From Escherichia phage 121Q, in the sequence record NC_025447.1: a stretch of 64,000 nucleotides of DNA. One strand, given 5' to 3'. Numbering within the stretch: position 1 is the first letter of the stretch; the number at the start of each line of letters is the position of its first letter. Of the stretch, positions 1 through 64,000 are shown piece after piece. The notes under the pieces are model-generated. The model saw nothing but the letters and a program-made list of their open reading frames with translations. It searched no databases and was not told where the DNA came from. A program made the translations under genes and the position numbers.

Positions 1-45
1 TTTTGATACAATAACCACATCAAAAAATTGCATCTGAGGATACTT

Positions 46-708
46 ATGTTAGTTAATCTTAATTTCATCACTTCACCTGACTGGGCATTACGTGGGGTTT
101 CTTTAAACTTCAAGGAAACTATGTTTGATTACATTGGTGAGTGTACATTGGTAAATGCAACTTTTGACCCAAATCATCCGTTCTGGGCTGAAATTCATGA
201 TCCAACTGTAAACAACAATACATCTGTTATGACTATTGTCCAGACTAAACATGCAGGTATCCTTGCAGGTTATCGACCTGGACATGCAATTGAACACTTC
301 ACTGATTACGATGTAGTGGATGAATACCCAATGATCCATGAAGATGGAAGTCTATACACATCTGAAGACTTCCGTGCTATCTTTAATAGTACTGATGATA
401 TTCTACCAAGTGGACGTCCACGTCCTGAGTCTTATCTTATGCATCCATCTTATGGTGTAGCAGATACGCTTGAACAGATTATGAATAAGTACAAGAACCT
501 AATTGAAGGTCCAGAAGAAATTGTCCTGTGCTATCACCCAGTACTTAAGTCTGAACAACCAAAGGATGGTGGATGGCGTTGGCATAAGAATGGTGAGTAT
601 ATCGGTACTAAACGAAGTAAAGAACGTTTTGAGTACTTGTATGATGAACCAGATGTTGATGTGGTTTTGTGTTATAATTTTATTAAGGTGAAAAAGAAAT
701 GTATCTAG
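46..708 (+). CDS. hypothetical protein
   Basis: ORF open from 28 (TTG); first ATG at 46 has SD GAGGA about 6 nt upstream; no family recognised. Confidence 0.6.
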   Translation: MLVNLNFITSPDWALRGVSLNFKETMFDYIGECTLVNATFDPNHPFWAEIHDPTVNNNTSVMTIVQTKHAGILAGYRPGHAIEHFTDYDVVDEYPMIHEDGSLYTSEDFRAIFNSTDDILPSGRPRPESYLMHPSYGVADTLEQIMNKYKNLIEGPEEIVLCYHPVLKSEQPKDGGWRWHKNGEYIGTKRSKERFEYLYDEPDVDVVLCYNFIKVKKKCI

Positions 709-941
709 TACTAAGTTTTGTTGTTGCACTATTGTTTATGTTCTATCCTACACTAGTGGCATTAGCCACTAGACGAACGATGGTAGATCTCACTACTGTA
801 TTCTTGCTAAACGTGGCATTAGTACTGGTGTCTATTATCATTCCAGTGAGCTTTACAGTTATTGATATTATTTCGGTATTACTCTTCGTGTTAAGTTATC
901 TTATGCTTATTGAAGAAACAAATGTTGACAAACGTTCGTAG
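699..941 (+). CDS. small hydrophobic membrane protein
   Basis: 80-aa ORF, strongly hydrophobic with TM-like segments; start overlaps end of upstream gene. Confidence 0.5.
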   Translation: MYLVLSFVVALLFMFYPTLVALATRRTMVDLTTVFLLNVALVLVSIIIPVSFTVIDIISVLLFVLSYLMLIEETNVDKRS

Positions 942-998
942 TACTGTATAATGGTTCCTGTAGTCTGAAACTTAACACTTAAACTTGAGGTAAAAAAT

Positions 999-1325
999 AT
1001 GCTATCAGTACTAATTTCAATTCCGTCTTTAATTCTGATTTGGCTTCTGGTTTACGAATGCTTTATTACTGATGATAATGATAAAAAAGAGTTCTCTGAG
1101 TTGTTTATGCTTGATTCACCGATTGTGCGTATTTTCTATACAGTCGTTGTGGTTTCAGTAATTGTATGGGTTTTGAGTTTTATCTTCCCACTCGGTGCAG
1201 TAGTTAAAACTTTGGATTTAGTTGAGAACTTTGTTGCAATTATGTGGCTAATCAAAGCACTATTTGCAGGAAATGTTAAAATTTGGATTGATATTATCAA
1301 ATTCAAGTTCACGAATAAGATGTAA
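999..1325 (+). CDS. membrane protein
   Basis: SD GAGGT before ATG; hydrophobic TM-like segments. Confidence 0.6.
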   Translation: MLSVLISIPSLILIWLLVYECFITDDNDKKEFSELFMLDSPIVRIFYTVVVVSVIVWVLSFIFPLGAVVKTLDLVENFVAIMWLIKALFAGNVKIWIDIIKFKFTNKM

Positions 1326-1403
1326 CAGTGAAAATATCTCTATAGTATTAAATACTTCTGTACATATATATAGTACAGAAGTATTTCTCGTTAGAGGTTT
1401 GTT

Positions 1404-1763
1404 ATGAAGAGTTATATAAAATTAATAGCACTTGTGTGTGCATTATTTTCATGTTTTAGTTATGGTGCAGCAGCAGAAACATATTGTCGTAGTACTAAGG
1501 GAACGTGGCATGTATTGACTAACGACCCTAGAAATGGTAAAAATATAGTTGTTGATGGTGTGATTTATCGTTTTAAAGTAGAAAGTATTATCGGTAATAA
1601 AAAAATCTCGACTTATAGAGATGATTCTGGTACATTAGCAAACGTAATATTAATTGTAGACCCAAGAACTGGTAATGGTGATATCTATATAGTAATTTAC
1701 TTGGACTCATCGGTACGCCGTGACCTAGATATAGATAAATTGAACTTACACTGTGAAATATAG
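1404..1763 (+). CDS. secreted small protein, Cys-pair family
   Basis: SD AGAGG; N-terminal signal peptide; one Cys just after the signal and one Cys 3 aa from the C-terminus. Confidence 0.65.
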   Translation: MKSYIKLIALVCALFSCFSYGAAAETYCRSTKGTWHVLTNDPRNGKNIVVDGVIYRFKVESIIGNKKISTYRDDSGTLANVILIVDPRTGNGDIYIVIYLDSSVRRDLDIDKLNLHCEI

Positions 1764-1774
1764 GACTTAAAAAA

Positions 1775-2152
1775 ATGGTAAACACTATTTTACTTTTGTT
1801 GTTGAATATTCCAATTATTCTGTCTTTTTTAATTTCTATTTTTATGGCAGGATATTGTTTAGTTGCAGTAATTCATTTCATTTTAACAAACAAATATGTC
1901 CTAATTTCTAAGCTTGATTCTATTTTTGCTTGCGATTCGATTGCTTATAACTTGTGGTTAATTTGTTCTTGCATTATGGGAGTAACTTTCCTTCTGCATG
2001 TATTTGATGTCCTTGACCAAAAGTTCGTATACATCAGTACTGGATTGGCTCTTTATCCTGCTACGTGGTACTTGATTTACGTTGGTGATATATGGTATAG
2101 TACTTATAAAGAATATCAGTACAAGAAATCACTTAACGTTGGAGGAAAATAA
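1775..2152 (+). CDS. membrane protein
   Basis: 125-aa hydrophobic ORF in same-strand gene block; weak SD. Confidence 0.5.
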   Translation: MVNTILLLLLNIPIILSFLISIFMAGYCLVAVIHFILTNKYVLISKLDSIFACDSIAYNLWLICSCIMGVTFLLHVFDVLDQKFVYISTGLALYPATWYLIYVGDIWYSTYKEYQYKKSLNVGGK

Positions 2153-2154
2153 TC

Positions 2155-2505
2155 ATGAAAATTATTTTATTTTTTGTATGTATGTTAATGTGTGGATTGT
2201 CATATGCTGAACCATTGGAAGGTTTAGTTTGTACAGATGGTAATATTAAACATATCTATCAAGGTGATAGTGACGATAGAGATATTGTATATATTGATGG
2301 ACAATCATATACGTTTGTTAAAGAGCATACAGTAGGCGACATTAGCTTCACTGAGTTTTCTAACGACACAGACCCTAACTTCTTAGCGTTTATTGAAGTA
2401 GATGTATATGAAGATAGTAATGGTACACAATATGCTAAATTAGTTATGATGCGTCGTGGTGCTAAAGAAACTAGTTTTGGTGGCTTGTGTAAATATAAGG
2501 ATTGA
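2155..2505 (+). CDS. secreted small protein, Cys-pair family
   Basis: SD GGAGGA; signal peptide; Cys after signal and Cys 4 aa from end. Confidence 0.65.
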   Translation: MKIILFFVCMLMCGLSYAEPLEGLVCTDGNIKHIYQGDSDDRDIVYIDGQSYTFVKEHTVGDISFTEFSNDTDPNFLAFIEVDVYEDSNGTQYAKLVMMRRGAKETSFGGLCKYKD

Positions 2506-2509
2506 TATT

Positions 2510-2701
2510 ATGTTGATTTATCAAGGTGATAATATTCGTGTTATGCAGCATCCCTACTTACAAATCTTTGATGTGCAGCAGTATATGGAAGGTGATGACC
2601 CAAGAACCTATGGTCGTAAGTATGATTACTTCACTGTAAAGCAGTGTAAAAATATTAACGAAGTACGACAATTAGTTCAAGAACTTCAAAACAAAGGTTG
2701 A
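2510..2701 (+). CDS. hypothetical small protein
   Basis: ATG at 2510 with SD AAGGA 8 nt upstream (track ORF starts 2456 inside upstream gene); stop lies inside terminator stem. Confidence 0.5.
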   Translation: MLIYQGDNIRVMQHPYLQIFDVQQYMEGDDPRTYGRKYDYFTVKQCKNINEVRQLVQELQNKG

Positions 2702-2720
2702 CTTCGGTCAGCCTTTTTTG
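2696..2720 (+). terminator. intrinsic terminator, GGTTGAC-UUCG-GTCAGCC hairpin plus T-run
   Basis: 7-bp GC-rich stem with UUCG tetraloop followed by TTTTTT. Confidence 0.75.
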
Positions 2721-2755
2721 TTATAATTCTCTTAATAAATTAGAGGATTTTAATT

Positions 2756-3196
2756 ATGTATGTATATCGTTTTGAACTTAAATTTAGTTACATTGAACCT
2801 AACTTAGATCCTGCACGAACTGTAGGTCCGTTTGCACGGTATTCAACCAGATACAGTACTAAAAATGGATTTGACCGTTTGCTCATGACTACACCTTCTC
2901 AATTCCAACCTGAACCAACTGAGGATGGGATCTATTCAATCAAAAGTGGATGGGTATTTGGCTGTCAAAGTTTGAAAGATTTGTTCAGATTCTTCACTAT
3001 GGACTTAGGTAAATTGCATCGTGCTGGGTTTGCTATATCTGTATATGAAGTTCCAGACCACCATGTAGACATTGGTCGTAATCAGGTTCAGTACTATTGC
3101 GGTAGTGCTAAATTAGTTCGTATCATGTCAGTTAAGGAAGCAAAGGATGAGTTCCGACAAAGTAAAAGAGAAACACATGAGGTAATATATGGATAA
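2756..3196 (+). CDS. hypothetical protein
   Basis: 146-aa ORF, SD AGAGGA upstream. Confidence 0.6.
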   Translation: MYVYRFELKFSYIEPNLDPARTVGPFARYSTRYSTKNGFDRLLMTTPSQFQPEPTEDGIYSIKSGWVFGCQSLKDLFRFFTMDLGKLHRAGFAISVYEVPDHHVDIGRNQVQYYCGSAKLVRIMSVKEAKDEFRQSKRETHEVIYG

Positions 3197-3533
3197 AACT
3201 CAAATAGAATTAAAGAAATTTGTTTCATTCTATCTTCCTGATGACCCACGTAATTCACAAAAAGATATTGAATATTATAATATCCTATCTAAACAGTTAA
3301 TGAGAAAGTTTCAACAGTGTTTAACTATATTCAATACAGATGGAAGACGTAGATACCGAATCGTTTCAATGAATGATGAAAACGCAAATTTCTTTGATTA
3401 CGATGTGGTTTTTAGAGCATATAATGATGATCGTATAAAATTAAATTATGATCAAATTATACTTGACCTGAATGTTATATGTGTTATAATCACTCACGTA
3501 GCCGAACTTAATGGTTTTAAAGAATGGTATTGA
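3189..3533 (+). CDS. hypothetical protein
   Basis: 114-aa ORF, SD GAGGT, start overlaps upstream stop. Confidence 0.6.
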   Translation: MDKTQIELKKFVSFYLPDDPRNSQKDIEYYNILSKQLMRKFQQCLTIFNTDGRRRYRIVSMNDENANFFDYDVVFRAYNDDRIKLNYDQIILDLNVICVIITHVAELNGFKEWY

Positions 3534-3547
3534 ATAAAGGATAACAT

Positions 3548-3814
3548 ATGAAGCTTAAATTACAATATAATGGATTTACTTTACGTAATGATACTGAATT
3601 TATTAATCGTTCTCCTGGTGCTGAACTGTTTTTACGAGAGATGAACATTCCTTTCATCATTACTACAGTGGGCGACCGTGAAGTTCTACAATACGCAGAG
3701 CATCCGATCATTGATGTTCCTTGGTACTCTGAGCATATGTACATGGATATGGCACGTCGCTACAACTGTAAGTTCGTAGTTGAAGGTGATAAAATTACAG
3801 TCGAATTTAAATAA
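3548..3814 (+). CDS. hypothetical protein
   Basis: 88-aa ORF, SD AAGGA. Confidence 0.6.
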   Translation: MKLKLQYNGFTLRNDTEFINRSPGAELFLREMNIPFIITTVGDREVLQYAEHPIIDVPWYSEHMYMDMARRYNCKFVVEGDKITVEFK

Positions 3815-3825
3815 GGTAAATTAAA

Positions 3826-4119
3826 ATGATCAGTACTTCAGTTAATGAAAGCATCGTCGCTGACGTAGAAATGGTTAAAGAATGTGCAGATGAAACTCTT
3901 CGTGATATGTACATTAATGATTTAATTACTGAATACGGTAGTCGTGGTGTACACGAATTTATTCGTTTAAGTGGAGAGTTGATGAAAAATCGAATTCGTA
4001 TGAAGCTTAACGTACATCCAAAAGCATGGGCATTTACATTAAAATACGCAGAAGATATTGTGAATTTGCGTCGAACTGAAGTATATGAACGTTTACACAA
4101 TGGTATGTTAGATAAATGA
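3826..4119 (+). CDS. hypothetical protein
   Basis: 97-aa ORF, SD AAGGT. Confidence 0.6.
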   Translation: MISTSVNESIVADVEMVKECADETLRDMYINDLITEYGSRGVHEFIRLSGELMKNRIRMKLNVHPKAWAFTLKYAEDIVNLRRTEVYERLHNGMLDK

Positions 4120-4128
4120 TTGTAAAAT

Positions 4129-4156
4129 AGGAATTCTTAAATGAATTCCTTTTTGT
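4129..4156 (+). terminator. intrinsic terminator
   Basis: AGGAATTC-n6-GAATTCCT hairpin followed by TTTTT. Confidence 0.7.
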
Positions 4157-4171
4157 TTATAAGGTATAGTA

Positions 4172-4393
4172 ATGAAATATATAGTACTTGTACTGATATT
4201 ATTCAGTACTGTTGTAAGTGCTAAACAAAAAGAATATGTTAAATGTATAAATTACGAAGAGAAATATGTTGAAACATATAAAAAAAGTATAATTAAAAAC
4301 GTTTCTATTACTGACCGAGGAACAATCATTGTACTTAAAAATGGGTTAATTATGTTATATAAACCACACGTTAAATGTGAAATTATTAATTGA
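4172..4393 (+). CDS. secreted small protein, Cys-pair family
   Basis: signal peptide; Cys shortly after signal and Cys 5 aa from end. Confidence 0.6.
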   Translation: MKYIVLVLILFSTVVSAKQKEYVKCINYEEKYVETYKKSIIKNVSITDRGTIIVLKNGLIMLYKPHVKCEIIN

Positions 4394-4400
4394 GGAAATT

Positions 4401-4973
4401 ATGAATCGTAAAGGTCGTTTTAAAGTATCAAAAAAGAACAAAAGTTCTAGGTTTAAACCTATTGTTTTAACAGTTAAATCTAACAAAGATTTAACTGCAC
4501 TTAGTAAAAAGATAATTTCATCTAAGATTGAAGTATCATACGTAAATTCATTAAAATATATGAATGTCAAACCACTGGACCAACTCATTTCACTTATATT
4601 TGAACGTAATGATTTTGAGATATCAGTAGATGATTATAGAGCCTATAATGCTGGTTTCATTAATGTTACTTGTAATAAAAAACTAACTGAGTTGGAAAAT
4701 TTGTCATGTATAATAAATCTAGATAAAGGTGTTGTGAAGTACCATTTTGTACATTTCACTAATATCAATAATGGAATGGGTGTACAATCCAGACCTATAG
4801 TGCCTACGTGTGATGTTACTAAATTAGCAAAGCTCAATGATGAAGAATATTTTCAAGAAAGCATTGTAACTGAGCATTTAGATGATATAATAGCTACTTA
4901 CAAAGAATGCATATGGGTGTTGAATGCTATAAAACCTAAATTGTGTTTAATGAATATTGTTCGTGATTTATGA
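4401..4973 (+). CDS. hypothetical protein
   Basis: ATG at 4401 with SD GAGGA (track start 4377 is GTG inside upstream gene). Confidence 0.6.
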   Translation: MNRKGRFKVSKKNKSSRFKPIVLTVKSNKDLTALSKKIISSKIEVSYVNSLKYMNVKPLDQLISLIFERNDFEISVDDYRAYNAGFINVTCNKKLTELENLSCIINLDKGVVKYHFVHFTNINNGMGVQSRPIVPTCDVTKLAKLNDEEYFQESIVTEHLDDIIATYKECIWVLNAIKPKLCLMNIVRDL

Positions 4974-4986
4974 ATGGGGAATCGTA

Positions 4987-5430
4987 ATGAGTTGGGTAAA
5001 TGTTAATAGTATTGAACTTAACGAACAAGATATTTTTGCATTTGTAAATTTAACTAATAACACAGTACTAAAAGGGCGTTTGTTCAGTGCTAGTGATGGG
5101 TACAAATGGATCTCTTTGATGGATGATAGTGGTGTGATTTATAATGTAATGCAATTACCCCAATGGGTATATAGTAACACTGCTGACGATGTTCTTACCG
5201 CAGTTATGCGTGAGTTTGAAAAACTCCCAGGTGGTGATATCAAAAACAAAGTTTTTAATGCAGAACGTAAAAATTATACAGCACAGCAATTGGAATCCCT
5301 TGCCATTGCTGCTTATCAAGCTGCTATTAAGAAGCCAGAGTGCGTTATTCTTAAGTATGTACCAGACTTAAAACTTACGTTGGAAGACATGGATGCATTC
5401 ATTTTTACATCTGAACTTGAACAGTACTAA
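4987..5430 (+). CDS. hypothetical protein
   Basis: ATG at 4987 with SD GGGGA; track start 4957 is TTG. Confidence 0.55.
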   Translation: MSWVNVNSIELNEQDIFAFVNLTNNTVLKGRLFSASDGYKWISLMDDSGVIYNVMQLPQWVYSNTADDVLTAVMREFEKLPGGDIKNKVFNAERKNYTAQQLESLAIAAYQAAIKKPECVILKYVPDLKLTLEDMDAFIFTSELEQY

Positions 5431-5502
5431 TTTAACTTTGGGACAACCATTCTTATTATGATATAATGTTTTATGTCATTCGATATAAATGACAACGGAA
5501 CT

Positions 5503-5510
5503 ATAAATAT
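5503..5510 (+). promoter_or_regulatory. T4-type late promoter box TATAAATA
   Basis: exact TATAAATA about 35 nt upstream of the 5546 start codon. Confidence 0.55.
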
Positions 5511-5545
5511 TATAGTAAAATTTATCTCTTATAGGAGTTATAAAA

Positions 5546-5929
5546 ATGGTTGATAAATGGAATAAGAAAGATCCATCACATGATGTTGATATTTCTGGTC
5601 TAGACAATGCACATAAGCACAAGTATCTAGATTCACTAGGTCTTCTAAAACCAGACCAAAGTCTTGCACATGATCGTCCATCCCGTGAAAAAGCATTTAG
5701 CCTAGAATCACTAGGTCATGAGCTTAATCGTGTGTTTGAGGATCACCCAATCTATGTACGTGATATTATCGAGAAACTTAAAGTAACTCCTAAAGAGCAC
5801 TTTAAAGCAACTGTACACTCTGCATTCCGTGCATTACATGAATCTCTAAAGAAAACTCACAATCTTCGTAAAATTCATGATGAAATCGTGAATGCAATCG
5901 AAAGTGAAAAACATAAGTTCAAGAAGTAA
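5546..5929 (+). CDS. hypothetical late protein, charged (possible virion internal protein)
   Basis: SD AGGAG; late-promoter box upstream; Lys/His-rich; shares KYLDSLGLL motif with next large gene. Confidence 0.65.
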   Translation: MVDKWNKKDPSHDVDISGLDNAHKHKYLDSLGLLKPDQSLAHDRPSREKAFSLESLGHELNRVFEDHPIYVRDIIEKLKVTPKEHFKATVHSAFRALHESLKKTHNLRKIHDEIVNAIESEKHKFKK

Positions 5930-5935
5930 TAAAAA

Positions 5936-5962
5936 GGGTTGACTAAGGTCAGCCCTTTGTTG
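5936..5962 (+). terminator. intrinsic terminator (GGGTTGAC-n4-GTCAGCCC)
   Basis: hairpin followed by CTTTGTTG. Confidence 0.6.
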
Positions 5963-5997
5963 TATCATAACTTCTCAATATAACTGAGGTATCATAT

Positions 5998-6111
5998 ATG
6001 CAAGGTTTAAAATTTGTAGTTGCTGCACTCATCGCCGCAGTACTGGTTGGTGGTGTATTCTATGTAGTGGATCAAAAAGTAAATCCACCTGCACAAGAAC
6101 AATCTAAGTAA
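5998..6111 (+). CDS. small single-TM peptide (37 aa)
   Basis: not in ORF track (under 60 aa); SD TGAGGT 7 nt upstream of ATG; hydrophobic core; bracketed by two terminators. Confidence 0.45.
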   Translation: MQGLKFVVAALIAAVLVGGVFYVVDQKVNPPAQEQSK

Positions 6112-6119
6112 CAAAATAA

Positions 6120-6145
6120 GGTTGACTTCGGTCAGCCTTTTCTTT
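6120..6145 (+). terminator. intrinsic terminator, UUCG-loop hairpin
   Basis: GGTTGACTTCGGTCAGCC followed by TTTTCTTT. Confidence 0.7.
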
Positions 6146-6149
6146 ATAC

Positions 6150-6157
6150 TATAAATA
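6150..6157 (+). promoter_or_regulatory. T4-type late promoter box TATAAATA
   Basis: exact TATAAATA about 18 nt upstream of ATG 6175. Confidence 0.55.
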
Positions 6158-6174
6158 TAGACATAGAGAAAAAA

Positions 6175-7686
6175 ATGAAATCTATGGAGAGAAATCAAAT
6201 GCCAAGTAATTTTACTGATAAAAATGGTGGTAACATGGCTGGTCACTCTGATAAATGGAGTGAACGCAACCGCCGTCCAAATAGTTATCAAGCAGGTCAA
6301 GGTTCACGTGGGTCACGTAACCAAGGAACTGGTCTAGCTGGTAAAGCAAACGCAGAAGCAGGTGAAGTTAAGAGTACTGAGAACATGACTGAGCTAGAAA
6401 AGCTACGTTATGTTAACTCATTAGGTCTTCTTAACGCAACACAAAAACAACGCCTTGCTGATATGGAACGTGCTGAGAAAGAACAAGCAGTTCCTAAAGA
6501 AGAACCAAAAGCAGAAGTACCTAAAGCTGCTAACCCTGTTAAAGAGTTATCAGATAACTTAGGTAAGATCTTTGCTAACAAACCACAGTTGATTCAGGGT
6601 ATTGTCAAAGCACTACAGGCAGTTCCTAAAGAAGAACTCAAAGGTAAAGCACAAGCTGTACTTGATGTAATGAAAGGTAATAAGAGCACTGAACCAACTG
6701 AAGTATTCAGTACTATCATGCGTGCACTTGAAGGTACACACAAAGAAGATTCCAAAGAACCTGAACAGGGTGAAGCAAGTCTTGATGGTATTCTTAAAAC
6801 TTTTGATAATATTGGTAAAGCAGACCGTGCTAATGCCCAGCAAGTCAAGAATGTACTGGCTAAACTTGAAAACCGTTTAGAAGGTAAAGACGATAAGGTT
6901 AAGCTCGTATCAGATGCAGTTAACAGTGCACTTAAATCTTATGTACAAGGTGAGAAAAGTCGCTTCGTAACAGCTATGGATGCTGCATTCAACACTATGA
7001 AAAAGTATGAAGCAGAACATGGTGAGAAGGTAACACCAGATGGTTATCTAAAGCGTGCAGATGAAGAGGGTGCAGTTGAACAGAAAGATGTTGAGCCTGA
7101 GCAAGAAGAAATACCTGATACCGTTGATATGGATGGATACATTCATCGTCCTGAGATGGAAGAGTTTGGGTCAGATAAAGAAGGTTTTGAACATGCAATG
7201 GCAGTATATAAAGCATTAGTTAAAAATCCAGATTATGCTAACCGTTTTGTTGACGAGTTTGATAGTGCATGGAATAACTACAAAGAGAAAGGTTATGACT
7301 TCCCTGCTGAAGCTGCATTCTTTGAACTTGGTAAACTATTAGCTAAACATGGAATTGACGTTGGTTCATCTGATTCCGAAGGTATGGAAGAAGAACATCT
7401 TGAAATGACCGATAAATCAATTCATGAACTTCAAAAGCTAATGATGTGGATATCCGAGATTGGCAAAAAAGCAGGTGCTGATCGTAAAAGTATCAACAAA
7501 AACATTAGTTGGATTAAAGATAATGTTGGTAACAATGCTCGTAAACTTCAAAAGGCGTGGGCTGATTTAGTAAATGGTGCAGATGATGTTGACATTGAAT
7601 CACCAGAAGCATATGAGTATGCACTAACTACACTTGATAACTCATTCAAAGAGTACGACAGTGGTGTTGGAAAGGATAAAAAATAA
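6175..7686 (+). CDS. large charged hypothetical late protein (503 aa)
   Basis: long ORF behind late-promoter box; Glu/Lys-rich; N-terminal RYVNSLGLL motif shared with 5546 gene. Confidence 0.7.
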   Translation: MKSMERNQMPSNFTDKNGGNMAGHSDKWSERNRRPNSYQAGQGSRGSRNQGTGLAGKANAEAGEVKSTENMTELEKLRYVNSLGLLNATQKQRLADMERAEKEQAVPKEEPKAEVPKAANPVKELSDNLGKIFANKPQLIQGIVKALQAVPKEELKGKAQAVLDVMKGNKSTEPTEVFSTIMRALEGTHKEDSKEPEQGEASLDGILKTFDNIGKADRANAQQVKNVLAKLENRLEGKDDKVKLVSDAVNSALKSYVQGEKSRFVTAMDAAFNTMKKYEAEHGEKVTPDGYLKRADEEGAVEQKDVEPEQEEIPDTVDMDGYIHRPEMEEFGSDKEGFEHAMAVYKALVKNPDYANRFVDEFDSAWNNYKEKGYDFPAEAAFFELGKLLAKHGIDVGSSDSEGMEEEHLEMTDKSIHELQKLMMWISEIGKKAGADRKSINKNISWIKDNVGNNARKLQKAWADLVNGADDVDIESPEAYEYALTTLDNSFKEYDSGVGKDKK

Positions 7687-7697
7687 ACATTTAAAAG

Positions 7698-7722
7698 GTT
7701 GACTTCGGTCAACCTTTTTTTG
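7698..7722 (+). terminator. intrinsic terminator, UUCG-loop hairpin
   Basis: GGTTGAC-TTCG-GTCAACC perfect stem then TTTTTTT. Confidence 0.8.
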
Positions 7723-7757
7723 TAAATATAAAAGAGGAATTAAGAAGAGGGATTACA

Positions 7758-8009
7758 ATGAAAAAATATATTATATTTGGAATTGTATTATTTTCCAGTA
7801 CTAGTTATGGTGCAGATTATCATTGCTCCGTAGCAAGACAGGATTTCAGAAATGGGGATTTCTATACCACTTCATACACAAAAGGAATAATACACGACAT
7901 CGACACAACTATTGGATTTAATGCATTTGATAACAAAGATTCATATACTTCAGGTATACTATCTGAGCGTAAGACTGATGTAATGGGAATAGAAAAAGAG
8001 TTCCGGTGA
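7758..8009 (+). CDS. secreted small protein
   Basis: SD AGAGGG; signal peptide; Cys just after signal. Confidence 0.55.
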   Translation: MKKYIIFGIVLFSSTSYGADYHCSVARQDFRNGDFYTTSYTKGIIHDIDTTIGFNAFDNKDSYTSGILSERKTDVMGIEKEFR

Positions 8010-8019
8010 TTCAGTAGCA

Positions 8020-8343
8020 ATGTGCAATGACATTGAAAGTACTAAAACAATTTATTATAATAATGAACGTAATTATCGTTTTCATAATTTAACCACAAAT
8101 AAAAGTTTACTATTTTACAATTGTAAAGAAGTAAAACTCCCACCCGACAATAGCTGTAACCCGACGAACCCATCACCAGCACAATGTAATACTCAATCTG
8201 AACCTGATAACAATAAAAAAGACAAAGATAAAGATAAAAAAGAAGACAAAAAACCTTTAAAAGATAAAAAGAAAGATAAAAAACCTAATCCGTTTAAAAA
8301 TAATAAACCAGCACAACCCGATATGACGTGTAAAATAAAATAA
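8020..8343 (+). CDS. low-complexity Lys/Asp-rich protein (possibly continuation of 7758 gene)
   Basis: weak SD; KDKDKK repeats; C-terminal Cys 4 aa from end as in the Cys-pair family. Confidence 0.4.
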   Translation: MCNDIESTKTIYYNNERNYRFHNLTTNKSLLFYNCKEVKLPPDNSCNPTNPSPAQCNTQSEPDNNKKDKDKDKKEDKKPLKDKKKDKKPNPFKNNKPAQPDMTCKIK

Positions 8344-8352
8344 GGATATATA

Positions 8353-8772
8353 ATGAAAAAGATTTTTTTAAGTATTATTTTAGTACTTTTTAGTTTTAAT
8401 GTATATGCAGCAGATGCTAAACAGGTTGCAAATACAGTAAAAGATGTTATAGTAGATAATGCTCCTACATTAGAGGAAATTGGGGTAAAAACTTGTGATA
8501 TTGTAATATATAATTTAGTTAATGATGAACGAGTTATGTTGAATACGTATGAACAAGTAGTCCCATTGGTTGAATCTGGTGATGCTTTTAGCTTTACATA
8601 TAAAGTTAAATTAACAGGAGGGGTTGAAGTTAATCTTGACATTGATACCGCTTCAGTACTAAAAGATAAACTAGGATATGTGTTCAATCGTATTCGTGAA
8701 GAAGGTCATCTTAAGTATGTTTATGAAAGTAAAATACTAAAACGTGCAATAGTTATAGAAAACTGTAAATGA
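8353..8772 (+). CDS. secreted small protein, Cys-pair family
   Basis: SD AAGGA; signal peptide; Cys near C-terminus. Confidence 0.65.
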   Translation: MKKIFLSIILVLFSFNVYAADAKQVANTVKDVIVDNAPTLEEIGVKTCDIVIYNLVNDERVMLNTYEQVVPLVESGDAFSFTYKVKLTGGVEVNLDIDTASVLKDKLGYVFNRIREEGHLKYVYESKILKRAIVIENCK

Positions 8773-8780
8773 TAATAAAA

Positions 8781-8806
8781 GGGTTGACTTCGGTCAGCCT
8801 TTTTTG
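8781..8806 (+). terminator. intrinsic terminator, UUCG-loop hairpin
   Basis: GGGTTGACTTCGGTCAGCC then TTTTTTG. Confidence 0.8.
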
Positions 8807-8841
8807 TTATGATGTTGATATTAACTACAGAGGATAAAGTA

Positions 8842-9483
8842 ATGACTAAGCAAGAAATATTCAAAACTTTAATTGACATTTTGCGTCCATCAAAAACTCG
8901 TTGTGCGATGGAGTTTGATATTCCTTATGCTGAACGCGTAATCTTTCCACAAGTTAAAGCTGCTGGACTTACTTTGCTTGGAATGGGGATGTACTCTGTA
9001 GTAGTTGAACATAAAAACTATCCTGGGCGTGCATTTAAAGTAACCACTTCACGCTGGGATGGTTTTCGTGCTTATGCAAAGTACTGCATTGAAAACGCAG
9101 GAACCAAGTTTCTTCCAGTGATCTACAGTGCCAACGAACAAGGAAACTTTGGATGGTATGAGATGGACAAGTACTATCCTATAATTAAACAAAAAAATAA
9201 TTATGATGACTTTGTTAGTACTAAAATTGGAGATTTATATTCTTATGCACATGCTGGTCAGTACGCTACTTCAGTGAATGATATGCGTGGTAATTCTGAA
9301 GAGATTGCTATTGCAACGGTCGCTGCTAACATCATGAAAGAGTTTCACGGGCGTTTTGTACCAGACATTCATTCAAGTAATGTAATGATGGATAAAGATG
9401 GGAATGTATTCATTACTGATCCTCTTTCGTGTGATGTGCGTAGAGAAATACCAATTACTGAAGAAGATCCAGTTTTTTATTGA
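8842..9483 (+). CDS. protein kinase-like protein
   Basis: ATG 8842 with SD AGAGGA (track start 8809 lies in terminator); Gly-rich loop GMGMYSVV, AFKV lysine, D-x4-N and ITDP motifs near C-terminus. Confidence 0.55.
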   Translation: MTKQEIFKTLIDILRPSKTRCAMEFDIPYAERVIFPQVKAAGLTLLGMGMYSVVVEHKNYPGRAFKVTTSRWDGFRAYAKYCIENAGTKFLPVIYSANEQGNFGWYEMDKYYPIIKQKNNYDDFVSTKIGDLYSYAHAGQYATSVNDMRGNSEEIAIATVAANIMKEFHGRFVPDIHSSNVMMDKDGNVFITDPLSCDVRREIPITEEDPVFY

Positions 9484-9544
9484 CAGAACTGATGTTCTGG
9501 TGTATTCTTAATAAACCATAAAAATTGCGGTAAAGGATAAAATC

Positions 9545-9826
9545 ATGCGTTCATTTGAAAACTTAATAGGTAAGCATCTTTTATCTGAAATTGATGCAGA
9601 CGTTAAAGAATTATCCAAATCAAAAAGTTACATTCATTTGGATGAACTGTTTATTAAGTACGGTGAGATTGGTTTTAAGTCATTATTTGTTTTTACTATG
9701 AAAGTACATAGTTTAAAGTACTTCGATTTGAGTACTAAAGATGGTGAACCGAATCTATATTACATGTATTACCTTAAGAACAAAGATGAAGCTAATACAT
9801 TACTCTCTGAATATATATTGGGGTAA
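9545..9826 (+). CDS. hypothetical protein
   Basis: 93-aa ORF with SD AAGGA. Confidence 0.6.
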   Translation: MRSFENLIGKHLLSEIDADVKELSKSKSYIHLDELFIKYGEIGFKSLFVFTMKVHSLKYFDLSTKDGEPNLYYMYYLKNKDEANTLLSEYILG

Positions 9827-9828
9827 AA

Positions 9829-10167
9829 ATGGAACAATATTTTGAATTAATAAACAAAGTATCATTTTATGTAGTATCTTTGGTTTGGGTGTATTATATG
9901 TTTTGCTATATTATTGCATTCTTCCGATATACTACTTTATATGAACGTATCTACTATGATGCCCCAATTTCATTCTTGATGTTTTGTGCCTGTACGTGGG
10001 GAATATTAGAAGTACTGATATGTGGGTATAGTACTGATGAATTAAATCTGGTATCGGTGTTGACTGGGTTTTCATTTGTTGTTATGATAGCTGCCGTTCC
10101 AGTATGGTTGTTCTTTGGACTAGTTCATCGCATTGATATATGGCGTTCTAATATCCCTGAAAAGTAA
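9829..10167 (+). CDS. membrane protein, cluster-1 paralog
   Basis: hydrophobic; ends with basic tail and NIPEK, similar to next two genes. Confidence 0.6.
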   Translation: MEQYFELINKVSFYVVSLVWVYYMFCYIIAFFRYTTLYERIYYDAPISFLMFCACTWGILEVLICGYSTDELNLVSVLTGFSFVVMIAAVPVWLFFGLVHRIDIWRSNIPEK

Positions 10168-10170
10168 GGA

Positions 10171-10518
10171 TTGGTAATGATTTATTACACTAACATGTTT
10201 GCCTATGCTGTTGCTTGCATTTACATTGTTTACTTCTTATTCGGTGGAGTACTGTGCTTCTTTAAGTACAAAACGTTGTTCAACCGAATGTACCCAAATC
10301 ATCCAATTGTAGTTGTACTTTTGATTCTTTCAGTTTCTCAAATAATCGTTGAAACTACAATGGGTATCAGTAGTGTACATTATAGTTTTGGTACTATAGT
10401 AATTATTACTATGCTTATTGCATACATTTTAGTACTTGGATATGGTATCTTTGGTAATATTGGTATGAAAATGTATCATCGAATTAAAACATTACGTGAT
10501 AATCTACCGGAGCGTTGA
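10171..10518 (+). CDS. membrane protein, cluster-1 paralog
   Basis: SD AAGGA; paralogous to 9829 gene; ends NLPER. Confidence 0.6.
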   Translation: MVMIYYTNMFAYAVACIYIVYFLFGGVLCFFKYKTLFNRMYPNHPIVVVLLILSVSQIIVETTMGISSVHYSFGTIVIITMLIAYILVLGYGIFGNIGMKMYHRIKTLRDNLPER

Positions 10519-10519
10519 T

Positions 10520-10864
10520 ATGTATAATTTGAACCTAATCTCATATATTATAACAACACTGTTTACATTCTATGCCTTTGTTGGTATAATCCTACTGTAC
10601 TTTAAATTTTATAAAGTGTTTAACCGTTTCTATCCTTCAATGGAGAATGAGTTTTTCTTTGTGTTGTACGTAGGTTACACATTAATGGCTACATGTTTCA
10701 CTGTAGCCGATGGTGTCATCGGCATTAAAACTGATTCCCCAAATGGTAGTACGCTGGTTGCATTTATTCTTACTGGATTCCTTGCAACTTATATTGCCTT
10801 CATTACAACATGGTCAGTGGTTGAATTTCTCTTGCGACTACGAAAGAATATGCCGAATCGATAG
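10520..10864 (+). CDS. membrane protein, cluster-1 paralog
   Basis: ATG 10520 right after upstream stop (track start 10496 is internal to upstream gene); ends NMPNR. Confidence 0.6.
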   Translation: MYNLNLISYIITTLFTFYAFVGIILLYFKFYKVFNRFYPSMENEFFFVLYVGYTLMATCFTVADGVIGIKTDSPNGSTLVAFILTGFLATYIAFITTWSVVEFLLRLRKNMPNR

Positions 10865-10873
10865 GAGACATAT

Positions 10874-11128
10874 ATGTTTGCGTTGCGTAATAAAAACACT
10901 AAAGAATTATTATGTATTGATACCGTATGGGATTGTGCGGGTTCAACTACAGTTCTTGAAGAAGGAACTGGATATTGCGTGTTTGTTGTACATGATAGGA
11001 ATGAACTCGAATTATTACTTGCTGAGTTCAATGCTGGTGGTAATCCTAACAGTACTGAATACCCTGAGATTATCAATCCAGCACCTCCAGGTTCATATGA
11101 AATCCTACCACTATGGGTGTTGAAATAA
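10874..11128 (+). CDS. hypothetical protein
   Basis: 84-aa ORF with SD AGGAG. Confidence 0.55.
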   Translation: MFALRNKNTKELLCIDTVWDCAGSTTVLEEGTGYCVFVVHDRNELELLLAEFNAGGNPNSTEYPEIINPAPPGSYEILPLWVLK

Positions 11129-11508
11129 TGCGACAAATGTACAAAGTAACCGAGCTAAACAAGCGTCTGGTTAAACAATCTATGTTTGAGGATAAAGAGT
11201 CTTACTATAACTTTAAACGTGCTGTAGAGGCTGCTATCCACATTCAGAAGCTTAAAGAACGTGGTTGTATTATTCTGGAAAATGGTTCGGAAGTTGTAAC
11301 GGATGACTTTAGTGTAGCGTTTGATGTTTCACCTGATGGGACGCTATCAATGCCCCGCTTAGGAACTGGAAACATGACTGTTTGGGTTGGCTTCACTATG
11401 GGGAATGTACCTGGTACTGTGTACGTAGATGATGCGGAATTGAAAGACAGTTTCAAAAACTTATCTTATCTTGAACCACAATACGCACATGAAATGAATT
11501 TATTTTGA
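11128..11508 (+). CDS. hypothetical protein
   Basis: ATG overlapping upstream TAA (TAATG); track start 11113. Confidence 0.5.
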   Translation: MRQMYKVTELNKRLVKQSMFEDKESYYNFKRAVEAAIHIQKLKERGCIILENGSEVVTDDFSVAFDVSPDGTLSMPRLGTGNMTVWVGFTMGNVPGTVYVDDAELKDSFKNLSYLEPQYAHEMNLF

Positions 11509-11509
11509 G

Positions 11510-11537
11510 TTGACAAACACATTCAGTACTGTATAAT
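11510..11537 (+). promoter_or_regulatory. sigma70-like early promoter TTGACA-N16-TATAAT followed by stem-loop
   Basis: TTGACA at 11510, TATAAT at 11532, then GGGGATGA/TCATCCCC hairpin and SD GAGGA. Confidence 0.65.
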
Positions 11538-11584
11538 GCTTATCAAGGGGATGAACTTCTCATCCCTACAATCGAGGAACTACC

Positions 11585-12139
11585 ATGATTACTTTTAAGA
11601 AAACTGCTAACCACATCCATGAAATCTACATTAACGGTCATAAAGCTGGCCTTCTTCGTTTACTCGCCCATCACCCTGATGCTACCGTATCTGATAATGA
11701 ACCTAAAGATTGGCGTGTCTTTTTCTTTGGAAAGTACAGTGATTTTCAAGTATCAAACCTGAAGAACATTCGTTCAGTATGCACGTTAACTGAAATTAAA
11801 GAAAAGTTAGCACAAGCATTGAAAACTAATCCAGATGGTGTTCTTCCACCTGATAACTTTGTAGAGAAAGGTTATGCCTTAGCTCATTTCAAAGATGGTA
11901 CTATTCAATCTATCAGTACTGAATATGAATATCATTGGACTGAGTACTTCACTTATGGTTCGAGTAATACATTGATGGATTCACGTAGTAAATTGGAAGA
12001 AGTACTGACTCGTATGAATGAACGCGAGCGTCAGTTATATGACAAACCAGAAATGTGGAGTTCAACTTACATTGACCGTATTGACTATGTTATTATGACT
12101 CCAATCTTTGACACTGCTTACTATGATTCTTTGAAATAA
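11585..12139 (+). CDS. hypothetical protein
   Basis: 184-aa ORF downstream of promoter/stem-loop cassette. Confidence 0.65.
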   Translation: MITFKKTANHIHEIYINGHKAGLLRLLAHHPDATVSDNEPKDWRVFFFGKYSDFQVSNLKNIRSVCTLTEIKEKLAQALKTNPDGVLPPDNFVEKGYALAHFKDGTIQSISTEYEYHWTEYFTYGSSNTLMDSRSKLEEVLTRMNERERQLYDKPEMWSSTYIDRIDYVIMTPIFDTAYYDSLK

Positions 12140-12150
12140 GGATAACTTAT

Positions 12151-12327
12151 ATGAAACTACGTACTCGTAATCGACTGATGGATGCACTGTACCATGAACA
12201 GCTTTCACTGAATGAAGTGAAGCGTCAGTTAATGTACACATATCAGTTTCCCGCTCGCATTGCAAAACAACGTGCTAAAGAATTGCTGAAAGAAGCAATC
12301 GAGTACTGGGAATCTGATTCGTACTAA
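12151..12327 (+). CDS. hypothetical small protein (58 aa)
   Basis: not in ORF track; SD AAGGA 7 nt upstream of ATG; fills otherwise empty gap. Confidence 0.5.
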   Translation: MKLRTRNRLMDALYHEQLSLNEVKRQLMYTYQFPARIAKQRAKELLKEAIEYWESDSY

Positions 12328-12366
12328 TATTACGTGATATGTCACGTTAATTAAGTGAGGCGATAA

Positions 12367-12618
12367 ATGAAAATATTATTAGTTCTAATACTACTAATAG
12401 TTTTACCATTTACTTTAGTATCCCCTGGACTTGCATGGAATGTATTTGTGTACTTAGTATGTACTATTGTAGTAAATGGTATCTTGTTCTTAGTTCTATT
12501 CATAAATGGAATAGGACACGGTGGAGGATGGACCAGTACTGCTGATATTGTACATAAAACCACTATGTCTTTATTTGTAATGTGGAATTTGTTCTGGACT
12601 TGGTTTGTGTTCTTCTAA
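12367..12618 (+). CDS. membrane protein
   Basis: SD GTGAGG; hydrophobic TM-like segments. Confidence 0.6.
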   Translation: MKILLVLILLIVLPFTLVSPGLAWNVFVYLVCTIVVNGILFLVLFINGIGHGGGWTSTADIVHKTTMSLFVMWNLFWTWFVFF

Positions 12619-12626
12619 TTAAAAAT

Positions 12627-12998
12627 ATGAATATAGATTTGAAAGGTGCAACACGAACTGTTATCCTCATTGGGGAATATGCTATCAAGATTCCAACCTT
12701 TAAAAGTTGGAAGCTATTCTTAACAGGGATGATAGCTAACCTCAATGAACGTTCGTGGATGCAGTACTCCAATCGTAGTGATAGTAGTATCTGTCCTACG
12801 TTGTGGTCATCATGTACTGGACTAGTAACTGTACAGAAACGTTGTAAGCCAGTGCAACATAGGGGTTTATTTTGGGTGGAGTTGTGTGCATTAGCATCTA
12901 AATCAGAGTTGAGTACTGACTTCTTCTATTCAGATGCGAAGCCAGAAAACTTTGGGTATCTGGGTGGTAAGTTAGTTAAACTTGATTATGGAGATTAA
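12627..12998 (+). CDS. protein kinase-like protein (short)
   Basis: contains YAIK lysine motif, SDAKPEN catalytic-loop-like motif and KLDYG; start uncertain (GTG 12582 or ATG 12627). Confidence 0.5.
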   Translation: MNIDLKGATRTVILIGEYAIKIPTFKSWKLFLTGMIANLNERSWMQYSNRSDSSICPTLWSSCTGLVTVQKRCKPVQHRGLFWVELCALASKSELSTDFFYSDAKPENFGYLGGKLVKLDYGD

Positions 12999-12999
12999 T

Positions 13000-13269
13000 A
13001 TGTACGCACTGTATAATAAAGAAAAGAAACGATTTGCTAAGGTTGAAATTTCGATTGATACATTTGATATGTTGGAGTACTGTATTGTAACTGACCTATA
13101 TGCTAACTTGTATTACGTTCTTGATGACGTATCAGTACTGCAACGATTGCTTGAGAATTCCAAAAGTCAATGCCAGGGCATCCATGATGGTTCATCTTAT
13201 GAAACACCTGAGTGTTCCTACGGCTATCTGGACGGGTATGAGATTGTGAAGTTGGGGATCATTGAATAA
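13000..13269 (+). CDS. hypothetical protein, shares C-terminal motif with kinase-like family
   Basis: SD GGAG; C-terminal YGYLDGYEIVKLG resembles C-termini of 12627 and 55314 proteins. Confidence 0.5.
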   Translation: MYALYNKEKKRFAKVEISIDTFDMLEYCIVTDLYANLYYVLDDVSVLQRLLENSKSQCQGIHDGSSYETPECSYGYLDGYEIVKLGIIE

Positions 13270-13275
13270 AGAAAA

Positions 13276-13301
13276 GGGTTGACTTCGGTCAGCCCTTTTT
13301 G
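13276..13301 (+). terminator. intrinsic terminator, UUCG-loop hairpin
   Basis: GGGTTGACTTCGGTCAGCCC then TTTTT. Confidence 0.8.
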
Positions 13302-13308
13302 CTATAAT
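13279..13308 (+). promoter_or_regulatory. promoter embedded in terminator (TTGACT-N18-TATAAT)
   Basis: TTGACT is part of the terminator stem; TATAAT at 13303; SD GAGAGGA before denV. Confidence 0.5.
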
Positions 13309-13336
13309 TATTTCATCAAGACGAGAGGATGAATAC

Positions 13337-13852
13337 ATGACACGCATTAACTTAGTACACGTTAAAGAACTTGCTGACCAACATCTGATGGCTGAATATC
13401 GTGAACTCCCACGTGTATTTGGTGCTGTACAAAAACACGTTCAAGCACGTAAGCGTGTACGTGATTTCAAAATTAATAGTACTTATCTGTTAGGTTCAGG
13501 TCATGTGACATTCTTTTACGACAAGTTATTGTACTTACAGAAGCGTCATATTGATATTGTCAACGAATGTCTGCGTCGTGGTATGAAGATTCAAAACACT
13601 GAAGTAAACGACATTAGCGGCTTCCCTGCTGAGTTTTGTAATGACTACGTACCAACGGAGTCAGAGATTAAAATGTCTCGTGATCGTTTGATTGAGAAGC
13701 TCCAGATGAAGCCTACGTGGTATAAGTTTACTGATGTTGAATGTCCACAGTACGTTAAAGATATGCAGAACGTAAGTAGTAAGAACGAATCTAGTACTGA
13801 TATGTTCGACGAAATTGAAGAACAAATCAAAGATGAAATGAATAATTATTAA
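13337..13852 (+). CDS. denV: endonuclease V, pyrimidine-dimer DNA glycosylase/AP lyase
   Basis: N-terminal [30 protein letters not shown] and later [15 protein letters not shown] blocks match T4 endonuclease V; about 30-aa acidic C-terminal extension. Confidence 0.9.
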
Positions 13853-13890
13853 AGGAAAGGGTTGACTTCGGTTACACAAAGGAACATAAC

Positions 13891-14085
13891 ATGTTATTAG
13901 TATATTCAACGCGTTTCTGGATTTCTTTTATTGTACTATCGCTAATCGGCTTCGGTTTGAGTATACTCTTTTCGTGGGATGAATTGGGTACATGGTATTA
14001 TGAAGTCCCGTGGTACATGAAGATAGCTCCTTGTTATGCGGCATTGTTCGTGTCATTCCTTATTGTTGTCTTCAGCGAGGATTAG
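13891..14085 (+). CDS. small membrane protein
   Basis: SD AAAGGAA; two hydrophobic segments. Confidence 0.5.
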   Translation: MLLVYSTRFWISFIVLSLIGFGLSILFSWDELGTWYYEVPWYMKIAPCYAALFVSFLIVVFSED

Positions 14086-14136
14086 TTGATGTAGTATGTG
14101 CTACACCAAAGTATTTGGATATTTTAGATATAAACA

Positions 14137-14165
14137 TTGACACCTGTTATATCTTTCTGTATTAT
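14137..14165 (+). promoter_or_regulatory. sigma70-like promoter TTGACA-N17-TATTAT
   Basis: TTGACA at 14137, TATTAT at 14160, SD TGAGGA before ATG 14192. Confidence 0.5.
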
Positions 14166-14191
14166 GTACATCACCAAATGAGGAATACAAC

Positions 14192-14551
14192 ATGGCATCT
14201 TTAAGTGAAATCGCAGAATACAACCCACTAACAATCTCAACAATTCAACGTACAAAAACTTTTTATTTCCGTCCTGCTGATGGATGGAAACGTGGAATGA
14301 ATGGTGACTATCGAGTACTGGAAGATTCACTAATCGAGCGTATCAACTCTGAACTACAGAAGTATGAAGGTGTTAAAGTTGTGCGTTCAACTTCTCGTTA
14401 TTTTGAGTACTACATTGAGTCTTCAACTGTAAATGAAAACTCATCATTCTCGGTGGACAACACTGATATTCTTCGTAATGCAGTTGGTCTGTTATGCAAC
14501 ATTGCAGAAGAAATGGGCTTAACTATTACTACTATGAGTGAATTAGAATAA
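14192..14551 (+). CDS. hypothetical protein
   Basis: 119-aa ORF with SD and upstream promoter. Confidence 0.6.
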   Translation: MASLSEIAEYNPLTISTIQRTKTFYFRPADGWKRGMNGDYRVLEDSLIERINSELQKYEGVKVVRSTSRYFEYYIESSTVNENSSFSVDNTDILRNAVGLLCNIAEEMGLTITTMSELE

Positions 14552-14557
14552 CATAAA

Positions 14558-14583
14558 GGGTTGACTTCGGTCAGCCCTTTTTG
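14558..14583 (+). terminator. intrinsic terminator, UUCG-loop hairpin (doubles as -35 of next promoter)
   Basis: GGGTTGACTTCGGTCAGCCC-TTTTT followed by GCTATAAT. Confidence 0.8.
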
Positions 14584-14616
14584 CTATAATTATTTCATCA
14601 ACACAAGAGGTAACAA

Positions 14617-14856
14617 ATGAAACTATCTTTTATACGATTAGCTGAATTCTTCGGTACTGATATCATTACTTTACAACAAATTGCAGACAATACTTCATTA
14701 AGTATACAAGAAGTACTTGACTTAGATGTAATTCAGTGCGATAATACTTCAATCGATTTCAAAGAAGGTCTTGTCGAAAAAGATAAGATTCAGGCTAAGA
14801 TTAATGGTGCTGGACGGGTTCAGTACTGGAAAGGTATATTATCAAATTCAATTTGA
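14617..14856 (+). CDS. hypothetical protein
   Basis: 79-aa ORF, SD AGAGGT. Confidence 0.55.
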   Translation: MKLSFIRLAEFFGTDIITLQQIADNTSLSIQEVLDLDVIQCDNTSIDFKEGLVEKDKIQAKINGAGRVQYWKGILSNSI

Positions 14857-14899
14857 AATTTTTTGTTATTCATCATATGATAATGAATGGGAACCATAA

Positions 14900-16363
14900 A
14901 TGTATAAAGTATATCGTTCAATTGAAGTTGAAAATGCATTAAGCTTGGCAAAAAGTGAAGAAGCATTTAGAATTTCGTTATTCATTCTTCGTGAAAAGCA
15001 TCCACAATTGCCAATTCCTGATTCATTTGATCAATTGGAGCAGGATACTAATACAGAATGTGATGAAAGTCTGTTGGGATTAATTCGAAATCCAAAGACC
15101 AAAGCTAAGTTCTATCTTAAAATTTGTAAAATTTGTGCAAATGATGTTCAATTGCATGGTTTGGGTGTGTATATTATTGCACAATCGTCATATTTGAATT
15201 CAATAATTCCATGTGGTTGTAGTGAGATACCAAAATGGACTCGTTATCAATATATTATTCGAATAGAAAGAAAAATTTCAAAAACTGGAAAGAAATTATT
15301 ATCAATACCAACTGGTATAATTAAAAGTAATACATATAAACCAACTCTTGTATGTGAACATCACCCAGATGAACTCATGAACAGTGCAACTATAAATGGT
15401 ATTTTATTTGGTTCGAATGGTACAAATGATGGATGTGTTAAATGTGGGAATGAAAGAAAGAAACAGTATCATCGTGAAAGTAATAACGGATTGGAAAATC
15501 ACATTAACGAAATAATGAATACTGGTAAGTTTCATCCAAAGACCACGTTCAAGCGTAGTGATACAGTTAATGATTATGGGAGATTTAGTAAACTTGTATA
15601 CTCATGTCCAATTTGTGCAAACGATGAATATACAAAAAATGGTTTATGTACTGGTGAATTTGAGCAAGAAATGCACACACTCAAACAGGGGCATTTAAGT
15701 TGTCGCTGTACTGGCGGGTTTCGTTGGACAAAAGAACAGCGTGAATATCAAATTAAAAAAGAATTATGTAATCGCTCAACTGATGAAGTGATGTTTACAT
15801 TTATTGGCTGGGACGGTGAATACACTAATTCCCGTAGTGTGTTTTTATATTCACGTAGTGATAGTTCAATTCAACAAAAAATTAATATTGCAGATTTTTT
15901 CAGTTTTGAATATGGTTTTTCAATGTATAATGAGTACGGGTTTAAGAAAAACAAACCTACACGTTCATATATGAACGTTGATCAAACAAACGAATCGGAT
16001 AAATTCGGAATAACCCAACAGGGTAACAGTATCAAACCCCGACTTAAAAAAATTAACAAATCTTTTTTAGAAGAGTATGGTGTTGATAATTTTTGGACTA
16101 ATGTATTAGTTATTTTTTTTCACACCGAAGAAGGGGGATTTTTGGCATCGGAGTTGGAAACACAAGTCCATACTGTTGCATTGTGTGGAAAACCACATAA
16201 AAATATTGGCTATTATAAAAGAGGTGATGGTTATACTGAAACATACAACAACATACATCGTCAAAATGTAATTGAAGTAATAAAACAATTCTTAGCCAAA
16301 CATGAAGGTGAGTACATTATTGAACGTGATATTAATGGTATTTTTGGTGAAGTAATTTTATAA
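14900..16363 (+). CDS. Cys-rich hypothetical protein (487 aa) with duplicated C-x2-C-A-N-D module
   Basis: long ORF; two copies of CxICAND...C(x)C zinc-binding-like module; no GIY-YIG or HNH motif seen. Confidence 0.7.
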   Translation: MYKVYRSIEVENALSLAKSEEAFRISLFILREKHPQLPIPDSFDQLEQDTNTECDESLLGLIRNPKTKAKFYLKICKICANDVQLHGLGVYIIAQSSYLNSIIPCGCSEIPKWTRYQYIIRIERKISKTGKKLLSIPTGIIKSNTYKPTLVCEHHPDELMNSATINGILFGSNGTNDGCVKCGNERKKQYHRESNNGLENHINEIMNTGKFHPKTTFKRSDTVNDYGRFSKLVYSCPICANDEYTKNGLCTGEFEQEMHTLKQGHLSCRCTGGFRWTKEQREYQIKKELCNRSTDEVMFTFIGWDGEYTNSRSVFLYSRSDSSIQQKINIADFFSFEYGFSMYNEYGFKKNKPTRSYMNVDQTNESDKFGITQQGNSIKPRLKKINKSFLEEYGVDNFWTNVLVIFFHTEEGGFLASELETQVHTVALCGKPHKNIGYYKRGDGYTETYNNIHRQNVIEVIKQFLAKHEGEYIIERDINGIFGEVIL

Positions 16364-16383
16364 AATAAAAGAGGTTAATTAAA

Positions 16384-16710
16384 ATGAAAAAGTTAATGTT
16401 AGTTATGTTAATGTGTTTATCAACAACAGTGAATGCAAAAAATGAATCATCAACTACTTGTAAATCTTCAAAAACTGATACGATTTATCAACTGTATTTG
16501 GATGTTTCAACAAAAACTGCTAAAATTGATGGAAAGAAATTTATGTTCGAAAGTCAAGAAGTTTTTAAAGACGGGAGTGGTTCATATACTATTTTTTCAA
16601 ATGATAAATTAAATCAAAAATTAAAAGTTTTTGTTATAAAACCAAATAAGATAAAATATATAATTACCTATAATGGTAAAAATATTGATATGGGTAATTG
16701 TGTGTATTAA
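16384..16710 (+). CDS. secreted small protein, Cys-pair family
   Basis: signal peptide, Cys after signal, Cys 3 aa from end. Confidence 0.65.
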   Translation: MKKLMLVMLMCLSTTVNAKNESSTTCKSSKTDTIYQLYLDVSTKTAKIDGKKFMFESQEVFKDGSGSYTIFSNDKLNQKLKVFVIKPNKIKYIITYNGKNIDMGNCVY

Positions 16711-16725
16711 ATATGTTTATAAAAA

Positions 16726-16751
16726 GGGTTGACTTCGGTCAGCCCTTTTTG
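16726..16751 (+). terminator. intrinsic terminator, UUCG-loop hairpin
   Basis: GGGTTGACTTCGGTCAGCCC-TTTTT, followed by GCTATAAT. Confidence 0.8.
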
Positions 16752-16786
16752 CTATAATTATTTCATCAACTGATGAGGATAACGAA

Positions 16787-17557
16787 ATGACCAGAGAAGC
16801 ACGCAGCATTCAAATTCAGAAAAACTTCAACTCCATGATGGTTGCTCTTGAGTGTTTGCTCGATGATAGCAGTACTGTAAAAAGTATGGTTGTCAGTGGT
16901 GCTCCTGGTGTTGGCAAGACTTACACCCTGTCTAAACGCCTCCAGAAAGCTCATGACGCAGCAGAATGGAACGTAGCTACCATCAGTGGTAAAATGACTA
17001 CTCTGGCTCTGTACGAAGTTCTGTACAAGAATCGTCATAGCACCAACGTATTAGTACTGGACGATATGGACAGTATTTTTGATTCTGAAGACGGTATGAA
17101 CCTGCTCAAAGCAGTACTGGATAGTGGTAAGCGTACCGTGTCTTATATGACTAGCTCTAAGTACTTGAGCACTAACGGAATTCCTAATAGCTTTGATTTT
17201 AATGGTCGCATCGTATTCATTACTAACAAAGATTTAGCGTTAGATGCTAAAGCTAAAACTAAAATGTCTGCTCATTATGCTGCTCTTATGTCTCGTTCTG
17301 TGTACGTGGATTTACAGATTCAGACTAAAAGTGATATCATGATTCATATTGAGAACGTGATGAATCAGACTAACATTTTAGAATCTAAGGGTATTAACCG
17401 TAATGGTAGTAAAGCAATTCTGAACTGGATGTTGAAGCACGAAGATTCTCTTCGTTCACCTTCACTGCGTATGCCACTGTTGATTTCGGCAGTATATAAC
17501 AACAACCCATACGATTGGGAAGAACAGTGCGAAAACTTGTTCCTTGAGAAAATTTAA
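16787..17557 (+). CDS. P-loop NTPase (AAA-like ATPase)
   Basis: Walker A GAPGVGKT and Walker B-like VLVLDD in a 256-aa ORF. Confidence 0.8.
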   Translation: MTREARSIQIQKNFNSMMVALECLLDDSSTVKSMVVSGAPGVGKTYTLSKRLQKAHDAAEWNVATISGKMTTLALYEVLYKNRHSTNVLVLDDMDSIFDSEDGMNLLKAVLDSGKRTVSYMTSSKYLSTNGIPNSFDFNGRIVFITNKDLALDAKAKTKMSAHYAALMSRSVYVDLQIQTKSDIMIHIENVMNQTNILESKGINRNGSKAILNWMLKHEDSLRSPSLRMPLLISAVYNNNPYDWEEQCENLFLEKI

Positions 17558-17622
17558 TTCAATATTGACAGTACTAACAACGTGTAGTACTATAACAAAA
17601 GTTTAATCACTGGAGACACTCA

Positions 17623-17964
17623 ATGCGTGAGTTTTTTGAATCTAATATAATGCTTGGTATCACACTGATATACATGTTTGTATTCTTGTTTTATCATTCA
17701 ATTGTAATTAGTCTTTGGTATTTTAAAAGGAAAGTTGTTTTTAAATTGTATTCATATAATAATGTATTCTTGGTTGTATATAGCATTATACAAGGTGGAT
17801 TTATTTTATTTGGTGTGATGACATATGTGATTTACATGTTACAAATTGATAACACACCACACATTACACAATATGTTGTGTTTTCAGGACTAATCGTCTG
17901 GTTATTGGTGTGTACTATGTACTTTATTATTAAAGCTCGTGATAACTTTAAATGGGGATTCTAA
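17623..17964 (+). CDS. membrane protein, cluster-2 paralog
   Basis: hydrophobic; TLIYMFVFLFYH..WYFKRK motif shared with next gene. Confidence 0.6.
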   Translation: MREFFESNIMLGITLIYMFVFLFYHSIVISLWYFKRKVVFKLYSYNNVFLVVYSIIQGGFILFGVMTYVIYMLQIDNTPHITQYVVFSGLIVWLLVCTMYFIIKARDNFKWGF

Positions 17965-18302
17965 TGTTAGAATTTTTTAAATCAGATACAATGATTAGTA
18001 TTACTTTGATTTATCTTTTTGGTTTTTTCTTTTATCATGCACTAGTTGTAGTACTATGGTATTTTAAAAAGAAAATTGTTTTTAAACTGTATCCAGTGAG
18101 GAATTCATCACTAGTTCTTTACACACTTGTTCAAGGTTTGTTTGCAATTGTTGGTCTTATGGCACACTTAATTTATTGTGCTAATCCTCACTTGAACTCA
18201 ATCTCACAATATATTGTATTCTTTGGATTGTTCATTTGGTTAGTTGCATACTTAATCCATCTCATTATTCATGGTAGAGATAAAATTCGCGGAGACTTCT
18301 AA
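17952..18302 (+). CDS. membrane protein, cluster-2 paralog
   Basis: close paralog of 17623 gene. Confidence 0.6.
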   Translation: MGILMLEFFKSDTMISITLIYLFGFFFYHALVVVLWYFKKKIVFKLYPVRNSSLVLYTLVQGLFAIVGLMAHLIYCANPHLNSISQYIVFFGLFIWLVAYLIHLIIHGRDKIRGDF

Positions 18303-18649
18303 TGTTTGAAGCTTATCTTGAGTTTTTAAGGAGTAGTCCAGTTGCACATTCACTTGCAGGGATTATTCTAACAACTTATGTATCATTTTGGGTAGTTATG
18401 TTTCTAGGATGGTATTTTAAACGACAATTCTATAAACGTAATGGTGAAGATTTTATGAATTCTGTCATTAATCAATCGTTGTTTGCATCAACATTGATTG
18501 CATGTATTGTAGCAACACTCACAGGAAAGGTACTACCAGCTTTTTCCGCAGTTTACGGCACACTTGGGATGATATGTTTAACTTTTATATTGACCATTAA
18601 AATTTGTTGTGTTATGATTGAACTTCGAAATAAGATACCGGAGGAATGA
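18302..18649 (+). CDS. membrane protein, cluster-2 paralog
   Basis: hydrophobic; WYFKRQ motif; ends NKIPEE like cluster-1 tails. Confidence 0.6.
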   Translation: MFEAYLEFLRSSPVAHSLAGIILTTYVSFWVVMFLGWYFKRQFYKRNGEDFMNSVINQSLFASTLIACIVATLTGKVLPAFSAVYGTLGMICLTFILTIKICCVMIELRNKIPEE

Positions 18650-29233: not shown

Positions 29234-30424
29234 TTACAATTGTCTAGGTGTATCCAGTACATATCTATTTGTAGTAGGACCACCATCATCATATGTTCCG
29301 GTTGAATATATATTTTTCATATCAGCAGTTAGGAAAGTACGATACGAACCGCGATATATTTTTATTTTATCATACATAGAATATGTTATTCCTGACGGCA
29401 ATGGACATGCAGTAAATTTACCAATAGTAACATTAGAACCAACACCCAATGAACCAGCATAGGCACTCGCATTTAAACCAGTTGCATATACACCTGTACT
29501 CGTAATTAGTATACTAGATTGTGTTGGGTATCCAGTATGAATTGAATACAAAGTACCAGGTGGTAGAGTAGTACTGTTATTTCCTAAAACTCCATTAACA
29601 GTGCTAGATGTAGTGTTATTTCCCCATGCTCCATTATTAGCTAACCCACCCACTAGGAACTGACGTGCTCCTGTATTTGGATTTTCAACTAAAGCACTTA
29701 CTGCACCAGTTGAGCATCCTGTGTATTGTAACGTTTTTGTGTATGTTGTATTTGGTTGATATAAAGTATATTCATTATATGAAGTCCATGTAGTCGCGGA
29801 ACTTATACCGGATGTAACACCACCAATATATAAATTATTTTGTTTATCAAACAACAATACACAGTTATTTGTTGACTGTATTTGTGCAATATCAACATTA
29901 GGTGTGACCGCTTTTACAAATGAACCATCGGTTATTTCATAAGTAGTTCCCGTTCCATCGGCGAATTGTCTAGCACTGTTCCACCCTGTACTCCATATTG
30001 TATTATTGTCCATTAAGAAAGTAAACCACGTAGTACCTGCATACATCTGTTTAATTGAAGTACTTGAACTTTGTGTGTACAAATTTTGAATATATTGGTT
30101 ATAACTTAAAAACGTAGTAGTACTAGTTGATAAACCAATATGACTACCATATCCACAGTAATAATAATTTGAGTCATTGTCTTTTACTAATAAAGTTCCT
30201 TGTGTAAGCCAGCAATCGTTAACGTTTTCTCTAATTAATGTCCATGATTTTAATGCAGTGTTGTTTCCTCTACCGAATTTCCCAAAACTATTAGTCCCAC
30301 GTGCATATAGTTGACCATCCGTATACAGAACCACAACATCTAAATCAGTTGGGATTATTTTCTTAATTTTAAGTGGTACTGGGGCAATATTCCCATAATT
30401 CATCATTCTTGCAAAAGGTAACAT
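29234..30424 (-). CDS. RCC1-like repeat (beta-propeller) protein, paralog H
   Basis: leader MLPFARMMNYGNIAP; Gly/Thr/Ser/Asn-rich repeats. Confidence 0.75.
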   Translation of the reverse strand: MLPFARMMNYGNIAPVPLKIKKIIPTDLDVVVLYTDGQLYARGTNSFGKFGRGNNTALKSWTLIRENVNDCWLTQGTLLVKDNDSNYYYCGYGSHIGLSTSTTTFLSYNQYIQNLYTQSSSTSIKQMYAGTTWFTFLMDNNTIWSTGWNSARQFADGTGTTYEITDGSFVKAVTPNVDIAQIQSTNNCVLLFDKQNNLYIGGVTSGISSATTWTSYNEYTLYQPNTTYTKTLQYTGCSTGAVSALVENPNTGARQFLVGGLANNGAWGNNTTSSTVNGVLGNNSTTLPPGTLYSIHTGYPTQSSILITSTGVYATGLNASAYAGSLGVGSNVTIGKFTACPLPSGITYSMYDKIKIYRGSYRTFLTADMKNIYSTGTYDDGGPTTNRYVLDTPRQL

Positions 30425-30495
30425 ATTTCCCTCCTTTATTCATTATACTATATTTAATACAAATAAGAAAGCCAGTACAGTGTACTGGCATTATA
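30425..30495 (-). promoter_or_regulatory. intergenic cassette: terminator hairpin plus promoter-like and SD block
   Basis: GCCAGTACACTGTACTGGC hairpin, conserved block. Confidence 0.55.
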
Positions 30496-31635
30496 TTATT
30501 TCCACGGTAGAAGTGAATCAGGAACCCTTGTTGGTACAGTAGTTGAAGACATTCCAGTAAGATTGGGTACACCACATGTGTATAAATTATTATATTCGTC
30601 AACTAACATCGTATAAGAATAGCTCTTACAAAAACTACTAAGATTACTACCTTCTAATGCAGTAAGATCCATTTCAGCGAATGATGTTATATACATATCA
30701 GTTGTACCAATACCACATTGACCATTTGAATTAAGGCCACATGAAAATAACTTATTATTATTATTAATTATACAGGATGGTCCGGTAAGGTTTGTCCCAA
30801 GCTCACCCACCAACTCCACTTCTCCTTGGAATGATAAATTTGGAATTAATGTACTCATTGGGGCTACTGACCTATTTCCTGTACCTGCTTGTCCATAGTC
30901 GTTAATAGATGCAACTTTAACATTACCATCATTAAGAAATATATAAGAAGTTTCATTTGTATTGACTGCTTTAATTGCATTACTAATCGAAGTATCTTGT
31001 GTAAATGTGAGCAAGTTTTGTGTCGTCGTTCCTGATACAAACGTTCTACCTGCATACCAATATGAACCATCATTTAGTACTAATCCAGTACTATATATTG
31101 CACAACCAGCACTGATAACATTTTCTATTGTACTATAGGTGAATCGTGAAACGCTTGAAGTTGATCCATTCCCAAAAACACCACCAGTACCAGCACCACA
31201 GTAGAACCACTTTCCATTTTTTAAAAATACACGCATACACGAAGATATCACAACACTATCAATATCATCTGCACTGACACCGAAATCAGTAAAGTTCTGT
31301 GTTATATCAACCCAAACGCCGTTAGTGTTTGAAGATAGTATTGGAATAACAGTACGTCTACCAGTGTACCAAATAGTACCATCTTTCTTTATAGCAATTG
31401 TTCCTTGTACCCCACCCCAATATCGTGTAACATTTGAGTTGACAAGAGTCCATTCAGTTGAAGAGTCCAATGAACTATTACCACTTTGTCCATATGCTGA
31501 AGAACCAAACCAATATAGATTGCCATTTGTGTGTAAATAAAATTTGGCATCAGCAGAACATTGTAACCTGTTTTTAGGTAGAATCAGTTCAGGTGCGATA
31601 TTCCCGTACTTAACCATTCTTGCAAAAGGTAACAT
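30496..31635 (-). CDS. RCC1-like repeat (beta-propeller) protein, paralog I
   Basis: start at conserved MLPFARMVKYGNIAP (track ORF reads through the intergenic region); close paralog of K, same C-terminus VPTRVPDSLLPWK. Confidence 0.75.
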   Translation of the reverse strand: MLPFARMVKYGNIAPELILPKNRLQCSADAKFYLHTNGNLYWFGSSAYGQSGNSSLDSSTEWTLVNSNVTRYWGGVQGTIAIKKDGTIWYTGRRTVIPILSSNTNGVWVDITQNFTDFGVSADDIDSVVISSCMRVFLKNGKWFYCGAGTGGVFGNGSTSSVSRFTYSTIENVISAGCAIYSTGLVLNDGSYWYAGRTFVSGTTTQNLLTFTQDTSISNAIKAVNTNETSYIFLNDGNVKVASINDYGQAGTGNRSVAPMSTLIPNLSFQGEVELVGELGTNLTGPSCIINNNNKLFSCGLNSNGQCGIGTTDMYITSFAEMDLTALEGSNLSSFCKSYSYTMLVDEYNNLYTCGVPNLTGMSSTTVPTRVPDSLLPWK

Positions 31636-31705
31636 ATTCCCTCCTTTATTTGTTATACTATATTTAATACAAATAAGAAAGCCAGTACAGTGTACTGGCA
31701 TTATG
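31636..31705 (-). promoter_or_regulatory. intergenic cassette: terminator hairpin plus promoter-like and SD block
   Basis: GCCAGTACACTGTACTGGC hairpin, conserved block. Confidence 0.55.
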
Positions 31706-32815
31706 TTATTTTGGTAAATCAATTTTAGTAAAGACTGCAACATCCTCGATTGCACCTGGAATGGCGTAATACGATCCAGTACTATACACATCTCCATTTT
31801 TGGTTAATATCGATGTCAAACCATCACTAAAAAGAACATCCCTAATCTCACTAACTTCAACGGGTAATTGTAAATTGGTAGCACTATATATAGCACCAGT
31901 TTGAGAATTGTTTAATCCCAAACCACGGTTCGCCCCAACACCCTTCTGATATGTACTAGTAATTACCATTTGTGTAGCAGTATTTAAGGCAGGTGAATTC
32001 GTCATAAACAATGGAGAACTATTAGGCAAAGTACTTACAGGAACTGCACGGAATGTAGTCGTACCTGAACTAAGAAAGTTTGGAGTTTGACCACATACGA
32101 AATATGATGTACCATTATAGTAATTGAATGCATTACCACCAATGGCTGCATCGATTACACCAGAACTACGCAATCCCCAAGTGTTAATTTGTGTTTGGTT
32201 CCCCGTACCATGCTGTCCACTACTATTCCATCCAGAACTATATAGCTTATTATCTAATGTAAGATACATACTATCATTCGCATTGGTCATTACTTTACGA
32301 ACGTTCGTAGCACATTGAGTTAATGTGTAAATTGATGAGGAACCAATACCCAAAGAACCACGATATCCATTATCTCCTGCACCATAGAGTACTGAATTAG
32401 TGCTAAGTACAAATATTAAACCATTTGTACATACAATATTAGCAATTTCACTTACTGGTATAGCATTGGTAAACCAATTAGTCCTTTCAACTAATACAGT
32501 ACTGTAAGAAGTAGTTGTAGAAGATGAGAACCAGTACGTTTGACCTGATGTCCATATCGTATTATCATTTTTAATAATAACAAGTGTACGATCACCCACG
32601 AAAAAATTAGAAACATCTGCACTTACTAATATCCATGAAGATACCGTGTTGGTATTACCATTTCCAGATTCACCACCTTGATTTCTACCTATGTAATATA
32701 AATCATGTGAATCAGTCAATAAGAATTGACCTTGTGTAGAAGCACCAACTTTAATTATATTTTTAGGACCAGGTACAATATTTCCGTACTTAACCATTCT
32801 TGCAAAAGGTAACAT
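31706..32815 (-). CDS. RCC1-like repeat (beta-propeller) protein, paralog J
   Basis: leader MLPFARMVKYGNIVP; GSLGIG and GQHGTG repeats. Confidence 0.75.
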   Translation of the reverse strand: MLPFARMVKYGNIVPGPKNIIKVGASTQGQFLLTDSHDLYYIGRNQGGESGNGNTNTVSSWILVSADVSNFFVGDRTLVIIKNDNTIWTSGQTYWFSSSTTTSYSTVLVERTNWFTNAIPVSEIANIVCTNGLIFVLSTNSVLYGAGDNGYRGSLGIGSSSIYTLTQCATNVRKVMTNANDSMYLTLDNKLYSSGWNSSGQHGTGNQTQINTWGLRSSGVIDAAIGGNAFNYYNGTSYFVCGQTPNFLSSGTTTFRAVPVSTLPNSSPLFMTNSPALNTATQMVITSTYQKGVGANRGLGLNNSQTGAIYSATNLQLPVEVSEIRDVLFSDGLTSILTKNGDVYSTGSYYAIPGAIEDVAVFTKIDLPK

Positions 32816-32889
32816 AATTCCCTCCTTTATTCATTATACTATATTTAATACAAAAAAGAAAAGCCAGTATCAAGTACTGGCATATTACA
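32816..32889 (-). promoter_or_regulatory. intergenic cassette: terminator hairpin plus promoter-like and SD block
   Basis: GCCAGTACTTGATACTGGC hairpin, conserved block. Confidence 0.55.
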
Positions 32890-34032
32890 TTATTTCCACG
32901 GTAGAAGGGAATCGGGGACTCTGGTTGGAACTCTCACGGCTGGAACATTTCCAAGTTCAGCCAAACCACTCATATACAAATTGTTATTTTCATCAATTAT
33001 CATTGAATAGAAATTATCAATTACGAAGCCTGAAATTCGTCTTCCTTCTAATGCATCAAGAACCATTTCGGTGAAAGTTAATATATTTTCGGATGTTTGA
33101 TTAACACCACATGCACCATAGGTATTTCGACCACAAGTATATAACTTATTATTATTTTTAACAACACATCCATTCCCTTCGTTGTTGGATAAACCACCCA
33201 CCAACTCTATTTCACCTTGGAATGATAAATTGGGAATTAATGTACTCATTGGTACTGCTGATACTCTACCTACACCAGCTTGACCATATGCATTTGGTGA
33301 AGCAACCTTCACTGAACCATCATTAAGAAATATATATGAAGTACGGTATGTATTTACAGCTTGTATAGCATTGGTGATCGTATTGTCTTTTGTAAAACTT
33401 AATATATTTGATGTTGTTGTACTACCAGGAGCAACAGTATTTCCTGCATACCAATAGGAACCATCATCAAGAACTAACCCAGTACTGAGCAAAGAACAGC
33501 CATAACTTTTAACATTTTCTATAGTGCTGTATCTGAACGATGTGACATTAGCTGTTGACGCGTTACCAAATACACCACCCTCGCCAGCACCACAGTAGAA
33601 CCATTTTCCATTTTTCAAAAATACACGCAAATTCTGTCCAACAGCAATACCATCAATATCATCAGCACTGACACCAAAATCAGTGAAGTACTGGGTTACA
33701 TCAATCCAAACCCCATTTGTATTTGTTCCGATTTGTGGCATTACTATACTAGCACCTGTGAACCAAATAGTTCCATCATTCTTAATGGCAATGGAACCAA
33801 GAACACCACCCCAGTAACGTTCAATATTATTATTCACACGGGTCCATACGGTGGATGATTGTAATGAACCATTACCACCTTGTCCAAATGAAGATGAACC
33901 ATACCAGTACAAGTCACCATTAACATGCAAATAAAAACGAGTATTATAATTTGCTTGTAATCTATTTTTAAATAGAGGTTTTGGTTCTGGTGCTTCATTT
34001 CCGTACTTAACCATTCTTGCAAAAGGTAACAT
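32890..34032 (-). CDS. RCC1-like repeat (beta-propeller) protein, paralog K
   Basis: leader MLPFARMVKYGNEAP; close paralog of I. Confidence 0.75.
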   Translation of the reverse strand: MLPFARMVKYGNEAPEPKPLFKNRLQANYNTRFYLHVNGDLYWYGSSSFGQGGNGSLQSSTVWTRVNNNIERYWGGVLGSIAIKNDGTIWFTGASIVMPQIGTNTNGVWIDVTQYFTDFGVSADDIDGIAVGQNLRVFLKNGKWFYCGAGEGGVFGNASTANVTSFRYSTIENVKSYGCSLLSTGLVLDDGSYWYAGNTVAPGSTTTSNILSFTKDNTITNAIQAVNTYRTSYIFLNDGSVKVASPNAYGQAGVGRVSAVPMSTLIPNLSFQGEIELVGGLSNNEGNGCVVKNNNKLYTCGRNTYGACGVNQTSENILTFTEMVLDALEGRRISGFVIDNFYSMIIDENNNLYMSGLAELGNVPAVRVPTRVPDSLLPWK

Positions 34033-34106
34033 AATTCCCTCCTTTATTCATTATACTATATTTAATACAAAAAAGAAAAGCCAGTATCAAGTACTGGCAT
34101 ATCAAA
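34033..34106 (-). promoter_or_regulatory. intergenic cassette: terminator hairpin plus promoter-like and SD block
   Basis: GCCAGTACTTGATACTGGC hairpin, GTATTAAATATAGTATAATGAATAAAGGAGG. Confidence 0.55.
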
Positions 34107-35255
34107 TCACTGCAAAAATGACATATCGACTTCGGTATAATTAAGAACGTTCTGTCCAGCAATACCTCCCATTACTACAATTGAAGCCCCACAATAATAT
34201 AACTTCGAAGTGTCAGTAAGTATAAGTGAACCAGATGGGGTGCGTACCAAATTACACGAAGTATTAAACGAAGTATATGAAGGGGTATAAGAGTACTGAT
34301 TAATATTATTACCAACACCTAATTGACCAGACGAGTTGCTTCCAGATGCATAAAGTACTTCATCACCTTTAACTATATGTGACGCCATGTTACCAACACA
34401 AGTATATAAACTATAAACTCCTGAACTCAATAATGTTGGAGTTTTGTATTGTATATCTGTAGATGAAGAAGTACCACCTGTGCCAAATTCGTTCCCGTAT
34501 TGTGCACCGAACTGTTTACCACAAGCGTACAAATTATTATCCGATTTAATAAAAAATGTACTCTGATAACTGACATTACAATCTATAACATCCGAAGAAA
34601 TCATCGTCACCCCAGTAATAGAAGTTTGATTGCCTGTACCTAACTGATAGTAATAGTTAAAACCACAACCCCATAAAGTATTATCTTCTTTTAGGTATAT
34701 GTTACCAACTGCCTTTTTAACCGAAGTTATAGTATCTACCCTTTTGAATGTGTTAAAAGAATTAATGTTTGTACCATCACCAAATGATGATAGGTTAGAG
34801 TTATTGTTAGCTCCACAACAATACAATGTACCATCGTTTGTTATCAAATTTACCTTCATATCATTAAAACTACTCATGTATTTTATATCAGAAACATTAA
34901 TACCACCTGATGTTATCCATGTAGTACAGTCCGTCCACAAAGTTTTTCTATCAGTTACACCAGTGAATGCCTTCGTGTTGCCAGTGATAAAAACTTTTCC
35001 CGTACCTTTCTCTTCGTACAATTGACAATCACTACTGTTATCTTCCAATAGAACTCGTTTAACATTCTCCGCACAAAGAATAAATTTACTCGATGCTACA
35101 CCTGTTCCAGTACCCCAATTCGTCGCAGAAGATGCATACAACTTATCAGTATAAGTATCATGAAGATACATGGAATCACTGGAATATATTTTAAAACGTC
35201 CATCATCACCAGGGGCAATATTCCCGTACTTAACCATTCTTGCAAAAGGTAACAT
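34107..35255 (-). CDS. RCC1-like repeat (beta-propeller) protein, paralog L
   Basis: start at conserved MLPFARMVKYGNIAP; close paralog of F. Confidence 0.75.
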   Translation of the reverse strand: MLPFARMVKYGNIAPGDDGRFKIYSSDSMYLHDTYTDKLYASSATNWGTGTGVASSKFILCAENVKRVLLEDNSSDCQLYEEKGTGKVFITGNTKAFTGVTDRKTLWTDCTTWITSGGINVSDIKYMSSFNDMKVNLITNDGTLYCCGANNNSNLSSFGDGTNINSFNTFKRVDTITSVKKAVGNIYLKEDNTLWGCGFNYYYQLGTGNQTSITGVTMISSDVIDCNVSYQSTFFIKSDNNLYACGKQFGAQYGNEFGTGGTSSSTDIQYKTPTLLSSGVYSLYTCVGNMASHIVKGDEVLYASGSNSSGQLGVGNNINQYSYTPSYTSFNTSCNLVRTPSGSLILTDTSKLYYCGASIVVMGGIAGQNVLNYTEVDMSFLQ

Positions 35256-35303
35256 AATTCCCTCCTTATTCATTATATCATATTTACCCAATAAAGAAAA
35301 CCC

Positions 35304-35332
35304 TTGACATCCTTTCAGTACTGTTGTACTAT
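35304..35332 (+). promoter_or_regulatory. sigma70-like promoter TTGACA-N17-TACTAT for small-gene array
   Basis: TTGACA at 35304, TACTAT at 35327, SD AAGGAG before ATG 35358; sits at divergent junction with minus-strand array. Confidence 0.5.
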
Positions 35333-35357
35333 AGAAGGAATATAAGGAGAACTACAC

Positions 35358-35585
35358 ATGACAAATACTCTTAAGTACTACCTCAATACTCTAAATGAAC
35401 TAGAGTACGGGGAGTTTCTCTCGGATAGTTCGTGGCTAATTGAGCTAAAAAATTATAATAGTCCAGGATGCACCCTTATGATGAACAATGCAATTGATAC
35501 CCTCATTGTGAGTATTTTACACAGCAACATCTGCGGGGATAGCAATAAACAATTATCAAAAATCTTAGTACTGCTATCTATATGA
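35358..35585 (+). CDS. S-array small protein
   Basis: first gene of tandem small-ORF array, SD AAGGAG. Confidence 0.55.
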   Translation: MTNTLKYYLNTLNELEYGEFLSDSSWLIELKNYNSPGCTLMMNNAIDTLIVSILHSNICGDSNKQLSKILVLLSI

Positions 35586-35785
35586 ATATCGAACAGTACT
35601 ACATCGATGCACTACCAACAAAAGGTCTACGAGAAAGCCTACTGTATACACAAAATACTATTATACACTACAAACGTTGTCCTAAACTCCTGAACTCGTA
35701 CAGGAATAATATCATAAGAAATGCTTTACAAGGGGCAGAAAGTATGCAATACTATTATATCCTTGCCCTTTTAATCGAGTACTAA
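35582..35785 (+). CDS. S-array small protein
   Basis: tandem small paralog; C-terminal YYILALLIEY-type tail. Confidence 0.55.
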   Translation: MNIEQYYIDALPTKGLRESLLYTQNTIIHYKRCPKLLNSYRNNIIRNALQGAESMQYYYILALLIEY

Positions 35786-35786
35786 T

Positions 35787-35996
35787 ATGAATACTGAACA
35801 TAAAGAATTCTACACCAAATACCTTAGCAACGAAGAACAATTGTTTCTAAGGAGTGTATCACCTTTAAGTATAGATACACCACACGCCAGAGATTGCTTT
35901 AATAATTGTATACGTAGTACTCTAGAAGCAATCGAATGTAATAACAAAAATATTATGTACTCTGGTTTAATAGGACTAATATATTTCTATGAATAA
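35787..35996 (+). CDS. S-array small protein
   Basis: N-term MNTEHKEFY, C-term LIYFYE; abuts neighbours. Confidence 0.6.
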   Translation: MNTEHKEFYTKYLSNEEQLFLRSVSPLSIDTPHARDCFNNCIRSTLEAIECNNKNIMYSGLIGLIYFYE

Positions 35997-36183
35997 TCAT
36001 AAAGATTTCTATTGTAGTAAACTACCCAAACAAGAACAGCTATCATTCTCTTTAGCACCACCTATGAGAAAGGATAATCTGTATTATAATTACGATTTCA
36101 GGATGGTGACACGTTATGCAATAGAACATACGTTCCCTGCAACTAAGTACCGCTCTATCCTGAACCTCATCTTTAAGTTCTAA
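35989..36183 (+). CDS. S-array small protein
   Basis: N-term MNNHKDFY; start overlaps upstream stop. Confidence 0.6.
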   Translation: MNNHKDFYCSKLPKQEQLSFSLAPPMRKDNLYYNYDFRMVTRYAIEHTFPATKYRSILNLIFKF

Positions 36184-36235
36184 AAGGTACACCAGGGACC
36201 GAGTACTTTAATATAGTAAGGCTAATTACATTATA

Positions 36236-36421
36236 ATGAATCATATAAGCTACTACTACCAACAACTATCCGACAGAGACAAGTACAGTCACAACTCCCA
36301 TGTGTGGTACTACAAACGCGGCAGTATAAGAGACAAACAACATTACTTCTGTATTTCTATTAAAGAAGCACTAACAACTAAGTACACGTACCGAGCAGTA
36401 CTTAAACTTATTGAAATGTAA
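36236..36421 (+). CDS. S-array small protein
   Basis: 61-aa tandem paralog, C-term VLKLIEM. Confidence 0.55.
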   Translation: MNHISYYYQQLSDRDKYSHNSHVWYYKRGSIRDKQHYFCISIKEALTTKYTYRAVLKLIEM

Positions 36422-36429
36422 GGAAGAAA

Positions 36430-36612
36430 ATGAATATAGAATTCTATTTAACTAAACTACAACACGCCGAAAGATTCAACTTCAATAAGTTCAATATTTT
36501 CTACAATTGCGGGAACAAAAAAGATAAACACACCTTCCTATATGTCGTCACAAGAGATGCACAAAACGAAAAGTACACATACAGAGAAGTAATGAAACTA
36601 ATCGCTATTTAA
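36430..36612 (+). CDS. S-array small protein
   Basis: SD AAGGAAG; C-term VMKLIAI. Confidence 0.55.
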   Translation: MNIEFYLTKLQHAERFNFNKFNIFYNCGNKKDKHTFLYVVTRDAQNEKYTYREVMKLIAI

Positions 36613-36620
36613 GGAATACT

Positions 36621-36800
36621 ATGCAACAATTCTATATAGAACGTATAACCATAAAAGACCGTTTCATGTACGACACCTTCGTTGATTACTACAACCTAGG
36701 AACAAAAAGTACTAAAAATATTAATCTCAATAGCTGCATTTATGCTGTACTAACACAAGATAATCCCTACAGGGAAATCCTCGCACTGGCATCTATATAA
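36621..36800 (+). CDS. S-array small protein (59 aa)
   Basis: not in ORF track; ATG 36621 with SD AAGGAA; fills array gap. Confidence 0.5.
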   Translation: MQQFYIERITIKDRFMYDTFVDYYNLGTKSTKNINLNSCIYAVLTQDNPYREILALASI

Positions 36801-36810
36801 AGGAAACCAA

Positions 36811-37482
36811 ATGAAACTTAATGCACACAGCAAACAATACCTTAAGCACTTTAAGTACCTCAATAGTATTCAGGCAGAATCCGTTACATCTGCATATACG
36901 TATCACCCGAATGTACTAAAGAAACGAAATAAAAAGGAAAAATCCAGTACAAATGGAGTTAACGTATCAAAGAACCTTGAATTGTACATGAAGAAAAATA
37001 ATATAGCTGTTCATTATATGAATATCTATAATACTGATTTAAAAGTATTGAGTACTAATACGAGCACGAAGGTACTAAAGAACGCATCCTTCATCATCAA
37101 TATGCAGTTGGATAATACCCCGTGCACTTTAATGCTATACTTCGGGAATACATACTTCTTCGGGAATTGTAACACCTCCCACGATGTCAATACAGCACAA
37201 TTCCAAATGGGTGGCATATACTCTACTGATGCAGAAAAAGTACACGAGAATATGCACTTCTGGCAAGCACAACGTACAGAAGAAACTAAATCAATTGTAG
37301 ATTTCCTCAAAGAACTAGAACACAAAGAACTACAGGAAGAAGAACTATTCATGTACAGTACTGTAATCGATAATCCAGTACTCTATAAAAACGCGTACAA
37401 TCTGACAAAACATGTACAGGAAATTATCAGTACTAATAAGAAAATGCATCACCTCATTACGTATATTACAAACTATGTATAA
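36811..37482 (+). CDS. hypothetical protein embedded in S array (223 aa)
   Basis: SD AAGGAAA; larger ORF unlike neighbours. Confidence 0.6.
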   Translation: MKLNAHSKQYLKHFKYLNSIQAESVTSAYTYHPNVLKKRNKKEKSSTNGVNVSKNLELYMKKNNIAVHYMNIYNTDLKVLSTNTSTKVLKNASFIINMQLDNTPCTLMLYFGNTYFFGNCNTSHDVNTAQFQMGGIYSTDAEKVHENMHFWQAQRTEETKSIVDFLKELEHKELQEEELFMYSTVIDNPVLYKNAYNLTKHVQEIISTNKKMHHLITYITNYV

Positions 37483-37657
37483 AGAATACTATATCTCTAA
37501 ACTACCCGTGCAGCAAAAATACTTTGCTGCATACAAAGTTCTTCTCATAACTCGTGCCGCTCGATCTAACTACATGAATAGCGTAAAACGTGCTATAGAA
37601 AATGATGACGCAATGAACCAGTACTATAACATTTTACTACTAATATATAAGTACTAA
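37475..37657 (+). CDS. S-array small protein
   Basis: start MYKEYY at 37475 overlapping upstream stop; C-term LLLIYKY. Confidence 0.6.
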   Translation: MYKEYYISKLPVQQKYFAAYKVLLITRAARSNYMNSVKRAIENDDAMNQYYNILLLIYKY

Positions 37658-37667
37658 AGAGAACAAC

Positions 37668-37850
37668 ATGCACAAAGAATACTACAGGGATAAAATACCT
37701 ATGCATCTCCAGCACCATATACCAACAGAACCAATAGGAATAAAAGATCACGCAAAGATAATGTTCCAACAATGTACTAAGTACACGCTCATATACGATG
37801 ATAATCCATATATGCTGTACTACGTAGTAATGCTAACATTCAGGTACTAA
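37668..37850 (+). CDS. S-array small protein
   Basis: MHKEYY...MLTFRY. Confidence 0.6.
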   Translation: MHKEYYRDKIPMHLQHHIPTEPIGIKDHAKIMFQQCTKYTLIYDDNPYMLYYVVMLTFRY

Positions 37851-37851
37851 T

Positions 37852-38043
37852 ATGAATAACCACAAAGAATACTACATAGAGAAACTCCCAATGTATCTCC
37901 AACACCTTGTACCAACAGAACCATTGGGTATAGAAAAAAACTACGAAAAAGACTACTTCATTCAGTGCACTAAATCCTCGATATATATTGAAGACTATAA
38001 TCGAGTACTGTATCACATCCTTTTACTAATATATAAGTACTAA
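37852..38043 (+). CDS. S-array small protein
   Basis: MNNHKEYY...LLLIYKY; 1 nt from upstream stop. Confidence 0.6.
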   Translation: MNNHKEYYIEKLPMYLQHLVPTEPLGIEKNYEKDYFIQCTKSSIYIEDYNRVLYHILLLIYKY

Positions 38044-38044
38044 T

Positions 38045-38227
38045 ATGCACAAAGAATACTACACACAATTTCTCCCCAGCATTTTTGAACACTACGCCAG
38101 ATATAAAGTCCCTCTGGATAACGATTTGGCAGTACTGGGATTCAATAACTGCATAGAACGAAGTATAGAAAATAGTAGTAGTTATGACCAGCTATATAAC
38201 ACTATCCTACTTATATTCAGGTACTAA
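38045..38227 (+). CDS. S-array small protein
   Basis: MHKEYY...ILLIFRY. Confidence 0.6.
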   Translation: MHKEYYTQFLPSIFEHYARYKVPLDNDLAVLGFNNCIERSIENSSSYDQLYNTILLIFRY

Positions 38228-38228
38228 C

Positions 38229-38417
38229 ATGCATAAAGAATACTACACAAAATATTTCCCAATGTACCTCAGAACTAATCTATTAGATAAACCTCGCGGT
38301 ATCAATGCACAAAATGATAAAGTGTATTTTACTATGTGCACTAAAGCATGTATACTAGATTTTGACAGCTACCATCGAGTACTGTATCATACCCTGTACC
38401 TAGCTTTCGTATTCTAA
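38229..38417 (+). CDS. S-array small protein
   Basis: start MHKEYY at 38229 (track start 38184 is internal to upstream gene). Confidence 0.6.
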   Translation: MHKEYYTKYFPMYLRTNLLDKPRGINAQNDKVYFTMCTKACILDFDSYHRVLYHTLYLAFVF

Positions 38418-38426
38418 GAGAACAAT

Positions 38427-38612
38427 ATGCATAAAGAATTCTACTTAAGCCATCTGGATCTAAACTCCCAAATGCTTATACCACTAATCCCAATAGATAT
38501 CAAGGATAAGAAAAATACCGAACAATTCATTTACCATACACAGTGTGCGATCACCCCAAATTACATTCCATATGAATTGTACTACATTCTCGCCCTAATA
38601 TATAGGTACTAA
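38427..38612 (+). CDS. S-array small protein
   Basis: MHKEFY...LALIYRY. Confidence 0.6.
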   Translation: MHKEFYLSHLDLNSQMLIPLIPIDIKDKKNTEQFIYHTQCAITPNYIPYELYYILALIYRY

Positions 38613-38613
38613 T

Positions 38614-38799
38614 ATGCATAGAGAATACTACACACAATTTGTTAAAGGGAACTACAAACATGCCGTACCCAGAACCCCTTTAAATTCTCATGACCCAAGT
38701 ACTATATTCTTGTTTAATGACGCAATACGTACAGTACTCAATACTAAAGATGAAGATGTGCAGTACGTATTCTTACTATTACTTATATACAGACACTAA
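38614..38799 (+). CDS. S-array small protein
   Basis: MHREYY...LLLIYRH. Confidence 0.6.
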   Translation: MHREYYTQFVKGNYKHAVPRTPLNSHDPSTIFLFNDAIRTVLNTKDEDVQYVFLLLLIYRH

Positions 38800-38804
38800 C
38801 TAAT

Positions 38805-38987
38805 ATGAATAAAGAACATAAAGAATTCTATATAAGAAAACTAACATTCGTCCCCGTAAGAATATATAAAGAATGCGACCCAAGATTATACCTATGGCAC
38901 TTCAATGAGTGCATAAAAGATTCTATATACCCTAAGAACTATAAAGAACAATTGTGCTCAGTACTAACACTAGTACTATCATATTAA
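38805..38987 (+). CDS. S-array small protein
   Basis: MNKEHKEFY...LVLSY. Confidence 0.6.
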   Translation: MNKEHKEFYIRKLTFVPVRIYKECDPRLYLWHFNECIKDSIYPKNYKEQLCSVLTLVLSY

Positions 38988-39002
38988 TTAATAGAGAATA
39001 CT

Positions 39003-39194
39003 ATGTATAAAAACTTCTATATAAGTAAACTAAAAGAAAATGAACAAGTATGGATTAGATCTATAATTCCACTGGCATTTAATAGATATGCATTTAACAG
39101 ATGTACCGAGATTGCTATAGACCCTTATAATATTAAAGAGAATGTACAGTATAATCAGTACTACTATATCTTAATGCTTATATATAGGAAGTAA
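39003..39194 (+). CDS. S-array small protein
   Basis: MYKNFY...LMLIYRK; last array member. Confidence 0.6.
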   Translation: MYKNFYISKLKENEQVWIRSIIPLAFNRYAFNRCTEIAIDPYNIKENVQYNQYYYILMLIYRK

Positions 39195-39307
39195 TTAAAC
39201 ACAAGTAGACAGGGGAAGCTCCTAGTGAACAACCTTTATGTACAGGCGAATTGTTAAAATTCAGCCTGGACAAATGCGATCACTAGGATTCTCCCCAGGC
39301 TAAACCC

Positions 39308-39400
39308 CGTAATCATAGGTAGTCATAAGTAATCATATATAAACATTTAAGTAATCATTTATAATCACTGTAGTGATCAGTAGTGATCAGTAGTGAGTAC
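39308..39400. repeat. GTAATCA repeat cluster plus three tandem TAGTGATCAG units
   Basis: GTAATCA-like heptamer about five times in 60 bp, then TAGTGATCAG x3 (GATC-containing); more GTAATCA copies at 39520-39560. Confidence 0.6.
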
Positions 39401-40229
39401 TAGAGTACAGGAATGTTCACGTTTAATCAAGAACGTAGCAGTACTGATATGCCACTAAGTAGGCAGAGGAAGTCTGCCGTACTTTGTAGTTTCCAAGCTC
39501 CTTTTCCATTTTGCAAATTACATCAAATGTAATCAAAAGTAATCACGCAATGATTAGTACTGAATTATTACTTTCACCTTAATTTCAATTACCCCTTTAC
39601 CCTTCGGGGTAAAATTCAATTACCCCTTGAGGCTCCAGCAAAAAGTTGGTTAGTACTCCATCCTAAATCTCGATCCTAAAAATTTTGGAGTACCTATGAA
39701 ATAAAAGTTGGATCTTCGAAAGTTGAAATTTACGTTGGGACATATAGGATTTGTGGGATATAATGAGTTTTGTAGCGATACAGATTATACGATTTCAGTA
39801 CTGAATAATGAAAGAAAGCTATTGACATTATGATTCAGTACTGTATAATGTTCTACATAGAGAGATGAGTTGCTGCGAACAATTCATTTACTCTACCTCC
39901 TGTCGTGAGACAGTACAGAAAAGATAGTTCCTCCTGTGGTGGTACATCTTTTTGAACCTCATATGAAAATCGTAATAACAGTACTGATATTAACAGAATG
40001 GTGTCAGTACTGATTTTAATCTAAAGCATTATGCCACCAGCTTGTGCTGGTGGATTCCCTCTAACAGTATTCAGTACTACATGATAGTCTTCATCCTCCT
40101 ACAGTAACAGTGAGGGCTATTGTGGCAGTACTGAATACTCCCTTTCAAAAGATAGATCTATGGTATAGTACTGACGGATTTTGGGCGTAGTAACCCTAGG
40201 TTGAATTTAGACGTAGAGATGTCTAGACC

Positions 40230-40362
40230 TCCAGATGGCTGGAAGTAAAGATGGCTATCCCTCTAGGCGGCTGGATGGCTAGATTTCTAGATGGCTGTAC
40301 TGCTAGACGTTTGGACGGCTAAACGGCTAGATGGTTACACGTCTGGATGTATAGACGGCTAA
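40230..40362. repeat. iteron-like array of about 9 short direct repeats (CTAGATGGCT / GGACGGCT units)
   Basis: (A/G)GA(T/C)GGCT recurs about 9 times in 130 bp, immediately followed by an AT-rich tract (40363-40392). Confidence 0.6.
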
Positions 40363-40545
40363 ATCAAAATTTTTATTTTATTTTTTCCAATAGTTCCCCT
40401 ACCGCGTGGGGATGGTTTCCCCGCAGTATCTGGAGTTAGATTTTTCTGAATCTGGAATCATTATCCCCGTTTTCGCCTGGTATGTCAACCGTCTGGATGA
40501 ATAATTTTAAAAAATAATCTAGTACTGAATTTTGGGCGTAACTAT

Positions 40546-40558
40546 GCACCCGGTGGGC
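40546..40558 (-). repeat. dispersed CTAGCCCACNGGGTGC element copy (reverse orientation)
   Basis: GCACCCGGTGGGC followed by TAG. Confidence 0.5.
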
Positions 40559-41076
40559 TAGAGTCTTTCTCGACTTGATAAAAATATTATAGCAGTACTG
40601 AATTATAAAAGCAATAGCCTGGATGTAAAAAGTTTTAATTAATTTGCTTGTCATCCTGGGGCGTACTATGGTACTATGATTCAGTACTGAGAAAGTGCTA
40701 TGACCTGCTAAGGTGCGGGAGTGTATCCTTTTTAAATTTACTGAATTTTGGGCGTAATTCCGCACCCCCTGGGGTATCCGCTTTCTCGCGTCTATGTAGT
40801 AATTATACGCTTTTTTAGTACTGAGTCAATAGCTAAAAACAAAATAATTGAAAATAATTTAACGCGTTTAAACGGCCCGTAAAGCCCTGGTTAGCTGGTG
40901 GCGGTGCAAATGTATAGCTTAGGTGTATTAATGCGTTAGAATGCGATTGAGGACGTTTTACGGGGTATAGTACTGATTCAGTACTGAATAGTAGTACTGA
41001 AAGATTGTTCTCCCTGGATTGTTCCAGTACTCCTATATAGAAAGAAAACTATTTTAAAAGTATTTGTAGAAAGTAC

Positions 41077-41104
41077 TTGCAAAGTATTGGGAAAGGTGTA
41101 GAAT
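41077..41104 (+). promoter_or_regulatory. sigma70-like early promoter TTGCAA-N16-TAGAAT plus stem-loop
   Basis: AAGTACTTGCAAA -35 block, TAGAAT -10, GTTTTACATC, then ACGGGGGAAACGCTCCCGT hairpin. Confidence 0.55.
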
Positions 41105-41160
41105 GTTTTACATCGAGACGGGGGAAACGCTCCCGTTGCACTTTAAAAGAGATTAAAACG

Positions 41161-41523
41161 ATGGCGACTCAAATCAATACTATCATGCTTAACCTGGTTT
41201 CTTTCCGTGAAGAGATGAAAGATCTTCCCGCTGAGACTGTACGGATTCACATTGCAGCTTATCGGGAATTGATTGCAATGCTGCCGCTTAAGCGTGAACA
41301 GTATGCCGCTACTGCTATGCTCGATGCAATGATCCATAAGATGATCCAGACTGATTTAACGATGGCTTATCAGTACATGGGCGAAATGTTTGCAGTGTAT
41401 AGCAAGCCAGTACCAGGAATGGAAAGTACAGAAGTATTGCACGGCTTAAACTTAAAACAAGATGCATGGGATAATATGCCTCGTTTCCTGGTATGGGCTG
41501 ACAGTGGCAAGATTTACGAATAA
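41161..41523 (+). CDS. hypothetical protein
   Basis: start MATQINTIM after promoter/stem-loop (track ORF starts 41077 inside the promoter). Confidence 0.55.
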   Translation: MATQINTIMLNLVSFREEMKDLPAETVRIHIAAYRELIAMLPLKREQYAATAMLDAMIHKMIQTDLTMAYQYMGEMFAVYSKPVPGMESTEVLHGLNLKQDAWDNMPRFLVWADSGKIYE

Positions 41524-41537
41524 GTTTAATAAAGTAC

Positions 41538-41565
41538 TTGCAAACTAAGTTTAAAAGCGTATAAT
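41538..41565 (+). promoter_or_regulatory. sigma70-like early promoter TTGCAA-N16-TATAAT plus stem-loop
   Basis: TTGCAA 41538, TATAAT 41560, GGGGAATAGTTCCCC hairpin, SD AAGAGGA. Confidence 0.6.
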
Positions 41566-41617
41566 GTTTTATATCAGGTGGGGAATAGTTCCCCACTATA
41601 ATAAAGAGGATTTAAAA

Positions 41618-41857
41618 ATGGCTAAATCAAAAATGTTCTTAGGACACAAAAACAAAACTCATTGGAATGTTTCCTTATGGATTAATAATGACGAATCATT
41701 ATACCGGTTGGCCCAGGACTTTATTGCCGCTAACACTAATCGTAATGATGCGGCCCGTCATATGATGCTATTTTTAGAACAGACTGGACAAGATAAAACT
41801 CCAGACGGCTTTAAGTATAGCACTACTGCGATCCGTGCGGCGATGGTTGGAATGTAA
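41618..41857 (+). CDS. hypothetical protein
   Basis: ATG 41618 after SD AGAGGA. Confidence 0.6.
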   Translation: MAKSKMFLGHKNKTHWNVSLWINNDESLYRLAQDFIAANTNRNDAARHMMLFLEQTGQDKTPDGFKYSTTAIRAAMVGM

Positions 41858-41940
41858 GAGAATAGATTAAAAGTACTATTGCACGGTGATAGTACTTTAT
41901 AATAAAGTTCTTTTTGTACAACAACGATAGGGGTAACAGC

Positions 41941-42207
41941 ATGACTATTACATATTTTGCAACGCGTGAACTTGCTCGGATTGCCGCACGCCAGGACGGG
42001 GCGACGTTTAAAGATATGGGCGTACAATCTGAACGTGGTAAACGTTGGGCCGTAGTAAAGCAAAGTACAGCCCGATCAATTCAGTACTGGCGAGCGGCTT
42101 TAAAGCGTCCTGATAGTGTATCGCGTCGCGTGGTAGAAATAAAGCACGACCGCAAGGGCAATCGCGTTACCGTGTACCGTACTAAAAAGATTGCAGTACT
42201 TGAATAA
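41941..42207 (+). CDS. hypothetical protein, paralog of 53998 gene
   Basis: FATRELARIAARQDGATFKDMG..RWAV and HDRKGNRVTVY blocks shared with 53998-54393 protein. Confidence 0.6.
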   Translation: MTITYFATRELARIAARQDGATFKDMGVQSERGKRWAVVKQSTARSIQYWRAALKRPDSVSRRVVEIKHDRKGNRVTVYRTKKIAVLE

Positions 42208-42214
42208 AAAGTAC

Positions 42215-42242
42215 TTGCAAACTATGTTTAATGGCGTATAAT
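42215..42242 (+). promoter_or_regulatory. sigma70-like early promoter TTGCAA-N16-TATAAT plus stem-loop
   Basis: TTGCAA 42215, TATAAT 42237, GCGGGAACACTTCCCGC hairpin, SD GGAG. Confidence 0.6.
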
Positions 42243-42294
42243 GTTTTACATCGAGAGCGGGAACACTTCCCGCCTATAACCTGGAGTAATAAAA

Positions 42295-42525
42295 ATGACT
42301 AATATGTATATGACTGAAGTTAAAACCGTAAAAGATACTACCACGAATAAAACTACTTACTTACAGCGGATCTGCGGTGTATGGCAACGTATCAGCAAAT
42401 CAAAGTACTTTAAATTAACATCATATGCCAATCGTTCGGATTCATTCAGTACTGAAATAAAAGGTAATAAAGTACACCAATACGGCACTTATTATTATTA
42501 TAGCCTGGACGCGATTGCAGTATAA
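42295..42525 (+). CDS. hypothetical protein
   Basis: 76-aa ORF after promoter/stem-loop/SD. Confidence 0.55.
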   Translation: MTNMYMTEVKTVKDTTTNKTTYLQRICGVWQRISKSKYFKLTSYANRSDSFSTEIKGNKVHQYGTYYYYSLDAIAV

Positions 42526-42608
42526 GTAGTTTACAAATCTTTACAATTGCCAGTATTGACTTATTTTGTCAGTACTGGCATAATGTATCTATTGAAACGA
42601 ACAATTTG

Positions 42609-42621
42609 GCCCACGGGGTGC
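42609..42621 (+). repeat. dispersed CTAGCCCACNGGGTGC element copy
   Basis: GCCCACGGGGTGC followed by GGGAGTGTATCTAT. Confidence 0.5.
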
Positions 42622-42666
42622 GGGAGTGTATCTATAGAAAAAGTAGTTTATTACAGTTACAATTGT

Positions 42667-42678
42667 GCACCCGGTGGG
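42667..42678 (-). repeat. dispersed element copy (reverse orientation)
   Basis: GCACCCGGTGGGTTAG; paired with the 42609 copy as an inverted repeat. Confidence 0.5.
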
Positions 42679-42775
42679 TTAGCTGTTGTCATGGGGTATA
42701 TTATGCCAGTACTTGATAATGCTGTCAATACTTTTTTTTTACTATTCAGTACTGAAAACTATTTTTAAAAAGTAC

Positions 42776-42803
42776 TTGCAAACTATGTTTAAAGGCGTAT
42801 AAT
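42776..42803 (+). promoter_or_regulatory. sigma70-like promoter TTGCAA-N16-TATAAT driving a non-coding element
   Basis: TTGCAA 42776, TATAAT 42798; no ORF before the next promoter. Confidence 0.5.
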
Positions 42804-42809
42804 GTTTTA

Positions 42810-42890
42810 CATCAGGACGGGGAATGAAATAAGTAACTCCCTGTTAAGTAGTCCAGGAGTAAGACATACGAAAACCTCCCCTGATAAAAT
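42810..42890 (+). ncRNA. candidate small RNA or leader element (copy 1)
   Basis: about 80 nt behind a promoter, GGACGGGGA...TCCCCTG closing stem, no ATG-initiated ORF; near-identical copy at 52784-52858. Confidence 0.3.
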
Positions 42891-42893
42891 AGT

Positions 42894-42921
42894 TTGACAA
42901 AGATTTATAAAAGCGTATAAT
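42894..42921 (+). promoter_or_regulatory. sigma70-like promoter TTGACA-N16-TATAAT
   Basis: TTGACA 42894, TATAAT 42916, SD GAGGG before ATG 42954. Confidence 0.6.
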
Positions 42922-42953
42922 ACTTACATCAACTACTGAATGAGGGTTACAAA

Positions 42954-43565
42954 ATGAAAACTATCACTACTACTACTTTCGTTATGGCTTTTTCTGAACT
43001 GAACGCAGAACAACAAACGGCGGCTATCGAACTGGTTCGGGATCGGGAACGTGCAAGTGAGGATAATTTCTTTGCTGAGTCAGTACTGGAATACTATAAA
43101 GAAACAGTACTACCAGAATACGGCATAGATGAAGCTGAATTGCAATACAGTGGTTTTTGGTCGCAAGGTGACGGTGCATCAATCAGTACTGACCACGTTG
43201 ACGCTGAGAAGTTTTTACGCAAGGTTAAGGCGTTAACGAAATATCGTTCCATCCGTCACCTGTTGAACGAAGATGATTTGGAAATGAGTGTAGAACGTTC
43301 CCAATCGCGTTATGCACACGAAAACACGGTAGGCGGTTGCGTTGATACTCGCTACACTGATTTAACTGTAAAACAGGCGGCGTTAGCTGAGGAACTGGAA
43401 AATTTACTGACTGACACGATCCGAGAATTATCTTGTAAGCTGTACCGTGATTTAGAAAATGCTTATGAAGACCAGTTTACTACTGAAAACATTGTAGGAC
43501 TGATTGAGGGTAACGAATATCAATTTAATGTTATCGATGGTGTAGTAGAATCTATCGCATATTAA
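42954..43565 (+). CDS. hypothetical acidic protein (203 aa)
   Basis: long ORF behind consensus promoter. Confidence 0.65.
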   Translation: MKTITTTTFVMAFSELNAEQQTAAIELVRDRERASEDNFFAESVLEYYKETVLPEYGIDEAELQYSGFWSQGDGASISTDHVDAEKFLRKVKALTKYRSIRHLLNEDDLEMSVERSQSRYAHENTVGGCVDTRYTDLTVKQAALAEELENLLTDTIRELSCKLYRDLENAYEDQFTTENIVGLIEGNEYQFNVIDGVVESIAY

Positions 43566-43623
43566 TTCAGTACTGAATCACTGGCGGGGAATGGTTCCCG
43601 CCTATATCCCAGGAGTAAGAGAA

Positions 43624-43860
43624 ATGATCGAACAAATCAAAACTACAACGCCAAACGTAACGGGTACAGTATCACACTTCATTGGTGACGATTCGCGGGG
43701 CGTTCCTTATTGTGCAGTACATGTAAACAAAAATGGCGACTACTGGCTAACGGTTTACGGTTCTTATTCTTTCGGGCGTAGTGCACACCAAAAGATCCTG
43801 GATAAAGTACAACCAACGGGTAAAAATATCACCGCTGAGATGTTTTATAAAAAGCACTAA
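43624..43860 (+). CDS. hypothetical protein
   Basis: ATG 43624 after GGCGGGGAATGGTTCCCGCC stem-loop and SD AGGAG. Confidence 0.6.
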   Translation: MIEQIKTTTPNVTGTVSHFIGDDSRGVPYCAVHVNKNGDYWLTVYGSYSFGRSAHQKILDKVQPTGKNITAEMFYKKH

Positions 43861-43867
43861 AAAGTAC

Positions 43868-43895
43868 TTGCAAAGTAATTAGATTAACGTATAAT
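43868..43895 (+). promoter_or_regulatory. sigma70-like early promoter TTGCAA-N16-TATAAT plus stem-loop
   Basis: TTGCAA 43868, TATAAT 43890, GCGGGAATAGTTCCCGC hairpin. Confidence 0.6.
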
Positions 43896-43945
43896 ACTTT
43901 ATATCGAGAGCGGGAATAGTTCCCGCCTTTACTGAGGATTATCTA

Positions 43946-44230
43946 ATGGGTAAAGTAATTAACTATACAGTACTAAGCAAGTCATTATCTATTAGCCAGT
44001 GCACCGATGGTTTTTGGCTGTACGATGAAACGCGTGGCATGAATTTAGCTATGCAGGAGAAAACTACTGATGCGGCATATCTTAAAGCACTGGAATACTA
44101 CCAGAAGCGTTTAAAGGAAGTAGAAAACGATTATAATAACCTGAAAGCGAAAGTAGATCATTTCGTCGGTCAATTCATTGACGATGACGAGGACGGGCAC
44201 TACTGCGACCGTTGCGGATCTTACAATTGA
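43946..44230 (+). CDS. hypothetical protein with C-terminal CxxC
   Basis: SD TGAGGA; ends HYCDRCGSYN. Confidence 0.6.
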   Translation: MGKVINYTVLSKSLSISQCTDGFWLYDETRGMNLAMQEKTTDAAYLKALEYYQKRLKEVENDYNNLKAKVDHFVGQFIDDDEDGHYCDRCGSYN

Positions 44231-44247
44231 GTACTGAGGATTATCTA

Positions 44248-44451
44248 ATGAGTGATTTAATTAAACGTATCAAAGAGCTTGAAGAAAAAGAATTGCAGTT
44301 GATCGGGTTACGGAATAAAGTATTCCATGATTTAGGTGGCTTCATTAATGCCTGGGATAGTGGCGATCCTGATGCGTTACCTGCTAACCGCCAGGCGATG
44401 ATCAATGATGTGCGTGGTGTCTTTGATTATGTTTTAAAGCAATTAAATTAA
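44248..44451 (+). CDS. hypothetical protein
   Basis: ATG 44248 with the same CTGAGGATTATCTAATG initiation region as the 43946 gene. Confidence 0.6.
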   Translation: MSDLIKRIKELEEKELQLIGLRNKVFHDLGGFINAWDSGDPDALPANRQAMINDVRGVFDYVLKQLN

Positions 44452-44459
44452 AAAAGTAC

Positions 44460-44487
44460 TTGCAATTAGTTTTCAGTACTGTATAAT
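44460..44487 (+). promoter_or_regulatory. sigma70-like early promoter TTGCAA-N16-TATAAT plus stem-loop
   Basis: TTGCAA 44460, TATAAT 44482, GGGGGAAATGGTTCTCCCC hairpin, SD AAGGAG. Confidence 0.6.
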
Positions 44488-44537
44488 AGTTTACATCAAG
44501 GGGGAAATGGTTCTCCCCACTAATAAGGAGTTTTACA

Positions 44538-44759
44538 ATGGCTAATATCACTACTCTTTCCCAGCTTGAAGCACTGGTTAAATCTATGCGGGAACATGCC
44601 GACAATATCGGCGTAGAAGATCCGGCTGTATGTTTTTGCGACGAAATAAATGATGATACGCTCGTCATTGCAGAAGTACAAGACGTTTCTAACTATTCAT
44701 CGCGTTACACTGGCGGCGTAGCAAAGAAAGGTGATTTTTGTTTATATCTTACTAAGTAA
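44538..44759 (+). CDS. hypothetical protein
   Basis: 73-aa ORF after promoter/stem-loop/SD. Confidence 0.6.
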   Translation: MANITTLSQLEALVKSMREHADNIGVEDPAVCFCDEINDDTLVIAEVQDVSNYSSRYTGGVAKKGDFCLYLTK

Positions 44760-44765
44760 TAACCA

Positions 44766-44792
44766 GGGGGATCAAACGATCCCCTTTATTTT
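44766..44792 (+). terminator. intrinsic terminator
   Basis: GGGGGATC-AAAC-GATCCCC hairpin then TTTATTTT. Confidence 0.7.
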
Positions 44793-44824
44793 GCAGTACT
44801 GAATCATTTAATAGACGGATCTAT

Positions 44825-44836
44825 GCACCCTGTGGG
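44825..44836 (-). repeat. dispersed element copy (reverse orientation)
   Basis: GCACCCTGTGGGTTAG inside an about 80-bp block also seen at 42667-42740. Confidence 0.5.
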
Positions 44837-45005
44837 TTAGTGACTATCTCGTCTTTATGTAGGTATTATGCCAGTACTGGATGCAGTTGTCAAGACTTTT
44901 TTTTCAAATACTTTTATATTAAAGTACTTGATAATAGTTTTTAAACGCGTATAATGTTTTACATCTAATCGGGAATACTCCCTAGTACTAACAAAGGATA
45001 TACAA

Positions 45006-45305
45006 ATGAAAACTGCAATCATCGCCCTGGCTTTATCTGTTTCCTCTTTCGCTGTTAACGCTTCCGTTGATGTACAGAAAGAAAAATTCATTCAGTGCAC
45101 TGTTGCAATGACTAACGAGGAAACGGCTGAGATCGTTACCAAATCCCTGGAACTGGCCCCTGCAATGTTTGCTAATGGCCCGTACCATGAAGAAGATGAT
45201 CAGGGTAGCACGACCATCTATTACGATGCAAAAAGTAAACGCGGTTCTGTCACTGTAATGGATACAGAGAAAGTTACATTCACTGGCGTAATTAATTGTT
45301 TATAA
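45006..45305 (+). CDS. secreted small protein, Cys-pair family
   Basis: signal peptide MKTAIIALALSVSSFAVNA; Cys in mature N-terminal region and Cys 2 aa from end. Confidence 0.65.
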   Translation: MKTAIIALALSVSSFAVNASVDVQKEKFIQCTVAMTNEETAEIVTKSLELAPAMFANGPYHEEDDQGSTTIYYDAKSKRGSVTVMDTEKVTFTGVINCL

Positions 45306-45322
45306 TATAGTACTGAATCACT

Positions 45323-45352
45323 AGCCCACTATAAGGAGTGGGCTTTTTTTAT
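45323..45352 (+). terminator. intrinsic terminator
   Basis: AGCCCACT-n6-AGTGGGCT hairpin then TTTTTTT. Confidence 0.75.
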
Positions 45353-45543
45353 TGTAGGATTGTAGTACTGGTATACTTTGAAAATAGTTTTAAAAAAGTA
45401 GTTGACATTACCAGGGAAAAGCGTAGAATGTATTACATCAAGACGGGGAACATTAAGTAGACCGCCAGTAAGTCGAATGAAAAACTGGACACGTCAAACA
45501 AACTTTGATAAACTAACTTAAACTTTAATTGAGGATTTATAAA

Positions 45544-46026
45544 ATGGCTAATGTAAAATCATTTCTGAAAGCACTGATTTCTAACGATACTGTCATTGCT
45601 GCTGAATTGCTGGCTGACCTGGATAATGATACCATGAAAGCAGTACGCAACAATTTTAACATTGCTTACAGTGAAGCGAAAGAACTACAAGCCAAAAAGG
45701 TAGCAGAACTGGAAGAACAGAAAAAAGCCCGTGAAGCAGAACTGCAAGCAACAATAGAAAGTATTCAGGCGGCGGTGTCTGGTTTAGATCTGGAAGTGGT
45801 TATTGAAATGGCACATAAAGCCCTGGCGGTTAAGTACGGTGAAGATAAGCCGGAATCTAAGCCTAAAAAATGGATTCAAGAACGTGTTACGGTTGTCCTT
45901 GATAACGGGGAAGAACATTTGATTCCTGTACGCGGTAACTGCATTGCGGTAGTACTGGATGCTATCAAAGAAAGCGGTATGACTCGCGAGGAATGGATCG
46001 AATCTCACCGCAAAATTGAAGCATAA
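45544..46026 (+). CDS. hypothetical protein, Lys/Glu-rich helical
   Basis: ATG 45544 with SD GAGGA; upstream TTGACA-N17-TAGAAT promoter at about 45407. Confidence 0.6.
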   Translation: MANVKSFLKALISNDTVIAAELLADLDNDTMKAVRNNFNIAYSEAKELQAKKVAELEEQKKAREAELQATIESIQAAVSGLDLEVVIEMAHKALAVKYGEDKPESKPKKWIQERVTVVLDNGEEHLIPVRGNCIAVVLDAIKESGMTREEWIESHRKIEA

Positions 46027-46047
46027 CATTTAAAGTACTGAATCACT

Positions 46048-46074
46048 AGCCCACTTATACAGTGGGCTTTTTTG
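46048..46074 (+). terminator. intrinsic terminator
   Basis: AGCCCACT-n5-AGTGGGCT hairpin then TTTTT; same element as 45323. Confidence 0.75.
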
Positions 46075-46300
46075 TGTCTATAGTATTCCATGCCGTCAGC
46101 ACCTCATAGAATCGATTCTAACGCATTAAACTGATTATCTGATGCATCGCCCTAGCTGGTGGAGTTAAGGCCGTTAGAATGCGATTGAGAGCGTTTAAAG
46201 TATTTTGCAAAAAGTAATAAAAAGTACTTGCACGATTCAGAGATTAGCGTATAATGTTTTACATCAAGGCGAAACACCTTAACTAACTGAGGATATAAAG

Positions 46301-46453
46301 ATGAATACTTATGAACTGGATTGTTTCACGTTACAAGTAATGTCAGTATGCAGCAAGAAAGATTGGTCATCAAAGGAATTTAAAGCAGTTATTGCGTGTG
46401 CAAAACACGGCAAGACTATCAATGAAACGGCATCAATCATTGATAAACTTTAA
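46301..46453 (+). CDS. hypothetical small protein (50 aa)
   Basis: not in ORF track; SD TGAGGA 8 nt before ATG; downstream of TTGCAC...TATAAT promoter. Confidence 0.45.
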   Translation: MNTYELDCFTLQVMSVCSKKDWSSKEFKAVIACAKHGKTINETASIIDKL

Positions 46454-46461
46454 AAAATAGT

Positions 46462-46489
46462 TTGACAATAGTTTTAAGTACTGTATAAT
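46462..46489 (+). promoter_or_regulatory. sigma70-like promoter TTGACA-N16-TATAAT
   Basis: TTGACA 46462, TATAAT 46484. Confidence 0.6.
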
Positions 46490-46522
46490 ATTTTACATCA
46501 ACTACTGAGAAGGATTTAAAAA

Positions 46523-46750
46523 ATGGCTATCATCATCACTTACGTATCTGGCACTACTGGCACTTCTAGCACTGTTGCAGTACTGACCAACAAGAAAGGT
46601 GCGGAACTTCATTCTGCAATGAATACCTGGGCGGTGAATGAGTTCGGTCAGTGGGCTAGTGTAGAATACATTGAAACCTATCAAGTGCCGTCTATTAGCT
46701 TAACTGATTTAGGTGTAGATCGTATCCTTTGCCTGGATGAATTAAACTAA
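46523..46750 (+). CDS. hypothetical protein
   Basis: 75-aa ORF, SD AAGGA. Confidence 0.6.
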   Translation: MAIIITYVSGTTGTSSTVAVLTNKKGAELHSAMNTWAVNEFGQWASVEYIETYQVPSISLTDLGVDRILCLDELN

Positions 46751-46835
46751 AAAGTACTTGCAAAGTAAATCGGATAAAGTATAATACATTACATCAAGGG
46801 GAGAAATGATTCTCCCCACTAAGAGGAAACTAAAA

Positions 46836-46979
46836 ATGAAAACTTGTCAATGTGGTAAAAAATCTATCACTGGTTTGAAACGGGGCGTTGCTCTTTGTCA
46901 GTATCACTATAACGCTCAAGTATGGGGTAAAGAGTGGGCAGACCAGGTGGAAGCTGTAAAGAAAGCAAAAAGTAAGTAA
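46836..46979 (+). CDS. small Cys-containing protein (47 aa), possible zinc ribbon
   Basis: not in ORF track; promoter, GGGGAGAAATGATTCTCCCC stem-loop, SD AGAGGAA; CQCG...LCQYH. Confidence 0.45.
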   Translation: MKTCQCGKKSITGLKRGVALCQYHYNAQVWGKEWADQVEAVKKAKSK

Positions 46980-47060
46980 AATTATTATCACAGTACTATT
47001 GACATAGTTTGATAGTACTGGCATAATAGATTTTATCAAGACAACTAAGAGGAAACAATA

Positions 47061-47273
47061 ATGGCTATCATTACTAAAATCAAAGTTAACAAATCACTGG
47101 TTAAACTTGAACAAGTGAAAGCAGGTTATAAAGTATCGTGGTGCGGTATGTATCGGATGTTCACCGATATAGACAATGCAATCAAGTACTACACTGACAC
47201 CGTTGCCTCATTCGTTCGTTCTGATGTAGTACTGGCAGTACATGCACATAAAGCAGCGAAAGAAAGTAAGTAA
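47061..47273 (+). CDS. hypothetical protein
   Basis: 70-aa ORF behind TATTGACA...GGCATAAT promoter, SD AGAGGAA. Confidence 0.6.
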   Translation: MAIITKIKVNKSLVKLEQVKAGYKVSWCGMYRMFTDIDNAIKYYTDTVASFVRSDVVLAVHAHKAAKESK

Positions 47274-47364
47274 AAATATTATCACAGTACTATTGATATA
47301 GTTTGATAGTACTGGCATAATAGATTTTATCAAGACAACACATATTAATTTAAGGAATACTAAA

Positions 47365-47688
47365 ATGGCTAAAACTATCATCAACACCGTTTCCCTGGCT
47401 GCAATCCGTGCAATCAATGTTGACGGTAAACGTTGGACTGATTCATATGGCAATACTTATCATTCTTGTCATGTAAGCGTCGAACTGGATAACGGTTTGA
47501 ATGATCTGGCGGTTGAATCATTTACTTATGGCTATGAAGATGCATATCAACAAACGGCGTTATCTCTCTTAAAGGAATCAGTAGACGGGCTTAATACTGA
47601 TGAAACCTCCCTTACTCGTTTGTGCAATGATCTTAATATCCCGTTGCATTGTACTGTACAGAATGTTAAACGCAAAAAAGATCTTTAA
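47365..47688 (+). CDS. hypothetical protein, paralog of 53575 gene
   Basis: RWTDSYGNTYHSCHVS and FTYGY blocks shared with 53575-53898 protein. Confidence 0.65.
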   Translation: MAKTIINTVSLAAIRAINVDGKRWTDSYGNTYHSCHVSVELDNGLNDLAVESFTYGYEDAYQQTALSLLKESVDGLNTDETSLTRLCNDLNIPLHCTVQNVKRKKDL

Positions 47689-47768
47689 TTAGCTTTACTT
47701 TATGCAGATACTTTTATATAGTGTCTGCATAGGGGAAAGAAATTAAATTAACTTAAGAGGATCGTATA

Positions 47769-48038
47769 ATGAAAAATATCAGTACTTTAATCGATGCAGG
47801 TACACATGTTCGTCGGTCAATGGTTGCAACCAGTACTACAAAACAAGTAGCAAGCGGTTATCTTGTATTTGTACACGAAGGAAAGCTATTGGAACGTTCA
47901 ATCAATTTTGATGTTAAAAACAATTGCCGTTTTATTATTTTTAAGCGTGAACAATATAAAATTGATTTGCCAGCAAAGCCCATAAGCGGGGCGTACAACG
48001 TGCAATCATTGTTTGAGCGTCAACCATACACCTATTAA
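47769..48038 (+). CDS. hypothetical protein
   Basis: SD AAGAGGA; preceded by ATGCAGATAC/GTGTCTGCAT hairpin. Confidence 0.6.
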   Translation: MKNISTLIDAGTHVRRSMVATSTTKQVASGYLVFVHEGKLLERSINFDVKNNCRFIIFKREQYKIDLPAKPISGAYNVQSLFERQPYTY

Positions 48039-48089
48039 TCAAAACATCGTTAGCGGTCGATTTAGGCCGCTTATATTGGGGATTATACC

Positions 48090-48260
48090 ATGAACGTTAA
48101 TCAAGTACTGAATGAAGTTGAAAGCATCATTAAACCAATGAAACGTATTGATGCTGTTCCTACACCGGAAGAATGCCGCCTTTATGAGCGTTACAGTGTG
48201 GAACAAGCCCAGGAAATGGCCCGTATCCGTCCGGTTGCCAGTACTGATAAGGCGGCGTAA
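48090..48260 (+). CDS. hypothetical small protein (56 aa)
   Basis: not in ORF track; ATG with SD GGGGA. Confidence 0.45.
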   Translation: MNVNQVLNEVESIIKPMKRIDAVPTPEECRLYERYSVEQAQEMARIRPVASTDKAA

Positions 48261-48261
48261 T

Positions 48262-48471
48262 ATGCTTACTGTACAGGATAAGATCGACATCTTAAAGGTT
48301 AATATGTATGTGATTGATGCAGATCCTGAAAAAGTATTTGCATACGATGATTCTAATCGTAGTCCTTTTTATTGTAGTCATGTAGTTGGATACGTGCCGT
48401 TAGGGTATGTTATCGAAAGAGTGGTTGATGAAGCATACAAACATTTTTTAGAAAATAATACTTGCAATTAG
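48262..48471 (+). CDS. hypothetical protein
   Basis: ATG 48262 immediately after upstream stop (track start 48148 lies inside the previous gene). Confidence 0.5.
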   Translation: MLTVQDKIDILKVNMYVIDADPEKVFAYDDSNRSPFYCSHVVGYVPLGYVIERVVDEAYKHFLENNTCN

Positions 48472-48538
48472 TTTTCAGTACTGTATAATTGTTTACATAG
48501 AGGGGGGAATGGTTCTCCCCGATACTAGGAGAATCAAA

Positions 48539-48691
48539 ATGAAACAATACAACGCTCGGTTTGATGTTACTATCGGCAACGGCAAAGGTCAATTTTCTTT
48601 CAGTACTCGTAGGAGTTATACAGAAAACTTCCTGCGTAATTGTGCACTGACCGCCGCACAAATTAAACATTACTTTCAGGCTAAAAAATGA
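48539..48691 (+). CDS. hypothetical small protein (50 aa)
   Basis: promoter, GGGGGGAATGGTTCTCCCC stem-loop, SD AGGAG, ATG 48539. Confidence 0.55.
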   Translation: MKQYNARFDVTIGNGKGQFSFSTRRSYTENFLRNCALTAAQIKHYFQAKK

Positions 48692-48777
48692 AATCATTGG
48701 CTTATTACAGTTCGGCCCTGGTCGGTGCATTGATCGCGGCATTGTTAGTAACTTATCTATTCTTTATGGTGATTTAA

Positions 48778-48915
48778 ATGAATCCTAACGGTTTAATTTA
48801 CAGTACTCCTAAAACGAAAGCAGATAAAGCGAAAGCACGTAAAGCGAAAGTAAAGCAGTACATCAAGCAAGGCATGACACGCAAAGCGGCATTGCTTAAA
48901 GCTAAAAATAAATGA
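48778..48915 (+). CDS. small basic protein (45 aa), Lys/Ala-rich
   Basis: follows a 29-aa hydrophobic mini-ORF (48688-48777); terminator immediately downstream. Confidence 0.35.
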   Translation: MNPNGLIYSTPKTKADKAKARKAKVKQYIKQGMTRKAALLKAKNK

Positions 48916-48922
48916 AAAAAGT

Positions 48923-48946
48923 GGTTGACTTCGGTCAGCCATTTTG
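48923..48946 (+). terminator. intrinsic terminator, UUCG-loop hairpin
   Basis: GGTTGACTTCGGTCAGCC then ATTTT. Confidence 0.7.
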
Positions 48947-48978
48947 CTATTATATATTCATTGAGAGATAGCTCACTA

Positions 48979-48991
48979 GCCCACAGGGTGC
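48979..48991 (+). repeat. dispersed CTAGCCCACAGGGTGC element copy
   Basis: ACTAGCCCACAGGGTGCAGGAGTGTATCTAT. Confidence 0.55.
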
Positions 48992-49138
48992 AGGAGTGTA
49001 TCTATTGTATAATGATTGAGTACTGAAAACTATTTTAAAGTATTTGATAAAAAGTACTTGCAAACTATCTCAATGAGCGTATAATGTTTTATATCGCAAG
49101 GGGAAACGGTTTCCTCTCCAAATAAAAGGAATACCAAA

Positions 49139-49477
49139 ATGATCTCTATCGCTCAATCTAACTTTGAAAACGAAATCATCGCTCAGGCACTGCGTTTAAA
49201 TGATGGTCGGGCCGAAATCAATTACGGTTTCAATAGTGGTGGATGTGAAAAATATCAGTACTTTGTAACGGCTGATGGCTGTGTCCTGGGTATCAATACA
49301 GTTATTGTAAACATTCAGAAAATTAATTTCAATGATCCAGACGATAGCCAGTTTTACATCACGGGCGTAGACGTGAACTATGAGGATGACTCACTAACTG
49401 ATGATCACACTGGCGAGAAGTTAGAAAGTGCATACGGTGAAGATGATTATCAGTCAGTACCAGAAGATTTTGAATAA
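49139..49477 (+). CDS. hypothetical acidic protein
   Basis: promoter, GGGGAAACGGTTTCCTC stem-loop, SD AAGGA. Confidence 0.6.
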   Translation: MISIAQSNFENEIIAQALRLNDGRAEINYGFNSGGCEKYQYFVTADGCVLGINTVIVNIQKINFNDPDDSQFYITGVDVNYEDDSLTDDHTGEKLESAYGEDDYQSVPEDFE

Positions 49478-49491
49478 TATTAAAAAATAGT

Positions 49492-49519
49492 TTGACAATA
49501 GTTTTTAGTACTGTATAAT
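49492..49519 (+). promoter_or_regulatory. sigma70-like early promoter TTGACA-N16-TATAAT plus stem-loop
   Basis: TTGACA 49492, TATAAT 49514, GGGGAGAATAGTTCTCCCC hairpin. Confidence 0.65.
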
Positions 49520-49572
49520 TAATTACATCAAGGGGAGAATAGTTCTCCCCACTAACAGAGAGAGAAAACAAA

Positions 49573-49785
49573 ATGGCTAATATCCGCACTGTACTGAAAA
49601 ATGCAAAACAAGTTTTATTTTCTGATCATGAAAATTTCAACAAGGATATCACTGGCGTTCGGAATATCAAAGATGTAAAAAATGTTATGGGTATCTATTG
49701 CAATATGAAACGTGTTGGCACGTTCGGCGATAAAGTACTATACCAGGCAGGGGATTACAATTTTACACTGACTATCATTAACTAA
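49573..49785 (+). CDS. hypothetical protein
   Basis: 70-aa ORF after promoter/stem-loop/SD. Confidence 0.6.
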   Translation: MANIRTVLKNAKQVLFSDHENFNKDITGVRNIKDVKNVMGIYCNMKRVGTFGDKVLYQAGDYNFTLTIIN

Positions 49786-49876
49786 AAATATTATCACAGT
49801 ACTATTGACAACGTTTGATAGTACTGGCATAATAACTTTTATCAAGACAACGCATATTAATTTAAGGAATACTAAA

Positions 49877-50056
49877 ATGGCTATTATCGCAAAAACTGAA
49901 ATCATCGGCCTGGATTCTATCATCATGACGTTTGAAGATCAAAAAGGGATGTATGTAGTTTCCTATGGTGATTATGTTCGGGAGTATGAAACAGTAGACG
50001 AAGCCTTTGAAAGTTACATTCGCCAGGTTAATAAAGCATACGACGATTACCGCTAA
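49877..50056 (+). CDS. hypothetical small protein (59 aa)
   Basis: ATG 49877 with the same AAGGAATACTAAAATGGCT initiation region as the 47365 gene; track start 49805 lies in the promoter. Confidence 0.55.
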   Translation: MAIIAKTEIIGLDSIIMTFEDQKGMYVVSYGDYVREYETVDEAFESYIRQVNKAYDDYR

Positions 50057-50155
50057 AATATATTACCAGTACTATTAAATCTATTGACAATGTTTGATAG
50101 TACTGTATAATAAGTTTTATAAACAGTAGTTAACTTAACCTAAGAGAGAAAAATC

Positions 50156-50299
50156 ATGACAGCATTAGATTCATTCATCGACGCAGTACTGGCAAAAACT
50201 GGCGAGGATCTGACCGCAGAACAATACGCGATGATCGAACAATGTCAGCAAGACGGTAAATCGGTGAAAGATACTGTTAAGATTATCCGCAAGATGTAA
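50156..50299 (+). CDS. hypothetical small protein (47 aa)
   Basis: not in ORF track; SD AAGAGAG; terminator-like hairpin follows. Confidence 0.45.
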   Translation: MTALDSFIDAVLAKTGEDLTAEQYAMIEQCQQDGKSVKDTVKIIRKM

Positions 50300-50305
50300 G
50301 ATTAT

Positions 50306-50334
50306 AGCCCACTGGTTAACGCTGGTGGGCTTTA
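50306..50334 (+). terminator. terminator-like hairpin
   Basis: GCCCACTGG-n5-CTGGTGGGC imperfect hairpin followed by TTTAATCATTT. Confidence 0.45.
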
Positions 50335-50404
50335 ATCATTTACCCTATACAATGCCAGTACTAAACCGTTTAACTCGTTAGAATGCGTTACAGGACGTTT
50401 AACA

Positions 50405-50602
50405 ATGATTAGCATGAAATCAGTACAAAAACAAATAGAAACATTATCAAAAATTAAACGTAAACAGTACTCATTAGAATATACAATCAATGGTAACTAT
50501 CATCTAATGAAAGAAAATAATTTTATAGTCATTGATGAATCATTGCAGATCATTAGTATAGTACTGAAAGCATTAATCAATGACAGAAAAAAGTTAAAAT
50601 AA
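50405..50602 (+). CDS. hypothetical protein
   Basis: 65-aa ORF, weak SD. Confidence 0.4.
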   Translation: MISMKSVQKQIETLSKIKRKQYSLEYTINGNYHLMKENNFIVIDESLQIISIVLKALINDRKKLK

Positions 50603-50662
50603 TCTATTGACAATATTATCCAGTACTGGCATAATACTTACATCAAGACGAGAACGTCACTA

Positions 50663-50675
50663 ACCCATAGGGTGC
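50663..50675 (+). repeat. dispersed element copy (variant)
   Basis: ACCCATAGGGTGCACAAATGTAACTAT. Confidence 0.45.
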
Positions 50676-50689
50676 ACAAATGTAACTAT

Positions 50690-50780
50690 ATAATATCGAT
50701 CAATAAATGATCAAAAAAGTACTGGATCAATTTAGCATAAGGCGTATAATTCTGATCAAATCTTGATCAAAGGCAATAAA
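50690..50780. repeat. cluster of five TGATCAA (GATC) sites
   Basis: CGATCAA, TGATCAA, GGATCAA, TGATCAA, TGATCAA within about 90 bp of non-coding DNA. Confidence 0.5.
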
Positions 50781-50931
50781 CGTAGTTGAAATTATATAGA
50801 AAGTACAAAGGCGTTACCATTCGTGGTAATGCTGGGGAATATGTAGTATCATACGGTTTGAATAAAATCAGTACTAGTAGTATTATTGTAGCATTACAGT
50901 ACTATAGTATTTTTATAATGAGGTTAAAATA

Positions 50932-51189
50932 ATGGCTGTTGGATTCGCGAAGGACGGGGCCGAGCAAGACGAGATTAACGCAGTGATTCAGGCCGCTGTA
51001 AACCACGCTAGAACGCAAATTAACGCACAAATAGAATCACTGATACATTGCCTCGACTGCGGCGATAAAATCCCTGAGAATCGCCGCCTGGCCGTTAAGG
51101 GGTGTAAGTACTGCATCACTTGCCAGGCTGATCATGATAGCATATTCAAACGCAATCCCCGTAATTGTTGGCATAGATCTATGAGATAA
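50932..51189 (+). CDS. TraR/DksA-family C4 zinc-finger protein
   Basis: CLDCGDKIPENRRLAVKGCKYCITCQ matches the TraR/DksA C4 zinc-finger pattern (compare F-plasmid TraR CEACGNPIPEARRK...CVECQ); SD GAGG. Confidence 0.75.
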   Translation: MAVGFAKDGAEQDEINAVIQAAVNHARTQINAQIESLIHCLDCGDKIPENRRLAVKGCKYCITCQADHDSIFKRNPRNCWHRSMR

Positions 51190-51195
51190 AAAGTA

Positions 51196-51223
51196 TTGAC
51201 AGTACTGTTAGTTAGTGTATAAT
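51196..51223 (+). promoter_or_regulatory. sigma70-like promoter TTGACA-N16-TATAAT
   Basis: TTGACA 51196, TATAAT 51218, SD TGAGGA. Confidence 0.6.
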
Positions 51224-51252
51224 ATTTTATATCTTAACTGAGGATTGAAATC

Positions 51253-51609
51253 ATGGGTATACAACATATCACGCGTACTACAGACAATGGTGAGATCACT
51301 GGCTATCAAGTACAAGGCAAAGTAGCACAATTGCAGTACTGGTTTGTTAAACGTGGCATTGTTGCACCGGATCTTGATTATGATCGTGTAGCGTTTATTG
51401 ATTCTCTTTATGTTGATCCCGATAATCGCGGTAACGGTGAAGGTACTGAGTTAATGAATGCCTTTATTGATGCCGCCGATGATTCAGATTGTATCATCTT
51501 AGAATGCGATACTGGAGAAGATAACGAGTTTAATCTTAAAGAATGGTATGAAGGTTTTGGATTTGAAGTACTGATTAACTGCGAATATCCTATAATGATT
51601 TTATCCTAG
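51253..51609 (+). CDS. GNAT-family N-acetyltransferase-like protein
   Basis: VDPDNRGNGEGTELMNAFIDAA resembles GNAT motif A; WYEGFGFE motif. Confidence 0.55.
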   Translation: MGIQHITRTTDNGEITGYQVQGKVAQLQYWFVKRGIVAPDLDYDRVAFIDSLYVDPDNRGNGEGTELMNAFIDAADDSDCIILECDTGEDNEFNLKEWYEGFGFEVLINCEYPIMILS

Positions 51610-51688
51610 TACTTGCAATTAGTTTTAAGTACTGTATAATAGTTTACATGAAGGGGAGAATAGTTCTCCCCACTACAAGGAAAGACAA

Positions 51689-51877
51689 ATGCAAAACTTA
51701 TCAAGTATTTTAGTACAAGATGATTTCGGTAATCCTGGAAGTGCTATCATCGTTCGGGGCAATAAGGCAACGTTTGTTATTGCTGGTGGACCTGTACAGC
51801 GTAGCATTAAAAACAATGCAGTTACAATCAATAATGTTCGCTATCGCTTAGATAAAGAATTGATTCATAAACTTTAA
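51689..51877 (+). CDS. hypothetical protein
   Basis: promoter, GGGGAGAATAGTTCTCCCC stem-loop, SD AAGGAAA. Confidence 0.6.
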   Translation: MQNLSSILVQDDFGNPGSAIIVRGNKATFVIAGGPVQRSIKNNAVTINNVRYRLDKELIHKL

Positions 51878-51962
51878 AAAAGTATTTGACAAAGCATTGT
51901 AGTACTGTATAATAGTTTACATGAAGGGGAGAAATGATTCTCCCCACTAAGAGGAAAGAAAC

Positions 51963-52175
51963 ATGCAAGGTCAACTAATCGTTCGTAAATGGTCTGATAC
52001 TAACGAAAAACCGTGGGATGTTCAATATATCGGACCGGACGGTGTTTCACGTTATCAACCTGGCGTAACGCATAGTACTGAGCAATATGCCGCCGCTCAC
52101 CGCGAACGCCTGTTAGAATCTATGAAACAGGGATTCTGTGAAAAATTCATTCAAGATCATTGGCTGAAAGATTAA
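51963..52175 (+). CDS. hypothetical protein
   Basis: promoter, GGGGAGAAATGATTCTCCCC stem-loop, SD AGAGGAA. Confidence 0.6.
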   Translation: MQGQLIVRKWSDTNEKPWDVQYIGPDGVSRYQPGVTHSTEQYAAAHRERLLESMKQGFCEKFIQDHWLKD

Positions 52176-52194
52176 TATATAAGGAGTACAGCTT

Positions 52195-52287
52195 ATGCAA
52201 ATGAATCCGATGATTGTTGTGTTAGCTGTACTTATGATCATTCATGCCATCGTAGAAGTACTAACACAATCAGGAGTAATACAATGA
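52195..52287 (+). CDS. small hydrophobic peptide (30 aa)
   Basis: not in ORF track; SD AAGGAG 8 nt before ATG. Confidence 0.35.
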   Translation: MQMNPMIVVLAVLMIIHAIVEVLTQSGVIQ

Positions 52288-52454
52288 TCCAAGTAGAATT
52301 ATCAGTACTGAAAGATCTGTTTTATCGGTTAGGCACTACTGGCGAATACCCTAAAGGGGATACTGCTAAACTATACATTGCATTGGATGTATGGCAACGT
52401 AATGAACTGGCTAACGCCTGGCGTAAAGGTAAATCAGAGGGGATTGCAGCATGA
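52284..52454 (+). CDS. hypothetical small protein (56 aa)
   Basis: not in ORF track; ATGA overlap with upstream stop. Confidence 0.4.
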   Translation: MIQVELSVLKDLFYRLGTTGEYPKGDTAKLYIALDVWQRNELANAWRKGKSEGIAA

Positions 52455-52600
52455 AAGAATTTTTATTCGAAGTAGTGTTCCAGGGCGTAGGAAGTAACCA
52501 ACTGATTCGATCAAGTGGTTACAATGTTAACCAGGCATGGAATAACATTAAACAAATGTACCCGAACGCTATCACATATCGCAACCCAAAACAAGTTTAA
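52451..52600 (+). CDS. hypothetical small protein (49 aa)
   Basis: not in ORF track; ATGA overlap; followed by terminator. Confidence 0.4.
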   Translation: MKEFLFEVVFQGVGSNQLIRSSGYNVNQAWNNIKQMYPNAITYRNPKQV

Positions 52601-52614
52601 AAAGAATAAAAAAA

Positions 52615-52640
52615 GGGATTGACTCCGGTCAGTCCCTTTG
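52615..52640 (+). terminator. intrinsic terminator, UCCG-loop variant
   Basis: GGGATTGAC-TCCG-GTCAGTCCC then TTTG; followed by GCTATTATATA. Confidence 0.7.
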
Positions 52641-52666
52641 CTATTATATACGCATAGACAAAAACT

Positions 52667-52679
52667 AGCCCACAGGGTG
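52667..52679 (+). repeat. dispersed CTAGCCCACAGGGTGC element copy
   Basis: ACTAGCCCACAGGGTGCATAAATGTATCTAT. Confidence 0.55.
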
Positions 52680-52783
52680 CATAAATGTATCTATTATATG
52701 CTGGTGGCTAGTACTATCAAGTACTGAAAACTATTTTTAAAAAGTACTTGCATTGTACTTAGAATCAAGTATAATGTTTTACA

Positions 52784-52858
52784 TCAGGACGGGGAACGAA
52801 ACAAGTAACCCCGTTAAGTAGTCCAGGAGTAAGACATACGAAAACCTCCCCTGATAAA
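52784..52858 (+). ncRNA. candidate small RNA or leader element (copy 2)
   Basis: near-identical to 42810-42890; promoter (TTGCAT 52748, TATAAT 52770) upstream; no ORF. Confidence 0.3.
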
Positions 52859-52863
52859 ATAGT

Positions 52864-52891
52864 TTGACAATAGAAATTAAACAAGTATAAT
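52864..52891 (+). promoter_or_regulatory. sigma70-like promoter TTGACA-N16-TATAAT
   Basis: TTGACA 52864, TATAAT 52886, SD AGAGGAA before ATG 52922. Confidence 0.6.
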
Positions 52892-52921
52892 ACTTACATC
52901 AACCACAAAGAGGAATACAAA

Positions 52922-53122
52922 ATGAAACATTTTACTTTCGGTGTAGTAGGCTTTACAGTATCCAGCGGCGTTTATAAATCAGAACGCGGTGCTAAAAATG
53001 CAGCAAGTCGGGCGTATGGTTCACAGCGTGACTTACAGGTCGGTTATATTAGTAACATTAATAACATGTTTATTCCTGTTTCACAGCGTAAAGCGGGTAA
53101 CATGAAATGGGAAACAATTTGA
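52922..53122 (+). CDS. hypothetical protein
   Basis: 66-aa ORF behind consensus promoter. Confidence 0.6.
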   Translation: MKHFTFGVVGFTVSSGVYKSERGAKNAASRAYGSQRDLQVGYISNINNMFIPVSQRKAGNMKWETI

Positions 53123-53131
53123 TAAAATAGT

Positions 53132-53159
53132 TTGACAATAGTTTTTAGTACTGTATAAT
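53132..53159 (+). promoter_or_regulatory. sigma70-like early promoter TTGACA-N16-TATAAT plus stem-loop
   Basis: TTGACA 53132, TATAAT 53154, GTGGGGAATAGTTCCCCAC hairpin. Confidence 0.65.
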
Positions 53160-53211
53160 ATTTTACATCAAGTGGGGAATAGTTCCCCACCTAACAAAGA
53201 GAGAAATTAAA

Positions 53212-53487
53212 ATGCGGATTCTACTGACAGCTAACGAAATCGAGCAAGTACTGACTACTAACCTGGAAGACTGGAAACGTGATGCAGATATCCAGGCGGT
53301 GCAATGGCTCAATGATAAGTTAACGCCGGATGATTTAAGTAAGATTGTAGATCCACAATTCTATGAAGATATTCACGACACGGCTTTAAGCGTCGAGGAT
53401 GTACTTGATAAGCACTACATTGATATTGATTTGCAGGTTTACGGTCGTAAAAACTTTATCACTATTCACGACATTTATAATAATTAA
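53212..53487 (+). CDS. hypothetical acidic protein
   Basis: 91-aa ORF after promoter/stem-loop/SD. Confidence 0.6.
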   Translation: MRILLTANEIEQVLTTNLEDWKRDADIQAVQWLNDKLTPDDLSKIVDPQFYEDIHDTALSVEDVLDKHYIDIDLQVYGRKNFITIHDIYNN

Positions 53488-53574
53488 GTATTGACAAAGT
53501 ATCTTAGTACTGTATAATAGTTTACATCAAGGCAGGGGAATGGTTCCCCTCCTAACTAAAAGAGAGAAATTAAA

Positions 53575-53898
53575 ATGACTATGATCCTTACCCAGAAAGT
53601 AGAAATGAAAATTGTAACTTCCTTTGACATTAAAGTCAATCGGTGGACTGATAGCCACGGCAATACTTACCACTCATGCTACGTGTCTGCATTGATTGGT
53701 GACCGCTGGGAAGACCTGGGACATGAAACCTTTACTTACGGTTACGGTACACAAGGCGAATACACGGGCTTGGAGATCATTAAAGAAACTGTAATAGGTT
53801 TCAACCCGAAAGAGAAAGTACTACACAGAATTGAGGATGAGATCAACAAAGAAATTACAGTTCGTTACTACGATGTAAAACGTAAGAAAGATATGTAA
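53575..53898 (+). CDS. hypothetical protein, paralog of 47365 gene
   Basis: shared NRWTDSHGNTYHSCYVS and FTYGYG blocks; promoter and stem-loop upstream. Confidence 0.65.
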   Translation: MTMILTQKVEMKIVTSFDIKVNRWTDSHGNTYHSCYVSALIGDRWEDLGHETFTYGYGTQGEYTGLEIIKETVIGFNPKEKVLHRIEDEINKEITVRYYDVKRKKDM

Positions 53899-53997
53899 TA
53901 GAATCCATTTAAAGTACTATTTGACATTGCCCAGATAGTACTTTATAATAGACTCTAACTTGTAGTACTAATTAACTTAACTAATAGGATGTACACC

Positions 53998-54393
53998 ATG
54001 ATTACTAAATTCTTCGCTACCCGTGAACAAGCTCGCATCGTTGCCCGTGAAGAAGGTGAAACATTTAAAGACATGGGCAAAGATGCACCGAAAGGACAAC
54101 GCTGGGCGGTACAGTTCAAAGAGATCTCTGATATTGTGAATTCACCTGAGCCTGTACTTACAGCAGCAGAACTAAAGCAAGCTCAAGAACTGGCTGAAGT
54201 ACTGAACGCTCAAGATGACTTTTTGAAAGGTTCTGATATTGAAGTTACAGTTAACGCAAATGCATGGACTCACGCGGATCACCTGGCAAACCTTAAGCGT
54301 CCAAGTGAACTGATTCGTAACCAGAAAGAGATCCGTCATGACCGTAAAGGAAACCGTGTAACAGTATACAGTAAACGCCGCCAGGTTATCTAA
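53998..54393 (+). CDS. hypothetical protein, paralog of 41941 gene
   Basis: ATG 53998 (SD TAGGA); shared FATREQARIVAREEGETFKDMG and HDRKGNRVTVY blocks. Confidence 0.6.
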   Translation: MITKFFATREQARIVAREEGETFKDMGKDAPKGQRWAVQFKEISDIVNSPEPVLTAAELKQAQELAEVLNAQDDFLKGSDIEVTVNANAWTHADHLANLKRPSELIRNQKEIRHDRKGNRVTVYSKRRQVI

Positions 54394-54416
54394 TAACTTT
54401 GCAGTACTAACAACAC

Positions 54417-54442
54417 GGCGGGAATATTTCCCGCCTTTTTTA
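54417..54442 (+). terminator. intrinsic terminator
   Basis: GGCGGGAA-TAT-TTCCCGCC hairpin then TTTTTT. Confidence 0.75.
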
Positions 54443-54455
54443 TAGGATAAACAAA

Positions 54456-54710
54456 ATGATTAAGGTTCAACTATCAAACGATAATGTATTACGGGTACAC
54501 TATAAAGCTCCACAGAGAATCATCACAAAGGCCGTACAGCTTGCTAATGAGTTTATTAATGGTAGTCTATTGCCTAGGAAGTTAAGCAACGGGAAACTAC
54601 GTGTAATCGACGTAGACACTAACAATAGAATAGTGATCGAGAGTACTGGAAAAATTAATCTATATGAACACCAACAATACAATAAAAAAATAAAACTAAT
54701 ATCACGTTGA
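54456..54710 (+). CDS. hypothetical protein
   Basis: 84-aa ORF, SD TAGGA. Confidence 0.55.
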   Translation: MIKVQLSNDNVLRVHYKAPQRIITKAVQLANEFINGSLLPRKLSNGKLRVIDVDTNNRIVIESTGKINLYEHQQYNKKIKLISR

Positions 54711-54763
54711 CAGTACTCAAATGTTTTAGTATTATGTATCTATACCAACACAGGAGAAACAAA

Positions 54764-54982
54764 ATGAAATTATCTAAAATCGAAAAGAAAACTATTGATG
54801 AAGCAGTGAAGCACGGTTATACCTTTCGTAATGATTCACACTTCACCAGTTTTCAACAGGGAAACCGTACCATCAAAAAACTCATTGATAAAGGTTTACT
54901 CACTAAGGTTGATAACGGGAACGGTGTAGAATATCAACCGACAGAAGACGCATTATCACTAAAGAAATATTCTATTATCTAA
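54764..54982 (+). CDS. hypothetical protein, possible winged-helix DNA-binding
   Basis: ATG 54764 after TTGACA...TATTAT promoter and SD AGGAG; winged-helix call is a weak guess from RTIKKLIDKGLLTK. Confidence 0.55.
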   Translation: MKLSKIEKKTIDEAVKHGYTFRNDSHFTSFQQGNRTIKKLIDKGLLTKVDNGNGVEYQPTEDALSLKKYSII

Positions 54983-55039
54983 TTGACAGTACTCAAATGT
55001 TTTAGTACTATGTACGCATACCAACACGGGGAAAACAAA

Positions 55040-55282
55040 ATGATTACTTTAGAAAAACGTATCAAAGAGACTACAACGCTGGTGGAACTGTTAACCGTTC
55101 TTAAATGCCGGGTAACTCCATTCAGTACACCGGACTTTATCAACATGGTGGACGTTAACGGTCGCTATCGTATTGCGGTCGAACAAGGTACGGCAAAAGT
55201 ATTCAGTACTAAAAATACGCGTGAAGTATTCCACGCAGTTCAAGTAAAAAAAGTAGTTGCCATTGATAGTAAAGTACTGTAA
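55040..55282 (+). CDS. hypothetical protein
   Basis: ATG 55040 behind a duplicated copy of the 54711-54763 promoter/leader. Confidence 0.55.
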   Translation: MITLEKRIKETTTLVELLTVLKCRVTPFSTPDFINMVDVNGRYRIAVEQGTAKVFSTKNTREVFHAVQVKKVVAIDSKVL

Positions 55283-55313
55283 TATAGTTTCATTAACTCA
55301 AGGAGTCAACACA

Positions 55314-55898
55314 ATGCGTAACTATACTAAATTCATCCGTTCACTTCATGCAATGGAAACCAACAAAGAGATCCTTTCAGCTTGTCGGTTAGCTGGACTG
55401 GAGATCGTCGGTGCGGGTTCTTCCCGTATTGTATTCGCTTTAAATGATCGGTTAGTGATTAAGGTCGCGAATTGTGATGCGGGTGTAGAACAAAATGAAA
55501 CTGAATGTAAGGTATGGAATTTTTTAGATTATGACCGTCCGCACCTTAAACAGTTCTTTGCCAAGGTGCATATGCATTTATGCGATCCTGATAATCTGCT
55601 TATTGTTATGGATCGTTTGAGTACTGCAAGCAAAGGCAGTGTAAAGCACGTAACCGCATGTAATGAGTTAAAGTACAATATTAAACGTAACACTATTGAA
55701 CGCCATCACCATTTCGCTGATGCTCTCAATCACGTTGATGATACATTATCCACACTAACGATAAGAGATATCAGAAAACAGAATATCGGCCAGGATCGCA
55801 ACGGCTTGATTAAAGTACTTGATTACGGTTTAACCCGCAATATCTGGAATCAGTACTATAAAAAACGTGATGTTAACGCGATAACTATAACACGATAA
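55314..55898 (+). CDS. protein kinase-like protein
   Basis: GAGSSRIVF Gly-rich loop, VIKV lysine, RDIRKQN catalytic-loop-like and VLDYG motifs; SD AAGGAG. Confidence 0.6.
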   Translation: MRNYTKFIRSLHAMETNKEILSACRLAGLEIVGAGSSRIVFALNDRLVIKVANCDAGVEQNETECKVWNFLDYDRPHLKQFFAKVHMHLCDPDNLLIVMDRLSTASKGSVKHVTACNELKYNIKRNTIERHHHFADALNHVDDTLSTLTIRDIRKQNIGQDRNGLIKVLDYGLTRNIWNQYYKKRDVNAITITR

Positions 55899-55912
55899 AA
55901 AAGATTAAAAAA

Positions 55913-55938
55913 GGGATTGACTCCAGTCAGTCCCTTTG
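55913..55938 (+). terminator. intrinsic terminator, variant hairpin
   Basis: GGGATTGACTCCAGTCAGTCCC then TTTG. Confidence 0.65.
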
Positions 55939-55969
55939 CTATTATATATTCATTGAGAGATAACTCACT

Positions 55970-55983
55970 GACCCATAGGGTGC
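55970..55983 (+). repeat. dispersed element copy
   Basis: ACTGACCCATAGGGTGCGGAAGTGTATCTAT. Confidence 0.5.
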
Positions 55984-56122
55984 GGAAGTGTATCTATTAT
56001 ATAAGTATTCAGTACTGAAAACTATTTTATAAAAAGTACTTGCAAACTATCTCAATGAGCGTATAATGTTTTATATCGAGAGGGGGAAATGGTTCTCCCT
56101 GGTACTAAAAGGAATCAAGACG

Positions 56123-56344
56123 ATGGCTACTATGACCTGCGTTCACGCTTCAAATCTTCTGAATGATGCAGCATTTAAAGCAGGTGAAGAATATCAATGC
56201 TATCGGGATGAAAATAAAAAAGTTTTCGTCGTTGATGCTAACGGTTTCCATATTGAATTGCAATCCGGTTTCACTGGCATTGATGGTAAATCTGTATGGG
56301 GCGTCCAGGACGATAACGGCACATATCATTTTAAACGTAATTAA
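56123..56344 (+). CDS. hypothetical protein
   Basis: ATG 56123 after promoter, GGGGGAAATGGTTCTCCC stem-loop and SD AAGGAA. Confidence 0.6.
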   Translation: MATMTCVHASNLLNDAAFKAGEEYQCYRDENKKVFVVDANGFHIELQSGFTGIDGKSVWGVQDDNGTYHFKRN

Positions 56345-56347
56345 GTA

Positions 56348-56375
56348 TTGACAAAGTATATCAGTACTGTATAAT
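56348..56375 (+). promoter_or_regulatory. sigma70-like early promoter TTGACA-N16-TATAAT plus stem-loop
   Basis: TTGACA 56348, TATAAT 56370, GGGGAGAATAGTTCTCCCC hairpin. Confidence 0.65.
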
Positions 56376-56428
56376 AGTTTACATCAAGGGGAGAATAGTT
56401 CTCCCCACCAATAAAAGGAAACAAAATT

Positions 56429-56701
56429 ATGTCCAGCTACTCCGCTACTATGATTATTAAAGATATGAACGGTAATCCTACTTCTGCTGGTGGATCATTT
56501 GGTAACATTAATTTAGATGGGCGGTTATCAATTGAATCAGCCATCAATGCAGCGAAAGAAGTTTTTAAGAATGAATGTACTGTAAGCAAGCTGGATTATA
56601 TGGGCTTCGCTATCGAGAAAACTAATCGTTTTGTGGACTACAAAAAACCACTGATGATTGATACTAACCTGAAAGCAAACGAAGTGGAATACTTATTATG
56701 A
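56429..56701 (+). CDS. hypothetical protein
   Basis: 90-aa ORF, SD AAGGAAA. Confidence 0.6.
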   Translation: MSSYSATMIIKDMNGNPTSAGGSFGNINLDGRLSIESAINAAKEVFKNECTVSKLDYMGFAIEKTNRFVDYKKPLMIDTNLKANEVEYLL

Positions 56702-56889
56702 CAGTAGAAGAAGTTAAAAAAGTACTGGCAGTACTACGCTATCATAATCATTGTAAGGTGAAGAATGATCCTGATTATCTTGATTCATCGCTGGAAGAGG
56801 ATACACTACAAGCAATAAGCCATATGCAAAAAATGCTTAAGCGTATGACCGAAAAGAACAGGCCGGACTATATCGGAAATAAAATTTAA
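56698..56889 (+). CDS. hypothetical protein
   Basis: 63-aa ORF overlapping upstream stop. Confidence 0.55.
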   Translation: MTVEEVKKVLAVLRYHNHCKVKNDPDYLDSSLEEDTLQAISHMQKMLKRMTEKNRPDYIGNKI

Positions 56890-56972
56890 AAAGTACTTGC
56901 ATTGTAAGTAAAACAAAGTATAATGTTTTACATAGGGGGAGATATCCTCCCCCACTAATAAGGAGTACTAAA

Positions 56973-57197
56973 ATGGCTAACTTTGATGAACTGATGCGGG
57001 AAGTAGCTACCCTGGCAGAAGAGAAGAAATCATTTGATTCTATCTATAACACCGCTTACAGTGATTCAGTACTGGCATGTACTCAGGATCAAAAAGATGA
57101 ACTGATCGCCACCTATCATGAAGCATGGAAGTATTACCGCCAATGGGAGAAAGAAGAAAGCGAGTCTACCATCAACGGCATCAATAATCTAATCTAA
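56973..57197 (+). CDS. hypothetical protein
   Basis: promoter, GGGGGAGATATCCTCCCCC stem-loop, SD AAGGAG. Confidence 0.6.
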   Translation: MANFDELMREVATLAEEKKSFDSIYNTAYSDSVLACTQDQKDELIATYHEAWKYYRQWEKEESESTINGINNLI

Positions 57198-57271
57198 AGT
57201 TTTATTTCAGTACTATTGACAATGCGTGATAGTACTGATGTGATAACTTTACTAACTAAAGGGGAAACATA

Positions 57272-57529
57272 ATGGAACAGTTCACACAATATCGGGTAAA
57301 TCCTCAAGCTATGGCCTACGTAGAAGACCATAAAACGTTACCAGTACTAACACCAATTAAAGGCCATATCTATCGTGCTATGCAGTGGAATAACGCCTAT
57401 AATGGCTATAAAGCGGTATCCGCTGCAATGTACTTAGGGGATGGCGAATGGTTTGATCCAAATAATCCTGGTGCACTCGATAGTACTGAAAAAATGACAT
57501 GGGCCGACTATATCGAAGATATCTCATAA
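57272..57529 (+). CDS. hypothetical protein
   Basis: 85-aa ORF behind TATTGACA...GATGTGATAACT promoter-like block. Confidence 0.55.
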   Translation: MEQFTQYRVNPQAMAYVEDHKTLPVLTPIKGHIYRAMQWNNAYNGYKAVSAAMYLGDGEWFDPNNPGALDSTEKMTWADYIEDIS

Positions 57530-57617
57530 AAACTATTTGACAGTACTACAAGATAATGTATAATGTTTTACATAGAGCGGGGGAATAGTTCTCCCGCACC
57601 TTTAGGAGTAAAACATT

Positions 57618-57818
57618 ATGTCAATCGCTAACGAATTGGTTGCAGTACTGAATGAAGCAAAAGCCAACTGCATCGATGTACAGATCAAAGAGCTTGGCAA
57701 TGGCTTGATCGGCTGTACTTGTACAGTGCAAACGGCTACCGATTATCGGGAAGTGGAATCACTCGAATCACTGGTACGGTATATTAAAATCCTGGTAGAA
57801 GATTGGAGAATCATCTAA
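57618..57818 (+). CDS. hypothetical protein
   Basis: promoter, GCGGGGGAATAGTTCTCCCGC stem-loop, SD TAGGAG. Confidence 0.6.
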   Translation: MSIANELVAVLNEAKANCIDVQIKELGNGLIGCTCTVQTATDYREVESLESLVRYIKILVEDWRII

Positions 57819-57837
57819 CAAAAAAGAATAAAAAAAG

Positions 57838-57863
57838 GGATTGACTCCGGTCAGTCCCTTTGC
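57838..57863 (+). terminator. intrinsic terminator, UCCG-loop variant
   Basis: GGGATTGACTCCGGTCAGTCCC then TTTG. Confidence 0.7.
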
Positions 57864-57889
57864 TATTATATACGCATAGACAAAAACTA

Positions 57890-57903
57890 GCCCACTGGGT
57901 GCA
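57890..57903 (+). repeat. dispersed element copy
   Basis: ACTAGCCCACTGGGTGCAGAGAAGTATCTGT. Confidence 0.5.
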
Positions 57904-58074
57904 GAGAAGTATCTGTAAGATAGTTAATAACGGTGAGTAACTATCTGCTGGTGGATGTAATTCCAGTACTCAAAACTATTTCAAAAAAGTATTGACAAAG
58001 TATAGCAGTACTGAGATAATGTATCTCGTAGGGCGGCAATAGTGCAGCCCACCTCCAAAAGAGCGAGATATAAA

Positions 58075-58290
58075 ATGGCGTTAACCAAACAAGAAATTAT
58101 CGACCGTATCAAAGAGTCAACTGGCTGGTATGTTGGGGACCGTTTAATTGTTAAAGTTCTCGATTATTCAAATAATCCTCTTGCACCGGAACCAGTGGCA
58201 TACAAATTATCCTGGATATCTGCGTTTAGCGGTAAGCGTGAAAGATGTGTGTACTATCCGAACACCGTCGGGCTACAGTTCTGTAAATAA
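58075..58290 (+). CDS. hypothetical protein
   Basis: ATG 58075 after TTGACA promoter and SD AGAGCGAGA; track start 58042 lies in the leader. Confidence 0.55.
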   Translation: MALTKQEIIDRIKESTGWYVGDRLIVKVLDYSNNPLAPEPVAYKLSWISAFSGKRERCVYYPNTVGLQFCK

Positions 58291-58390
58291 ATTTTAATAG
58301 AAAAAGTATTGACAAAGTATATCAGTACTGCAATAATGTATCTCGTAGGGCGGCAATGGTGCGACGGCCCACAAAGTTAGGAGATTCAAA

Positions 58391-58717
58391 ATGAGTACTT
58401 CAATCGCTATCGTTAAAGCTTTCATCCGTACCAATTTCGACCGCATTACTGTTGATGGTAATGATCGGGAAGTAGAATACTCTTTCATTGTTGCACAAAC
58501 CGCAAACGGTGCACGCTATATCTTAAATGACAGTGAAGCTAACCACTACTTCTATAATAAAGGATTACACTACATCCCTAGCGAAGTAGTCTACACTAAG
58601 ATGAATAAGCTGGTAGACAAGATTAACGCTAAAGGTACTATCGATTTACAGTACTGGAGCGAAACCGAACCAGAATACGGATCACATCGTTACCTGAATC
58701 CAGGAATTAAAATGTAA
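58391..58717 (+). CDS. hypothetical protein
   Basis: 108-aa ORF, SD TAGGAG, behind duplicated promoter. Confidence 0.6.
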   Translation: MSTSIAIVKAFIRTNFDRITVDGNDREVEYSFIVAQTANGARYILNDSEANHYFYNKGLHYIPSEVVYTKMNKLVDKINAKGTIDLQYWSETEPEYGSHRYLNPGIKM

Positions 58718-58806
58718 AAAGTACTTGCATTGTACTTAGAATCAAGTATAATGTTTTACATAGAGAGGGGGAAATGGTTCTCCCTCCTAAATTAAGGAGT
58801 TTTATC

Positions 58807-59208
58807 ATGACCTTCTCAATCACTTCCTTCGCTGACGTTTTAGTACTGGCTCGGACTTTTGGTAAAGATGCACTGGAGTACGCTGTAAGTAATGGCACTC
58901 TCCAACCGGAACAATGCCGCATCATTGGAAACTGTAAACGTTGGGCGGTATCCAATACTATTGCACTAGAAAACTTCAACGATGGTAACAATGAGTATTC
59001 AGTTGATGCAGTATTCGAAGCCGTTGATCTTGGCGGTATCTATAACACTAACCTAAATGATGTGCGTATCGTTCGCACGGGGTTCGGTGCTTATGATGTA
59101 TCTATCCGTGAAGCTATGAACACCGGATACATTAGTAAGGACTTACTTGCTCACATCATGCAGCTATGGACGGAACGTAACGAAGCACGCACTATCTTAG
59201 GACTATAA
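58807..59208 (+). CDS. hypothetical protein
   Basis: ATG 58807 after promoter, GAGGGGGAAATGGTTCTCCCTC stem-loop and SD AAGGAG. Confidence 0.6.
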   Translation: MTFSITSFADVLVLARTFGKDALEYAVSNGTLQPEQCRIIGNCKRWAVSNTIALENFNDGNNEYSVDAVFEAVDLGGIYNTNLNDVRIVRTGFGAYDVSIREAMNTGYISKDLLAHIMQLWTERNEARTILGL

Positions 59209-59276
59209 GCATTACACATCACCAAACATCATAGGCCGCTCTCTAGCGGCCTTAACTATATCAGGAGTACATACAT

Positions 59277-59486
59277 ATGTTCTATACAGTATACAGCGTT
59301 CTAGGTACTATTGCTGGCGTACATGATAACGTCGCTGATGCTATGCGTACAGTACTAACACAAGTCCCCCTCAAGCCTAAGACTGTTAAGCAGATGACAG
59401 CTAGACTTACCAGGGCTGGCGATGGCGTGGAAGTATGGCAGGACTACGGGGATACACAGATAATCGTTAGCGTAACGAAGGATTAA
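59277..59486 (+). CDS. hypothetical protein
   Basis: 69-aa ORF, SD CAGGAG. Confidence 0.55.
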   Translation: MFYTVYSVLGTIAGVHDNVADAMRTVLTQVPLKPKTVKQMTARLTRAGDGVEVWQDYGDTQIIVSVTKD

Positions 59487-59514
59487 TGCGTAAAGGGATC
59501 TAGTACTGATTCAG

Positions 59515-59580
59515 AAAAAAGTCAAGGCGTTTTTAAAATTATGCGTTAAAAAAATGCATAGGTAATCCCTTGACTTTTTT
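59515..59580. repeat. inverted repeat AAAAAAGTCAAGG ... CCTTGACTTTTTT
   Basis: 13-nt arms separated by about 40 nt, upstream of second tandem array. Confidence 0.5.
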
Positions 59581-59677
59581 GAAATAAAAGGGATTGGACT
59601 ATGGCAAAATGCGTGGGGGGCTAAAGTGCGGGTAACCTTAGCGACTTCGATAAAGGGGTATTACGAATAAAATGTTA

Positions 59678-59705
59678 TTGACTTTTTATACAATTCATAT
59701 ATTAT
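59678..59705 (+). promoter_or_regulatory. sigma70-like promoter TTGACT-N16-TATTAT for T array
   Basis: TTGACT 59678, TATTAT 59700, SD AGGGAG before ATG 59736. Confidence 0.5.
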
Positions 59706-59735
59706 ATGATTGATATTATTTTCAAGGGAGTCCCT

Positions 59736-59933
59736 ATGCGTATTTTAACTCAAGCAGAACACCACGAAAGACTTATCAATAACATGGCTATGATAATGTA
59801 TAAGTCACATGAACGTGGTATTGCCTATAAGCGTGAATTAATTATGGCACTATTCATTGGAACTAACTTTCAGGAAAGGTATGTCAAGGATTGGATTTGG
59901 TATTTAATTGAAGATGTAACGAGTAAACTATGA
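59736..59933 (+). CDS. T-array small protein
   Basis: start MRILTQAEHH with SD AGGGAG (track start 59706 lies in the promoter); FIGTNFQERYV motif. Confidence 0.6.
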   Translation: MRILTQAEHHERLINNMAMIMYKSHERGIAYKRELIMALFIGTNFQERYVKDWIWYLIEDVTSKL

Positions 59934-60130
59934 AAATGCGTAAATTAACCGAAAAAGAATATCAAGCACTGTTACGTAAAAACTTCACAAAGATTTATAA
60001 TACAGACTCACACGTAGAACGAATGGAGTTATACCTTTTGATTACATTGGGAACTAACTATCAGGATGCATGGGTAACGAAATATGTGGATACATTGAAA
60101 AATGAAATTTTGTCCACGAGGAAACAATGA
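59930..60130 (+). CDS. T-array small protein
   Basis: LGTNYQDAWV motif; ATGA overlap with neighbour. Confidence 0.6.
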   Translation: MKMRKLTEKEYQALLRKNFTKIYNTDSHVERMELYLLITLGTNYQDAWVTKYVDTLKNEILSTRKQ

Positions 60131-60183
60131 AAACTATAACACGAACCCAATCATTCGGACTTATCTTGTAATACATGGACTTA

Positions 60184-60336
60184 ATGGTGGATATCAGCAA
60201 AGACCTGCCTAAAACTGCAATTGAAGTTGCAAGAGCAGAGATCCGCATGTTGGCTGTACTGAACACAAACCATCAGGAAGAGTATGTTGACGATTGGATT
60301 CGATTTTTAATAGAAGATATTAAGAGTAAACTATGA
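60184..60336 (+). CDS. T-array member, truncated or disrupted
   Basis: 50-aa ORF with LNTNHQEEYV motif; a 14-aa stub ORF (60127-60171) precedes it. Confidence 0.4.
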   Translation: MVDISKDLPKTAIEVARAEIRMLAVLNTNHQEEYVDDWIRFLIEDIKSKL

Positions 60337-60545
60337 TTATATTAACACCTGAAGAATATAAGAAACGTTTTAAATCTGTCCAGGCTGAAATATTACTTAT
60401 ATACCTTTCAAATGCAGATCTTAACTTATCAAGGGTAATGGAGAAGGATTTACTTATGGGTGCATTTTTGGATACAGACTTTCAGGAGTATTATGTAGGG
60501 GAATACTTTATTGCACTTCAGAACCACATTAAGAGTAAACTATGA
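60333..60545 (+). CDS. T-array small protein
   Basis: LDTDFQEYYV motif; C-term IKSKL. Confidence 0.6.
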   Translation: MIILTPEEYKKRFKSVQAEILLIYLSNADLNLSRVMEKDLLMGAFLDTDFQEYYVGEYFIALQNHIKSKL

Positions 60546-60757
60546 TTATTCTAGAAAAATCATATCAATATACTGAACGCATCGCTGCCAGACAACTTGA
60601 AATCCTCATAATATACGAAGATACTTCTGATTTAAACTTAGCTGAGGTATTGGAAAATGAAATACTTTTGGGTGCATTCTTGGGAACAGACTATCAGGAG
60701 TATTATGAGGAAAAGTATTTGTCATCTCTTGAGAAATACATCAGGAGCAAATTATGA
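60542..60757 (+). CDS. T-array small protein
   Basis: LGTDYQEYY motif; C-term IRSKL. Confidence 0.6.
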   Translation: MIILEKSYQYTERIAARQLEILIIYEDTSDLNLAEVLENEILLGAFLGTDYQEYYEEKYLSSLEKYIRSKL

Positions 60758-60990
60758 AAGTCATTACTGACTTTGAATATAAGGCTCGCTCAGTGAGTGC
60801 AGCGAAGAAAGAGAACACCATCTACCTCACGATGCAAGACATAGAATGGGATAAAATTGAAGAGATGGTTGCTGAAGTATGGCTTGACGCGTTCATGGAT
60901 ACACAGTATCAAAATACGTTCATAGGTAAGTATCTAAATGTTATTATGAAGCACATAGAAAGGAAATCAGCAAATGCGTCACTTAAATGA
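60754..60990 (+). CDS. T-array small protein
   Basis: MDTQYQNTF motif. Confidence 0.6.
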   Translation: MKVITDFEYKARSVSAAKKENTIYLTMQDIEWDKIEEMVAEVWLDAFMDTQYQNTFIGKYLNVIMKHIERKSANASLK

Positions 60991-61231
60991 TGATGAATAT
61001 TCAAAAAGAGTCAAAAAACTTACTCCGAATGCAAGACTAATCTACGATGACGGTGAACTTTCATGGAACGAGATGAAAGTGAAAGTTCATGAGCTATGGT
61101 TGCTGTACTTTATTGGGACTCAATATCAAGAGAAATATTGCACAGACTTCATAGAACAACTAATGGAACTTATACAGGAAAAAGTAAATGAAAGCATCAT
61201 CGCAAAATATAAAAACTTTATCAAGCACTGA
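60974..61231 (+). CDS. T-array small protein
   Basis: IGTQYQEKY motif. Confidence 0.6.
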   Translation: MRHLNDDEYSKRVKKLTPNARLIYDDGELSWNEMKVKVHELWLLYFIGTQYQEKYCTDFIEQLMELIQEKVNESIIAKYKNFIKH

Positions 61232-61460
61232 GTATCAAACTGCCCTCTTCTCCCTTCTAAACACTCTCCGCACGAACAATAAACTTTATAATTCCCGTGA
61301 AGCTGATATCGTCAACGGTGATGTGTTTCTTATGAAATTTATAGGAACGAACTATCAAGAAATGTTTGTTCTACGATACATCTCTGCACTGAGAAATCAA
61401 GTTCAAGAAAAAACCCGCCAAGCCCAAAGAGAATGGAAGAGACAATGCAACAAAGACTAA
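61188..61460 (+). CDS. T-array small protein
   Basis: IGTNYQEMF motif; overlaps upstream gene by 44 nt. Confidence 0.55.
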   Translation: MKASSQNIKTLSSTEYQTALFSLLNTLRTNNKLYNSREADIVNGDVFLMKFIGTNYQEMFVLRYISALRNQVQEKTRQAQREWKRQCNKD

Positions 61461-61696
61461 ATCACAAAATGTATTTTAAACTATTACAGAATCTGGGACA
61501 AAAACACTATGATACAGTATCTGAAATATTACCCTATGATATCATGCGTTTAATTCATAGTGAGGCAGAGATGCTTGTACTGATGACAGGCACTGATAAA
61601 ACAGCAATTACCAAATCTATAGATATGTTCATCGATGCACACTGCCAACACATTAGAACCGAGATATGGAGACGTGAGAATGAAAATCCTGACTGA
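61445..61696 (+). CDS. T-array small protein (divergent)
   Basis: MTGTDKTAI in place of the GTNYQ motif; start could be 61433 or 61445. Confidence 0.5.
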   Translation: MQQRLNHKMYFKLLQNLGQKHYDTVSEILPYDIMRLIHSEAEMLVLMTGTDKTAITKSIDMFIDAHCQHIRTEIWRRENENPD

Positions 61697-61895
61697 GCAT
61701 GAGTATTACAATAGGTTAAGAACTATACAAGGAAAAGTCTCGTGGACTTTTTTAGATAATTCTATTGCAGAAGCGGACCGATGTGTTATAATAGCTGAAA
61801 TGAAGCTATTACTCTTCATTGGGACAAACTATCAAAGTATCTACATAGACGCATGGTTAAGCAGCTTACGTCTGAAGTCGGTGAGTTTAAAATGA
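61680..61895 (+). CDS. T-array small protein
   Basis: start MKILTEHEY; IGTNYQSIY motif. Confidence 0.6.
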   Translation: MKILTEHEYYNRLRTIQGKVSWTFLDNSIAEADRCVIIAEMKLLLFIGTNYQSIYIDAWLSSLRLKSVSLK

Positions 61896-62110
61896 GAAAA
61901 TTAATAGGTTTCGAATATGTTAAGCTTCTACAAACCTGTGGAATCAGAAGGAGAATGATTCAAAAGGATAAAAGAATTGCCGAAGAACGAAAGTATATAA
62001 TGATAACTGAACTTTATGTCTTAACACTCTTAGGCACAAACTATCAACACACTTATGTAGACCTATGGATCGATGCACTACAGAAAGAGGTTAAAAGTAA
62101 ATGCAAATGA
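61892..62110 (+). CDS. T-array small protein
   Basis: start MRKLIGFEY; LGTNYQHTY motif. Confidence 0.6.
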   Translation: MRKLIGFEYVKLLQTCGIRRRMIQKDKRIAEERKYIMITELYVLTLLGTNYQHTYVDLWIDALQKEVKSKCK

Positions 62111-62331
62111 TTATTTTAACTTACATTGAATATCAAAAACGTTTAAATGCATCCAGAGACATAAGGATTCAAATATTCAATAACAAAAGATTGAAGCCTG
62201 ATATCAGGAAAATCAAAATCATAGAAGCAGAGTTGTGCAACTTTCTAGGGACGAACTATCAGGCAGGTAAGGTAGAAAACTATCTTATAGAACTCATGAA
62301 TAGTATTGAAAATAAATGTAAGGGTAATTAA
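62101..62331 (+). CDS. T-array small protein
   Basis: LGTNYQAGK motif. Confidence 0.6.
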   Translation: MQMIILTYIEYQKRLNASRDIRIQIFNNKRLKPDIRKIKIIEAELCNFLGTNYQAGKVENYLIELMNSIENKCKGN

Positions 62332-62332
62332 C

Positions 62333-62599
62333 ATGAAAATGATCAATTTAAGTAAAGATGAATATAACGAGCGACGTGCAAAAATCTCAACTAAACGCAC
62401 CGAAATCTATTACAGCGAAGAAATCAAACACGACAAGAAGATGATTATGATACGTGAGTTGATAATGGGTGCTATGCTAGGAACTAACTATCAAGAACAA
62501 GAGGTACAACTCGTATTAAATGAATTACTAATGGAAATCAGAGGTAAGCTGTACTTTCATCAAATGACCCGCCCACTAAGGTGTACTAGGAATGATTAA
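62333..62599 (+). CDS. T-array small protein
   Basis: start MKMINLSKDEY; LGTNYQEQE motif. Confidence 0.6.
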   Translation: MKMINLSKDEYNERRAKISTKRTEIYYSEEIKHDKKMIMIRELIMGAMLGTNYQEQEVQLVLNELLMEIRGKLYFHQMTRPLRCTRND

Positions 62600-62807
62600 C
62601 ATCACATTACAAGAAAGGTTCATACGCATCAACTATGCAATTTCCAAATTAGATGCTACAATAGGATTTCAAAGTCTACCATTCAAAACAAGAATGATAT
62701 TAGAGTGTGAAGCCAAGTTAGGTGTACTGTTAGGGACGCAACACCAACAACGATATGTGGAAATCTGGATTGACCTTTTAACCCAAAATATATATGAGAG
62801 AATGTAA
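62592..62807 (+). CDS. T-array small protein
   Basis: LGTQHQQRY motif. Confidence 0.6.
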   Translation: MINITLQERFIRINYAISKLDATIGFQSLPFKTRMILECEAKLGVLLGTQHQQRYVEIWIDLLTQNIYERM

Positions 62808-63044
62808 ATGCAAAATGAAATGATATACTTAACACCTGCTGAGTTAACAGAAAGACTAGTTAAATCCAGAAGATATACAAATCAACTTCCTCACAACCCA
62901 AACCAGACCCCAGCCGAAAGGAGTGCAGAAGTTTTATTCCAATCACTACCATACCTTCTTGGAACTAATAGACAAGAGTATCATATCGAACGTATAATTA
63001 AATATCTTAAAATTACTATTAAGGAAAAAGTAAATGCAAAATGA
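62808..63044 (+). CDS. T-array small protein
   Basis: LGTNRQEYH motif; near-duplicate of next gene. Confidence 0.65.
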   Translation: MQNEMIYLTPAELTERLVKSRRYTNQLPHNPNQTPAERSAEVLFQSLPYLLGTNRQEYHIERIIKYLKITIKEKVNAK

Positions 63045-63279
63045 AATGATATACTTAACATATAATGAATACGTCGAGAGATTAGTTAGTGCCAAGAGAT
63101 ATGCCAATCAACTTCCTAATGATCCAAACCAAACCCCAGAGGAAAAGAATGCGGAAGCTCTATTCCAAGCACTACCATACCTTCTTGGAACTGATAGGCA
63201 GGAGTATCACGTTGAACGTATAATTAAATCTCTTAAAATCACTATTAAGGAAAAGATACATGAAACACTTGACAGATGA
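63034..63279 (+). CDS. T-array small protein
   Basis: LGTDRQEYH motif; near-duplicate of previous gene. Confidence 0.65.
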   Translation: MQNEMIYLTYNEYVERLVSAKRYANQLPNDPNQTPEEKNAEALFQALPYLLGTDRQEYHVERIIKSLKITIKEKIHETLDR

Positions 63280-63490
63280 TGAACATGGGCTTATAGTAAT
63301 GGATGTAATCAACATCGAATACAAAAAGTTGATACGCTACCGTTGTTATGAAGATAAGCAACTAGTTCTAGCAGAACAGAAGTTGTTTCGACTCTTAAAC
63401 ACAAACTACCAAGCACAATACGAAGAATCGTATATGTACCTTTTGGCGAGGAAAGCAAAAAGAGATTATGAAAATTTTAAGCAAAGGTGA
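63260..63490 (+). CDS. T-array small protein
   Basis: LNTNYQAQY motif. Confidence 0.6.
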   Translation: MKHLTDDEHGLIVMDVINIEYKKLIRYRCYEDKQLVLAEQKLFRLLNTNYQAQYEESYMYLLARKAKRDYENFKQR

Positions 63491-63689
63491 TTCAGTAATA
63501 TTACTTATAGAGAGTTCAAGTAAATTCTTAAACATAACACTGTCTGATATAGATGAAGATGATAAAGAAGTACTGAGAGCAGATTTAAGAGTACTGTTAC
63601 ATCTCGGAACAAACCTACAAGAAGAATATGTAGAGTGCTACATCAATGAACTTAAAGAATCAGTACTGAGAAGATGCAAATGCAAATGA
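63468..63689 (+). CDS. T-array small protein
   Basis: LGTNLQEEY motif. Confidence 0.6.
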   Translation: MKILSKGDSVILLIESSSKFLNITLSDIDEDDKEVLRADLRVLLHLGTNLQEEYVECYINELKESVLRRCKCK

Positions 63690-63907
63690 AAATGATTACC
63701 GACGAAGAATACCTAACAATTATAAATGGATTGTTTTTGAAGTTGTTTGTTATTAACACATCAGATATACCAGATATGGATAAAATTATTAAGAGAAATG
63801 AAATCTATGTTCTAGCTACCCTGGGAACTAACTATCAAGAATACGATATTAATGATTATATTAATACACTTAAACGAGCGATTGAACTAAAATGCCAAAA
63901 CCACTAG
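63674..63907 (+). CDS. T-array small protein
   Basis: LGTNYQEYD motif. Confidence 0.6.
   Translation: MQMQMKMITDEEYLTIINGLFLKLFVINTSDIPDMDKIIKRNEIYVLATLGTNYQEYDINDYINTLKRAIELKCQNH

Positions 63908-64000: not shown

Follow-up and report, generated by a model that had tools for sequence, protein, structure and literature searches.

The repeat CTAGCCCAC-N-GGGTGC…GTATCTAT is the conserved core of a folded RNA of ~52 bases, a transcript predicted from the sequence, and the element marks about 11 of the strongest early promoters, at their predicted starts, in the terminal repeat that carries it. The RNA opens with a 5'-terminal hairpin, P1, whose stem is variable and covaries and whose loop is rich in purines. 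Four linker nucleotides, NUAR, lead to P2, a near-invariant hairpin of the form (A/G)CCC-AYN-GGGU, followed by GC and five purine-rich bases; a 3' single-stranded box, UGUAUCUAU or UCCGUCUAU, closes the element. The tail consensus across the family is U-N-Y-R-U-C-Y-A, mostly UGUAUCUA or UCCGUCUA.

Results

The window, by which we mean the entire 64-kb stretch analyzed here, comes from a RaK2-like jumbo coliphage (Asteriusvirus). By BLAST against the annotated direct terminal repeat (DTR; 1-21525) of Escherichia phage vB_Ec-M-J, a DTR of ~20 kb is predicted at about 39458-59640, containing ~50 tiny early genes with a promoter each; a shift in gene style and in AGTACT density at ~59.7 kb supports its end. 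Every element copy in the window lies within this DTR: a covariance model run with filters off returned 11 matches, all between 40.5 and 57.9 kb, and none in the rest of the 64 kb. The exact core CCCAYNGGGTGC matched at nine sites (40546-, 42610+, 42667-, 44825-, 48980+, 50664+, 52669+, 55972+, and 57891+, the sign denoting the strand) versus 0.00 expected from 100 dinucleotide shuffles, which confirms the repeat noted in the preliminary description, and a 28-nt pattern that includes the tail matched the identical nine sites (0.00 expected). GTATCTAT alone occurred 10 times versus 4.2 expected, with four of the 10 being the tail of an element copy. A pattern with a 4-nt spacer gave no match, the true spacer being a single N.

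A copy is present at each of the ten coordinates initially listed, the one at 40762 being diverged, and there is one further, degenerate copy. The 17-mer first proposed as the unit is a real core, but repeat-family analysis (families D13-D15 and I1) identified a longer repeated unit, a ~100-nt module of promoter plus ~52-nt transcribed element. Beyond this module the flanks of the copies are unrelated; the copies are therefore not by-products of larger gene duplications, and the element is not confined to longer duplicated blocks.

Copy 1 (40522-40629, minus strand; promoter 40629-40602, RNA element 40581-40522) was identified by promoter scan and by the model (56.2 bits), and has the P2 sequence CCCACCGGGTGC at 40557-40546 and a variant tail, UACGCCCAAAAUUC. 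Copy 2 (40648-40740, plus strand), absent from the initial ten, is weak and diverged (model E = 0.048, filters off), with a promoter-like TTGTCA-18-TACTAT at 40648-40677 and an element at 40679-40740 in which P2, ACCU-GCUA-AGGU, is followed by GC, GGGAG, and UGUAUCC. It faces copy 3 (40738-40829, minus strand; promoter 40829-40802, TTGACT-16-TATAAT; element 40797-40738) in a convergent arrangement; copy 3, the diverged member at 40762, has the P2 sequence CCCCAGGGGGTGC and was found by the covariance model. Copies 3 to 11 were assigned from sequence, promoter scan, and covariance-model matches. Copy 4 (42556-42645, plus strand; promoter 42556-42584, TTGACT-17-TGgCATAAT; element 42585-42645) and copy 5 (42643-42728, minus strand; promoter 42728-42700, TTGACA-17-TGgCATAAT; element 42691-42643) are also convergent, with P2 starts 68 nt apart and a predicted fold of the pair at -32.6 kcal/mol (z = -4.0). 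Copy 6 (44765-44893, minus strand) is a solitary antisense copy whose promoter (44893-44865), element (44860-44801), and bidirectional terminator hairpin (44786-44765) predict a stand-alone RNA of ~100 nt.

The remaining copies are all on the plus strand. In copy 7 (48918-49015) the -35 box TTGACT lies within the stem of a terminator hairpin (48918-48945), the extended -10 box TGcTATTAT ends at 48953, and the element spans 48956-49015 (66.2 bits); 3' of it are a standard gene promoter, TTGCAA-16-TATAAT (49058-49085), and a gene (49139-49477). Copy 8 (50607-50699) has its promoter at 50607-50635 (TTGACA-17-TGgCATAAT) and its element at 50640-50699. Terminator/promoter hairpins also begin copy 9 (52612-52704; hairpin 52612-52639, -10 end 52647, short-P1 element to 52704), copy 10 (55910-56007; hairpin 55910-55937, -10 end 55945, element 55948-56007), which has the top model score in the window (71.8 bits), and copy 11 (57834-57926; hairpin 57834-57861, -10 end 57869, short-P1 element to 57926). 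The preliminary placement of plus-orientation copies between a terminator and the next promoter was thus half right, in that the "terminator" hairpin holds the -35 box of the element's own strong promoter.

Across the family, 101 of 106 distinct copies (16 loci) start at the predicted +1 of a near-consensus sigma-70 promoter, counted when the promoter scored at least 9 of 12. TTGACA or TTGACT is the -35 box 89 times, the spacer measures 17 nt 84 times, and a TG extension is present 69 times; the conserved CA begins 6 nt after the end of the -10 box. All 115 matches have the same orientation relative to transcription, and the asymmetry first noted is indeed meaningful, as orientation corresponds to the direction of transcription from the adjacent promoter. 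About two-thirds of the copies are sense to genes. The remaining third are antisense, and these either end at a bidirectional terminator or form convergent pairs. For solitary antisense copies the terminator of the upstream gene lies 40-45 nt downstream of the element; those with their own predicted promoter and terminator, and no reading frame, are copy 6 of the window and copies at 10908 in locus L002, 5020 and 11998 in L054, and 10245 in L055. The genes upstream of solitary antisense copies are non-homologous between genera, and this, together with the occurrence of copies in both orientations and the terminators behind the solitary antisense ones, supports autonomy of the module. No terminator separates the sense copies (six of the window's 11) from the promoter and gene that follow; there the element would be an mRNA leader rather than a discrete small RNA. 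The gene that follows a module is served by a separate promoter, 70-100 nt farther downstream, and most DTR genes have their own promoter without an element.

P1 is supported by covariation. Each of its four pairs shows 28-42 two-sided changes, with 93.7% of cells paired, and the covariation score of 0.367 compares with 0.123 in shuffled alignments (none of 500 reached 0.367) and with at most 0.056 when the partners were slid. In a model-independent check of register, a 4-nt linker and 6-nt loop gave four of four pairs in 28 copies representing 12 stem sequences; other registers mostly gave 0-2 fully paired copies, and the neighboring ones gave 14 (7-nt loop) and 6 (3-nt linker). Hairpins similar to P1 also form the 5' end of ordinary gene leaders of this region (repeat families D1-D3), and P1 covariation therefore says little about a specific role for P2 and the tail. 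RNAalifold predicts P2 on its own. It is closed by an A-U pair in 59 copies and by a G-U pair in 47, the alignment contains two CCU/AGG double changes, with the same change visible by eye in the weak copy at 40679-40740, and the stem is intact in variants whose loop has 4 nt. Because P2 is nearly invariant, its direct covariation support is thin, amounting to two sequences in the alignment and that one weak copy. The structure and conservation analyses revealed no helices besides these two ~4-bp hairpins within the ~52 nt; the tail is conserved in sequence without structural conservation, and conservation stops ~26 nt past the start of P2.

These features bear on whether the element is read as DNA or as RNA. 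A repressor of phage or host origin might bind P2 and the tail as an operator at about +25 to +50 and shut the strong promoters after the early phase, as would suit the fixed position relative to the promoter, the short palindrome formed by the ACCC-N3-GGGT core, and a tail conserved in sequence but not in structure. We nevertheless consider an operator improbable: P2 tolerates 4-nt loops, which would alter half-site spacing, its double changes are symmetric, either A-U or G-U closes it, and all 115 copies face the same way with respect to transcription. The regulator-binding site suggested earlier is possible, but recognition of RNA rather than of duplex DNA is favored because P1 covaries, the P2 stem survives double and loop-size changes, and the closing pair is A-U or G-U. 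The earlier suggestion of a recombination or homing target gained no support, as copies have no consistent nuclease neighbor, a fixed position relative to the transcription start, and a conserved structure.

Translation offers another use for the transcript. GGGUG, often followed by GGAG, stands five bases before RUG UAU CUA UAG (Met-Tyr-Leu-stop), so that the element might be a ribosome-binding leader acting as a 5' stabilizer or a minigene like lambda bar. P2 is located where ordinary cassettes carry the ribosome-binding site, AUG, GUG, or UUG is found at +16 in 52 of 110 copies, and Met-Tyr-Leu-stop is found in 16 of 110. Against these stand ~30 copies with AUC or GUC at +16 (the UCCGUCU class, conserved across genera), a stop codon and peptide that are unconserved, and a putative ribosome-binding GGG that is sequestered in P2, and we regard both forms of this reading as very improbable.

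The 115 matches are distributed over at least five genera, with 8-13 copies per repeat and carriers among Asteriusvirus, Alcyoneusvirus, Mimasvirus, Munch/Kae01-like phages, and Erwinia phage Hallingskeid; the element is common to all relatives examined. No match was found in ~70 kb of non-repeat flanking DNA, nor in any of 100 unrelated loci in which the 15-mer core occurs exactly. The 50-nt consensus had no blastn match in 5,426 complete E. coli genomes at E values up to 10, and mimicry of a host CRISPR repeat (an RNA anti-CRISPR) was rejected on this search, in which only matches of ~20 nt or longer are detectable. Rfam 15 gave no match over the whole window at gathering scores, and of four weak matches in a permissive E-value search of 40-60 kb none overlaps a copy. 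A description of the element was not found in the searchable literature. Pfam searches of 20 of the ~50 predicted repeat proteins were uninformative, and neither these 20 proteins nor the annotations of related repeats include a transposase or RAYT. A REP/BIME or MITE identity was rejected, the sole inverted repeats found being whole modules lying face to face.

Such a spread could also be that of a selfish or recombinogenic cassette of the PeSL type, conserved through spread and shuffling by homologous or site-specific recombination and not through RNA function. The module shares the T4-type PeSL design of a stem-loop (A3-4 G3, loop, C3 T3-4) with an attached sigma-70-like promoter (PMC4122927): AAAGGGATTGACTCCGGTCAGTCCCTTT followed by TGcTATTAT occurs at 48918, 52612, 55910, and 57834, the same design recurs in other genera, and copies lie in both orientations among fast-evolving orphan genes, beside non-homologous ones. 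PeSLs likewise join an A-run/G3/loop/C3/T-run terminator to a near-consensus sigma-70 promoter among orphan early genes (PMC4122927, PMC2839356). In PeSLs, however, the stem-loop is upstream of the promoter, whereas here the stem itself contains the -35 box, and what is transcribed is the conserved, non-coding P1, P2, and tail. PeSLs finish in a ribosome-binding site and start codon; in the element modules P2 and the tail replace the ribosome-binding site, and no conserved reading frame follows. The same P2 and tail, and even the same P1 classes, are found in at least five genera at steady copy number, and the RNA helices are maintained by compensatory changes. As a full explanation the selfish cassette thus appears unlikely, but the "mobile regulatory cassette" of the preliminary description came near, the copies being embedded in terminator/promoter cassettes that resemble PeSLs (PMC4122927).

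Discussion

Our preferred explanation, which we hold tentatively, is that the modules encode immediate-early RNAs, small RNAs or leaders, that form an autonomous family and bind a conserved partner through their common P2 and tail. Each promoter-plus-element would be an autonomous module giving one RNA "head" in three settings: solitary antisense copies would yield a stand-alone RNA of ~100 nt that ends at a bidirectional terminator, other copies would act in convergent pairs, and sense copies would supply the 5' end of an early mRNA. With ~11 modules in each of two terminal repeats, the host polymerase would fire them before any phage protein is made, and the RNAs are therefore proposed to be an abundant immediate-early small-RNA family. 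P2 and the tail would bind and titrate, or redirect, the partner, which might be something conserved in Enterobacterales, be it a host protein or RNA polymerase, or a phage protein that is itself conserved. End protection would be the main task of P1 and of any 3' terminator hairpin. In a more specific and more doubtful form of this proposal, the RNAs would be decoys, a new multi-copy immediate-early class that the host polymerase makes in large amounts within minutes of the start of infection and whose invariant hairpin and tail sequester a conserved enterobacterial protein, perhaps a defense sensor, an RNA chaperone or ribonuclease, or a component of the transcription apparatus.

The start at +1 and the two hairpins also fit a cis-acting, put-like element, which speaks against the small-RNA reading. 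This main rival, to which we give some credence while thinking it doubtful, holds that the nascent two-hairpin RNA stays on the host RNA polymerase that made it, like HK022 put or nut, such that the polymerase, alone or with a factor, resists pausing and termination across the terminator-rich early region; in an opposite variant, the RNA would be a handle for later shut-off of early transcription. By predicted starts, the element directly follows an early promoter for host RNA polymerase in 101 of 106 copies, beginning at +1 to +3 as does putL (PMC9378689), and combines two hairpins with a conserved single-stranded box. No phage protein is possible when it is first made, the hosts all have the enterobacterial polymerase, and sense copies come directly after a promoter-fused terminator, ahead of more genes and terminators. 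About one-third of the copies, however, point against genes and meet a terminator 40-45 nt on or another copy, which makes little sense for processive read-through. Most genes use their own promoter without an element, and the stems are ~4 bp, compared with two long stem-loops in the ~70 nt of put (PMC9378689). No boxA (CGCUCUUA or UGCUCUUUAACAA) or boxB-like match adjoins any copy, and the RfaH ops sequence GGCGGTAGCGTG has just two matches, each with two mismatches, inside genes and away from the copies.

RaK2-like phages (PBECO4, 121Q, phAPEC6, RaK2, GAP32, CBB) are candidates for phage therapy, yet ~80% of their genes are without known function and their early program has not been studied. 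The element singles out the strongest promoters for host polymerase in the genome segment likely to be expressed first; it is non-coding and among the best-conserved features of a fast-evolving region. It therefore provides a defined, mutable 52-nt handle on how infection starts, open to mutations that clearly disrupt or compensate. A further gain is a candidate RNA family of >100 members. Were the decoy proposal true, RNA-based host takeover or anti-defense would extend to jumbo phages, as a device particular to the RaK2-like group; were the element to bind RNA polymerase, it would represent a second, unrelated protein-free solution to elongation control.

Among known systems, REP/BIME sequences are likewise short, dispersed intergenic repeats in both orientations and often in inverted pairs, but they have no promoters and need a RAYT transposase, whereas the element is mostly non-palindromic and tied to a transcription start. 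Multi-copy "sibling" small RNAs and protein-sponge RNAs, of the Qrr and CsrB/C types, share with the element paralogous genes with their own promoters, one shared functional segment, and in some cases an intrinsic terminator; the element differs in having no conserved GGA or Hfq-type motif, and most of its sense copies are without a terminator. The lambda nut and rrn antiterminators also place a small purine-loop hairpin and a conserved single-stranded box in a promoter-proximal transcript, but the element has no boxA/boxB consensus, its order and sequences are different, and no N-like protein was identified. The related jumbo phage PA5oct expresses two highly transcribed ORF-less RNAs, ncRNA001 and ncRNA002, from its terminal repeat, a precedent for the small-RNA reading (PMC7318152). 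These are also non-coding RNAs of an early-expressed terminal repeat, from a phage dependent on host RNA polymerase, but they are 236-451 nt long and single-copy (PMC7318152); ncRNA001, the one compared, has no similarity to the element. HK022 put, with its stem I, which includes a triplex, and stem II, acts in cis to suppress pausing and termination through the beta-prime zinc-binding domain without protein factors (PMC9378689). Both putL and putR resemble the element as cis-encoded RNAs with two stem-loops that open early transcripts of the host polymerase and need no phage protein for synthesis (PMC9378689). The put sites, set apart by their described dimensions from two ~4-bp hairpins and a single-stranded box, occur twice per genome and always in the sense orientation, whereas the element occurs 8-13 times per repeat, with one-third of its copies antisense or convergent.

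Copies of the element in the window and the extent of the terminal repeat

The preliminary description placed a dispersed, asymmetric word at ten coordinates, and every one of these proved to be a copy of the element. The exact core, CCCAYNGGGTGC, which carries the single-base spacer originally proposed, occurs nine times against 0.00 expected; a pattern with a 4-nt spacer gave no match, and a 28-nt pattern including the tail returned the identical nine sites. When the 64 kb were scanned using a covariance model with filters off, the same ten copies were recovered along with a weak eleventh at 40679-40740, and no further copies were found elsewhere. Together, the pattern counts and the model scan establish that the element is real, strongly non-random and restricted to the terminal repeat.

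By megablast, the 40-58 kb portion of the window matches 137 phage records, mainly E. coli jumbo phages of ~350-380 kb (principally fEgEco12, vB_Ec-M-J, PBECO4, G17 and phAPEC6; genus Asteriusvirus), with the match beginning at about position 550 in records whose first base is the physical genome end. The initial 21.5 kb of vB_Ec-M-J are annotated as 'Direct Terminal Repeats' and correspond by BLAST to 39458 to ~59640 of the window. This predicted repeat contains ~50 ORFs of 45-200 aa, nearly all with their own sigma-70-type promoter (105 promoter-like sites vs 67 expected; perfect TTGACA-N16/17-TATAAT in 12). Pfam searches with 20 of the encoded proteins identified domains of unknown function only, and no tRNA or tmRNA was found.

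Several other features were observed in this region. A non-coding stretch of ~2 kb without ORFs (38700-40900) contains three tandem copies of CAGTAGTGAT at 39360-39400, just outside the predicted repeat boundary at 39458, as well as a degenerate element remnant at ~40160-40200 (CCTAGGGTTACTACGCCCAAAATCC) and further leftward promoters (e.g., 40488-40460). An iteron-like array at 40190-40350, 750-900 bp inward of the left end of the repeat, comprises ~12 short repeats (CTAGATGGCT, CTGGATGGCT, TAGACGGCT) with a period of ~10-11 bp, making it a candidate for an origin or for the binding of a packaging protein. The hexamer most over-represented across the whole window, by a wide margin, is AGTACT (271 sites vs 21.6 expected, 12.5-fold), usually as cAGTACTg; it is densest at 39400-59700, lies in promoter spacers and immediately 5' of the -35 box of standard promoters (AAAAAGTACTTGCAA), frequently forms pairs 20-35 bp apart, is also ~7-fold enriched within long ORFs at 20-39 kb, and is nearly absent at 59.7-63.5 kb. 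This distribution suggests a genome-wide protein-binding or modification signal.

Promoter context and predicted transcript layout

Aligning the copies in register revealed a unit larger than the 17-mer, in which each copy lies ~26 nt 3' of a -10 box belonging to a strong, co-oriented promoter. The promoter is either TTGACA-N17-TGgCATAAT or a compact composite with the -35 box inside the stem of a terminator-like hairpin, AAAGGGATTGACTCCGGTCAGTCCCTTT, and with the T-run of that hairpin continuing into TGcTATTAT. Of the 106 distinct copies examined at 16 loci, 101 have a promoter score of at least 9/12; TTGACA or TTGACT is present in 89, a 17-nt spacer in 84 and the TG extension in 69. In this set the -10 box ends six bases 5' of a conserved CA, making the A the predicted +1, so that the element is predicted to be the initial ~52 nt of the transcript.

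No ORF directly follows the element. Downstream of sense copies, the next gene uses its own standard promoter 70-100 nt beyond. The window's solitary antisense copy, at 44860-44801, reads into the bidirectional terminator that serves the upstream gene, a layout repeated in other phages with a hairpin 40-45 nt past the motif, and the copies at 42585 (plus) and 42691 (minus) are convergent.

RNA structure

Although the sequence 5' of the invariant core varies, it retains a hairpin, P1 (stem-loop-stem GCCG-GAGAAA-CGGC, GCCA-GAGAAA-UGGC, GGAG-GCGAAA-CUCC, GGAA-GCGAAA-UUCC, UGGC-AGAUAA-GCCG, GCA-AGAACAA-UGC or ACCAC-AGAGCAA-GUGGU, for example). With the register fixed independently of any model, 28 copies form all four P1 pairs using 12 different stem sequences, whereas other registers mostly gave 0-2 such copies and the neighboring ones 14 (7-nt loop) and 6 (3-nt linker). 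In the model-based alignment, each of the four pairs shows 28-42 two-sided changes, 93.7% of cells are paired, and the covariation score is 0.367 vs 0.123 for shuffles (reached by 0 of 500), with slid partners at or below 0.056; since that alignment was already fitted to the structure, the register test is the cleaner evidence. P1 is reduced in ~29 copies.

The second hairpin, P2, is nearly invariant as (A/G)CCC-AYN-GGGU and was predicted unaided by RNAalifold. Its closing pair is A-U in 59 copies and G-U in 47, two copies and the weak window copy carry CCU/AGG, and four copies with 4-nt loops (UCAA, UUUA) keep the stem. Conservation ends ~26 nt past the start of P2. For the tail, U-N-Y-R-U-C-Y-A (mostly UGUAUCUA or UCCGUCUA), neither a mutual-information scan nor a leader/tail complementarity test detected a pairing partner. 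Single folds alone suggested that the tail GUAUCU might pair with the 5' leader or with the P1 loop AGAUA, as an outer helix or a pseudoknot, but this was rejected: the scan found no complementary covariation, and cognate leader/tail pairs were no better than shuffled ones (9.46 vs 9.53; -4.08 vs -3.83 kcal/mol). We are highly confident that the element is transcribed as a structured RNA.

A standard cassette serves the ordinary genes of the repeat: AAAAAGTACTTGCAA-N16-TATAAT leads to a start at TTACATCAAG, and then come a 5' hairpin, ACUAA, a ribosome-binding site and AUG. About 20 copies lie at 41056-58800 of the window (e.g., 46749-46829 and 51877-51957), with the 5'-UTR hairpin GGGGAGAAnnGTTCTCCCC followed by ACTAA, GAGGAAA and ATG. 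P1 and the linker resemble this generic leader, and P2 occupies the position of the ribosome-binding site. The P1 covariation therefore reflects general selection acting on RNA 5' ends, and the element-specific part is P2 plus tail. Some automatic ORF calls (MVLP... or MILP...) have their start within the cassette leader, which probably makes them overlong. Intrinsic terminators with the stem AGCCCAC...GTGGGCT (45323-45344, 46048-46068 and 50306-50330) have the string cACTAGCCCAC in common with the element, which could reflect common ancestry or chance.

Occurrence in related phages

The module is widespread in RaK2-like jumbo phages, being found in every one fetched: Klebsiella fENko-Kae01, Salmonella Munch, RaK2 and Muenster (genus Alcyoneusvirus), Pectobacterium CBB and Cronobacter GAP32 (genus Mimasvirus), Erwinia Hallingskeid and three IMG/VR jumbo contigs. 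The covariance model identified 115 copies in 16 sources, with 8-13 per repeat. Where the repeat is annotated or mapped (five loci), ~104 kb of repeat contain 50 copies and ~70 kb of adjoining DNA none, and BLAST places are about twice as many in records with both terminal repeats as in records with one. Convergent pairs occur in every genus, with motif starts 68-86 nt apart.

In several other genera, a Fur-box-like palindrome, AATGAT(A/T)ATCATT, lies at the center of convergent pairs and close to the left repeat end (L002 925 and 7194; L003, Munch, 5761; L006 2825 and 8083; L013 915-1301; L047 6094; L054, Muenster, 796-2443; L057, Hallingskeid, 19381 and 19919); the window has none with up to one mismatch and 19 sites with two. 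Muenster also carries an isolated GTAGCCCACTGGGTGC, the P2 core without the rest of the element, at 13-29 (minus), 17 nt from its PhageTerm-defined left genome terminus. An HNH endonuclease gene adjoins an element copy in Munch (13730-14274) and Hallingskeid (2457-2983), an adjacency that may be due to chance given one copy per ~2 kb.

Possible functions

The dispersed word noted initially is thus confirmed as observed and can be read more precisely: early promoters are very probably fused to a structured non-coding RNA module, of which the motif is the conserved core. A recombination or homing target was not borne out; a PeSL-like recombination cassette with no RNA role is a lesser possibility, as is a DNA operator.

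The element lies at the predicted +1 of the strongest host-type promoters, in a region expected to be expressed first, and its sense copies continue into genes. Both observations would suit a put-like cis action on RNA polymerase, which we consider doubtful: about one-third of copies either run antisense or belong to convergent pairs, next to genes unrelated between genera, which is awkward for such action; the element also departs from put in architecture (PMC9378689), and no nut or ops sequence adjoins the copies. An autonomous module whose product would be the RNA head itself fits this third of copies, and also fits the sameness of P2 and tail across more than 100 copies in phages of Escherichia, Klebsiella, Salmonella, Cronobacter, Pectobacterium and Erwinia. 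Our tentative proposal is a multi-copy immediate-early small or leader RNA that would bind a conserved partner.

A ribosome-binding minigene is another lesser possibility; the mini-ORF Met-Tyr-Leu-stop was rejected, with a start codon in only 52 of 110 copies and neither peptide nor stop conserved. Antisense pairing to the 16S rRNA 790 loop, an idea prompted by the 806R primer site, was also rejected: duplex energies were equal to shuffled controls and the best site was inconsistent. Antisense control of a specific upstream gene was discarded because upstream genes are non-homologous between genera, and host mimicry because E. coli genomes contained no match.

Comparison with known elements

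No Rfam family matches the element. Where the exact core turns up in bacterial or unrelated viral contigs, it does so as a chance single hit without a model match, and the covariance model found nothing in 100 unrelated loci bearing the exact core. Dense (A)CCCACTGGGTGC arrays with 16-27-bp spacing in unrelated high-GC IMG/VR contigs (L004, L012, L014, L022, L025, L035, L043 and L052) resemble iterons from an unrelated group of phages or plasmids; as they have neither promoter context nor a model match, the 12-mer common to arrays and element is probably a coincidence.

In the literature on Asteriusvirus, RaK2, CBB and phAPEC6 transcription, so far as our incomplete search covered it, we found promoter predictions only and no description of the element; papers on CBB, phAPEC6, PA5oct and related phages refer to RpoD-like promoters and, within the same partial coverage, not the element. 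PA5oct has two ORF-less RNAs in its terminal repeat (PMC7318152), but these are not homologous to the element (ncRNA001 compared). The standard early-gene cassette of the window is similar to the PeSL-type gene-start cassettes described in T4-type phages (PMC4122927), and the shared layout, with P1 and linker like the leader and P2 at the place of the ribosome-binding site, suggests that the module evolved from a cassette of this type.

Follow-up and report, generated by a model that had tools for sequence, protein, structure and literature searches.

A Promoter-Dense Terminal Repeat

What is served by a region of Escherichia phage 121Q (record NC_025447.1) in which one and the same kind of promoter unit recurs about every 400 nt? 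The stretch analysed here (the window, 64,000 nucleotides) holds, in a curated catalogue, 44 sigma-70-type promoter units and one degenerate unit on the plus strand at 41077..58809, serving 52 small open reading frames (ORFs) with a median of 73.5 aa. The usual layout is an A/T-rich upstream block, a near-consensus sigma-70 promoter, usually a GC hairpin, an A-rich Shine-Dalgarno (SD) spacer of ~20 nt and a small ORF. These cassettes are 60–100 nt long and on average 61% identical to each other. A preliminary description had reported more than 25 promoter/stem-loop/SD units at 41040-59500; a motif scan confirms the repeated unit there, far above chance, and the number is exceeded. One to three ORFs per promoter, as also described, holds in most cases, but the maximum is four (51963-52600).

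The sequence AAGTACTTGCA has 13 copies in the window, every one on the plus strand between 40 and 60 kb, and GTTTTACAT has 10, all but one on the plus strand and the plus-strand copies again all between 40 and 60 kb. A repeat search returned a 66-nt family of 20 copies, plus overlapping families. Scanning 39458-59639 for TTGACA-N16/17-TATAAT, with expectations from first-order Markov simulations, gave 13 plus-strand matches at 12/12 positions against 0.04 simulated, 21 against 0.36 at 11/12 or better, and 42 against 5.7 at 10/12 or better. The minus strand yielded 0, 6 and 10 at the same thresholds, so that the matches are strongly biased to the plus strand.

The array appears, from homology, to be the gene-bearing part of a ~20 kb direct terminal repeat (DTR) of an Asteriusvirus, a jumbo coliphage of the PBECO4/121Q type; this context was missed in the preliminary description, which had likened the units to cassettes from the hyperplastic regions of T4-type genomes. 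An internal hyperplastic region of that kind it is not. The boundaries are transferred from two relatives: position 1 of both fEgEco12 and vB_Ec-M-J reads AGTAGGCAGAGGAAGTCTGCCG, which is window position 39458, and the right ends of their DTRs map at ~59640. The predicted DTR (39458..59640, plus strand, ~20.2 kb) thus encloses all cassettes. Repeats of ~20-21 kb are reported for fEgEco12, where restriction digests confirm the termini (PMC13070987), for Sharanji and for vB_Ec-M-J, in whose record the DTR is annotated as 1-21525. Across the window and seven relatives, strong promoters number 25-39 inside the repeat versus 1-10 outside, and hairpin-bearing strong promoters 10-22 versus 0-1. A class B cassette query (defined below) has 10-12 hits in assemblies that include a single copy of the repeat, versus 17-23 in records with both.

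Catalogue of the Units

Class A cassettes (AAAGTACTTGCAAA) open the array with 41077..41163 (TTGCAA-16-TAGAAT, hairpin 41117-41137, ATG 41161) and 41538..41620 (TTGCAA-16-TATAAT, hairpin 41577-41597, ATG 41618). They recur at 42215..42297 (hairpin 42257-42273, ATG 42295), 43868..43948 (43910-43926, ATG 43946), 44460..44540 (44501-44518, ATG 44538), 46758..46838 (46798-46817, ATG 46836), 48462..48541 (48502-48520, ATG 48539), 49058..49141 (49100-49116, ATG 49139), 51613..51691 (51653-51671, ATG 51689), 56040..56125 (56081-56100, ATG 56123), 56897..56975 (56935-56953, ATG 56973) and 58725..58809 (58765-58786, ATG 58807). A variant at 46228..46303 (TTGCAC-16-TATAAT, ATG 46301) has a weak hairpin. 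Two further members have an expanded, ORF-less leader that reaches the next promoter: 42776..42893, with a leader of ~85 nt and 84% identity to a copy at 52712-52812, and 52748..52863.

Class B cassettes (AATAGTTTGACAA) all match the promoter consensus at 12/12 positions. Hairpins are absent at 42894..42956 (ATG 42954), 46462..46525 (ATG 46523) and 52864..52924 (ATG 52922), and present at 49492..49575 (hairpin 49532-49550, GGGGAGAATAGTTCTCCCC, ATG 49573), 51886..51965 (51926-51945, ATG 51963, followed by the four ORFs), 53132..53214 (53172-53190, ATG 53212), 53491..53577 (53534-53550, ATG 53575), 56348..56431 (56388-56406, ATG 56429) and 57537..57620 (57577-57597, ATG 57618). Class C (CAGTACTATTGACA...GTACTGGCATAAT, with a TG-extended -10 box) comprises 46999..47063 (no hairpin, ATG 47061), 47293..47367 (ATG 47365) and 49805..49879 (ATG 49877), with a class C-like unit at 57206..57274 (TTGACA-17-TGTGAT, ATG 57272). 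The duplicated initiation regions described earlier are indeed present, for example at 46973-47077, 47267-47371 and 49779-49883.

Other cassettes are more individual. Those at 50084..50158 (no hairpin, ATG 50156) and 51196..51255 (ATG 51253, a GNAT acetyltransferase) have 12/12 promoters; 44928..45008 (TTGATA-16-TATAAT, ATG 45006) has a weak 4-bp hairpin and a product with a signal-peptide-like N-terminus; 45402..45546 (TTGACA-16-TAGAAT, ATG 45544) has a leader of ~115 nt; and 53921..54000 (TTGACA-17-TATAAT, ATG 53998) lacks a hairpin. The cassettes 54707..54766 (TTGACA-17-TATTAT, ATG 54764) and 54983..55042 (ATG 55040) are 81% identical, yet the genes that they drive are unrelated. A weaker cassette follows at 55257..55316 (TTGCCA-17-TAATAT, ATG 55314), whose product is kinase-like, under the Pfam cut-off. 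At 57992..58077 (TTGACA-17-GATAAT, ATG 58075) the hairpin is of a different type (GGGCGGCAATAGTGCAGCCC); a similar cassette is found in Vequintavirus nimi, and a second of this type lies at 58309..58393 (ATG 58391). The degenerate unit, 41879..41943 (TTGCAC, 13-nt spacer, TATAAT, no hairpin), precedes ATG 41941, whose gene is a paralogue of 53998-54393. Paralogous pairs number only two among the 52 proteins (36-38% aa identity), and the gene duplication described earlier is therefore a minor feature.

Hairpins also occur without a promoter at 43583..43626 (hairpin 43583-43602, SD, ATG 43624), 48052..48092 (48052-48071, ATG 48090) and 59233..59279 (59233-59252, ATG 59277). At 54417..54458 a canonical T-run terminator hairpin (54417-54435) stands 20 nt ahead of ATG 54456; further canonical intrinsic terminators, with hairpin and T-run, lie at 44765..44786 (plus strand), 45323-45344, 46048-46068 and 50306-50331.

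Four class D composites combine hairpin and promoter. At 48918..48991 a 12-bp hairpin (48918-48945) encloses the -35 box (TTGACT, N17, TATTAT), with CCCACAGGGTGC at 48980-48991; the others are 52612..52680 (hairpin 52612-52639, CCCACAGGGTGC at 52669-52680), 55910..55983 (55910-55937, CCCATAGGGTGC at 55972-55983) and 57834..57902 (57834-57861, CCCACTGGGTGC at 57891-57902). Related short units are driven without an ORF by TTGACT-17-CATAAT at 42556..42640 (CCCACGGGGTGC, 42610-42621) and by a class C promoter at 50607..50675 (CCCATAGGGTGC, 50664-50675). On the minus strand, TTTACA-16-TATAAT (40546..40629) and TTGACA-17-CATAAT (42667..42728) drive CCCACCGGGTGC units, TTGACT-16-TATAAT (40762..40829) drives the variant CCCCAGGGGGTGC, and TTGACA-17-CATAAT (44825..44893) drives an CCCACAGGGTGC unit. 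A CCCAYNGGGTGC motif is linked to promoters. As separate observations, nine co-oriented Chi sites were noted, and AGTACT is 12-fold in excess.

The Hairpin of the Predicted Transcripts

About 20 of the 44 units bear the hairpin core GGGRGAA-loop-TTCYCCC, with dG of -8 to -16 kcal/mol. Five have weaker or different hairpins, six plus-strand units are of a different type, and 13 have none; the stem-loop attributed earlier to the unit as a whole is therefore not obligatory. The core pattern is confined to 41580-58784, where it occurs at 18 loci; none lies in the other 43.8 kb of the window. Its placement is narrow: the stem begins 13-15 nt past the -10 box, and among 142 cassettes, 141 of them unique with an SD-linked ATG, stem end and ATG are 17-23 nt apart in 135 of the 141 (range 14-25).

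Pairing in this hairpin is conserved. Among 44 hairpins with a 3-nt loop, changes on both sides of the stem fill 53 cells versus 21.4 in shuffles, none of 500 shuffles reaches 53, and slid controls are lower; the percentage paired is itself inflated, as the hairpins were chosen by folding energy. Counted over 63 unique hairpins, there are 46 G.T pairs but only 4 T.G pairs, so that the structure forms only on the sense strand. With transcription starts predicted from the consensus, 6-8 nt past the -10 box, the conserved-core hairpin lies entirely within the transcript, at about +6 to +27. This leaves 5-8 unpaired 5' nucleotides, too many for classical 5'-end protection by a hairpin.

The closest known kind of element is the promoter/early stem-loop (PeSL) cassette of T4-type phages, and the resemblance proposed in the preliminary description is real: a Krischvirus (RB49-type) PeSL array carries an upstream block, AAAAAGTAGTTGACA, nearly the same as that of the window, and one Krischvirus PeSL drives a 36% aa homologue of the gene at 58807-59208. 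The architecture differs, however, in hairpin position and tail. The RB49-type stem-loop overlaps the promoter or sits inside it, outside the promoter's own transcript, and acts as a terminator (PMC2839356), whereas the main hairpin here is sense-strand specific and predicted to be transcribed; a PeSL-like arrangement around the -35 box is confined to the four class D units. Termination could be considered for the main hairpin as well, and the orthologue of hairpin 48052-48071 is labelled a terminator in the G17 annotation (ARNOLD). Only one hairpin of the main type is so labelled there, although the same annotation does mark T-run and class D hairpins, and the tail behind the stem is A-rich without a U-tract (on average 3.9 A and 1.75 T in 8 nt). 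The main hairpin is probably not mainly a terminator.

Gene Mosaicism and Homology Breakpoints

Of the 52 genes, relatives at 88-92% identity share only 33-41 in synteny, and comparison with seven of them reveals single-gene mosaicism. Homology breakpoints fall inside cassettes in 28 of 43 clusters (p = 5e-9 against the 23% of the region that cassettes cover), in agreement with the coincidence anticipated by the preliminary description; because 69% of the region's non-coding sequence belongs to cassettes, this enrichment is inseparable from an intergenic one. Junction views show identity continuing through the cassette, with unrelated genes beyond. Homology with PBECO4 stops at 41608, between hairpin and ATG of cassette 41538..41620, and a crossover with PBECO4 lies within hairpin 43910-43926. 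One gene indel has its boundary in the promoter spacer of 51196..51255, and in cassette 52864..52924 homology stops at 52906 for five of seven relatives. Furthermore, the module 52769-53567, which includes cassette 53132..53214 and has a cassette at each end, is found in two pieces at ~87-89% identity in Justusliebigvirus muut, of a genus unrelated to Asteriusvirus.

Given the cassettes' large share of the non-coding DNA, the breakpoints could lie there because recombinants survive when their genes are intact, and not because crossover prefers cassettes. Cassettes may nevertheless be preferred crossover sites, since units of 60-100 nt recurring about every 400 nt supply homology for recombination.

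A Proposed Role in Host Takeover

The explanation we favour, and consider fairly likely, is that the units are cassettes for the immediate-early expression of host-takeover genes, each probably turning on a single small early gene, and that they double as recombination joints. Unmodified host RNA polymerase would fire ~40 promoters right after DNA entry. The products would be short immediate-early mRNAs that carry one to four cistrons and encode putative host-takeover proteins, including a DksA/TraR-type zinc finger and the GNAT acetyltransferase. Two other phages suggest early expression by analogy: RNA-seq of the related jumbo phage PA5oct shows high early transcription of most repeat genes by the host RNA polymerase (PMC7318152), and the terminal redundancy of SPO1 holds a host-takeover module (PMC10531801). 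The hairpin may be a standard 5' RNA module that stabilises the message, insulates the ribosome-binding site from whichever gene is attached and forms a 3' barrier for read-through transcripts.

The cassettes sit where gene content changes among related phages. Through them, single genes could be inserted, lost or swapped with expression kept intact, and such exchange would extend beyond the genus to unrelated coliphages that bear the same cassettes.

Anatomy and Abundance of the Cassettes

Direct reading of 40.5–60.5 kb gives a constant unit order, in which AAAAAGTACTTGCAAA or AATAGTTTGACAA is followed by a 16–17 nt spacer, TATAAT, (G)TTTTACATC, a GC hairpin, a Shine-Dalgarno sequence (SD) and the ATG of a small ORF. 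The A/T-rich upstream block of these cassettes reads AAAAAGTA or AAAATAGT; the main classes are termed A and B. Across the window AAGTACTTGCA occurs 13 times, always on the + strand and only within 40–60 kb, and GTTTTACAT occurs 10 times, with one copy off the + strand and the + strand copies confined to 40–60 kb. A repeat search of the window returned a 66-nt family with 20 copies, along with overlapping families.

A consensus promoter scan identified twelve perfect (12/12) σ70-type promoters on the + strand. When counted separately in the interval 39458–59639, the + strand holds 13 sites matching at 12/12, 21 at 11/12 or better and 42 at 10/12 or better, against 0.04, 0.36 and 5.7 expected by first-order Markov simulation; the corresponding counts on the − strand of the same interval are 0, 6 and 10. 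The curated catalogue comprises 44 promoter units plus one degenerate unit, together with 52 small ORFs of median length 73.5 aa. The repeated promoter/hairpin/SD unit noticed in the preliminary description, more than 25 copies by that count, is therefore confirmed, with promoters far in excess of simulation. About 20 units carry a hairpin of the form GGGRGAA-loop-TTCYCCC (ΔG −8 to −16 kcal/mol), five have a weaker or different hairpin, and 13 have none, the latter including class C, which is characterised by a TG-extended −10 box (CAGTACTATTGACA...GTACTGGCATAAT). A further six units on the + strand are non-coding and contain the motif CCCAYNGGGTGC; four of them constitute class D, in which a 12-bp hairpin contains the −35 box.

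The encoded products mostly fall into PHROGs of unknown function, and recognisable members are a DksA/TraR zinc finger protein (50932–51189), a GNAT acetyltransferase (51253–51609) and, weakly, a kinase-like protein (55314–55898). There is good reason to expect that the array genes are expressed immediate-early, as predicted from their consensus promoters, because RNA-seq of the related jumbo phage PA5oct found most repeat genes to be highly transcribed early by the host RNA polymerase, with ncRNAs also detected in the repeat (PMC7318152), and because the host-takeover module of SPO1 is located in its terminal redundancy (PMC10531801).

Location in a Putative Direct Terminal Repeat

By megablast the window groups with jumbo coliphages of the PBECO4/121Q/phAPEC6/G17 type (Asteriusvirus), at 86–90% identity and a coverage of only 47–72%. 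In vB_Ec-M-J, the stretch homologous to the array is annotated as a direct terminal repeat (1–21525). A repeat of 20,668 bp is described for Sharanji, and one of 20,993 bp, confirmed by restriction digests, for fEgEco12 (PMC13070987). Position 1 of both fEgEco12 and vB_Ec-M-J is AGTAGGCAGAGGAAGTCTGCCG, aligning to 39458 of the window, and the right repeat ends of the same two phages align to ~59640. Because of these alignments, 41040–59500 is read as the gene-bearing part of a terminal repeat of ~20.2 kb; with its boundary carried over by homology, the array is placed in a putative long direct terminal repeat of the virion DNA. Literature searched on the genus Asteriusvirus describes repeats of ~20 kb and makes no mention of their internal organisation or of cassettes.

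The cassettes are confined to this putative repeat. All 18 loci of the hairpin core lie within 41580–58784, with 0 in the remaining 43.8 kb of the window. Across the window and seven relatives, strong + strand promoters number 25–39 inside the repeat versus 1–10 outside, and hairpin-bearing promoters 10–22 versus 0–1. Consistently, a class B cassette query finds 10–12 places in assemblies with a single repeat copy and 17–23 in records containing both copies.

Directly past the repeat the architecture is different: one promoter (59678) is followed, in 59706–64000, by tightly packed, overlapping and paralogous-looking ORFs of ~70 aa, with no cassettes. Upstream of it, at ~20000–35000 on the − strand, lies a run of large genes, which the annotation of relatives gives as RCC1-like paralogues. 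GC skew changes sign near 20 kb and near 40 kb.

Other Motifs of the Repeat

Chi (GCTGGTGG) is found nine times on the + strand of the repeat (40046, 40894, 46155, 50321, 51782, 52700, 55078, 56486 and 57947), where ~0.07 would be expected; the remaining 44 kb of the window has one. The lone opposite-strand Chi, at 40034, pairs with the 40046 copy in a perfect hairpin (40034–40053), 576 nt from the putative left terminus. The pattern is kept in each of 8 relatives, with 8–10 co-oriented sites, and in its top-strand orientation Chi is active on RecBCD that enters at the right genome end. Precedents for terminal Chi clusters are P1 and the lambdoid phage LLS (PMC12315714). A repeated non-coding element, GTTAGAATGCG(A/T)T..AGGACGTTT, is present in three copies (40935–40958, 46173–46196 and 50377–50399), each within ~60 nt of a Chi site, with an inverted partial copy near 46110–46125.

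AGTACT, often as CAGTACTG, is the most over-represented hexamer of the window (271 copies versus 21.6 expected). Its density per kb is 6.7 in the repeat, rising to 11.9 in the non-coding DNA of the repeat, compared with ~3–3.7 upstream and only 0.69 in 59641–64000. In alignments AGTACT sites are 81–91% conserved, versus 57–68% for other hexamers; they are frequent in promoter spacers and also occur at one indel junction. Their interpretation as SlmA-binding sites (GTGAGTACTCAC) was rejected, with 2 matches at up to 2 mismatches versus 2.2 expected.

Ten non-coding CCCAYNGGGTGC units, each with its own σ70 promoter, harbor CTA(A/G)CCCAYNGGGTGC 27–33 nt past the −10 box. Six lie on the + strand (42556–42640, 48918–48991, 50607–50675, 52612–52680, 55910–55983 and 57834–57902) and four on the − strand (40546–40629, 40762–40829, 42667–42728 and 44825–44893), the motif always being oriented with its promoter. 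They are confined to the repeat, and every relative has 8–10 copies. A structured small RNA was not supported for these units, the sole consensus structure being an invariant 4-bp stem with covariation absent and no match in Rfam. They could represent a protein-binding or pause/loading site, or short ncRNAs; the PA5oct repeat encodes ncRNAs.

Structure, Position and Role of the Hairpin

Collection of hairpins from the window and seven relatives gave 63 unique sequences, in which the core GGG(R)GAA/TTC(Y)CCC is conserved, outer pairs alternate between G-C, C-G, A-T and T-A, and loops vary in both sequence and length (3–5 nt). G.T pairs outnumber T.G pairs by 46 to 4, and the hairpin would therefore be well formed on the sense strand only. 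Covariation was assessed in an ungapped alignment of the 44 hairpins with 3-nt loops, where both-side changes occupy 53 cells versus 21.4 in shuffles; 0 of 500 shuffles reach 53 and every slid control is lower. Since the hairpins were selected by folding energy, the percentage of paired positions is inflated, and the double changes are the informative measure. Across the same 44 hairpins G8, A11, A12, T16, T17 and C20 are invariant, a sequence conservation beyond the needs of pairing. Alignment of −10-anchored cassettes with MAFFT and RNAalifold was abandoned in favour of loop-anchored sets, as it gave a poor 5-pair consensus owing to the differing stem lengths. Rfam searches at gathering and E-value thresholds assigned no element credibly to a family, and tRNA or tmRNA genes were not found.

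The position of the hairpin is equally regular. The stem begins 13–15 nt past the −10 box, at approximately +6 to +8 of the predicted transcript, and the distance from stem end to ATG is 17–23 nt (median 20, range 14–25) in 135 of the 141 unique cassettes whose ATG is linked to an SD, from a geometry set of 142 cassettes in all. The 8 nt after the hairpin contain on average 1.75 T and 3.9 A. Hairpins lacking a promoter, at 43583, 48052, 54417 and 59233, likewise precede an ATG by 18–24 nt.

For PeSLs, the promoter early stem-loops of T4-type phages, the stem-loops have been proposed as terminators or attenuators, and on that model each cassette of the array would close off the transcript arriving from upstream and initiate another, making each gene an insulated transcription unit. 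A PeSL stem-loop did cut lacZ read-through as strongly as rrnB T1 (PMC2839356). In the deposited annotation of G17 (ARNOLD), T-run hairpins and class D hairpins, in which the 12-bp stem around the −35 box is followed by TTTGCTATTAT, are listed as terminators, as is only one of the 5′-UTR hairpins, an orthologue followed by TTTAC. By sequence, the class D hairpins look terminator-like. For the GGGGAGAATAGTTCTCCCC-type hairpins of classes A and B, the T-poor, A-rich tail argues against an intrinsic terminator. Canonical T-run terminators are present elsewhere in the cassette region, where termination is evidently wanted; the hairpin, sitting downstream of its own promoter, would attenuate its own transcript too; and its fixed distance to the ATG is no requirement of termination. 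We consider it unlikely that termination is what the hairpins are for. The same structure (GGGGAGAAUAGUUCUCCCC RNA) might be a shared handle for a protein of phage or host origin. This could be a repressor that binds RNA, an endoribonuclease, or a DNA-binding factor with the extruded strand as its target, for instance, and the bound protein would then co-regulate all immediate-early messages, for example in shut-off. Core bases that stay invariant while outer pairs covary, the fixed position relative to the ATG and the promoter-less hairpins placed 18–24 nt before ATGs are in keeping with such recognition; a candidate protein was not found, however, the loops are variable, 13 cassettes have no hairpin, and the bias to G.T pairs on the sense strand speaks against an operator in double-stranded DNA in particular. 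Overall, a common protein handle seems improbable.

On sequence grounds, we take the predicted hairpin to be a module of the RNA, transcribed and coupled to the start of translation, and not primarily a terminator. Candidate roles include a block to 5′-to-3′ scanning or decay and insulation of the ribosome-binding site, while a 3′ barrier for read-through transcripts and a protein handle are further candidates.

Mosaicism and Synteny Breakpoints

Colinear chaining against the seven relatives reveals a mosaic pattern, in which 33–41 of the 52 genes are in synteny per relative and shared parts are 88–92% identical. Cassettes cover 23% of the region and contain 28 of the 43 breakpoint clusters (binomial p = 5e-9); several further clusters coincide with a stop codon or fall within the opening 4–13 nt of a gene. 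Individual junctions agree with this picture. At the 41538 cassette, identity with PBECO4 spans the whole cassette and ends at the SD, with unrelated genes beyond, and PBECO4 homology restarts within the 3′ arm of the 43910 hairpin. Homology with vB_Ec-M-J ends just past the start region of the 52864 cassette and restarts at the −35 block of the 53491 cassette. The GNAT gene with a second cassette forms a presence/absence unit, whose left boundary lies in the promoter spacer directly after TTGACAGTACT. Within the window, the cassettes 54685–54767 and 54961–55043 are 81% identical and drive unrelated genes. The expectation that cassettes would mark synteny breakpoints is thus upheld, in a form inseparable from a general preference for intergenic DNA. 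The gene duplication that was said to accompany the cassettes proved minor, with only 2 paralogous pairs among the 52 proteins. An origin of the array by tandem duplication of gene-plus-promoter units was also rejected, as these 2 pairs contrast with a mean pairwise identity of 61% among cassettes.

The array probably consists of immediate-early expression cassettes, housed in the terminal repeat, that double as recombination joints. Alternatively, the cassettes could be strong early promoters and leaders of the ordinary sort, whose likeness is maintained by selection for expression. They would then not be preferred sites of recombination, and breakpoints would lie in them solely through the loss of recombinants in which a gene was cut. 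Cassettes account for 69% of the non-coding DNA in the region and hold 28 of the 34 non-coding breakpoint clusters, which is not clearly above that share, so that a preference of crossovers for cassettes and the survival of intergenic crossovers alone are inseparable with seven genomes. Moreover, a 317-nt non-coding island (50604–50920), missing in G17, phAPEC6 and EC22.5-2, is flanked by an 11-bp direct repeat, GTTAAAATAAT, instead of cassette homology. On the other hand, crossovers take different positions within cassettes (spacer, after the −10 box, inside the hairpin, at the SD), identical cassettes are joined to unrelated genes, modules shared across genera have cassette ends, and less than 50 bp of homology suffices for T4-type recombination (PMC2839356). 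We regard the role of mere promoters as the less probable one, though with appreciable weight.

Two further features of the non-coding DNA were observed. Within the 317-nt island, one unit couples a promoter to CCCATAGGGTGC, and (T)GATCA(A)/GATC sites are clustered. In addition, leaders of ~85–95 nt without an ORF separate a class A promoter from the next promoter at 42798–42893 and 52770–52863; they are ~84% identical over the repeat pair 42740–42840/52712–52812, contain a decayed SD/start-like stretch (CCAGGAGTAAGACATACG), and have a copy in Justusliebigvirus muut (~4000–4090). These leaders may be what gene loss between cassettes left behind, or they may be ncRNAs.

Relation to PeSLs and Other Early Modules

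PeSLs are known from the T4-type phages RB49/phi1, PST and nt-1 (Arbiol et al., 2010, PMC2839356; Comeau et al., 2014, PMC4122927). They are defined by a σ70-like early promoter, an AT-rich upstream region and a GGGG...CCCC stem-loop, typically poly-G and then poly-C. The stem-loop overlaps the −35 and −10 boxes or lies between them, or else is found farther upstream in the AT-rich region or just ahead of the start site, which keeps it out of the transcript of its own promoter, and it acts as a terminator. PeSLs are concentrated in hyperplastic regions beside ORFans, occur at indel boundaries and can give rise to mini-circles when neighbouring cassettes recombine (PMC2839356). Three units of the RB49-type Krischvirus GEC-3S have the form AAAAAGTAGTTGACA...GGGGGTA-(−10 box)-TACCCC, with the hairpin straddling the −10 box.

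The array shares much of this design. It combines an A/T-rich upstream block, nearly that of GEC-3S (AAAAAGTAGTTGACA), with near-consensus σ70 promoters (13 perfect and 42 at 10/12 or better on the + strand), and with a G-tract/C-tract stem-loop, stable in ~20 cases and backed by covariation, followed by an SD and a small ORFan. One GEC-3S PeSL unit drives a 36% aa homologue of the window gene 58807–59208, so that homologous ORFans stand behind a PeSL and a window cassette. Cassettes form dense arrays only in the most mosaic 20 kb of the window, and lie at indel or replacement boundaries between close relatives, with the intergenic reservation noted for the breakpoint clusters. The differences lie in layout, location and host genome. 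The hairpin of the main classes has a constant place in the predicted 5′-UTR, beyond the predicted start and beyond any plausible one, 17–23 nt ahead of the ATG, and its tail is A-rich; only the class D units (48918, 52612, 55910 and 57834) are laid out like a typical PeSL, their hairpin overlying the −35 box and spacer. The array is located in a long direct terminal repeat, whereas PeSLs occupy internal hyperplastic regions, and the genome is an Asteriusvirus, outside the Straboviridae. With blastn, the class B cassette query gave no Krischvirus match at E ≤ 1e-3, so sequence homology with RB49-type PeSLs was not detected. As the main classes depart in hairpin position and only four class D units conform, the array is a variant of the PeSL kind and not a strict member, and we file it as related to PeSLs, within a terminal-repeat early module. 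The PeSL-like interpretation in the preliminary description accordingly stands for the general likeness and for breakpoints in cassettes, but not for the hairpin position of the main classes.

The pre-early region of T5 is an early module carried in a long terminal repeat. Like the modules of SPO1 (PMC10531801), PA5oct (PMC7318152) and T5, the array packs tens of small genes, mostly of unknown function, into a terminal repeat. In those modules strong host-type promoters are used by the host RNA polymerase and the genes are expressed first, which for the array is predicted by analogy; PA5oct belongs to the same wider jumbo-phage clade. A repeated hairpin-SD module and cassette-level mosaicism, in contrast, were found in none of the publications searched on these phages. 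The related, Rak2-like jumbo phage CBB similarly has consensus σ70 (RpoD-like) promoters with UP-like elements before short hypothetical genes of its early region and in its repeat, although only 18 promoters are reported genome-wide, 3 of them in the repeat, and a stem-loop module or a gene-shuffling role is absent from its description (PMC5259590).

Spread Across Phage Genera

Parts of the array extend beyond Asteriusvirus. A gene with a cassette on either side (52769–53567) is ~87–89% identical, in two pieces, to a patch of Justusliebigvirus muut, which also has diverged homologues (69–72%) and the same cassette types. The ORF 56698–56889 is ~87% identical in Vequintavirus phages, and Vequintavirus nimi carries a cassette of the 58309 type. 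Jumbo phages of Klebsiella, Salmonella and Erwinia carry similar cassettes (~80% identity), which in two cases fall within annotated terminal repeats. Justusliebigvirus muut, Vequintavirus nimi and Krischvirus GEC-3S thus share small early genes with the repeat, whether or not the cassettes accompany them. Because identities range from 36% at the amino acid level to ~87–89% at the nucleotide level, comparison suggests repeated exchange of these genes over time with three unrelated coliphage groups.

A more far-reaching proposal, which we hold to be speculative and doubtful, is that the terminal repeat serves host-takeover genes as an integron-like platform for exchange. Through a standard promoter/RNA-hairpin/SD adapter, any small gene could plug in and be expressed immediately, and such adapters would circulate in at least three unrelated coliphage lineages (Asteriusvirus, Justusliebigvirus/Phapecoctavirus and Vequintavirus), with a PeSL-bearing counterpart in Krischvirus. 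The nine co-oriented Chi sites would recruit host RecBCD-RecA, rendering this part of the genome hot for recombination, and the conserved hairpin core would also be the handle for a coordinated post-transcriptional switch.

Significance

If the proposed organisation is true, the cassettes are predicted to be compact, strong, self-contained expression units for E. coli, and they would single out the ORFs in which host-takeover or anti-defence functions are most likely. The Asteriusvirus jumbo phages would gain a defined immediate-early regulon with ~40 predicted start sites. Cassette-mediated modular shuffling would reach a second group beyond the T4-type phages, in a different design based on a transcribed hairpin, and small early-gene modules equipped with their own expression signals would pass between unrelated coliphage genera.

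Follow-up and report, generated by a model that had tools for sequence, protein, structure and literature searches.

Repeated Promoter Cassettes and Single-Gene Rearrangement in a Terminal Repeat-Like Region of Escherichia Phage 121Q

The Region Resembles an Asteriusvirus Terminal Repeat

The window analysed here is a stretch of 64,000 nucleotides from Escherichia phage 121Q (NC_025447.1). Its cassette region is enclosed by a segment on the + strand (39458–59643, ends approximate) that appears to be the counterpart of the direct terminal repeat (DTR), ~21 kb in length, carried by Asteriusvirus phages. DNA alignment revealed that window positions 39458–60403 are collinear with positions 1–22291 of phage vB_Ec-M-J; window position 39458 corresponds to position 1 of that genome and the block 58294–60403 to 20176–22291, while its sequence record annotates the DTR at 1–21525. 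The reference definition of an Asteriusvirus DTR combines PhageTerm with restriction mapping. In fEgEco12 a 20,993-bp DTR was established experimentally, with confirmation by restriction digests (PMC13070987), and the DTR of Sharanji measures 20,668 bp. Judged by homology, the segment at ~39.46–59.64 kb matches the long DTR of an Asteriusvirus-type (PBECO4-like) jumbo coliphage and is probably its equivalent.

According to the ORF list, about 49 small genes fill the region, all on the + strand, encoding ~45–203 aa and preceded by strong Shine–Dalgarno (SD) sequences; a sigma70 promoter close to consensus is predicted for most of them. The list holds no ORF above 203 aa within the 20 kb, and a Pfam scan of ten of the region's proteins gave zero matches above the curated cutoff. 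Related genomes align over 25–84% of the region at ~89% identity. The hexamer AGTACT is 10–20-fold over-represented through most of the window.

Promoters, Leader Hairpins, and Terminators

Sequence matching disclosed 13 perfect 12/12 sigma70 promoters (TTGACA-N16/17-TATAAT), every one on the + strand, and ~25 further near-consensus sites, most of them preceded by AAAAA. Promoter-like sites totalled 108, compared with 67 ± 8.2 in shuffles; promoter activity and early expression are predicted on this basis. A hairpin is present in the 5' leader of ~22 of 37 promoters, ahead of a strong SD. Located between the -10 box and the SD, it starts at about +6 to +8 and extends to about +28 of the predicted transcript. 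It follows the consensus GGGnGAAT(A/G)GTTCnCCC, shows compensatory stem changes, and lacks a T-run; a representative, TGGGGAATAGTTCCCCA (53173–53193, + strand), lies in the cassette before gene 53212. The hairpin most likely acts as a 5' stabiliser of the mRNA rather than as a terminator.

A terminator hairpin precedes the promoter in four blocks only (at 48918, 52612, 55910, and 57834), all on the + strand. The block at 48905–49132 combines an intrinsic terminator, a GCCCAC element, and a class A promoter with leader, and a second copy of this composite lies at 55897–56115 (82% over 229 nt). The terminator and GCCCAC element recur as copies 3 (52599–52692) and 4 (57821–57914), which are 96% identical over 94 nt. 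Another block on the + strand carries two promoters, P1 and P2, separated by a long structured leader; its copies at 42740–42959 and 52712–52927 are 86% identical over 221 nt, and the block is also found in phages muut and W70. These three pairs are the largest self-repeats in the dot-plot.

Shared Initiation Regions Precede Unrelated Genes

The first-pass annotation had reported paralogous gene pairs, initiation regions reused before unrelated ORFs, and a duplicated promoter-leader block; all of these duplicates are real and above chance. The self dot-plot returned 167 repeat pairs at E < 1e-3, extending well past the bare promoter consensus, the opposite of the outcome that the first-pass annotation had named as refuting it. 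The 17-mer CTGAGGATTATCTAATG, covering the SD and start region of gene 43946 (43932–43948, + strand), is also present in G17 and W70; its only other copy in the window, an exact one, lies at 44234–44250 (+ strand) before the promoter-less gene 44248. Likewise, the window holds exactly two copies of the 19-mer AAGGAATACTAAAATGGCT, at 47352 and 49864 before genes 47365 and 49877; a 105-nt repeat (47267–47371 versus 49779–49883, 93%) terminates with this 19-mer on its 3' side.

That repeat belongs to the class C promoter-leader cassettes, of which there are three copies on the + strand: copy 1 (46969–47045) before gene 47061, copy 2 (47263–47371) before gene 47365, and copy 3 (49779–49883) before gene 49877. 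Copy 1 is 97% identical to 47263–47339 of copy 2 (77 nt), copy 2 is 93% identical to copy 3 (105 nt), and copies 2 and 3 contain the 19-mer. The ORFs behind shared initiation regions fall into separate PHROGs, and BLASTP of 47061 against 49877 gives no alignment. The promoter-leader block before gene 54764 (54680–54767, + strand) is repeated before gene 55040 (54957–55043, + strand) with 82% identity over 88 nt.

In a start-anchored test, the sequence immediately preceding the ATG proved exactly identical over 16 nt or more in three gene pairs: 47365/49877 (24 nt), 43946/44248 (16 nt), and 53212/53575 (16 nt). The last pair, absent from the first-pass annotation, shares the SD region AAAGAGAGAAATTAAA at 53196–53211 and 53559–53574 (+ strand). 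Under a position-preserving shuffle anchored at start codons, the mean was 0.23 pairs with ≥10 nt, and the probability of a maximum run ≥13 was 0.013. Overall, the cassettes form a few families that are 80–97% identical across 60–230 nt and therefore constitute the sole homology between otherwise unrelated neighbouring genes.

Single-Gene Differences Map to the Cassettes

A gene-order map of seven genomes (the window and six related genomes) revealed no fewer than 20 differences in which a single gene is present, absent, or replaced, on a background of ~90% identity; a given presence/absence difference may be an insertion or a deletion. Junction alignments placed the indel junctions inside cassettes, and the genome without the gene retains one hybrid cassette. 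Such hybrids occupy the empty sites of genes 47061, 46301, 51253, and 52922, and X7 fits partly.

Gene 47061 (47061–47273, + strand), flanked by class C copies 1 and 2, is missing in slurp01, G17, WPEC5, and phAPEC6, where one hybrid cassette is kept. A GNAT acetyltransferase module (51207–51638, + strand; gene 51253–51609) is missing in G17 and slurp01, where the empty site carries a hybrid promoter. The module of gene 52922 (52907–53131, + strand), missing in G17, EcMJ, WPEC5, and slurp01, has its junction between leader and SD, and that of gene 46301 (46269–46509, + strand), missing in JP4, EcMJ, phAPEC6, and slurp01, at the -10/TSS region. Some junctions, among them X7 and a leader swap at 46301, are not simple two-cassette crossovers. 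The 44248 module (44236–44452, + strand) is found in the window and G17 only, not in phAPEC6, and is flanked by the duplicated 17-mer, with AGTACT at both sides. A longer phAPEC6-like tract (51900–55011, + strand) shows ~1% divergence inside versus ~10% outside; both its ends are in promoter cassettes, the right one (55012) within the promoter-leader block before gene 55040.

Of 44 indel or replacement breakpoints, a count that includes two chaining artefacts (53214 and 53479), 35 were intergenic or ≤10 nt from a gene edge, compared with 15.4 ± 3.1 at random positions; intergenic junctions are partly expected from selection against broken genes. Crossover points were scattered across the whole cassette, including the -35, spacer, -10, leader, and SD. 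Identity change-points between homologous alleles showed no enrichment in cassettes (5 of ~18 intergenic versus 5.4 expected), and some lie inside genes; hence being a cassette does not in itself make a site a hot-spot.

Modules Are Shared with Unrelated Phages

The module consisting of a cassette, gene 53212, and the next cassette (53120–53567, + strand) is 87% identical in DNA to the rV5-like phage muut. Comparison of muut with vB_Ec-M-J gave 95.7% over 516 nt, of which ~415 nt are 100% identical. The identical tract comprises the promoter, gene 53212, and the next promoter, and it ends at the base of the leader hairpin on the right and inside a promoter on the other side. Several other rV5-like phages carry gene 53212 at 86–89%. 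The rV5-like phage W70 has eight of these genes in shuffled order and in cassette-bounded blocks, and the 47365 slot of phAPEC6 holds an allele with 79% identity to muut/ukendt, compared with 33% identity to the window.

We consider it reasonably probable that the cassettes are a common currency of at least three unrelated coliphage lineages (Asteriusvirus, Stephanstirmvirinae, and Vequintavirinae), with genes passing between families by homologous recombination during co-infection. This would amount to an integrase-free pan-phage pool of early genes, with the Asteriusvirus DTR as its largest known reservoir. If so, a gene behind such a cassette would be transferable between families and ready to express, and the pooled early genes would probably serve host takeover or anti-defence.

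The Paralog Pairs Are Old

Both gene pairs proposed as paralogs were confirmed. The first consists of a short copy (41941–42207, + strand, 88 aa) and a long copy (53998–54393, + strand, 131 aa) with 34.9% amino acid identity (E = 7e-15), both matching phrog_8127. The long copy has its own perfect TTGACA-N17-TATAAT promoter (53921–53949), and a homolog of this promoter with a 5-nt spacer deletion lies upstream of the short copy. The second pair, 47365–47688 and 53575–53898 (both + strand, 107 aa, phrog_6246), shares 38.3% identity across all 107 aa (E = 1e-24). Its copies sit behind two different cassette classes, a hairpin-less class C cassette and a TTGACA/TGTATAAT cassette whose leader contains a hairpin, respectively.

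Both pairs are old because they are only 35–38% identical in protein and occupy the same positions in all six relatives. The first-pass annotation took the duplications as direct evidence that the cassettes move or seed duplications. The cassettes are indeed substrates of gene-scale rearrangement, as seen in the single-gene indels, the cross-family module, and the shuffled order, but the age and fixed positions of the paralog pairs deprive them of that role as direct evidence. Rather than fresh duplications, the pairs are old members of gene families circulating in a shared pool, and no recent in-genome duplication, that is, no highly similar gene duplicate, was found within the region.

The reading implicit in the first-pass annotation, that unequal crossing-over between promoter cassettes generated the paralogs in place, has some points in its favour. 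Recombination between direct repeats is expected to yield duplications as well as deletions. The upstream regions of the first pair are homologous, including the distinctive promoter (104 of 168 columns identical), so that promoter and gene may be one copied unit; only this pair shows signs of copying together with its own promoter. A neighbour-joining tree also united the two lineages of the second pair to the exclusion of the rV5-like homologs, with support from 242 of 300 bootstraps. Against this origin stand the low identity and fixed positions of both pairs, the missing recent duplicates, the different cassette classes of the second pair, and the closer match of 47365 to its homolog in Cronobacter phage PBES02 (47%) than to the co-resident 53575 (38%). 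Family 41618 argues the same way: its polymorphic second copy is 72–74% identical to copy 1, which is itself 85% identical to the W70 allele. This second copy resembles alleles of other phage families more closely than it does the resident copy, which shows that lateral import can give rise to paralogs here; the two pairs may have the same origin. On balance, duplication in place appears unlikely, though it deserves consideration.

Recombination between Cassettes as the Proposed Mechanism

We propose that the DTR is an array of early-expression modules whose single genes are reshuffled by general homologous recombination between cassettes, a model in which we have good confidence. A typical module would begin with an A-rich tract upstream of a near-consensus sigma70 promoter and, in most cases, have a short GC hairpin at the transcript 5' end; a strong SD and a single small gene would follow, now and then with an intrinsic terminator. 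Homologous recombination from cassette to cassette would delete, insert, or replace one gene and leave a hybrid cassette, and it could take place inside a single genome, between relatives that infect the same cell, or in exchange with unrelated rV5-like phages using the same cassettes. We infer the recombination machinery from the junctions: crossovers spread over the cassette together with change-points inside genes fit general rather than site-specific recombination, and since allele crossovers show no preference for cassettes, general homologous recombination acting on portable homology fits best. The repeated control sequences would thus supply homology by which single genes are lost, gained, swapped, and exchanged with unrelated phage families.

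An enzyme specific for a site or structure, such as a hairpin-recognising recombinase or nuclease (compare integron attC) or a homing endonuclease, could also move modules, as the authors who described comparable stem-loops in T4-type phages speculated (PMC2839356). The conserved leader hairpin with its compensatory changes, the right end of the muut/vB_Ec-M-J tract exactly at the hairpin base, and AGTACT on both sides of the 44248 module would suit such an enzyme. Its involvement is nevertheless improbable, as the junctions are scattered from the -35 to the SD and also occur in hairpin-less cassettes (class C, gene 47061), change-points fall within genes too, AGTACT is inconsistent at junctions, and neither the longest ORF of 203 aa in 20 kb nor the ten scanned proteins, none above the Pfam curated cutoff, point to one. 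Convergence, in which selection for maximal transcription and translation gives unrelated genes the same promoter and SD, would require no recombination at all. Functional constraint does explain part of the similarity, since the -35 and -10 boxes, the SD, and the UP-like A-tract all come close to consensus. However, identity also covers the spacers and leaders and reaches into the final codons of upstream genes, the position-preserving shuffle null is exceeded, and convergence cannot yield hybrid cassettes or a 100% identical cross-family module; contradicted already by the junction alignments, it is very improbable as the full explanation. The least credible reading attributes the repeats and mosaics to assembly artefacts arising from collapsed or chimeric repeats when lysates are mixed. 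Short repeats can mislead assemblers, and the JP4 record has the whole ~20 kb region in internal tandem, an assembly representation of the DTR. Yet the same paralogs, cassettes, and 17-mer pair appear in independently sequenced genomes, every repeat copy has unique flanks, and gene 53212 recurs at 86–89% in several other rV5-like phages, which makes an artefact extremely improbable.

Comparison with Known Systems

A close parallel to recombination between cassettes is provided by the promoter-early stem-loops (PeSLs) of T4-type phages (Arbiol et al. 2010, PMC2839356; Comeau et al. 2014, PMC4122927), which are defined by an effective terminator stem-loop just upstream of the promoter. Both systems place a conserved sigma70-like early promoter, a GC stem-loop, and an SD before small ORFans in a hyperplastic region. 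The window shares, by sequence match, the near-consensus sigma70-type promoter with an AT-rich upstream tract, as well as a 3' end that supplies a small ORFan with its SD and start codon, and the hyperplastic clustering. Stems of the GGGG...CCCC type are common to both, as is recombination spread along the cassette (AT-rich tract, -10 to SD, loop). Indel or replacement junctions between close relatives lie in cassettes here too (genes 47061, 46301, 51253, and 52922, X7 partly, the phAPEC6 tract, and muut/vB_Ec-M-J). Unlike PeSLs, the usual stem-loop here lacks a T-run and belongs to the 5' leader, downstream of the -10 box, and a terminator ahead of the promoter is confined to the four composite blocks, of which that at 48905–49132 has the most PeSL-like layout. 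The array lies in the 20 kb DTR of a 350-kb jumbo phage, whereas PeSLs lie in internal hyperplastic regions (HPRs) of circularly permuted T4-type genomes, and its cassettes and genes are common to unrelated rV5-like phages with up to 100% DNA identity. Cassette shuffling works like PeSL shuffling, while anatomy, lineage, and location differ.

Integron arrays also consist of tandem single-gene modules with hairpin-forming repeats between them and undergo rapid gain, loss, and reordering. In contrast, the region has no integrase or attI, each module carries a promoter, and junction positions vary; membership as defined by IntI, attI/attC, and promoter-less cassettes is not indicated (largest ORF 203 aa, ten proteins Pfam-scanned). 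In phage T5, the pre-early region lies in a long terminal repeat. The two phages share a long DTR full of small early genes of host-takeover type with strong host-type promoters, but the repeat here is about twice as long, the likeness considered here is one of layout, and stepwise DNA transfer is a T5 feature. The modular evolution of lambdoid phages reportedly proceeds via linker or boundary sequences, as Botstein in 1980 and Clark and colleagues in 2001 are said to have described. There, as here, short conserved sequences between functionally unrelated genes serve as crossover points that reassort modules across phages. In the present case, by contrast, virulent phages are involved, each linker is a complete set of expression signals that recurs ~40 times in a tandem array, and a module amounts to no more than one tiny gene.

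Location of the cassette array within a region equivalent to a terminal repeat

In a megablast search of phage records, the 41–60 kb segment matched jumbo coliphages of the PBECO4/121Q type (genus Asteriusvirus); JP4 was the best record (84% coverage, 89.8% identity), and most others cover only 25–59%. The vB_Ec-M-J annotation gives the stretch matching this region as a direct terminal repeat (DTR) of 21,525 bp. Alignment placed the first base of vB_Ec-M-J at window position 39458 and the end of its DTR at ~59.64 kb, and therefore the "cassette region" of the first-pass annotation falls inside the DTR-equivalent region. DTRs of ~21 kb have been established for Asteriusvirus by PhageTerm and restriction mapping in fEgEco12 (PMC13070987) and also in Sharanji and G17, and the related phage CBB likewise has a DTR (PMC5259590); the papers on these four DTRs nowhere mention promoters, stem-loops, or paralogs inside the repeat. 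The JP4 record (PQ330092) holds the ~20 kb region mid-record with the same gene series on both sides (1–3500 versus 20300–22916). This internal tandem repeat is the terminal repeat as assembled, an issue of representation and not of biology.

The DTR-equivalent region opens with ~1.6 kb (39458–41050) that is devoid of convincing ORFs and dense in the palindrome AGTACT. It displays long AGTACT-containing hairpins at 39979–40012 and 40977–41001, promoter-like sites on the minus strand, and two reverse-oriented copies of a repeated GCCCAC element; terminus or packaging signals may reside there.

Architecture of the cassettes

Approximately 49 small plus-strand genes of roughly 45–203 aa occupy 70% of the region. 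The cassettes that precede such genes consist of a near-consensus sigma70 promoter, a leader, often with a hairpin, and a Shine-Dalgarno sequence (SD). A consensus scan disclosed 13 perfect TTGACA-N16/17-TATAAT sites, every one on the plus strand, and a separate scan yielded ~37 convincing promoters. Three main families were recognized, AAAAAGTAC-TTGCAA-N16-TATAAT, TTGACA-N10-AGTACTG-TATAAT, and CAGTACTA-TTGACA-N11-AGTACTGG-CATAAT, besides smaller ones, with spacers that are alike within a family.

About 22 of the 37 promoters have a hairpin (−9 to −16 kcal/mol) that starts 6–8 nt into the predicted transcript and is followed by CAC/TAA... instead of a T-run, and then by a strong SD. Its position near the transcript 5' end, the missing T-run, and the adjoining SD therefore identify it as a 5' leader hairpin, whose stems vary by compensatory changes (GGGGAA/TTCCCC, GGGAGAA/TTCTCCC, GCGGGAA/TTCCCGC). 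Its probable role, by analogy with known 5' stabilizers in E. coli, is protection of the mRNA. Separate intrinsic terminators are present, including a repeated family at 48918, 52612, 55910, and 57834. At 54417–54435, a leader-type hairpin, GGCGGGAATATTTCCCGCC, stands directly before TTTTTT and was scored as an intrinsic terminator in both directions; the leader-hairpin family can therefore terminate where a T-run exists, which links the leader hairpins to terminators of the type found in the promoter-early stem-loops (PeSLs) of T4-type phages.

A double-promoter block occurs at 42740–42959 and 52712–52927 and also in the rV5-like phages muut (1834–2016) and W70 (1464–1720). It is ordered as promoter P1, a ~110-nt structured leader with a 31-codon ORF, and promoter P2, and the whole leader has a dG of about −22 to −25 kcal/mol. 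Its conservation in Asteriusvirus as well as in two subfamilies of rV5-like phages points to more than a spacer, namely a regulatory RNA or a leader peptide. Searches with Rfam (E ≤ 1) and ARAGORN found no known RNAs in the repeated non-coding blocks, and none of ten proteins scanned had a Pfam match above the curated cutoff.

Shared start regions and repeated blocks

The first-pass annotation had described paralogous genes and reused initiation regions in the array, and its observations were confirmed. The genes at 41941–42207 and 53998–54393 (pair 1) are homologous, with 34.9% identity (E = 7e-15) and joint membership in PHROG 8127, as are those at 47365–47688 and 53575–53898 (pair 2; 38.3% identity, E = 1e-24, PHROG 6246); both PHROGs are of unknown function. 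The exact oligomers reported before 43946 and 44248 (a 17-mer) and before 47365 and 49877 (a 19-mer) each occur twice and no more in the window, abutting these start codons, and the ORFs behind the shared signals are unrelated according to BLASTP and PHROGs. The 19-mer forms the 3' end of a longer promoter-leader repeat (105 nt), of which three copies exist, at 46969, 47263, and 49779. A further promoter-leader block is duplicated before 54764 and 55040, with 82% identity over 88 nt. Comparison of the region with itself, the check proposed in the first-pass annotation, revealed 167 repeat pairs of up to 229 nt at 82–97% identity, extending beyond the promoter consensus, contrary to the result that would have refuted the observation.

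To evaluate the start regions, we anchored the comparison on 49 start codons and used as the null a shuffle preserving the composition of each position. In three gene pairs the start regions are exactly identical over 16 nt or more (24, 16, and 16 nt), while the null predicted 0.23 pairs with at least 10 nt. The pair 53212/53575 had not been noticed before. Gene starts were taken at SD-preceded ATGs; ORFs begun at the ATG inside TATAATGTTTTA share cassette-encoded N-termini, for example, MFYI... or MTVLKCFS.... The gene-family link between 46523 and 56066 and the wider 41564 and 43591 "families" proved to be artefacts of such N-termini. Genes 47061 and 49877, both behind cassettes of one three-copy family (class C), were considered as remote paralogs and rejected, as BLASTP returned nothing and their PHROGs differ.

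Gain, loss, and replacement of single genes

We compared the region with six relatives: JP4, vB_Ec-M-J, WPEC5, G17, phAPEC6, and slurp01. The seven genomes are collinear in gene order but differ by the presence, absence, or replacement of at least 20 single genes. In the window, gene 47061 lies between two ~80-nt repeats, 97% identical, that run from the final codons of the preceding gene through the promoter and leader; where the gene is missing, in slurp01 and G17, a single cassette is flanked on the left as in copy 1 and on the right as in copy 2. The same pattern, with crossovers inside the cassette, was found for gene 46301 (in the −10/TSS region), gene 51253, encoding a GNAT acetyltransferase (between the −35 and the leader), and gene 52922 (between leader and SD). 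Gene X7, present in JP4, G17, and slurp01 and missing from the window, adjoins the downstream cassette directly. The promoter-less gene 44248, found in the window and G17 only, bears the SD/start 17-mer of its upstream neighbor, and the exact 17-mer pair is kept in both genomes.

Of 44 distinct ends of aligned blocks, 35 fell between genes or no more than 10 nt from a gene edge, compared with 15.4 ± 3.1 for random positions (maximum 27 in 10,000 draws), a count in which selection against broken genes pushes the same way and two points are chaining artefacts. These two points come from a chaining artefact of the repeated cassettes that mimicked divergence of gene 53212 in G17, vB_Ec-M-J, WPEC5, and slurp01 (gap 53214–53479), where the gene is conserved at 92–98%.

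Exchange beyond the genus

Cassettes and genes of the array extend to rV5-like phages. Homologs of the 47365/53575 family occur in about 180 rV5-like phages; a homologous-protein search gave only 6 relatives of 47365, and the homologs compared here were drawn from phage records. The phAPEC6 allele at the 47365 slot is 79% identical to proteins of muut and ukendt (Stephanstirmvirinae) and only 33% to that of the window, and it groups with the former in 291/300 bootstraps. The early region of muut is built with the same promoter-plus-leader-hairpin cassettes. Between vB_Ec-M-J (14164–14674) and muut (1857–2370), identity is 95.7%, including a 100% tract of ~415 nt that covers the P2 promoter, gene 53212 in full (276 nt), and the promoter after it as far as ACATCGAGAG. 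The right end of the identity coincides with the base of the leader hairpin and the left decays within the P1 promoter; genes downstream of the shared module differ.

W70 (Vequintavirinae) shares eight window genes at 70–84% DNA identity in changed order, with shared blocks that end in cassette sequence, and the exact 17-mer precedes its homolog of gene 43946. In total, about 250 non-Asteriusvirus records have DNA similarity to 41–48.9 kb. More remotely, a Krischvirus (RB49-like) phage encodes a homolog of gene 58807, 36% identical, within its own promoter/stem-loop array.

Origin of the paralogs and mode of recombination

Pairs 1 and 2 occupy the same slots in all six relatives, so they are older than the divergence of these phages. 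The copies of pair 1 have homologous upstream regions with a distinctive promoter, AAAGTACTATT..GATAGTACTTTATAAT, in which 5 nt of the spacer are deleted in the 41941 copy. Such a pattern is consistent with promoter and gene having been copied as one unit. For pair 2, either duplication or import could account for the two copies: their cassette classes differ and 47365 is 47% identical to a Certrevirus homolog and 38% to 53575, while the two Asteriusvirus lineages group together in 242/300 bootstraps of a neighbor-joining tree. That apparent paralogs here can arise by import is illustrated by family 41618, in which the resident copy matches the W70 allele at 85% identity and the polymorphic second copy of phAPEC6, vB_Ec-M-J, and WPEC5 at 72–74%. 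The first-pass annotation had read the repeats as direct evidence that promoter cassettes move or seed duplications. The part on movement mediated by cassettes is upheld; no recent duplicate was found, so the claim of direct evidence for duplications seeded by cassettes is not borne out.

Crossover points are scattered across the entire cassette. Compared with phAPEC6, the window contains a 3.1-kb tract at about 1% divergence (51900–55011) that ends in the −35/spacer of one promoter and the −10/leader of another, the latter being the duplicated block that the first-pass annotation had flagged before 54764 and 55040. A change-point search across all six relatives gave ~18 distinct identity switches: only 5 intergenic (5.4 expected), 7 no farther than 35 nt from a gene edge, and 6 clearly intragenic. 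The cassettes thus show no enrichment of the kind expected for recombination hot-spots. Homologous alleles therefore exchange at any position, and the importance of the cassettes lies in being the sole homology that flanks unrelated genes. From the sequence comparisons, this pattern is more readily explained by general homologous recombination that uses portable homology than by a site-specific mechanism. Repeated expression cassettes would thereby supply the homology for gain, loss, and replacement of single genes.

Relation to promoter-early stem-loops

Among known systems, the one most similar is the PeSL of T4-type phages, in which a conserved sigma70 promoter, a stem-loop, and an SD recur in hyperplastic regions, with indel junctions located in the cassettes and mini-circles (PMC2839356, PMC4122927). 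The present array works like PeSLs yet departs from them in a feature that defines them. Their stem-loop is a terminator placed upstream, whereas the leader hairpin here lies downstream of the −10 box, and only four composite blocks have a terminator ahead of the promoter. What is new is the setting, a 20-kb DTR in a jumbo phage, and the sharing between families. Our literature search found no paper applying the PeSL concept to Asteriusvirus or rV5-like phages, and the literature searched describes neither promoter cassettes nor AGTACT enrichment in them, an absence that is not proof.

Small early genes of virulent phages are a source of newly found host-takeover and anti-defence functions, and their spread, poorly understood, can be read straight from the sequence in this region. 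The cassettes connect a 350-kb jumbo phage with 140–150-kb rV5-like phages through a 100% identical module common to both. They carry the PeSL concept past the T4-type phages, adding a terminal repeat as its setting and exchange across families. Their consensus can be used to locate, delimit, and compare early-gene modules across coliphages, and engineered genes placed between two cassettes would be expected to recombine into these phages.

AGTACT, the GCCCAC element, and neighboring gene arrays

The palindrome AGTACT (ScaI site) occurs 271 times in 64 kb, most densely at 39401–59640; hexamers of the same composition (n = 180) have a median of 19, and the next highest, GTACTA, reaches 107. The DTR region holds 136 copies (6.6 expected), 1–20 kb and 20–39.4 kb hold 61 and 70 (about 6.5 expected each), and 59.6–64 kb only 3. 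Within coding sequence, either strand and each of the three codon phases (16/10/14) carry it, without an extended context, and it forms part of promoters (AGTAC-TTGCAA, AGTACTG-TATAAT) and terminator stems (GCCAGTACT..AGTACTGGC). No enrichment was observed in the rV5-like, RB49-like, or other phage loci examined, so it is specific to this lineage and under selection at the DNA level. A literature search on its function found nothing. As a mark of junctions AGTACT was rejected, since it flanks the 44248 module and lies within the 47061 crossover interval and is missing at other junctions.

The GCCCAC element has nine non-coding copies with the invariant core T..CCCA..GGGTGC and the consensus CTAGCCCACAGGGTGCA..TGTATCTAT. 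Six are on the plus strand (42607–42645, 48977–49015, 50661–50699, 52666–52704, 55969–56007, and 57888–57926) and three on the minus strand (40523–40591, 40739–40807, and 44802–44870). A −10-like hexamer (TATTAT or CATAAT) precedes each by about 20–25 nt, and four copies have a matching −35 (TTGACT) within the preceding terminator hairpin. No ORF follows the element, its core has no self-complementarity, and Rfam gave no match; it could represent a small transcript or a protein-binding site.

Directly after the DTR, at 59706–64000 and running past the window, ~70-aa paralogs of the 59706 family form a tandem array, with at least 27 copies in relatives. The array is organized very differently from the cassette array: start and stop codons overlap, individual promoters are absent, and AGTACT is not enriched. 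On the minus strand, 21089–35291 contains about a dozen tandem paralogs of ~270–430 aa with 23–68% mutual identity, each gene followed by an AGTACT-stem terminator; the phAPEC6 annotation names their orthologs RCC1-like repeat proteins. Shortly before the DTR, a further plus-strand array, of ~60-aa paralogs (35700–39400; 37852 and 39003 families), has expanded to at least 11 copies in phAPEC6 and slurp01.

Follow-up and report, generated by a model that had tools for sequence, protein, structure and literature searches.

What is the short, promoter-flanked element that recurs at distant places in this jumbo-phage genome: a small RNA gene, a structured leader, or a remnant of something else? 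The window, by which we mean the whole 64,000-nt stretch of DNA analysed here, is Asteriusvirus DNA, from a PBECO4/121Q-like 350-kb jumbo coliphage. A sequence-only reading of it had picked out two near-identical elements with a promoter on either side and no plausible start codon, and had proposed a small RNA or a structured leader. We find that the element is real, functional-looking and far more widespread than suspected. We put at roughly 90% the probability that each copy is the 5′-terminal part of an early transcript of the host sigma70 polymerase, folded as a closing helix around an H-type pseudoknot.

Both reported elements were located, and they share a 34-nt core, GTTAAGTAGTCCAGGAGTAAGACATACGAAAACC, which occurs exactly twice in the 64 kb, on the + strand at 42843-42876 and 52813-52846, against an expectation of 0 (100 shuffles of the 64-kb window). 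Aligned to each other, the two copies differ at three T/C positions and by a 2-nt indel, and every one of these differences falls within the first hairpin. A third, divergent copy, with its core at 45452-45492, raises the reported copy number of two. The features of the three copies and of their predicted promoters are as follows.

42776-42803, + strand: P1 of copy 1, predicted promoter TTGCAA-16-TATAAT (consensus scan, 10/12)
42811-42885, + strand: element copy 1 (coordinates checked on the sequence; minimum-energy fold; pair counts)
42811-42816 with 42880-42885, + strand: closing stem of copy 1, AUCAGG/CCUGAU
42817-42823 with 42838-42844, + strand: hairpin H1 of copy 1, ACGGGGA/UCCCUGU
42845-42851, + strand: UAAGUAG of copy 1
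42851-42853 with 42863-42865, + strand: helix S1 of copy 1, GUC with GAC
42856-42859 with 42876-42879, + strand: helix S2 of copy 1, GGAG with CUCC
42866-42875, + strand: A-rich loop of copy 1, AUACGAAAAC
42894-42921, + strand: P2 of copy 1, perfect TTGACA-16-TATAAT, predicted to drive the gene at 42954-43565
45402-45429, + strand: predicted promoter of copy 3, TTGACA-16-TAGAAT, directly 3′ of the terminator at 45323-45344
45437-45495, + strand: element copy 3, divergent (pattern search and covariance model R1), with S1 GAC/GUC, S2 CCAG/CUGG and loop GAAUGAAAAA
45442-45445 with 45492-45495, + strand: closing stem of copy 3, GACG with CGUC
45454-45460, + strand: UAAGUAG of copy 3, which has no H1
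52748-52775, + strand: P1 of copy 2, predicted promoter TTGCAT-16-TATAAT (read from the sequence; −35 hexamer under the scan threshold)
52783-52855, + strand: element copy 2, with the architecture of copy 1 and an H1 that is 2 nt shorter
52864-52891, + strand: P2 of copy 2, perfect TTGACA-16-TATAAT, predicted to drive the gene at 52922-53122

Model R1 scores copies 1 and 2 at 53.3 bits each and copy 3 at 50.9 bits; these scores are not independent, because all three copies are in the training set. A candidate fourth copy on the − strand (16894-16937, 14.6 bits) lies inside a Walker-A gene and was dismissed as a chance match. The copy 3 variant recurs in phage G17 and in an Asteriusvirus contig from a metagenome; both this copy and the pseudoknot described below had been overlooked in the sequence-only reading.

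Promoters and start sites throughout are consensus predictions, and on that basis the flanking promoters described earlier stand, with sigma70-type consensus sites upstream of copies 1 and 2 and a perfect P2 downstream of each. When ..TTTTAC/ATCAGG is lined up with ..CAGCC/ATCGAG, the T7 A1 start as annotated, transcription of copy 1 is predicted to begin at A42811, the first base of the closing stem. The predicted start of copy 2 is A52783. The earlier observation that no reading frame accounts for the element also holds. The sole + strand ORF over copy 1 (42802-42897, 31 aa) is unusable: its ATG falls inside the −10 box, before the inferred start site, and in copy 2 the frame is broken by the indel.

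The proposal of a self-contained small RNA gene fared less well. No intrinsic-terminator-like site was found in 42500-43700, nor between the element and the next gene at the other two copies, so that the promoter of a classical trans-acting small RNA gene is present and its own Rho-independent terminator is absent. Further, copy 3 lies within the 5′ UTR of the gene at 45544-46026, between two terminators, and runs into that UTR with merely a weak P2-like site behind it (45486-45514). Because no intrinsic-terminator-like site follows, we regard the element as a structured 5′ leader rather than a classical free-standing small RNA gene; it is co-transcribed with whatever lies downstream. What follows it offers little guide to function: the gene at 42954-43565 matches PHROG 5162 and that at 52922-53122 PHROG 7744, and the genes downstream of the window copies have no informative Pfam or PHROG function. 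These genes also differ from phage to phage, with gene 0.3 in T7, three unrelated proteins of unknown function in the window and others elsewhere.

We then asked how far the element extends beyond this genome. A blastn search with the 77-nt element returned 43 phage records, made up of Asteriusvirus, four Vequintavirinae and three Justusliebigvirus, in which all matches are intergenic or in dubious "hypothetical protein" calls. Asteriusvirus records carry the element at two to four places each, one of them annotated within direct terminal repeats, and identity to the Asteriusvirus copies is 91-95% in Vequintavirinae and 85-87% in Justusliebigvirus. Phage EJP2 has three copies, one with an altered helix, and this variant led to weak matches in T7-like phages, where the same single-stranded core, with a wholly different helix, again lies between tandem early promoters. 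In the reciprocal search, ~440 Autographiviridae records proved to contain the core, among them T7, T3, Yersinia and Klebsiella phages, Kayfunavirus, Elunavirus, Waewaevirus LIMEzero and Drulisvirus P284, and PBECO4 was recovered too. In T7, where A1 is the first of three promoters in tandem, the element stands behind A1 alone; it occupies nt 536-593, with the A1 start at 498 and the A2 start at 626 on either side. The element is also present in RaK2-like jumbo phages of Salmonella, Klebsiella, Erwinia, Serratia and Cronobacter, in or near annotated terminal repeats.

A first scan of IMG/VR with an Asteriusvirus-specific pattern yielded no true homologue; a pattern in which both helices are free returned 58 loci, all of them phage leaders except one repeated sequence. 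The three loci of that sequence (including L072 and L074) are coding sequence without the helices and were set aside as chance matches, as was the IMG/VR match L009, coding sequence from which the helices are likewise absent. Nothing points to a host origin: blastn at E<=1 found nothing in the 5,426 E. coli genomes searched, and a pattern scan of the genomes of 185,579 species gave 11 matches, ten of them chance-like in unrelated MAGs and one in a T3-like phage contig. The element is restricted to phages of Enterobacterales, and its core is common to T7, T3, Yersinia, Klebsiella, Salmonella, Erwinia and Pantoea podoviruses and to 350-kb jumbo myoviruses. That unrelated phage families sharing only their Enterobacterales hosts carry it suggests one common host target, exploited right after DNA entry.

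Its position is as constant as its core. The element is always immediately 3′ of a sigma70-type promoter, with the predicted upstream promoters ending 24-62 nt before the core, and in 64 of the 71 distinct contexts another sigma70-type promoter starts 2-48 nt after the core (modes 7 and 19 nt). Whole cassettes of P1, element, P2 and gene appear to have moved between phage families, with the downstream gene included in those shared by muut and G17 (copy b) and by A73 and EJP2 (copy b). The core is better conserved than the flanking promoter spacers.

The sequence-only reading had named structure prediction and covariation between copies and homologues as a check, and a comparison across the family yields a covarying, pseudoknotted fold. 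The common core reads UAAGUAG-[G N C]-(N)-[S2 5′]-(A)UAAG-[G N′ C]-NN-A-Y-G-A-A-N-A-[S2 3′], in which S1 (G-N-C with G-N′-C) is interleaved with an S2 of 4-6 bp and the single strands UAAGUAG, UAAG and A-Y-G-A-A-N-A are invariant. Across 38 distinct cores of all types, the interleaved S1 and S2 are 95.4% paired, a level reached by 0 of 500 column shuffles, although these counts are not probabilities because the sequences are related. When the partners are slid by 1-3 columns, pairing falls to 16-37% in the same cores and to 13-37% over both sequence sets. A further control came from unrelated bacterial MAGs, in which ten sequences match the pattern by chance: S1 pairs in 4 of the ten, and in none are both helices complementary. 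S1 has 3 bp in all, with its outer pairs fixed by the search pattern, and its free middle pair is A-U in 25 cores, C-G in 6, U-A in 6 and mismatched in one. Three pairs of S2 show double changes (U-A 22/A-U 14; C-G 30/G-C 7; C-G 30/G-C 7/U-A 1), and the helix takes the forms AGCCUG/CAGGC, AGCCAG/CUGGU, AGCUUG/CAAGC, AACCUG/CAGGU, CGCCAG/CUGG, CAGGAG/CUCC and UAGGUG/CACC.

The helix that encloses these two differs by type. Among 29 T7-type sequences, S1, S2 and the closing helix S3 are 99.5% paired, with 8 pairs changed on both sides. Here S3 joins the loop of the upstream hairpin H1 to the tail immediately 3′ of S2, and all five of its pairs are doubly changed (GUCAA/UUGAC, GUCGGU/ACCGAC, GUCAUC/GAUGAC, GAUUAG/CUAAUC, GUCAC/GUGAC); RNAalifold recovers S2 and S3 from these sequences unaided. 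H1 of this type also covaries (CCGG/CCGG, CCAG/CUGG, CGGG/CCCG, CCAC/GUGG, CCUG/CAGG). T7-type members use the RNA copy of the A2 −35 hexamer in the closing helix, which in T7 itself supplies the last five paired bases, UUGAC. Copy 3 (GACG/CGUC), the LIMEzero type (ACCGAA/UUCGGU) and the jumbo type (GCGGC/GUCGC) have nested closing stems of their own.

In the Asteriusvirus type, the tail finds its partner in bases 1-6 of the predicted transcript (AUCAGG/CCUGAU), and H1, the extra hairpin of the window's two near-identical copies, follows that strand. The closing stem proposed earlier was therefore half right: a closing stem exists, and it is AUCAGG/CCUGAU, the G-run pairing with a nearby C-run (ACGGGGA/UCCCUGU) instead of the distal UCCCCUG. 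Because this stem never varies, it rests on minimum-energy folds (z −1.3 to −3.6) and on analogy with the other types.

Because the interleaved S1 and S2 covary and the closing helix covaries around them, the comparison argues for an H-type pseudoknot inside a closing helix, and by its sequence the element falls in the H-type class: its helices interleave, and each has compensatory changes. The recurrent alternation of G-C with G-U in the helices points to an RNA of the + strand. The structured leader, one of the two options of the sequence-only reading, is thus strongly supported by covarying helices in a large family. Its own ground for refutation, that the region is just the 5′ UTR of the downstream gene, draws the line too coarsely, since the element is a 5′ leader and this leader is nevertheless conserved and intricately folded.

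These same observations bear on whether the element might be a DNA-level site, either UP-like or bound by a protein as inverted repeats, that serves P2. The element is nearly always directly upstream of a promoter and, judged by the positions of UP-element subsites, the GAAAAA of T7-type members sits about where a proximal subsite would. However, P2 starts anywhere between 2 and 48 nt away, and copy 3 and some LIMEzero-type members have a weak P2 or none. G-C to G-U changes, which are tolerated, would put C-A mismatches on the opposite strand, and interleaved complementarity has no rationale in DNA binding. Because wobble pairs are tolerated, the helices interleave and the distance to the next promoter varies, a DNA-level site is implausible, and we give it very little weight.

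Functionless debris can be considered on the same evidence. The element would then be a decayed promoter-leader-mini-gene cassette, duplicated by recombination, in which an SD-like AGGAG precedes ACG AAA ACC TCC CCT GAT AAA ATA GTT TGA, and one EJP2 copy does have ATG in place of ACG, in a region rich in recombining promoter cassettes. Nevertheless, the start codon is missing in nearly all members, and the supposed SD sequence becomes part of non-SD helices elsewhere. Conservation and compensatory changes span Autographiviridae, RaK2-like jumbo phages and others, and the core is more conserved than the adjoining promoter spacers. Covariation effectively refutes this reading, to which we assign almost no probability. 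A functional micro-ORF or leader peptide was also rejected, with ACG or ACA at the would-be start in nearly all members, no conserved start codon, stops in two frames, and the ATG of the third frame inside the −10 box. The same holds for a CsrA-type GGA sponge or a functional SD: the GGAG is replaced by GGUG/CACC, GCCUG/CAGGC, GCCAG/CUGGU and others, which indicates that pairing is conserved rather than the motif.

Could the element belong to a known RNA class, or be a new ligand-sensing aptamer (riboswitch) or small self-cleaving ribozyme in an early leader? A size of 45-80 nt, nested pseudoknots and many invariant unpaired nucleotides are typical of both. Against this, there is no visible expression platform, neither a terminator nor a sequestered ribosome site of a real gene. 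The SD-like GGAG of the Asteriusvirus type becomes GCCUG, GCCAG or GGUG elsewhere. An Rfam 15 search at gathering thresholds gave no match in the 64 kb, and permissive searches (E<=10) with the element and its T7, Pkp-1 and LIMEzero homologues returned noise only (<=19.7 bits, E>=0.5), with no riboswitch or ribozyme among the matches. A hammerhead or HDV-like ribozyme was rejected because core nucleotides and strand order misfit and Rfam gives no match; the strand order of the fold, A-B-A′-C-D-C′-D′-B′, differs from the topology of HDV-like ribozymes. We consider an aptamer or ribozyme improbable. An ARAGORN search for tRNA and tmRNA found 0 genes in the window. No description of the element was found in Rfam 15 or in the searchable literature, which ends short of older subscription-only papers, and the T7 stretch appears there only within template listings. 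There is a substantial chance that this is a genuinely new RNA class.

The surroundings of the window copies bear on a further reading. The stretch from 40 to 56 kb is an early-type region. It contains 17 or more consensus promoters, and behind each come a short 5′ hairpin, a ribosome site and a small gene whose function is unknown; terminators are interspersed (scanned sub-regions; annotation of the homologous G17 region). In the neighbouring leaders, a short hairpin, GGGGAnnnnnTTCTCCCC, stands at the same position behind at least 17 promoters, and the element occupies the slot of this generic hairpin. It might be an elaborate 5′-end stabiliser, whose terminal pairing and knot block RNase E attack or scanning and lengthen the life of early mRNA. 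Such a role would suit the closing stems of copies 1 and 2, which begin at the inferred +1, and copy 3, which replaces the generic hairpin in an otherwise ordinary unit of promoter, leader, gene and terminator. The 5′-terminal pairing from about +1 also recalls the ompA-type stabiliser hairpin. However, the element is far more complex and sequence-constrained than that hairpin, and a barrier needs neither invariant loops, nor a pseudoknot, nor conservation across families. T7-type elements are not 5′-terminal, beginning ~40 nt into the transcript behind another 5′ hairpin, and transcripts from P2 would lack protection. We hold stabilisation to be unlikely.

A second possibility is processing: cleavage of the leader, perhaps within the A/U-rich GAUAAAAUAG right after the closing stem, would release a stable RNA of ~75 nt, and in the opening minutes of infection this RNA would bind a conserved Enterobacterales protein and either neutralise it or redirect it. 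As a trans-acting decoy or sponge, it could be aimed at a defence nuclease, an RNA chaperone, an RNase or a ribosomal protein, and it would be a candidate RNA-based factor for host takeover or anti-defence. The ~20 single-stranded nucleotides that are invariant across unrelated phage families would suit one conserved host partner. Each copy has its own strong predicted promoter, and the downstream gene has its own P2, so that P1 is not needed for the gene. The element also stands in two to four places per Asteriusvirus record, in early or terminal-repeat DNA, and its sporadic occurrence in Vequintavirinae and Justusliebigvirus (7 records, 85-95% identity) resembles accessory-gene exchange. By contrast, no intrinsic terminator was found after the element, copy 3 and LIMEzero-type members run straight into a 5′ UTR or a boxA, and the transferred cassettes carry the downstream gene too. 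A processed stable fragment of the element's transcript is compatible with these data, but we judge a decoy, too, to be unlikely.

We tentatively prefer, by analogy, a third reading, possible though still short of probable, in which the element acts as a put-like nascent RNA, in cis, on the host RNA polymerase. The put RNA of phage HK022 is ~73 nt long, starts at an early promoter, is present twice per genome and acts in cis on the zinc-binding domain of the beta′ subunit, and a sigma-dependent pause at a −10-like sequence has been proposed to aid its folding (PMC9378689). The element resembles put in being of similar size, directly 3′ of early host-polymerase promoters (here predicted) and present in more than one copy per genome, and in having no coding capacity, no terminator of its own, an intricate tertiary fold and a promoter-like −10 nearby. 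Their folds differ: put forms two long stem-loops in a V shape, with a triplex in stem I and a G35-A9 platform (PMC9378689), whereas the element has a pseudoknot inside a closing helix in place of the V-shaped pair with its short triplex. By eye, no resemblance between the two sequences was noticed. Put is known from lambdoid temperate phages and the element from lytic T7-like and jumbo phages, and antitermination in cis, which is proven for put, is for the element a guess. Put is therefore the nearest functional precedent, and the element is not a structural member of its class, since the topology differs.

In a put-like mechanism, the RNA would fold as it exits the polymerase and would either remain bound to the elongation complex or load a host factor onto it, leaving a complex less prone to pausing, to Rho or to terminators, as with HK022 put. 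The near-consensus promoter 2-48 nt downstream might also serve to pause the polymerase in a sigma70-dependent manner, long enough for the RNA to fold and dock; within the motif itself, inspection revealed no −10-like pause element with conserved A2 and T6. P1 would then give rise to modified transcripts and P2 to ordinary ones. Three features fit this reading: the transcription-level linkage to P2, the placement behind A1 alone in T7, and the boxA elements further along T7-type leaders. Against it, almost every small gene in the window has its own promoter, and the element is separated from its gene by no terminator, which leaves no obvious need for read-through; transcripts from P2 lack the element, though P2 is the stronger consensus promoter; and the fold is unrelated to that of put. 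Moreover, after decades of in vitro work on T7 A1 templates, we know of no report of a leader effect. Family, fold, position and absence of terminators are observed, and we infer the transcription start, the action in cis and the polymerase as target.

If the element does act in cis on RNA polymerase, it would be a new portable part for elongation control, and a nascent RNA that modifies E. coli RNA polymerase independently of other factors would be a second, unrelated solution to the task of put. More broadly, we give a little less than even odds to a previously unrecognised class of phage RNA that reprograms a host machine within seconds of the start of infection, whether by modifying the polymerase as nascent RNA or by capturing a host protein. 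Few genetic systems have been studied as closely as T7, and transcription biochemistry uses its A1 promoter as a standard template. If true, a pseudoknotted RNA with covarying helices between A1 and A2 would be an overlooked functional element in a textbook genome.

Other phage and ribosomal leaders share some traits with the element. The leader of T2, T4 and T6 gene 32 mRNA contains an autoregulatory H-type pseudoknot with a 1-nt first loop, and the element is likewise an H-type pseudoknot with a 1-nt first loop in a phage 5′ leader. By contrast, the gene 32 pseudoknot is specific to its gene, where it serves to nucleate binding of a protein of the same phage, whereas the element precedes unrelated genes in unrelated phages, and the two show no homology.

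The boxA/boxB signals of nut and rrn resemble it in their early or leader position behind strong, often tandem promoters. The loop of lambda boxB is GAAAA, to which the ..GAAAAA that adjoins the 3′ strand of S2 bears a faint likeness, but the loop of S2 is 16-17 nt long and not a pentaloop. Membership of the rrn leaders was rejected: the motif is absent from the E. coli rrnB leader, where R1 matches merely ACGAAAAA, and the leader upstream of the motif, compared with the rrnB P1 leader, shows modest similarity in Pkp-1 (z=4.5) and none in T7. No boxA, (T)GCTCTTTAACAA, was found in or near the three window copies, the only exact one in the window lying 40 kb away in coding-looking sequence (2315-2327, − strand). 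T7-like members do carry a boxA, perfect or nearly so, further down the same leader; in several Autographiviridae it follows the element by 18-30 nt or by a few hundred nt.

Sigma70-consensus promoters, at least 17 of them, lie within window positions 40000-56000; by sequence they are of two types, either AAAAAGTACTTGCAA...GTATAAT or TTGACAATAGTTTTTAGTACTGTATAAT. Past the −10 of every one, at a distance of about 8 nt, stands a short 5′ hairpin (GGGGAnnnnnTTCTCCCC); a Shine-Dalgarno sequence and a small ORF come next, as at these example sites:

41527-41609, promoter cassette
42204-42286, promoter cassette
43857-43939, promoter cassette
46747-46829, promoter cassette
51875-51957, promoter cassette

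The initial transcribed sequence of some window cassettes, ACATCGAGAGCGGGAAC, is similar to the +1 region of A1, the first host-type promoter of T7 (ATCGAGAGGGAC), and near-identical promoter-leader cassettes are common to the window and to the Vequintavirinae phage A73. Because of these two sequence likenesses, early promoter-leader cassettes seem to have been exchanged between coliphage families.

The Kayfunavirus A1 leader is similar, 5′ of the pseudoknotted early-leader motif, to the E. coli rrnB P1 transcript (GACACGGnAACAAC...GCCGGGTC); positions 340-395 of Klebsiella phage Pkp-1, a Kayfunavirus, align locally with the rrnB P1 leader at z=4.5, and the likeness is weak or absent in T7, T3 and L1. 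T7-like leaders also contain boxA and an RNase III site. Together with the Pkp-1 alignment, these signals suggest that the phage leaders may mimic the leader of the rRNA operon. In contigs of LIMEzero-like and related podoviruses (L023, L049, L054, L055), a boxA-like GCTCTTTAACAA or GCTCTTTAAAAA lies just ~18-40 nt downstream of the motif, and in some cases a promoter is wedged between the two; nowhere else was the motif seen so tightly tied to a known signal for antitermination. The window itself holds an exact match to the 13-nt boxA consensus, TGCTCTTTAACAA, at 2315-2327 (minus strand), which probably arose by chance, since it lies within coding-looking sequence and lacks promoter context.

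One of the copies of the element in phage EJP2 (5765-5846) has ATG in place of the ACG of other members, creating a possible 12-codon ORF (MKNTPDKRIKKY) preceded by GGUG; this isolated case is probably incidental. In phage CMSTMSU, small deletions break both the pseudoknot helix S2 and the outer closing stem, and the record, which is flagged 'UNVERIFIED_ORG', may simply be error-prone.

Two further repeats occur in the window:

48904-48964, 52598-52658 and 55896-55956, terminator-like hairpin AAAGGGATTGACTCCGGTCAGTCCCTTT
40700-40735, 42605-42640, 48975-49010, 50659-50694 and 52664-52699, repeated box CTAGCCCACAGGGTGCAnnAnTGTATCTAT
near 40523-40591, 40739-40807, 44802-44870 and 42668-42690, inverted relatives of the box

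A −35 (TTGACT), spaced 17 nt from TATTAT, is located within the hairpin itself, and terminator and promoter therefore overlap. The box, present in both orientations, often stands immediately 3′ of TATTGAC...TGGCATAAT promoters, and at 42554-42730 two such promoter-box units are oriented toward each other; the repeat resembles an operator or a unit of convergent transcription.
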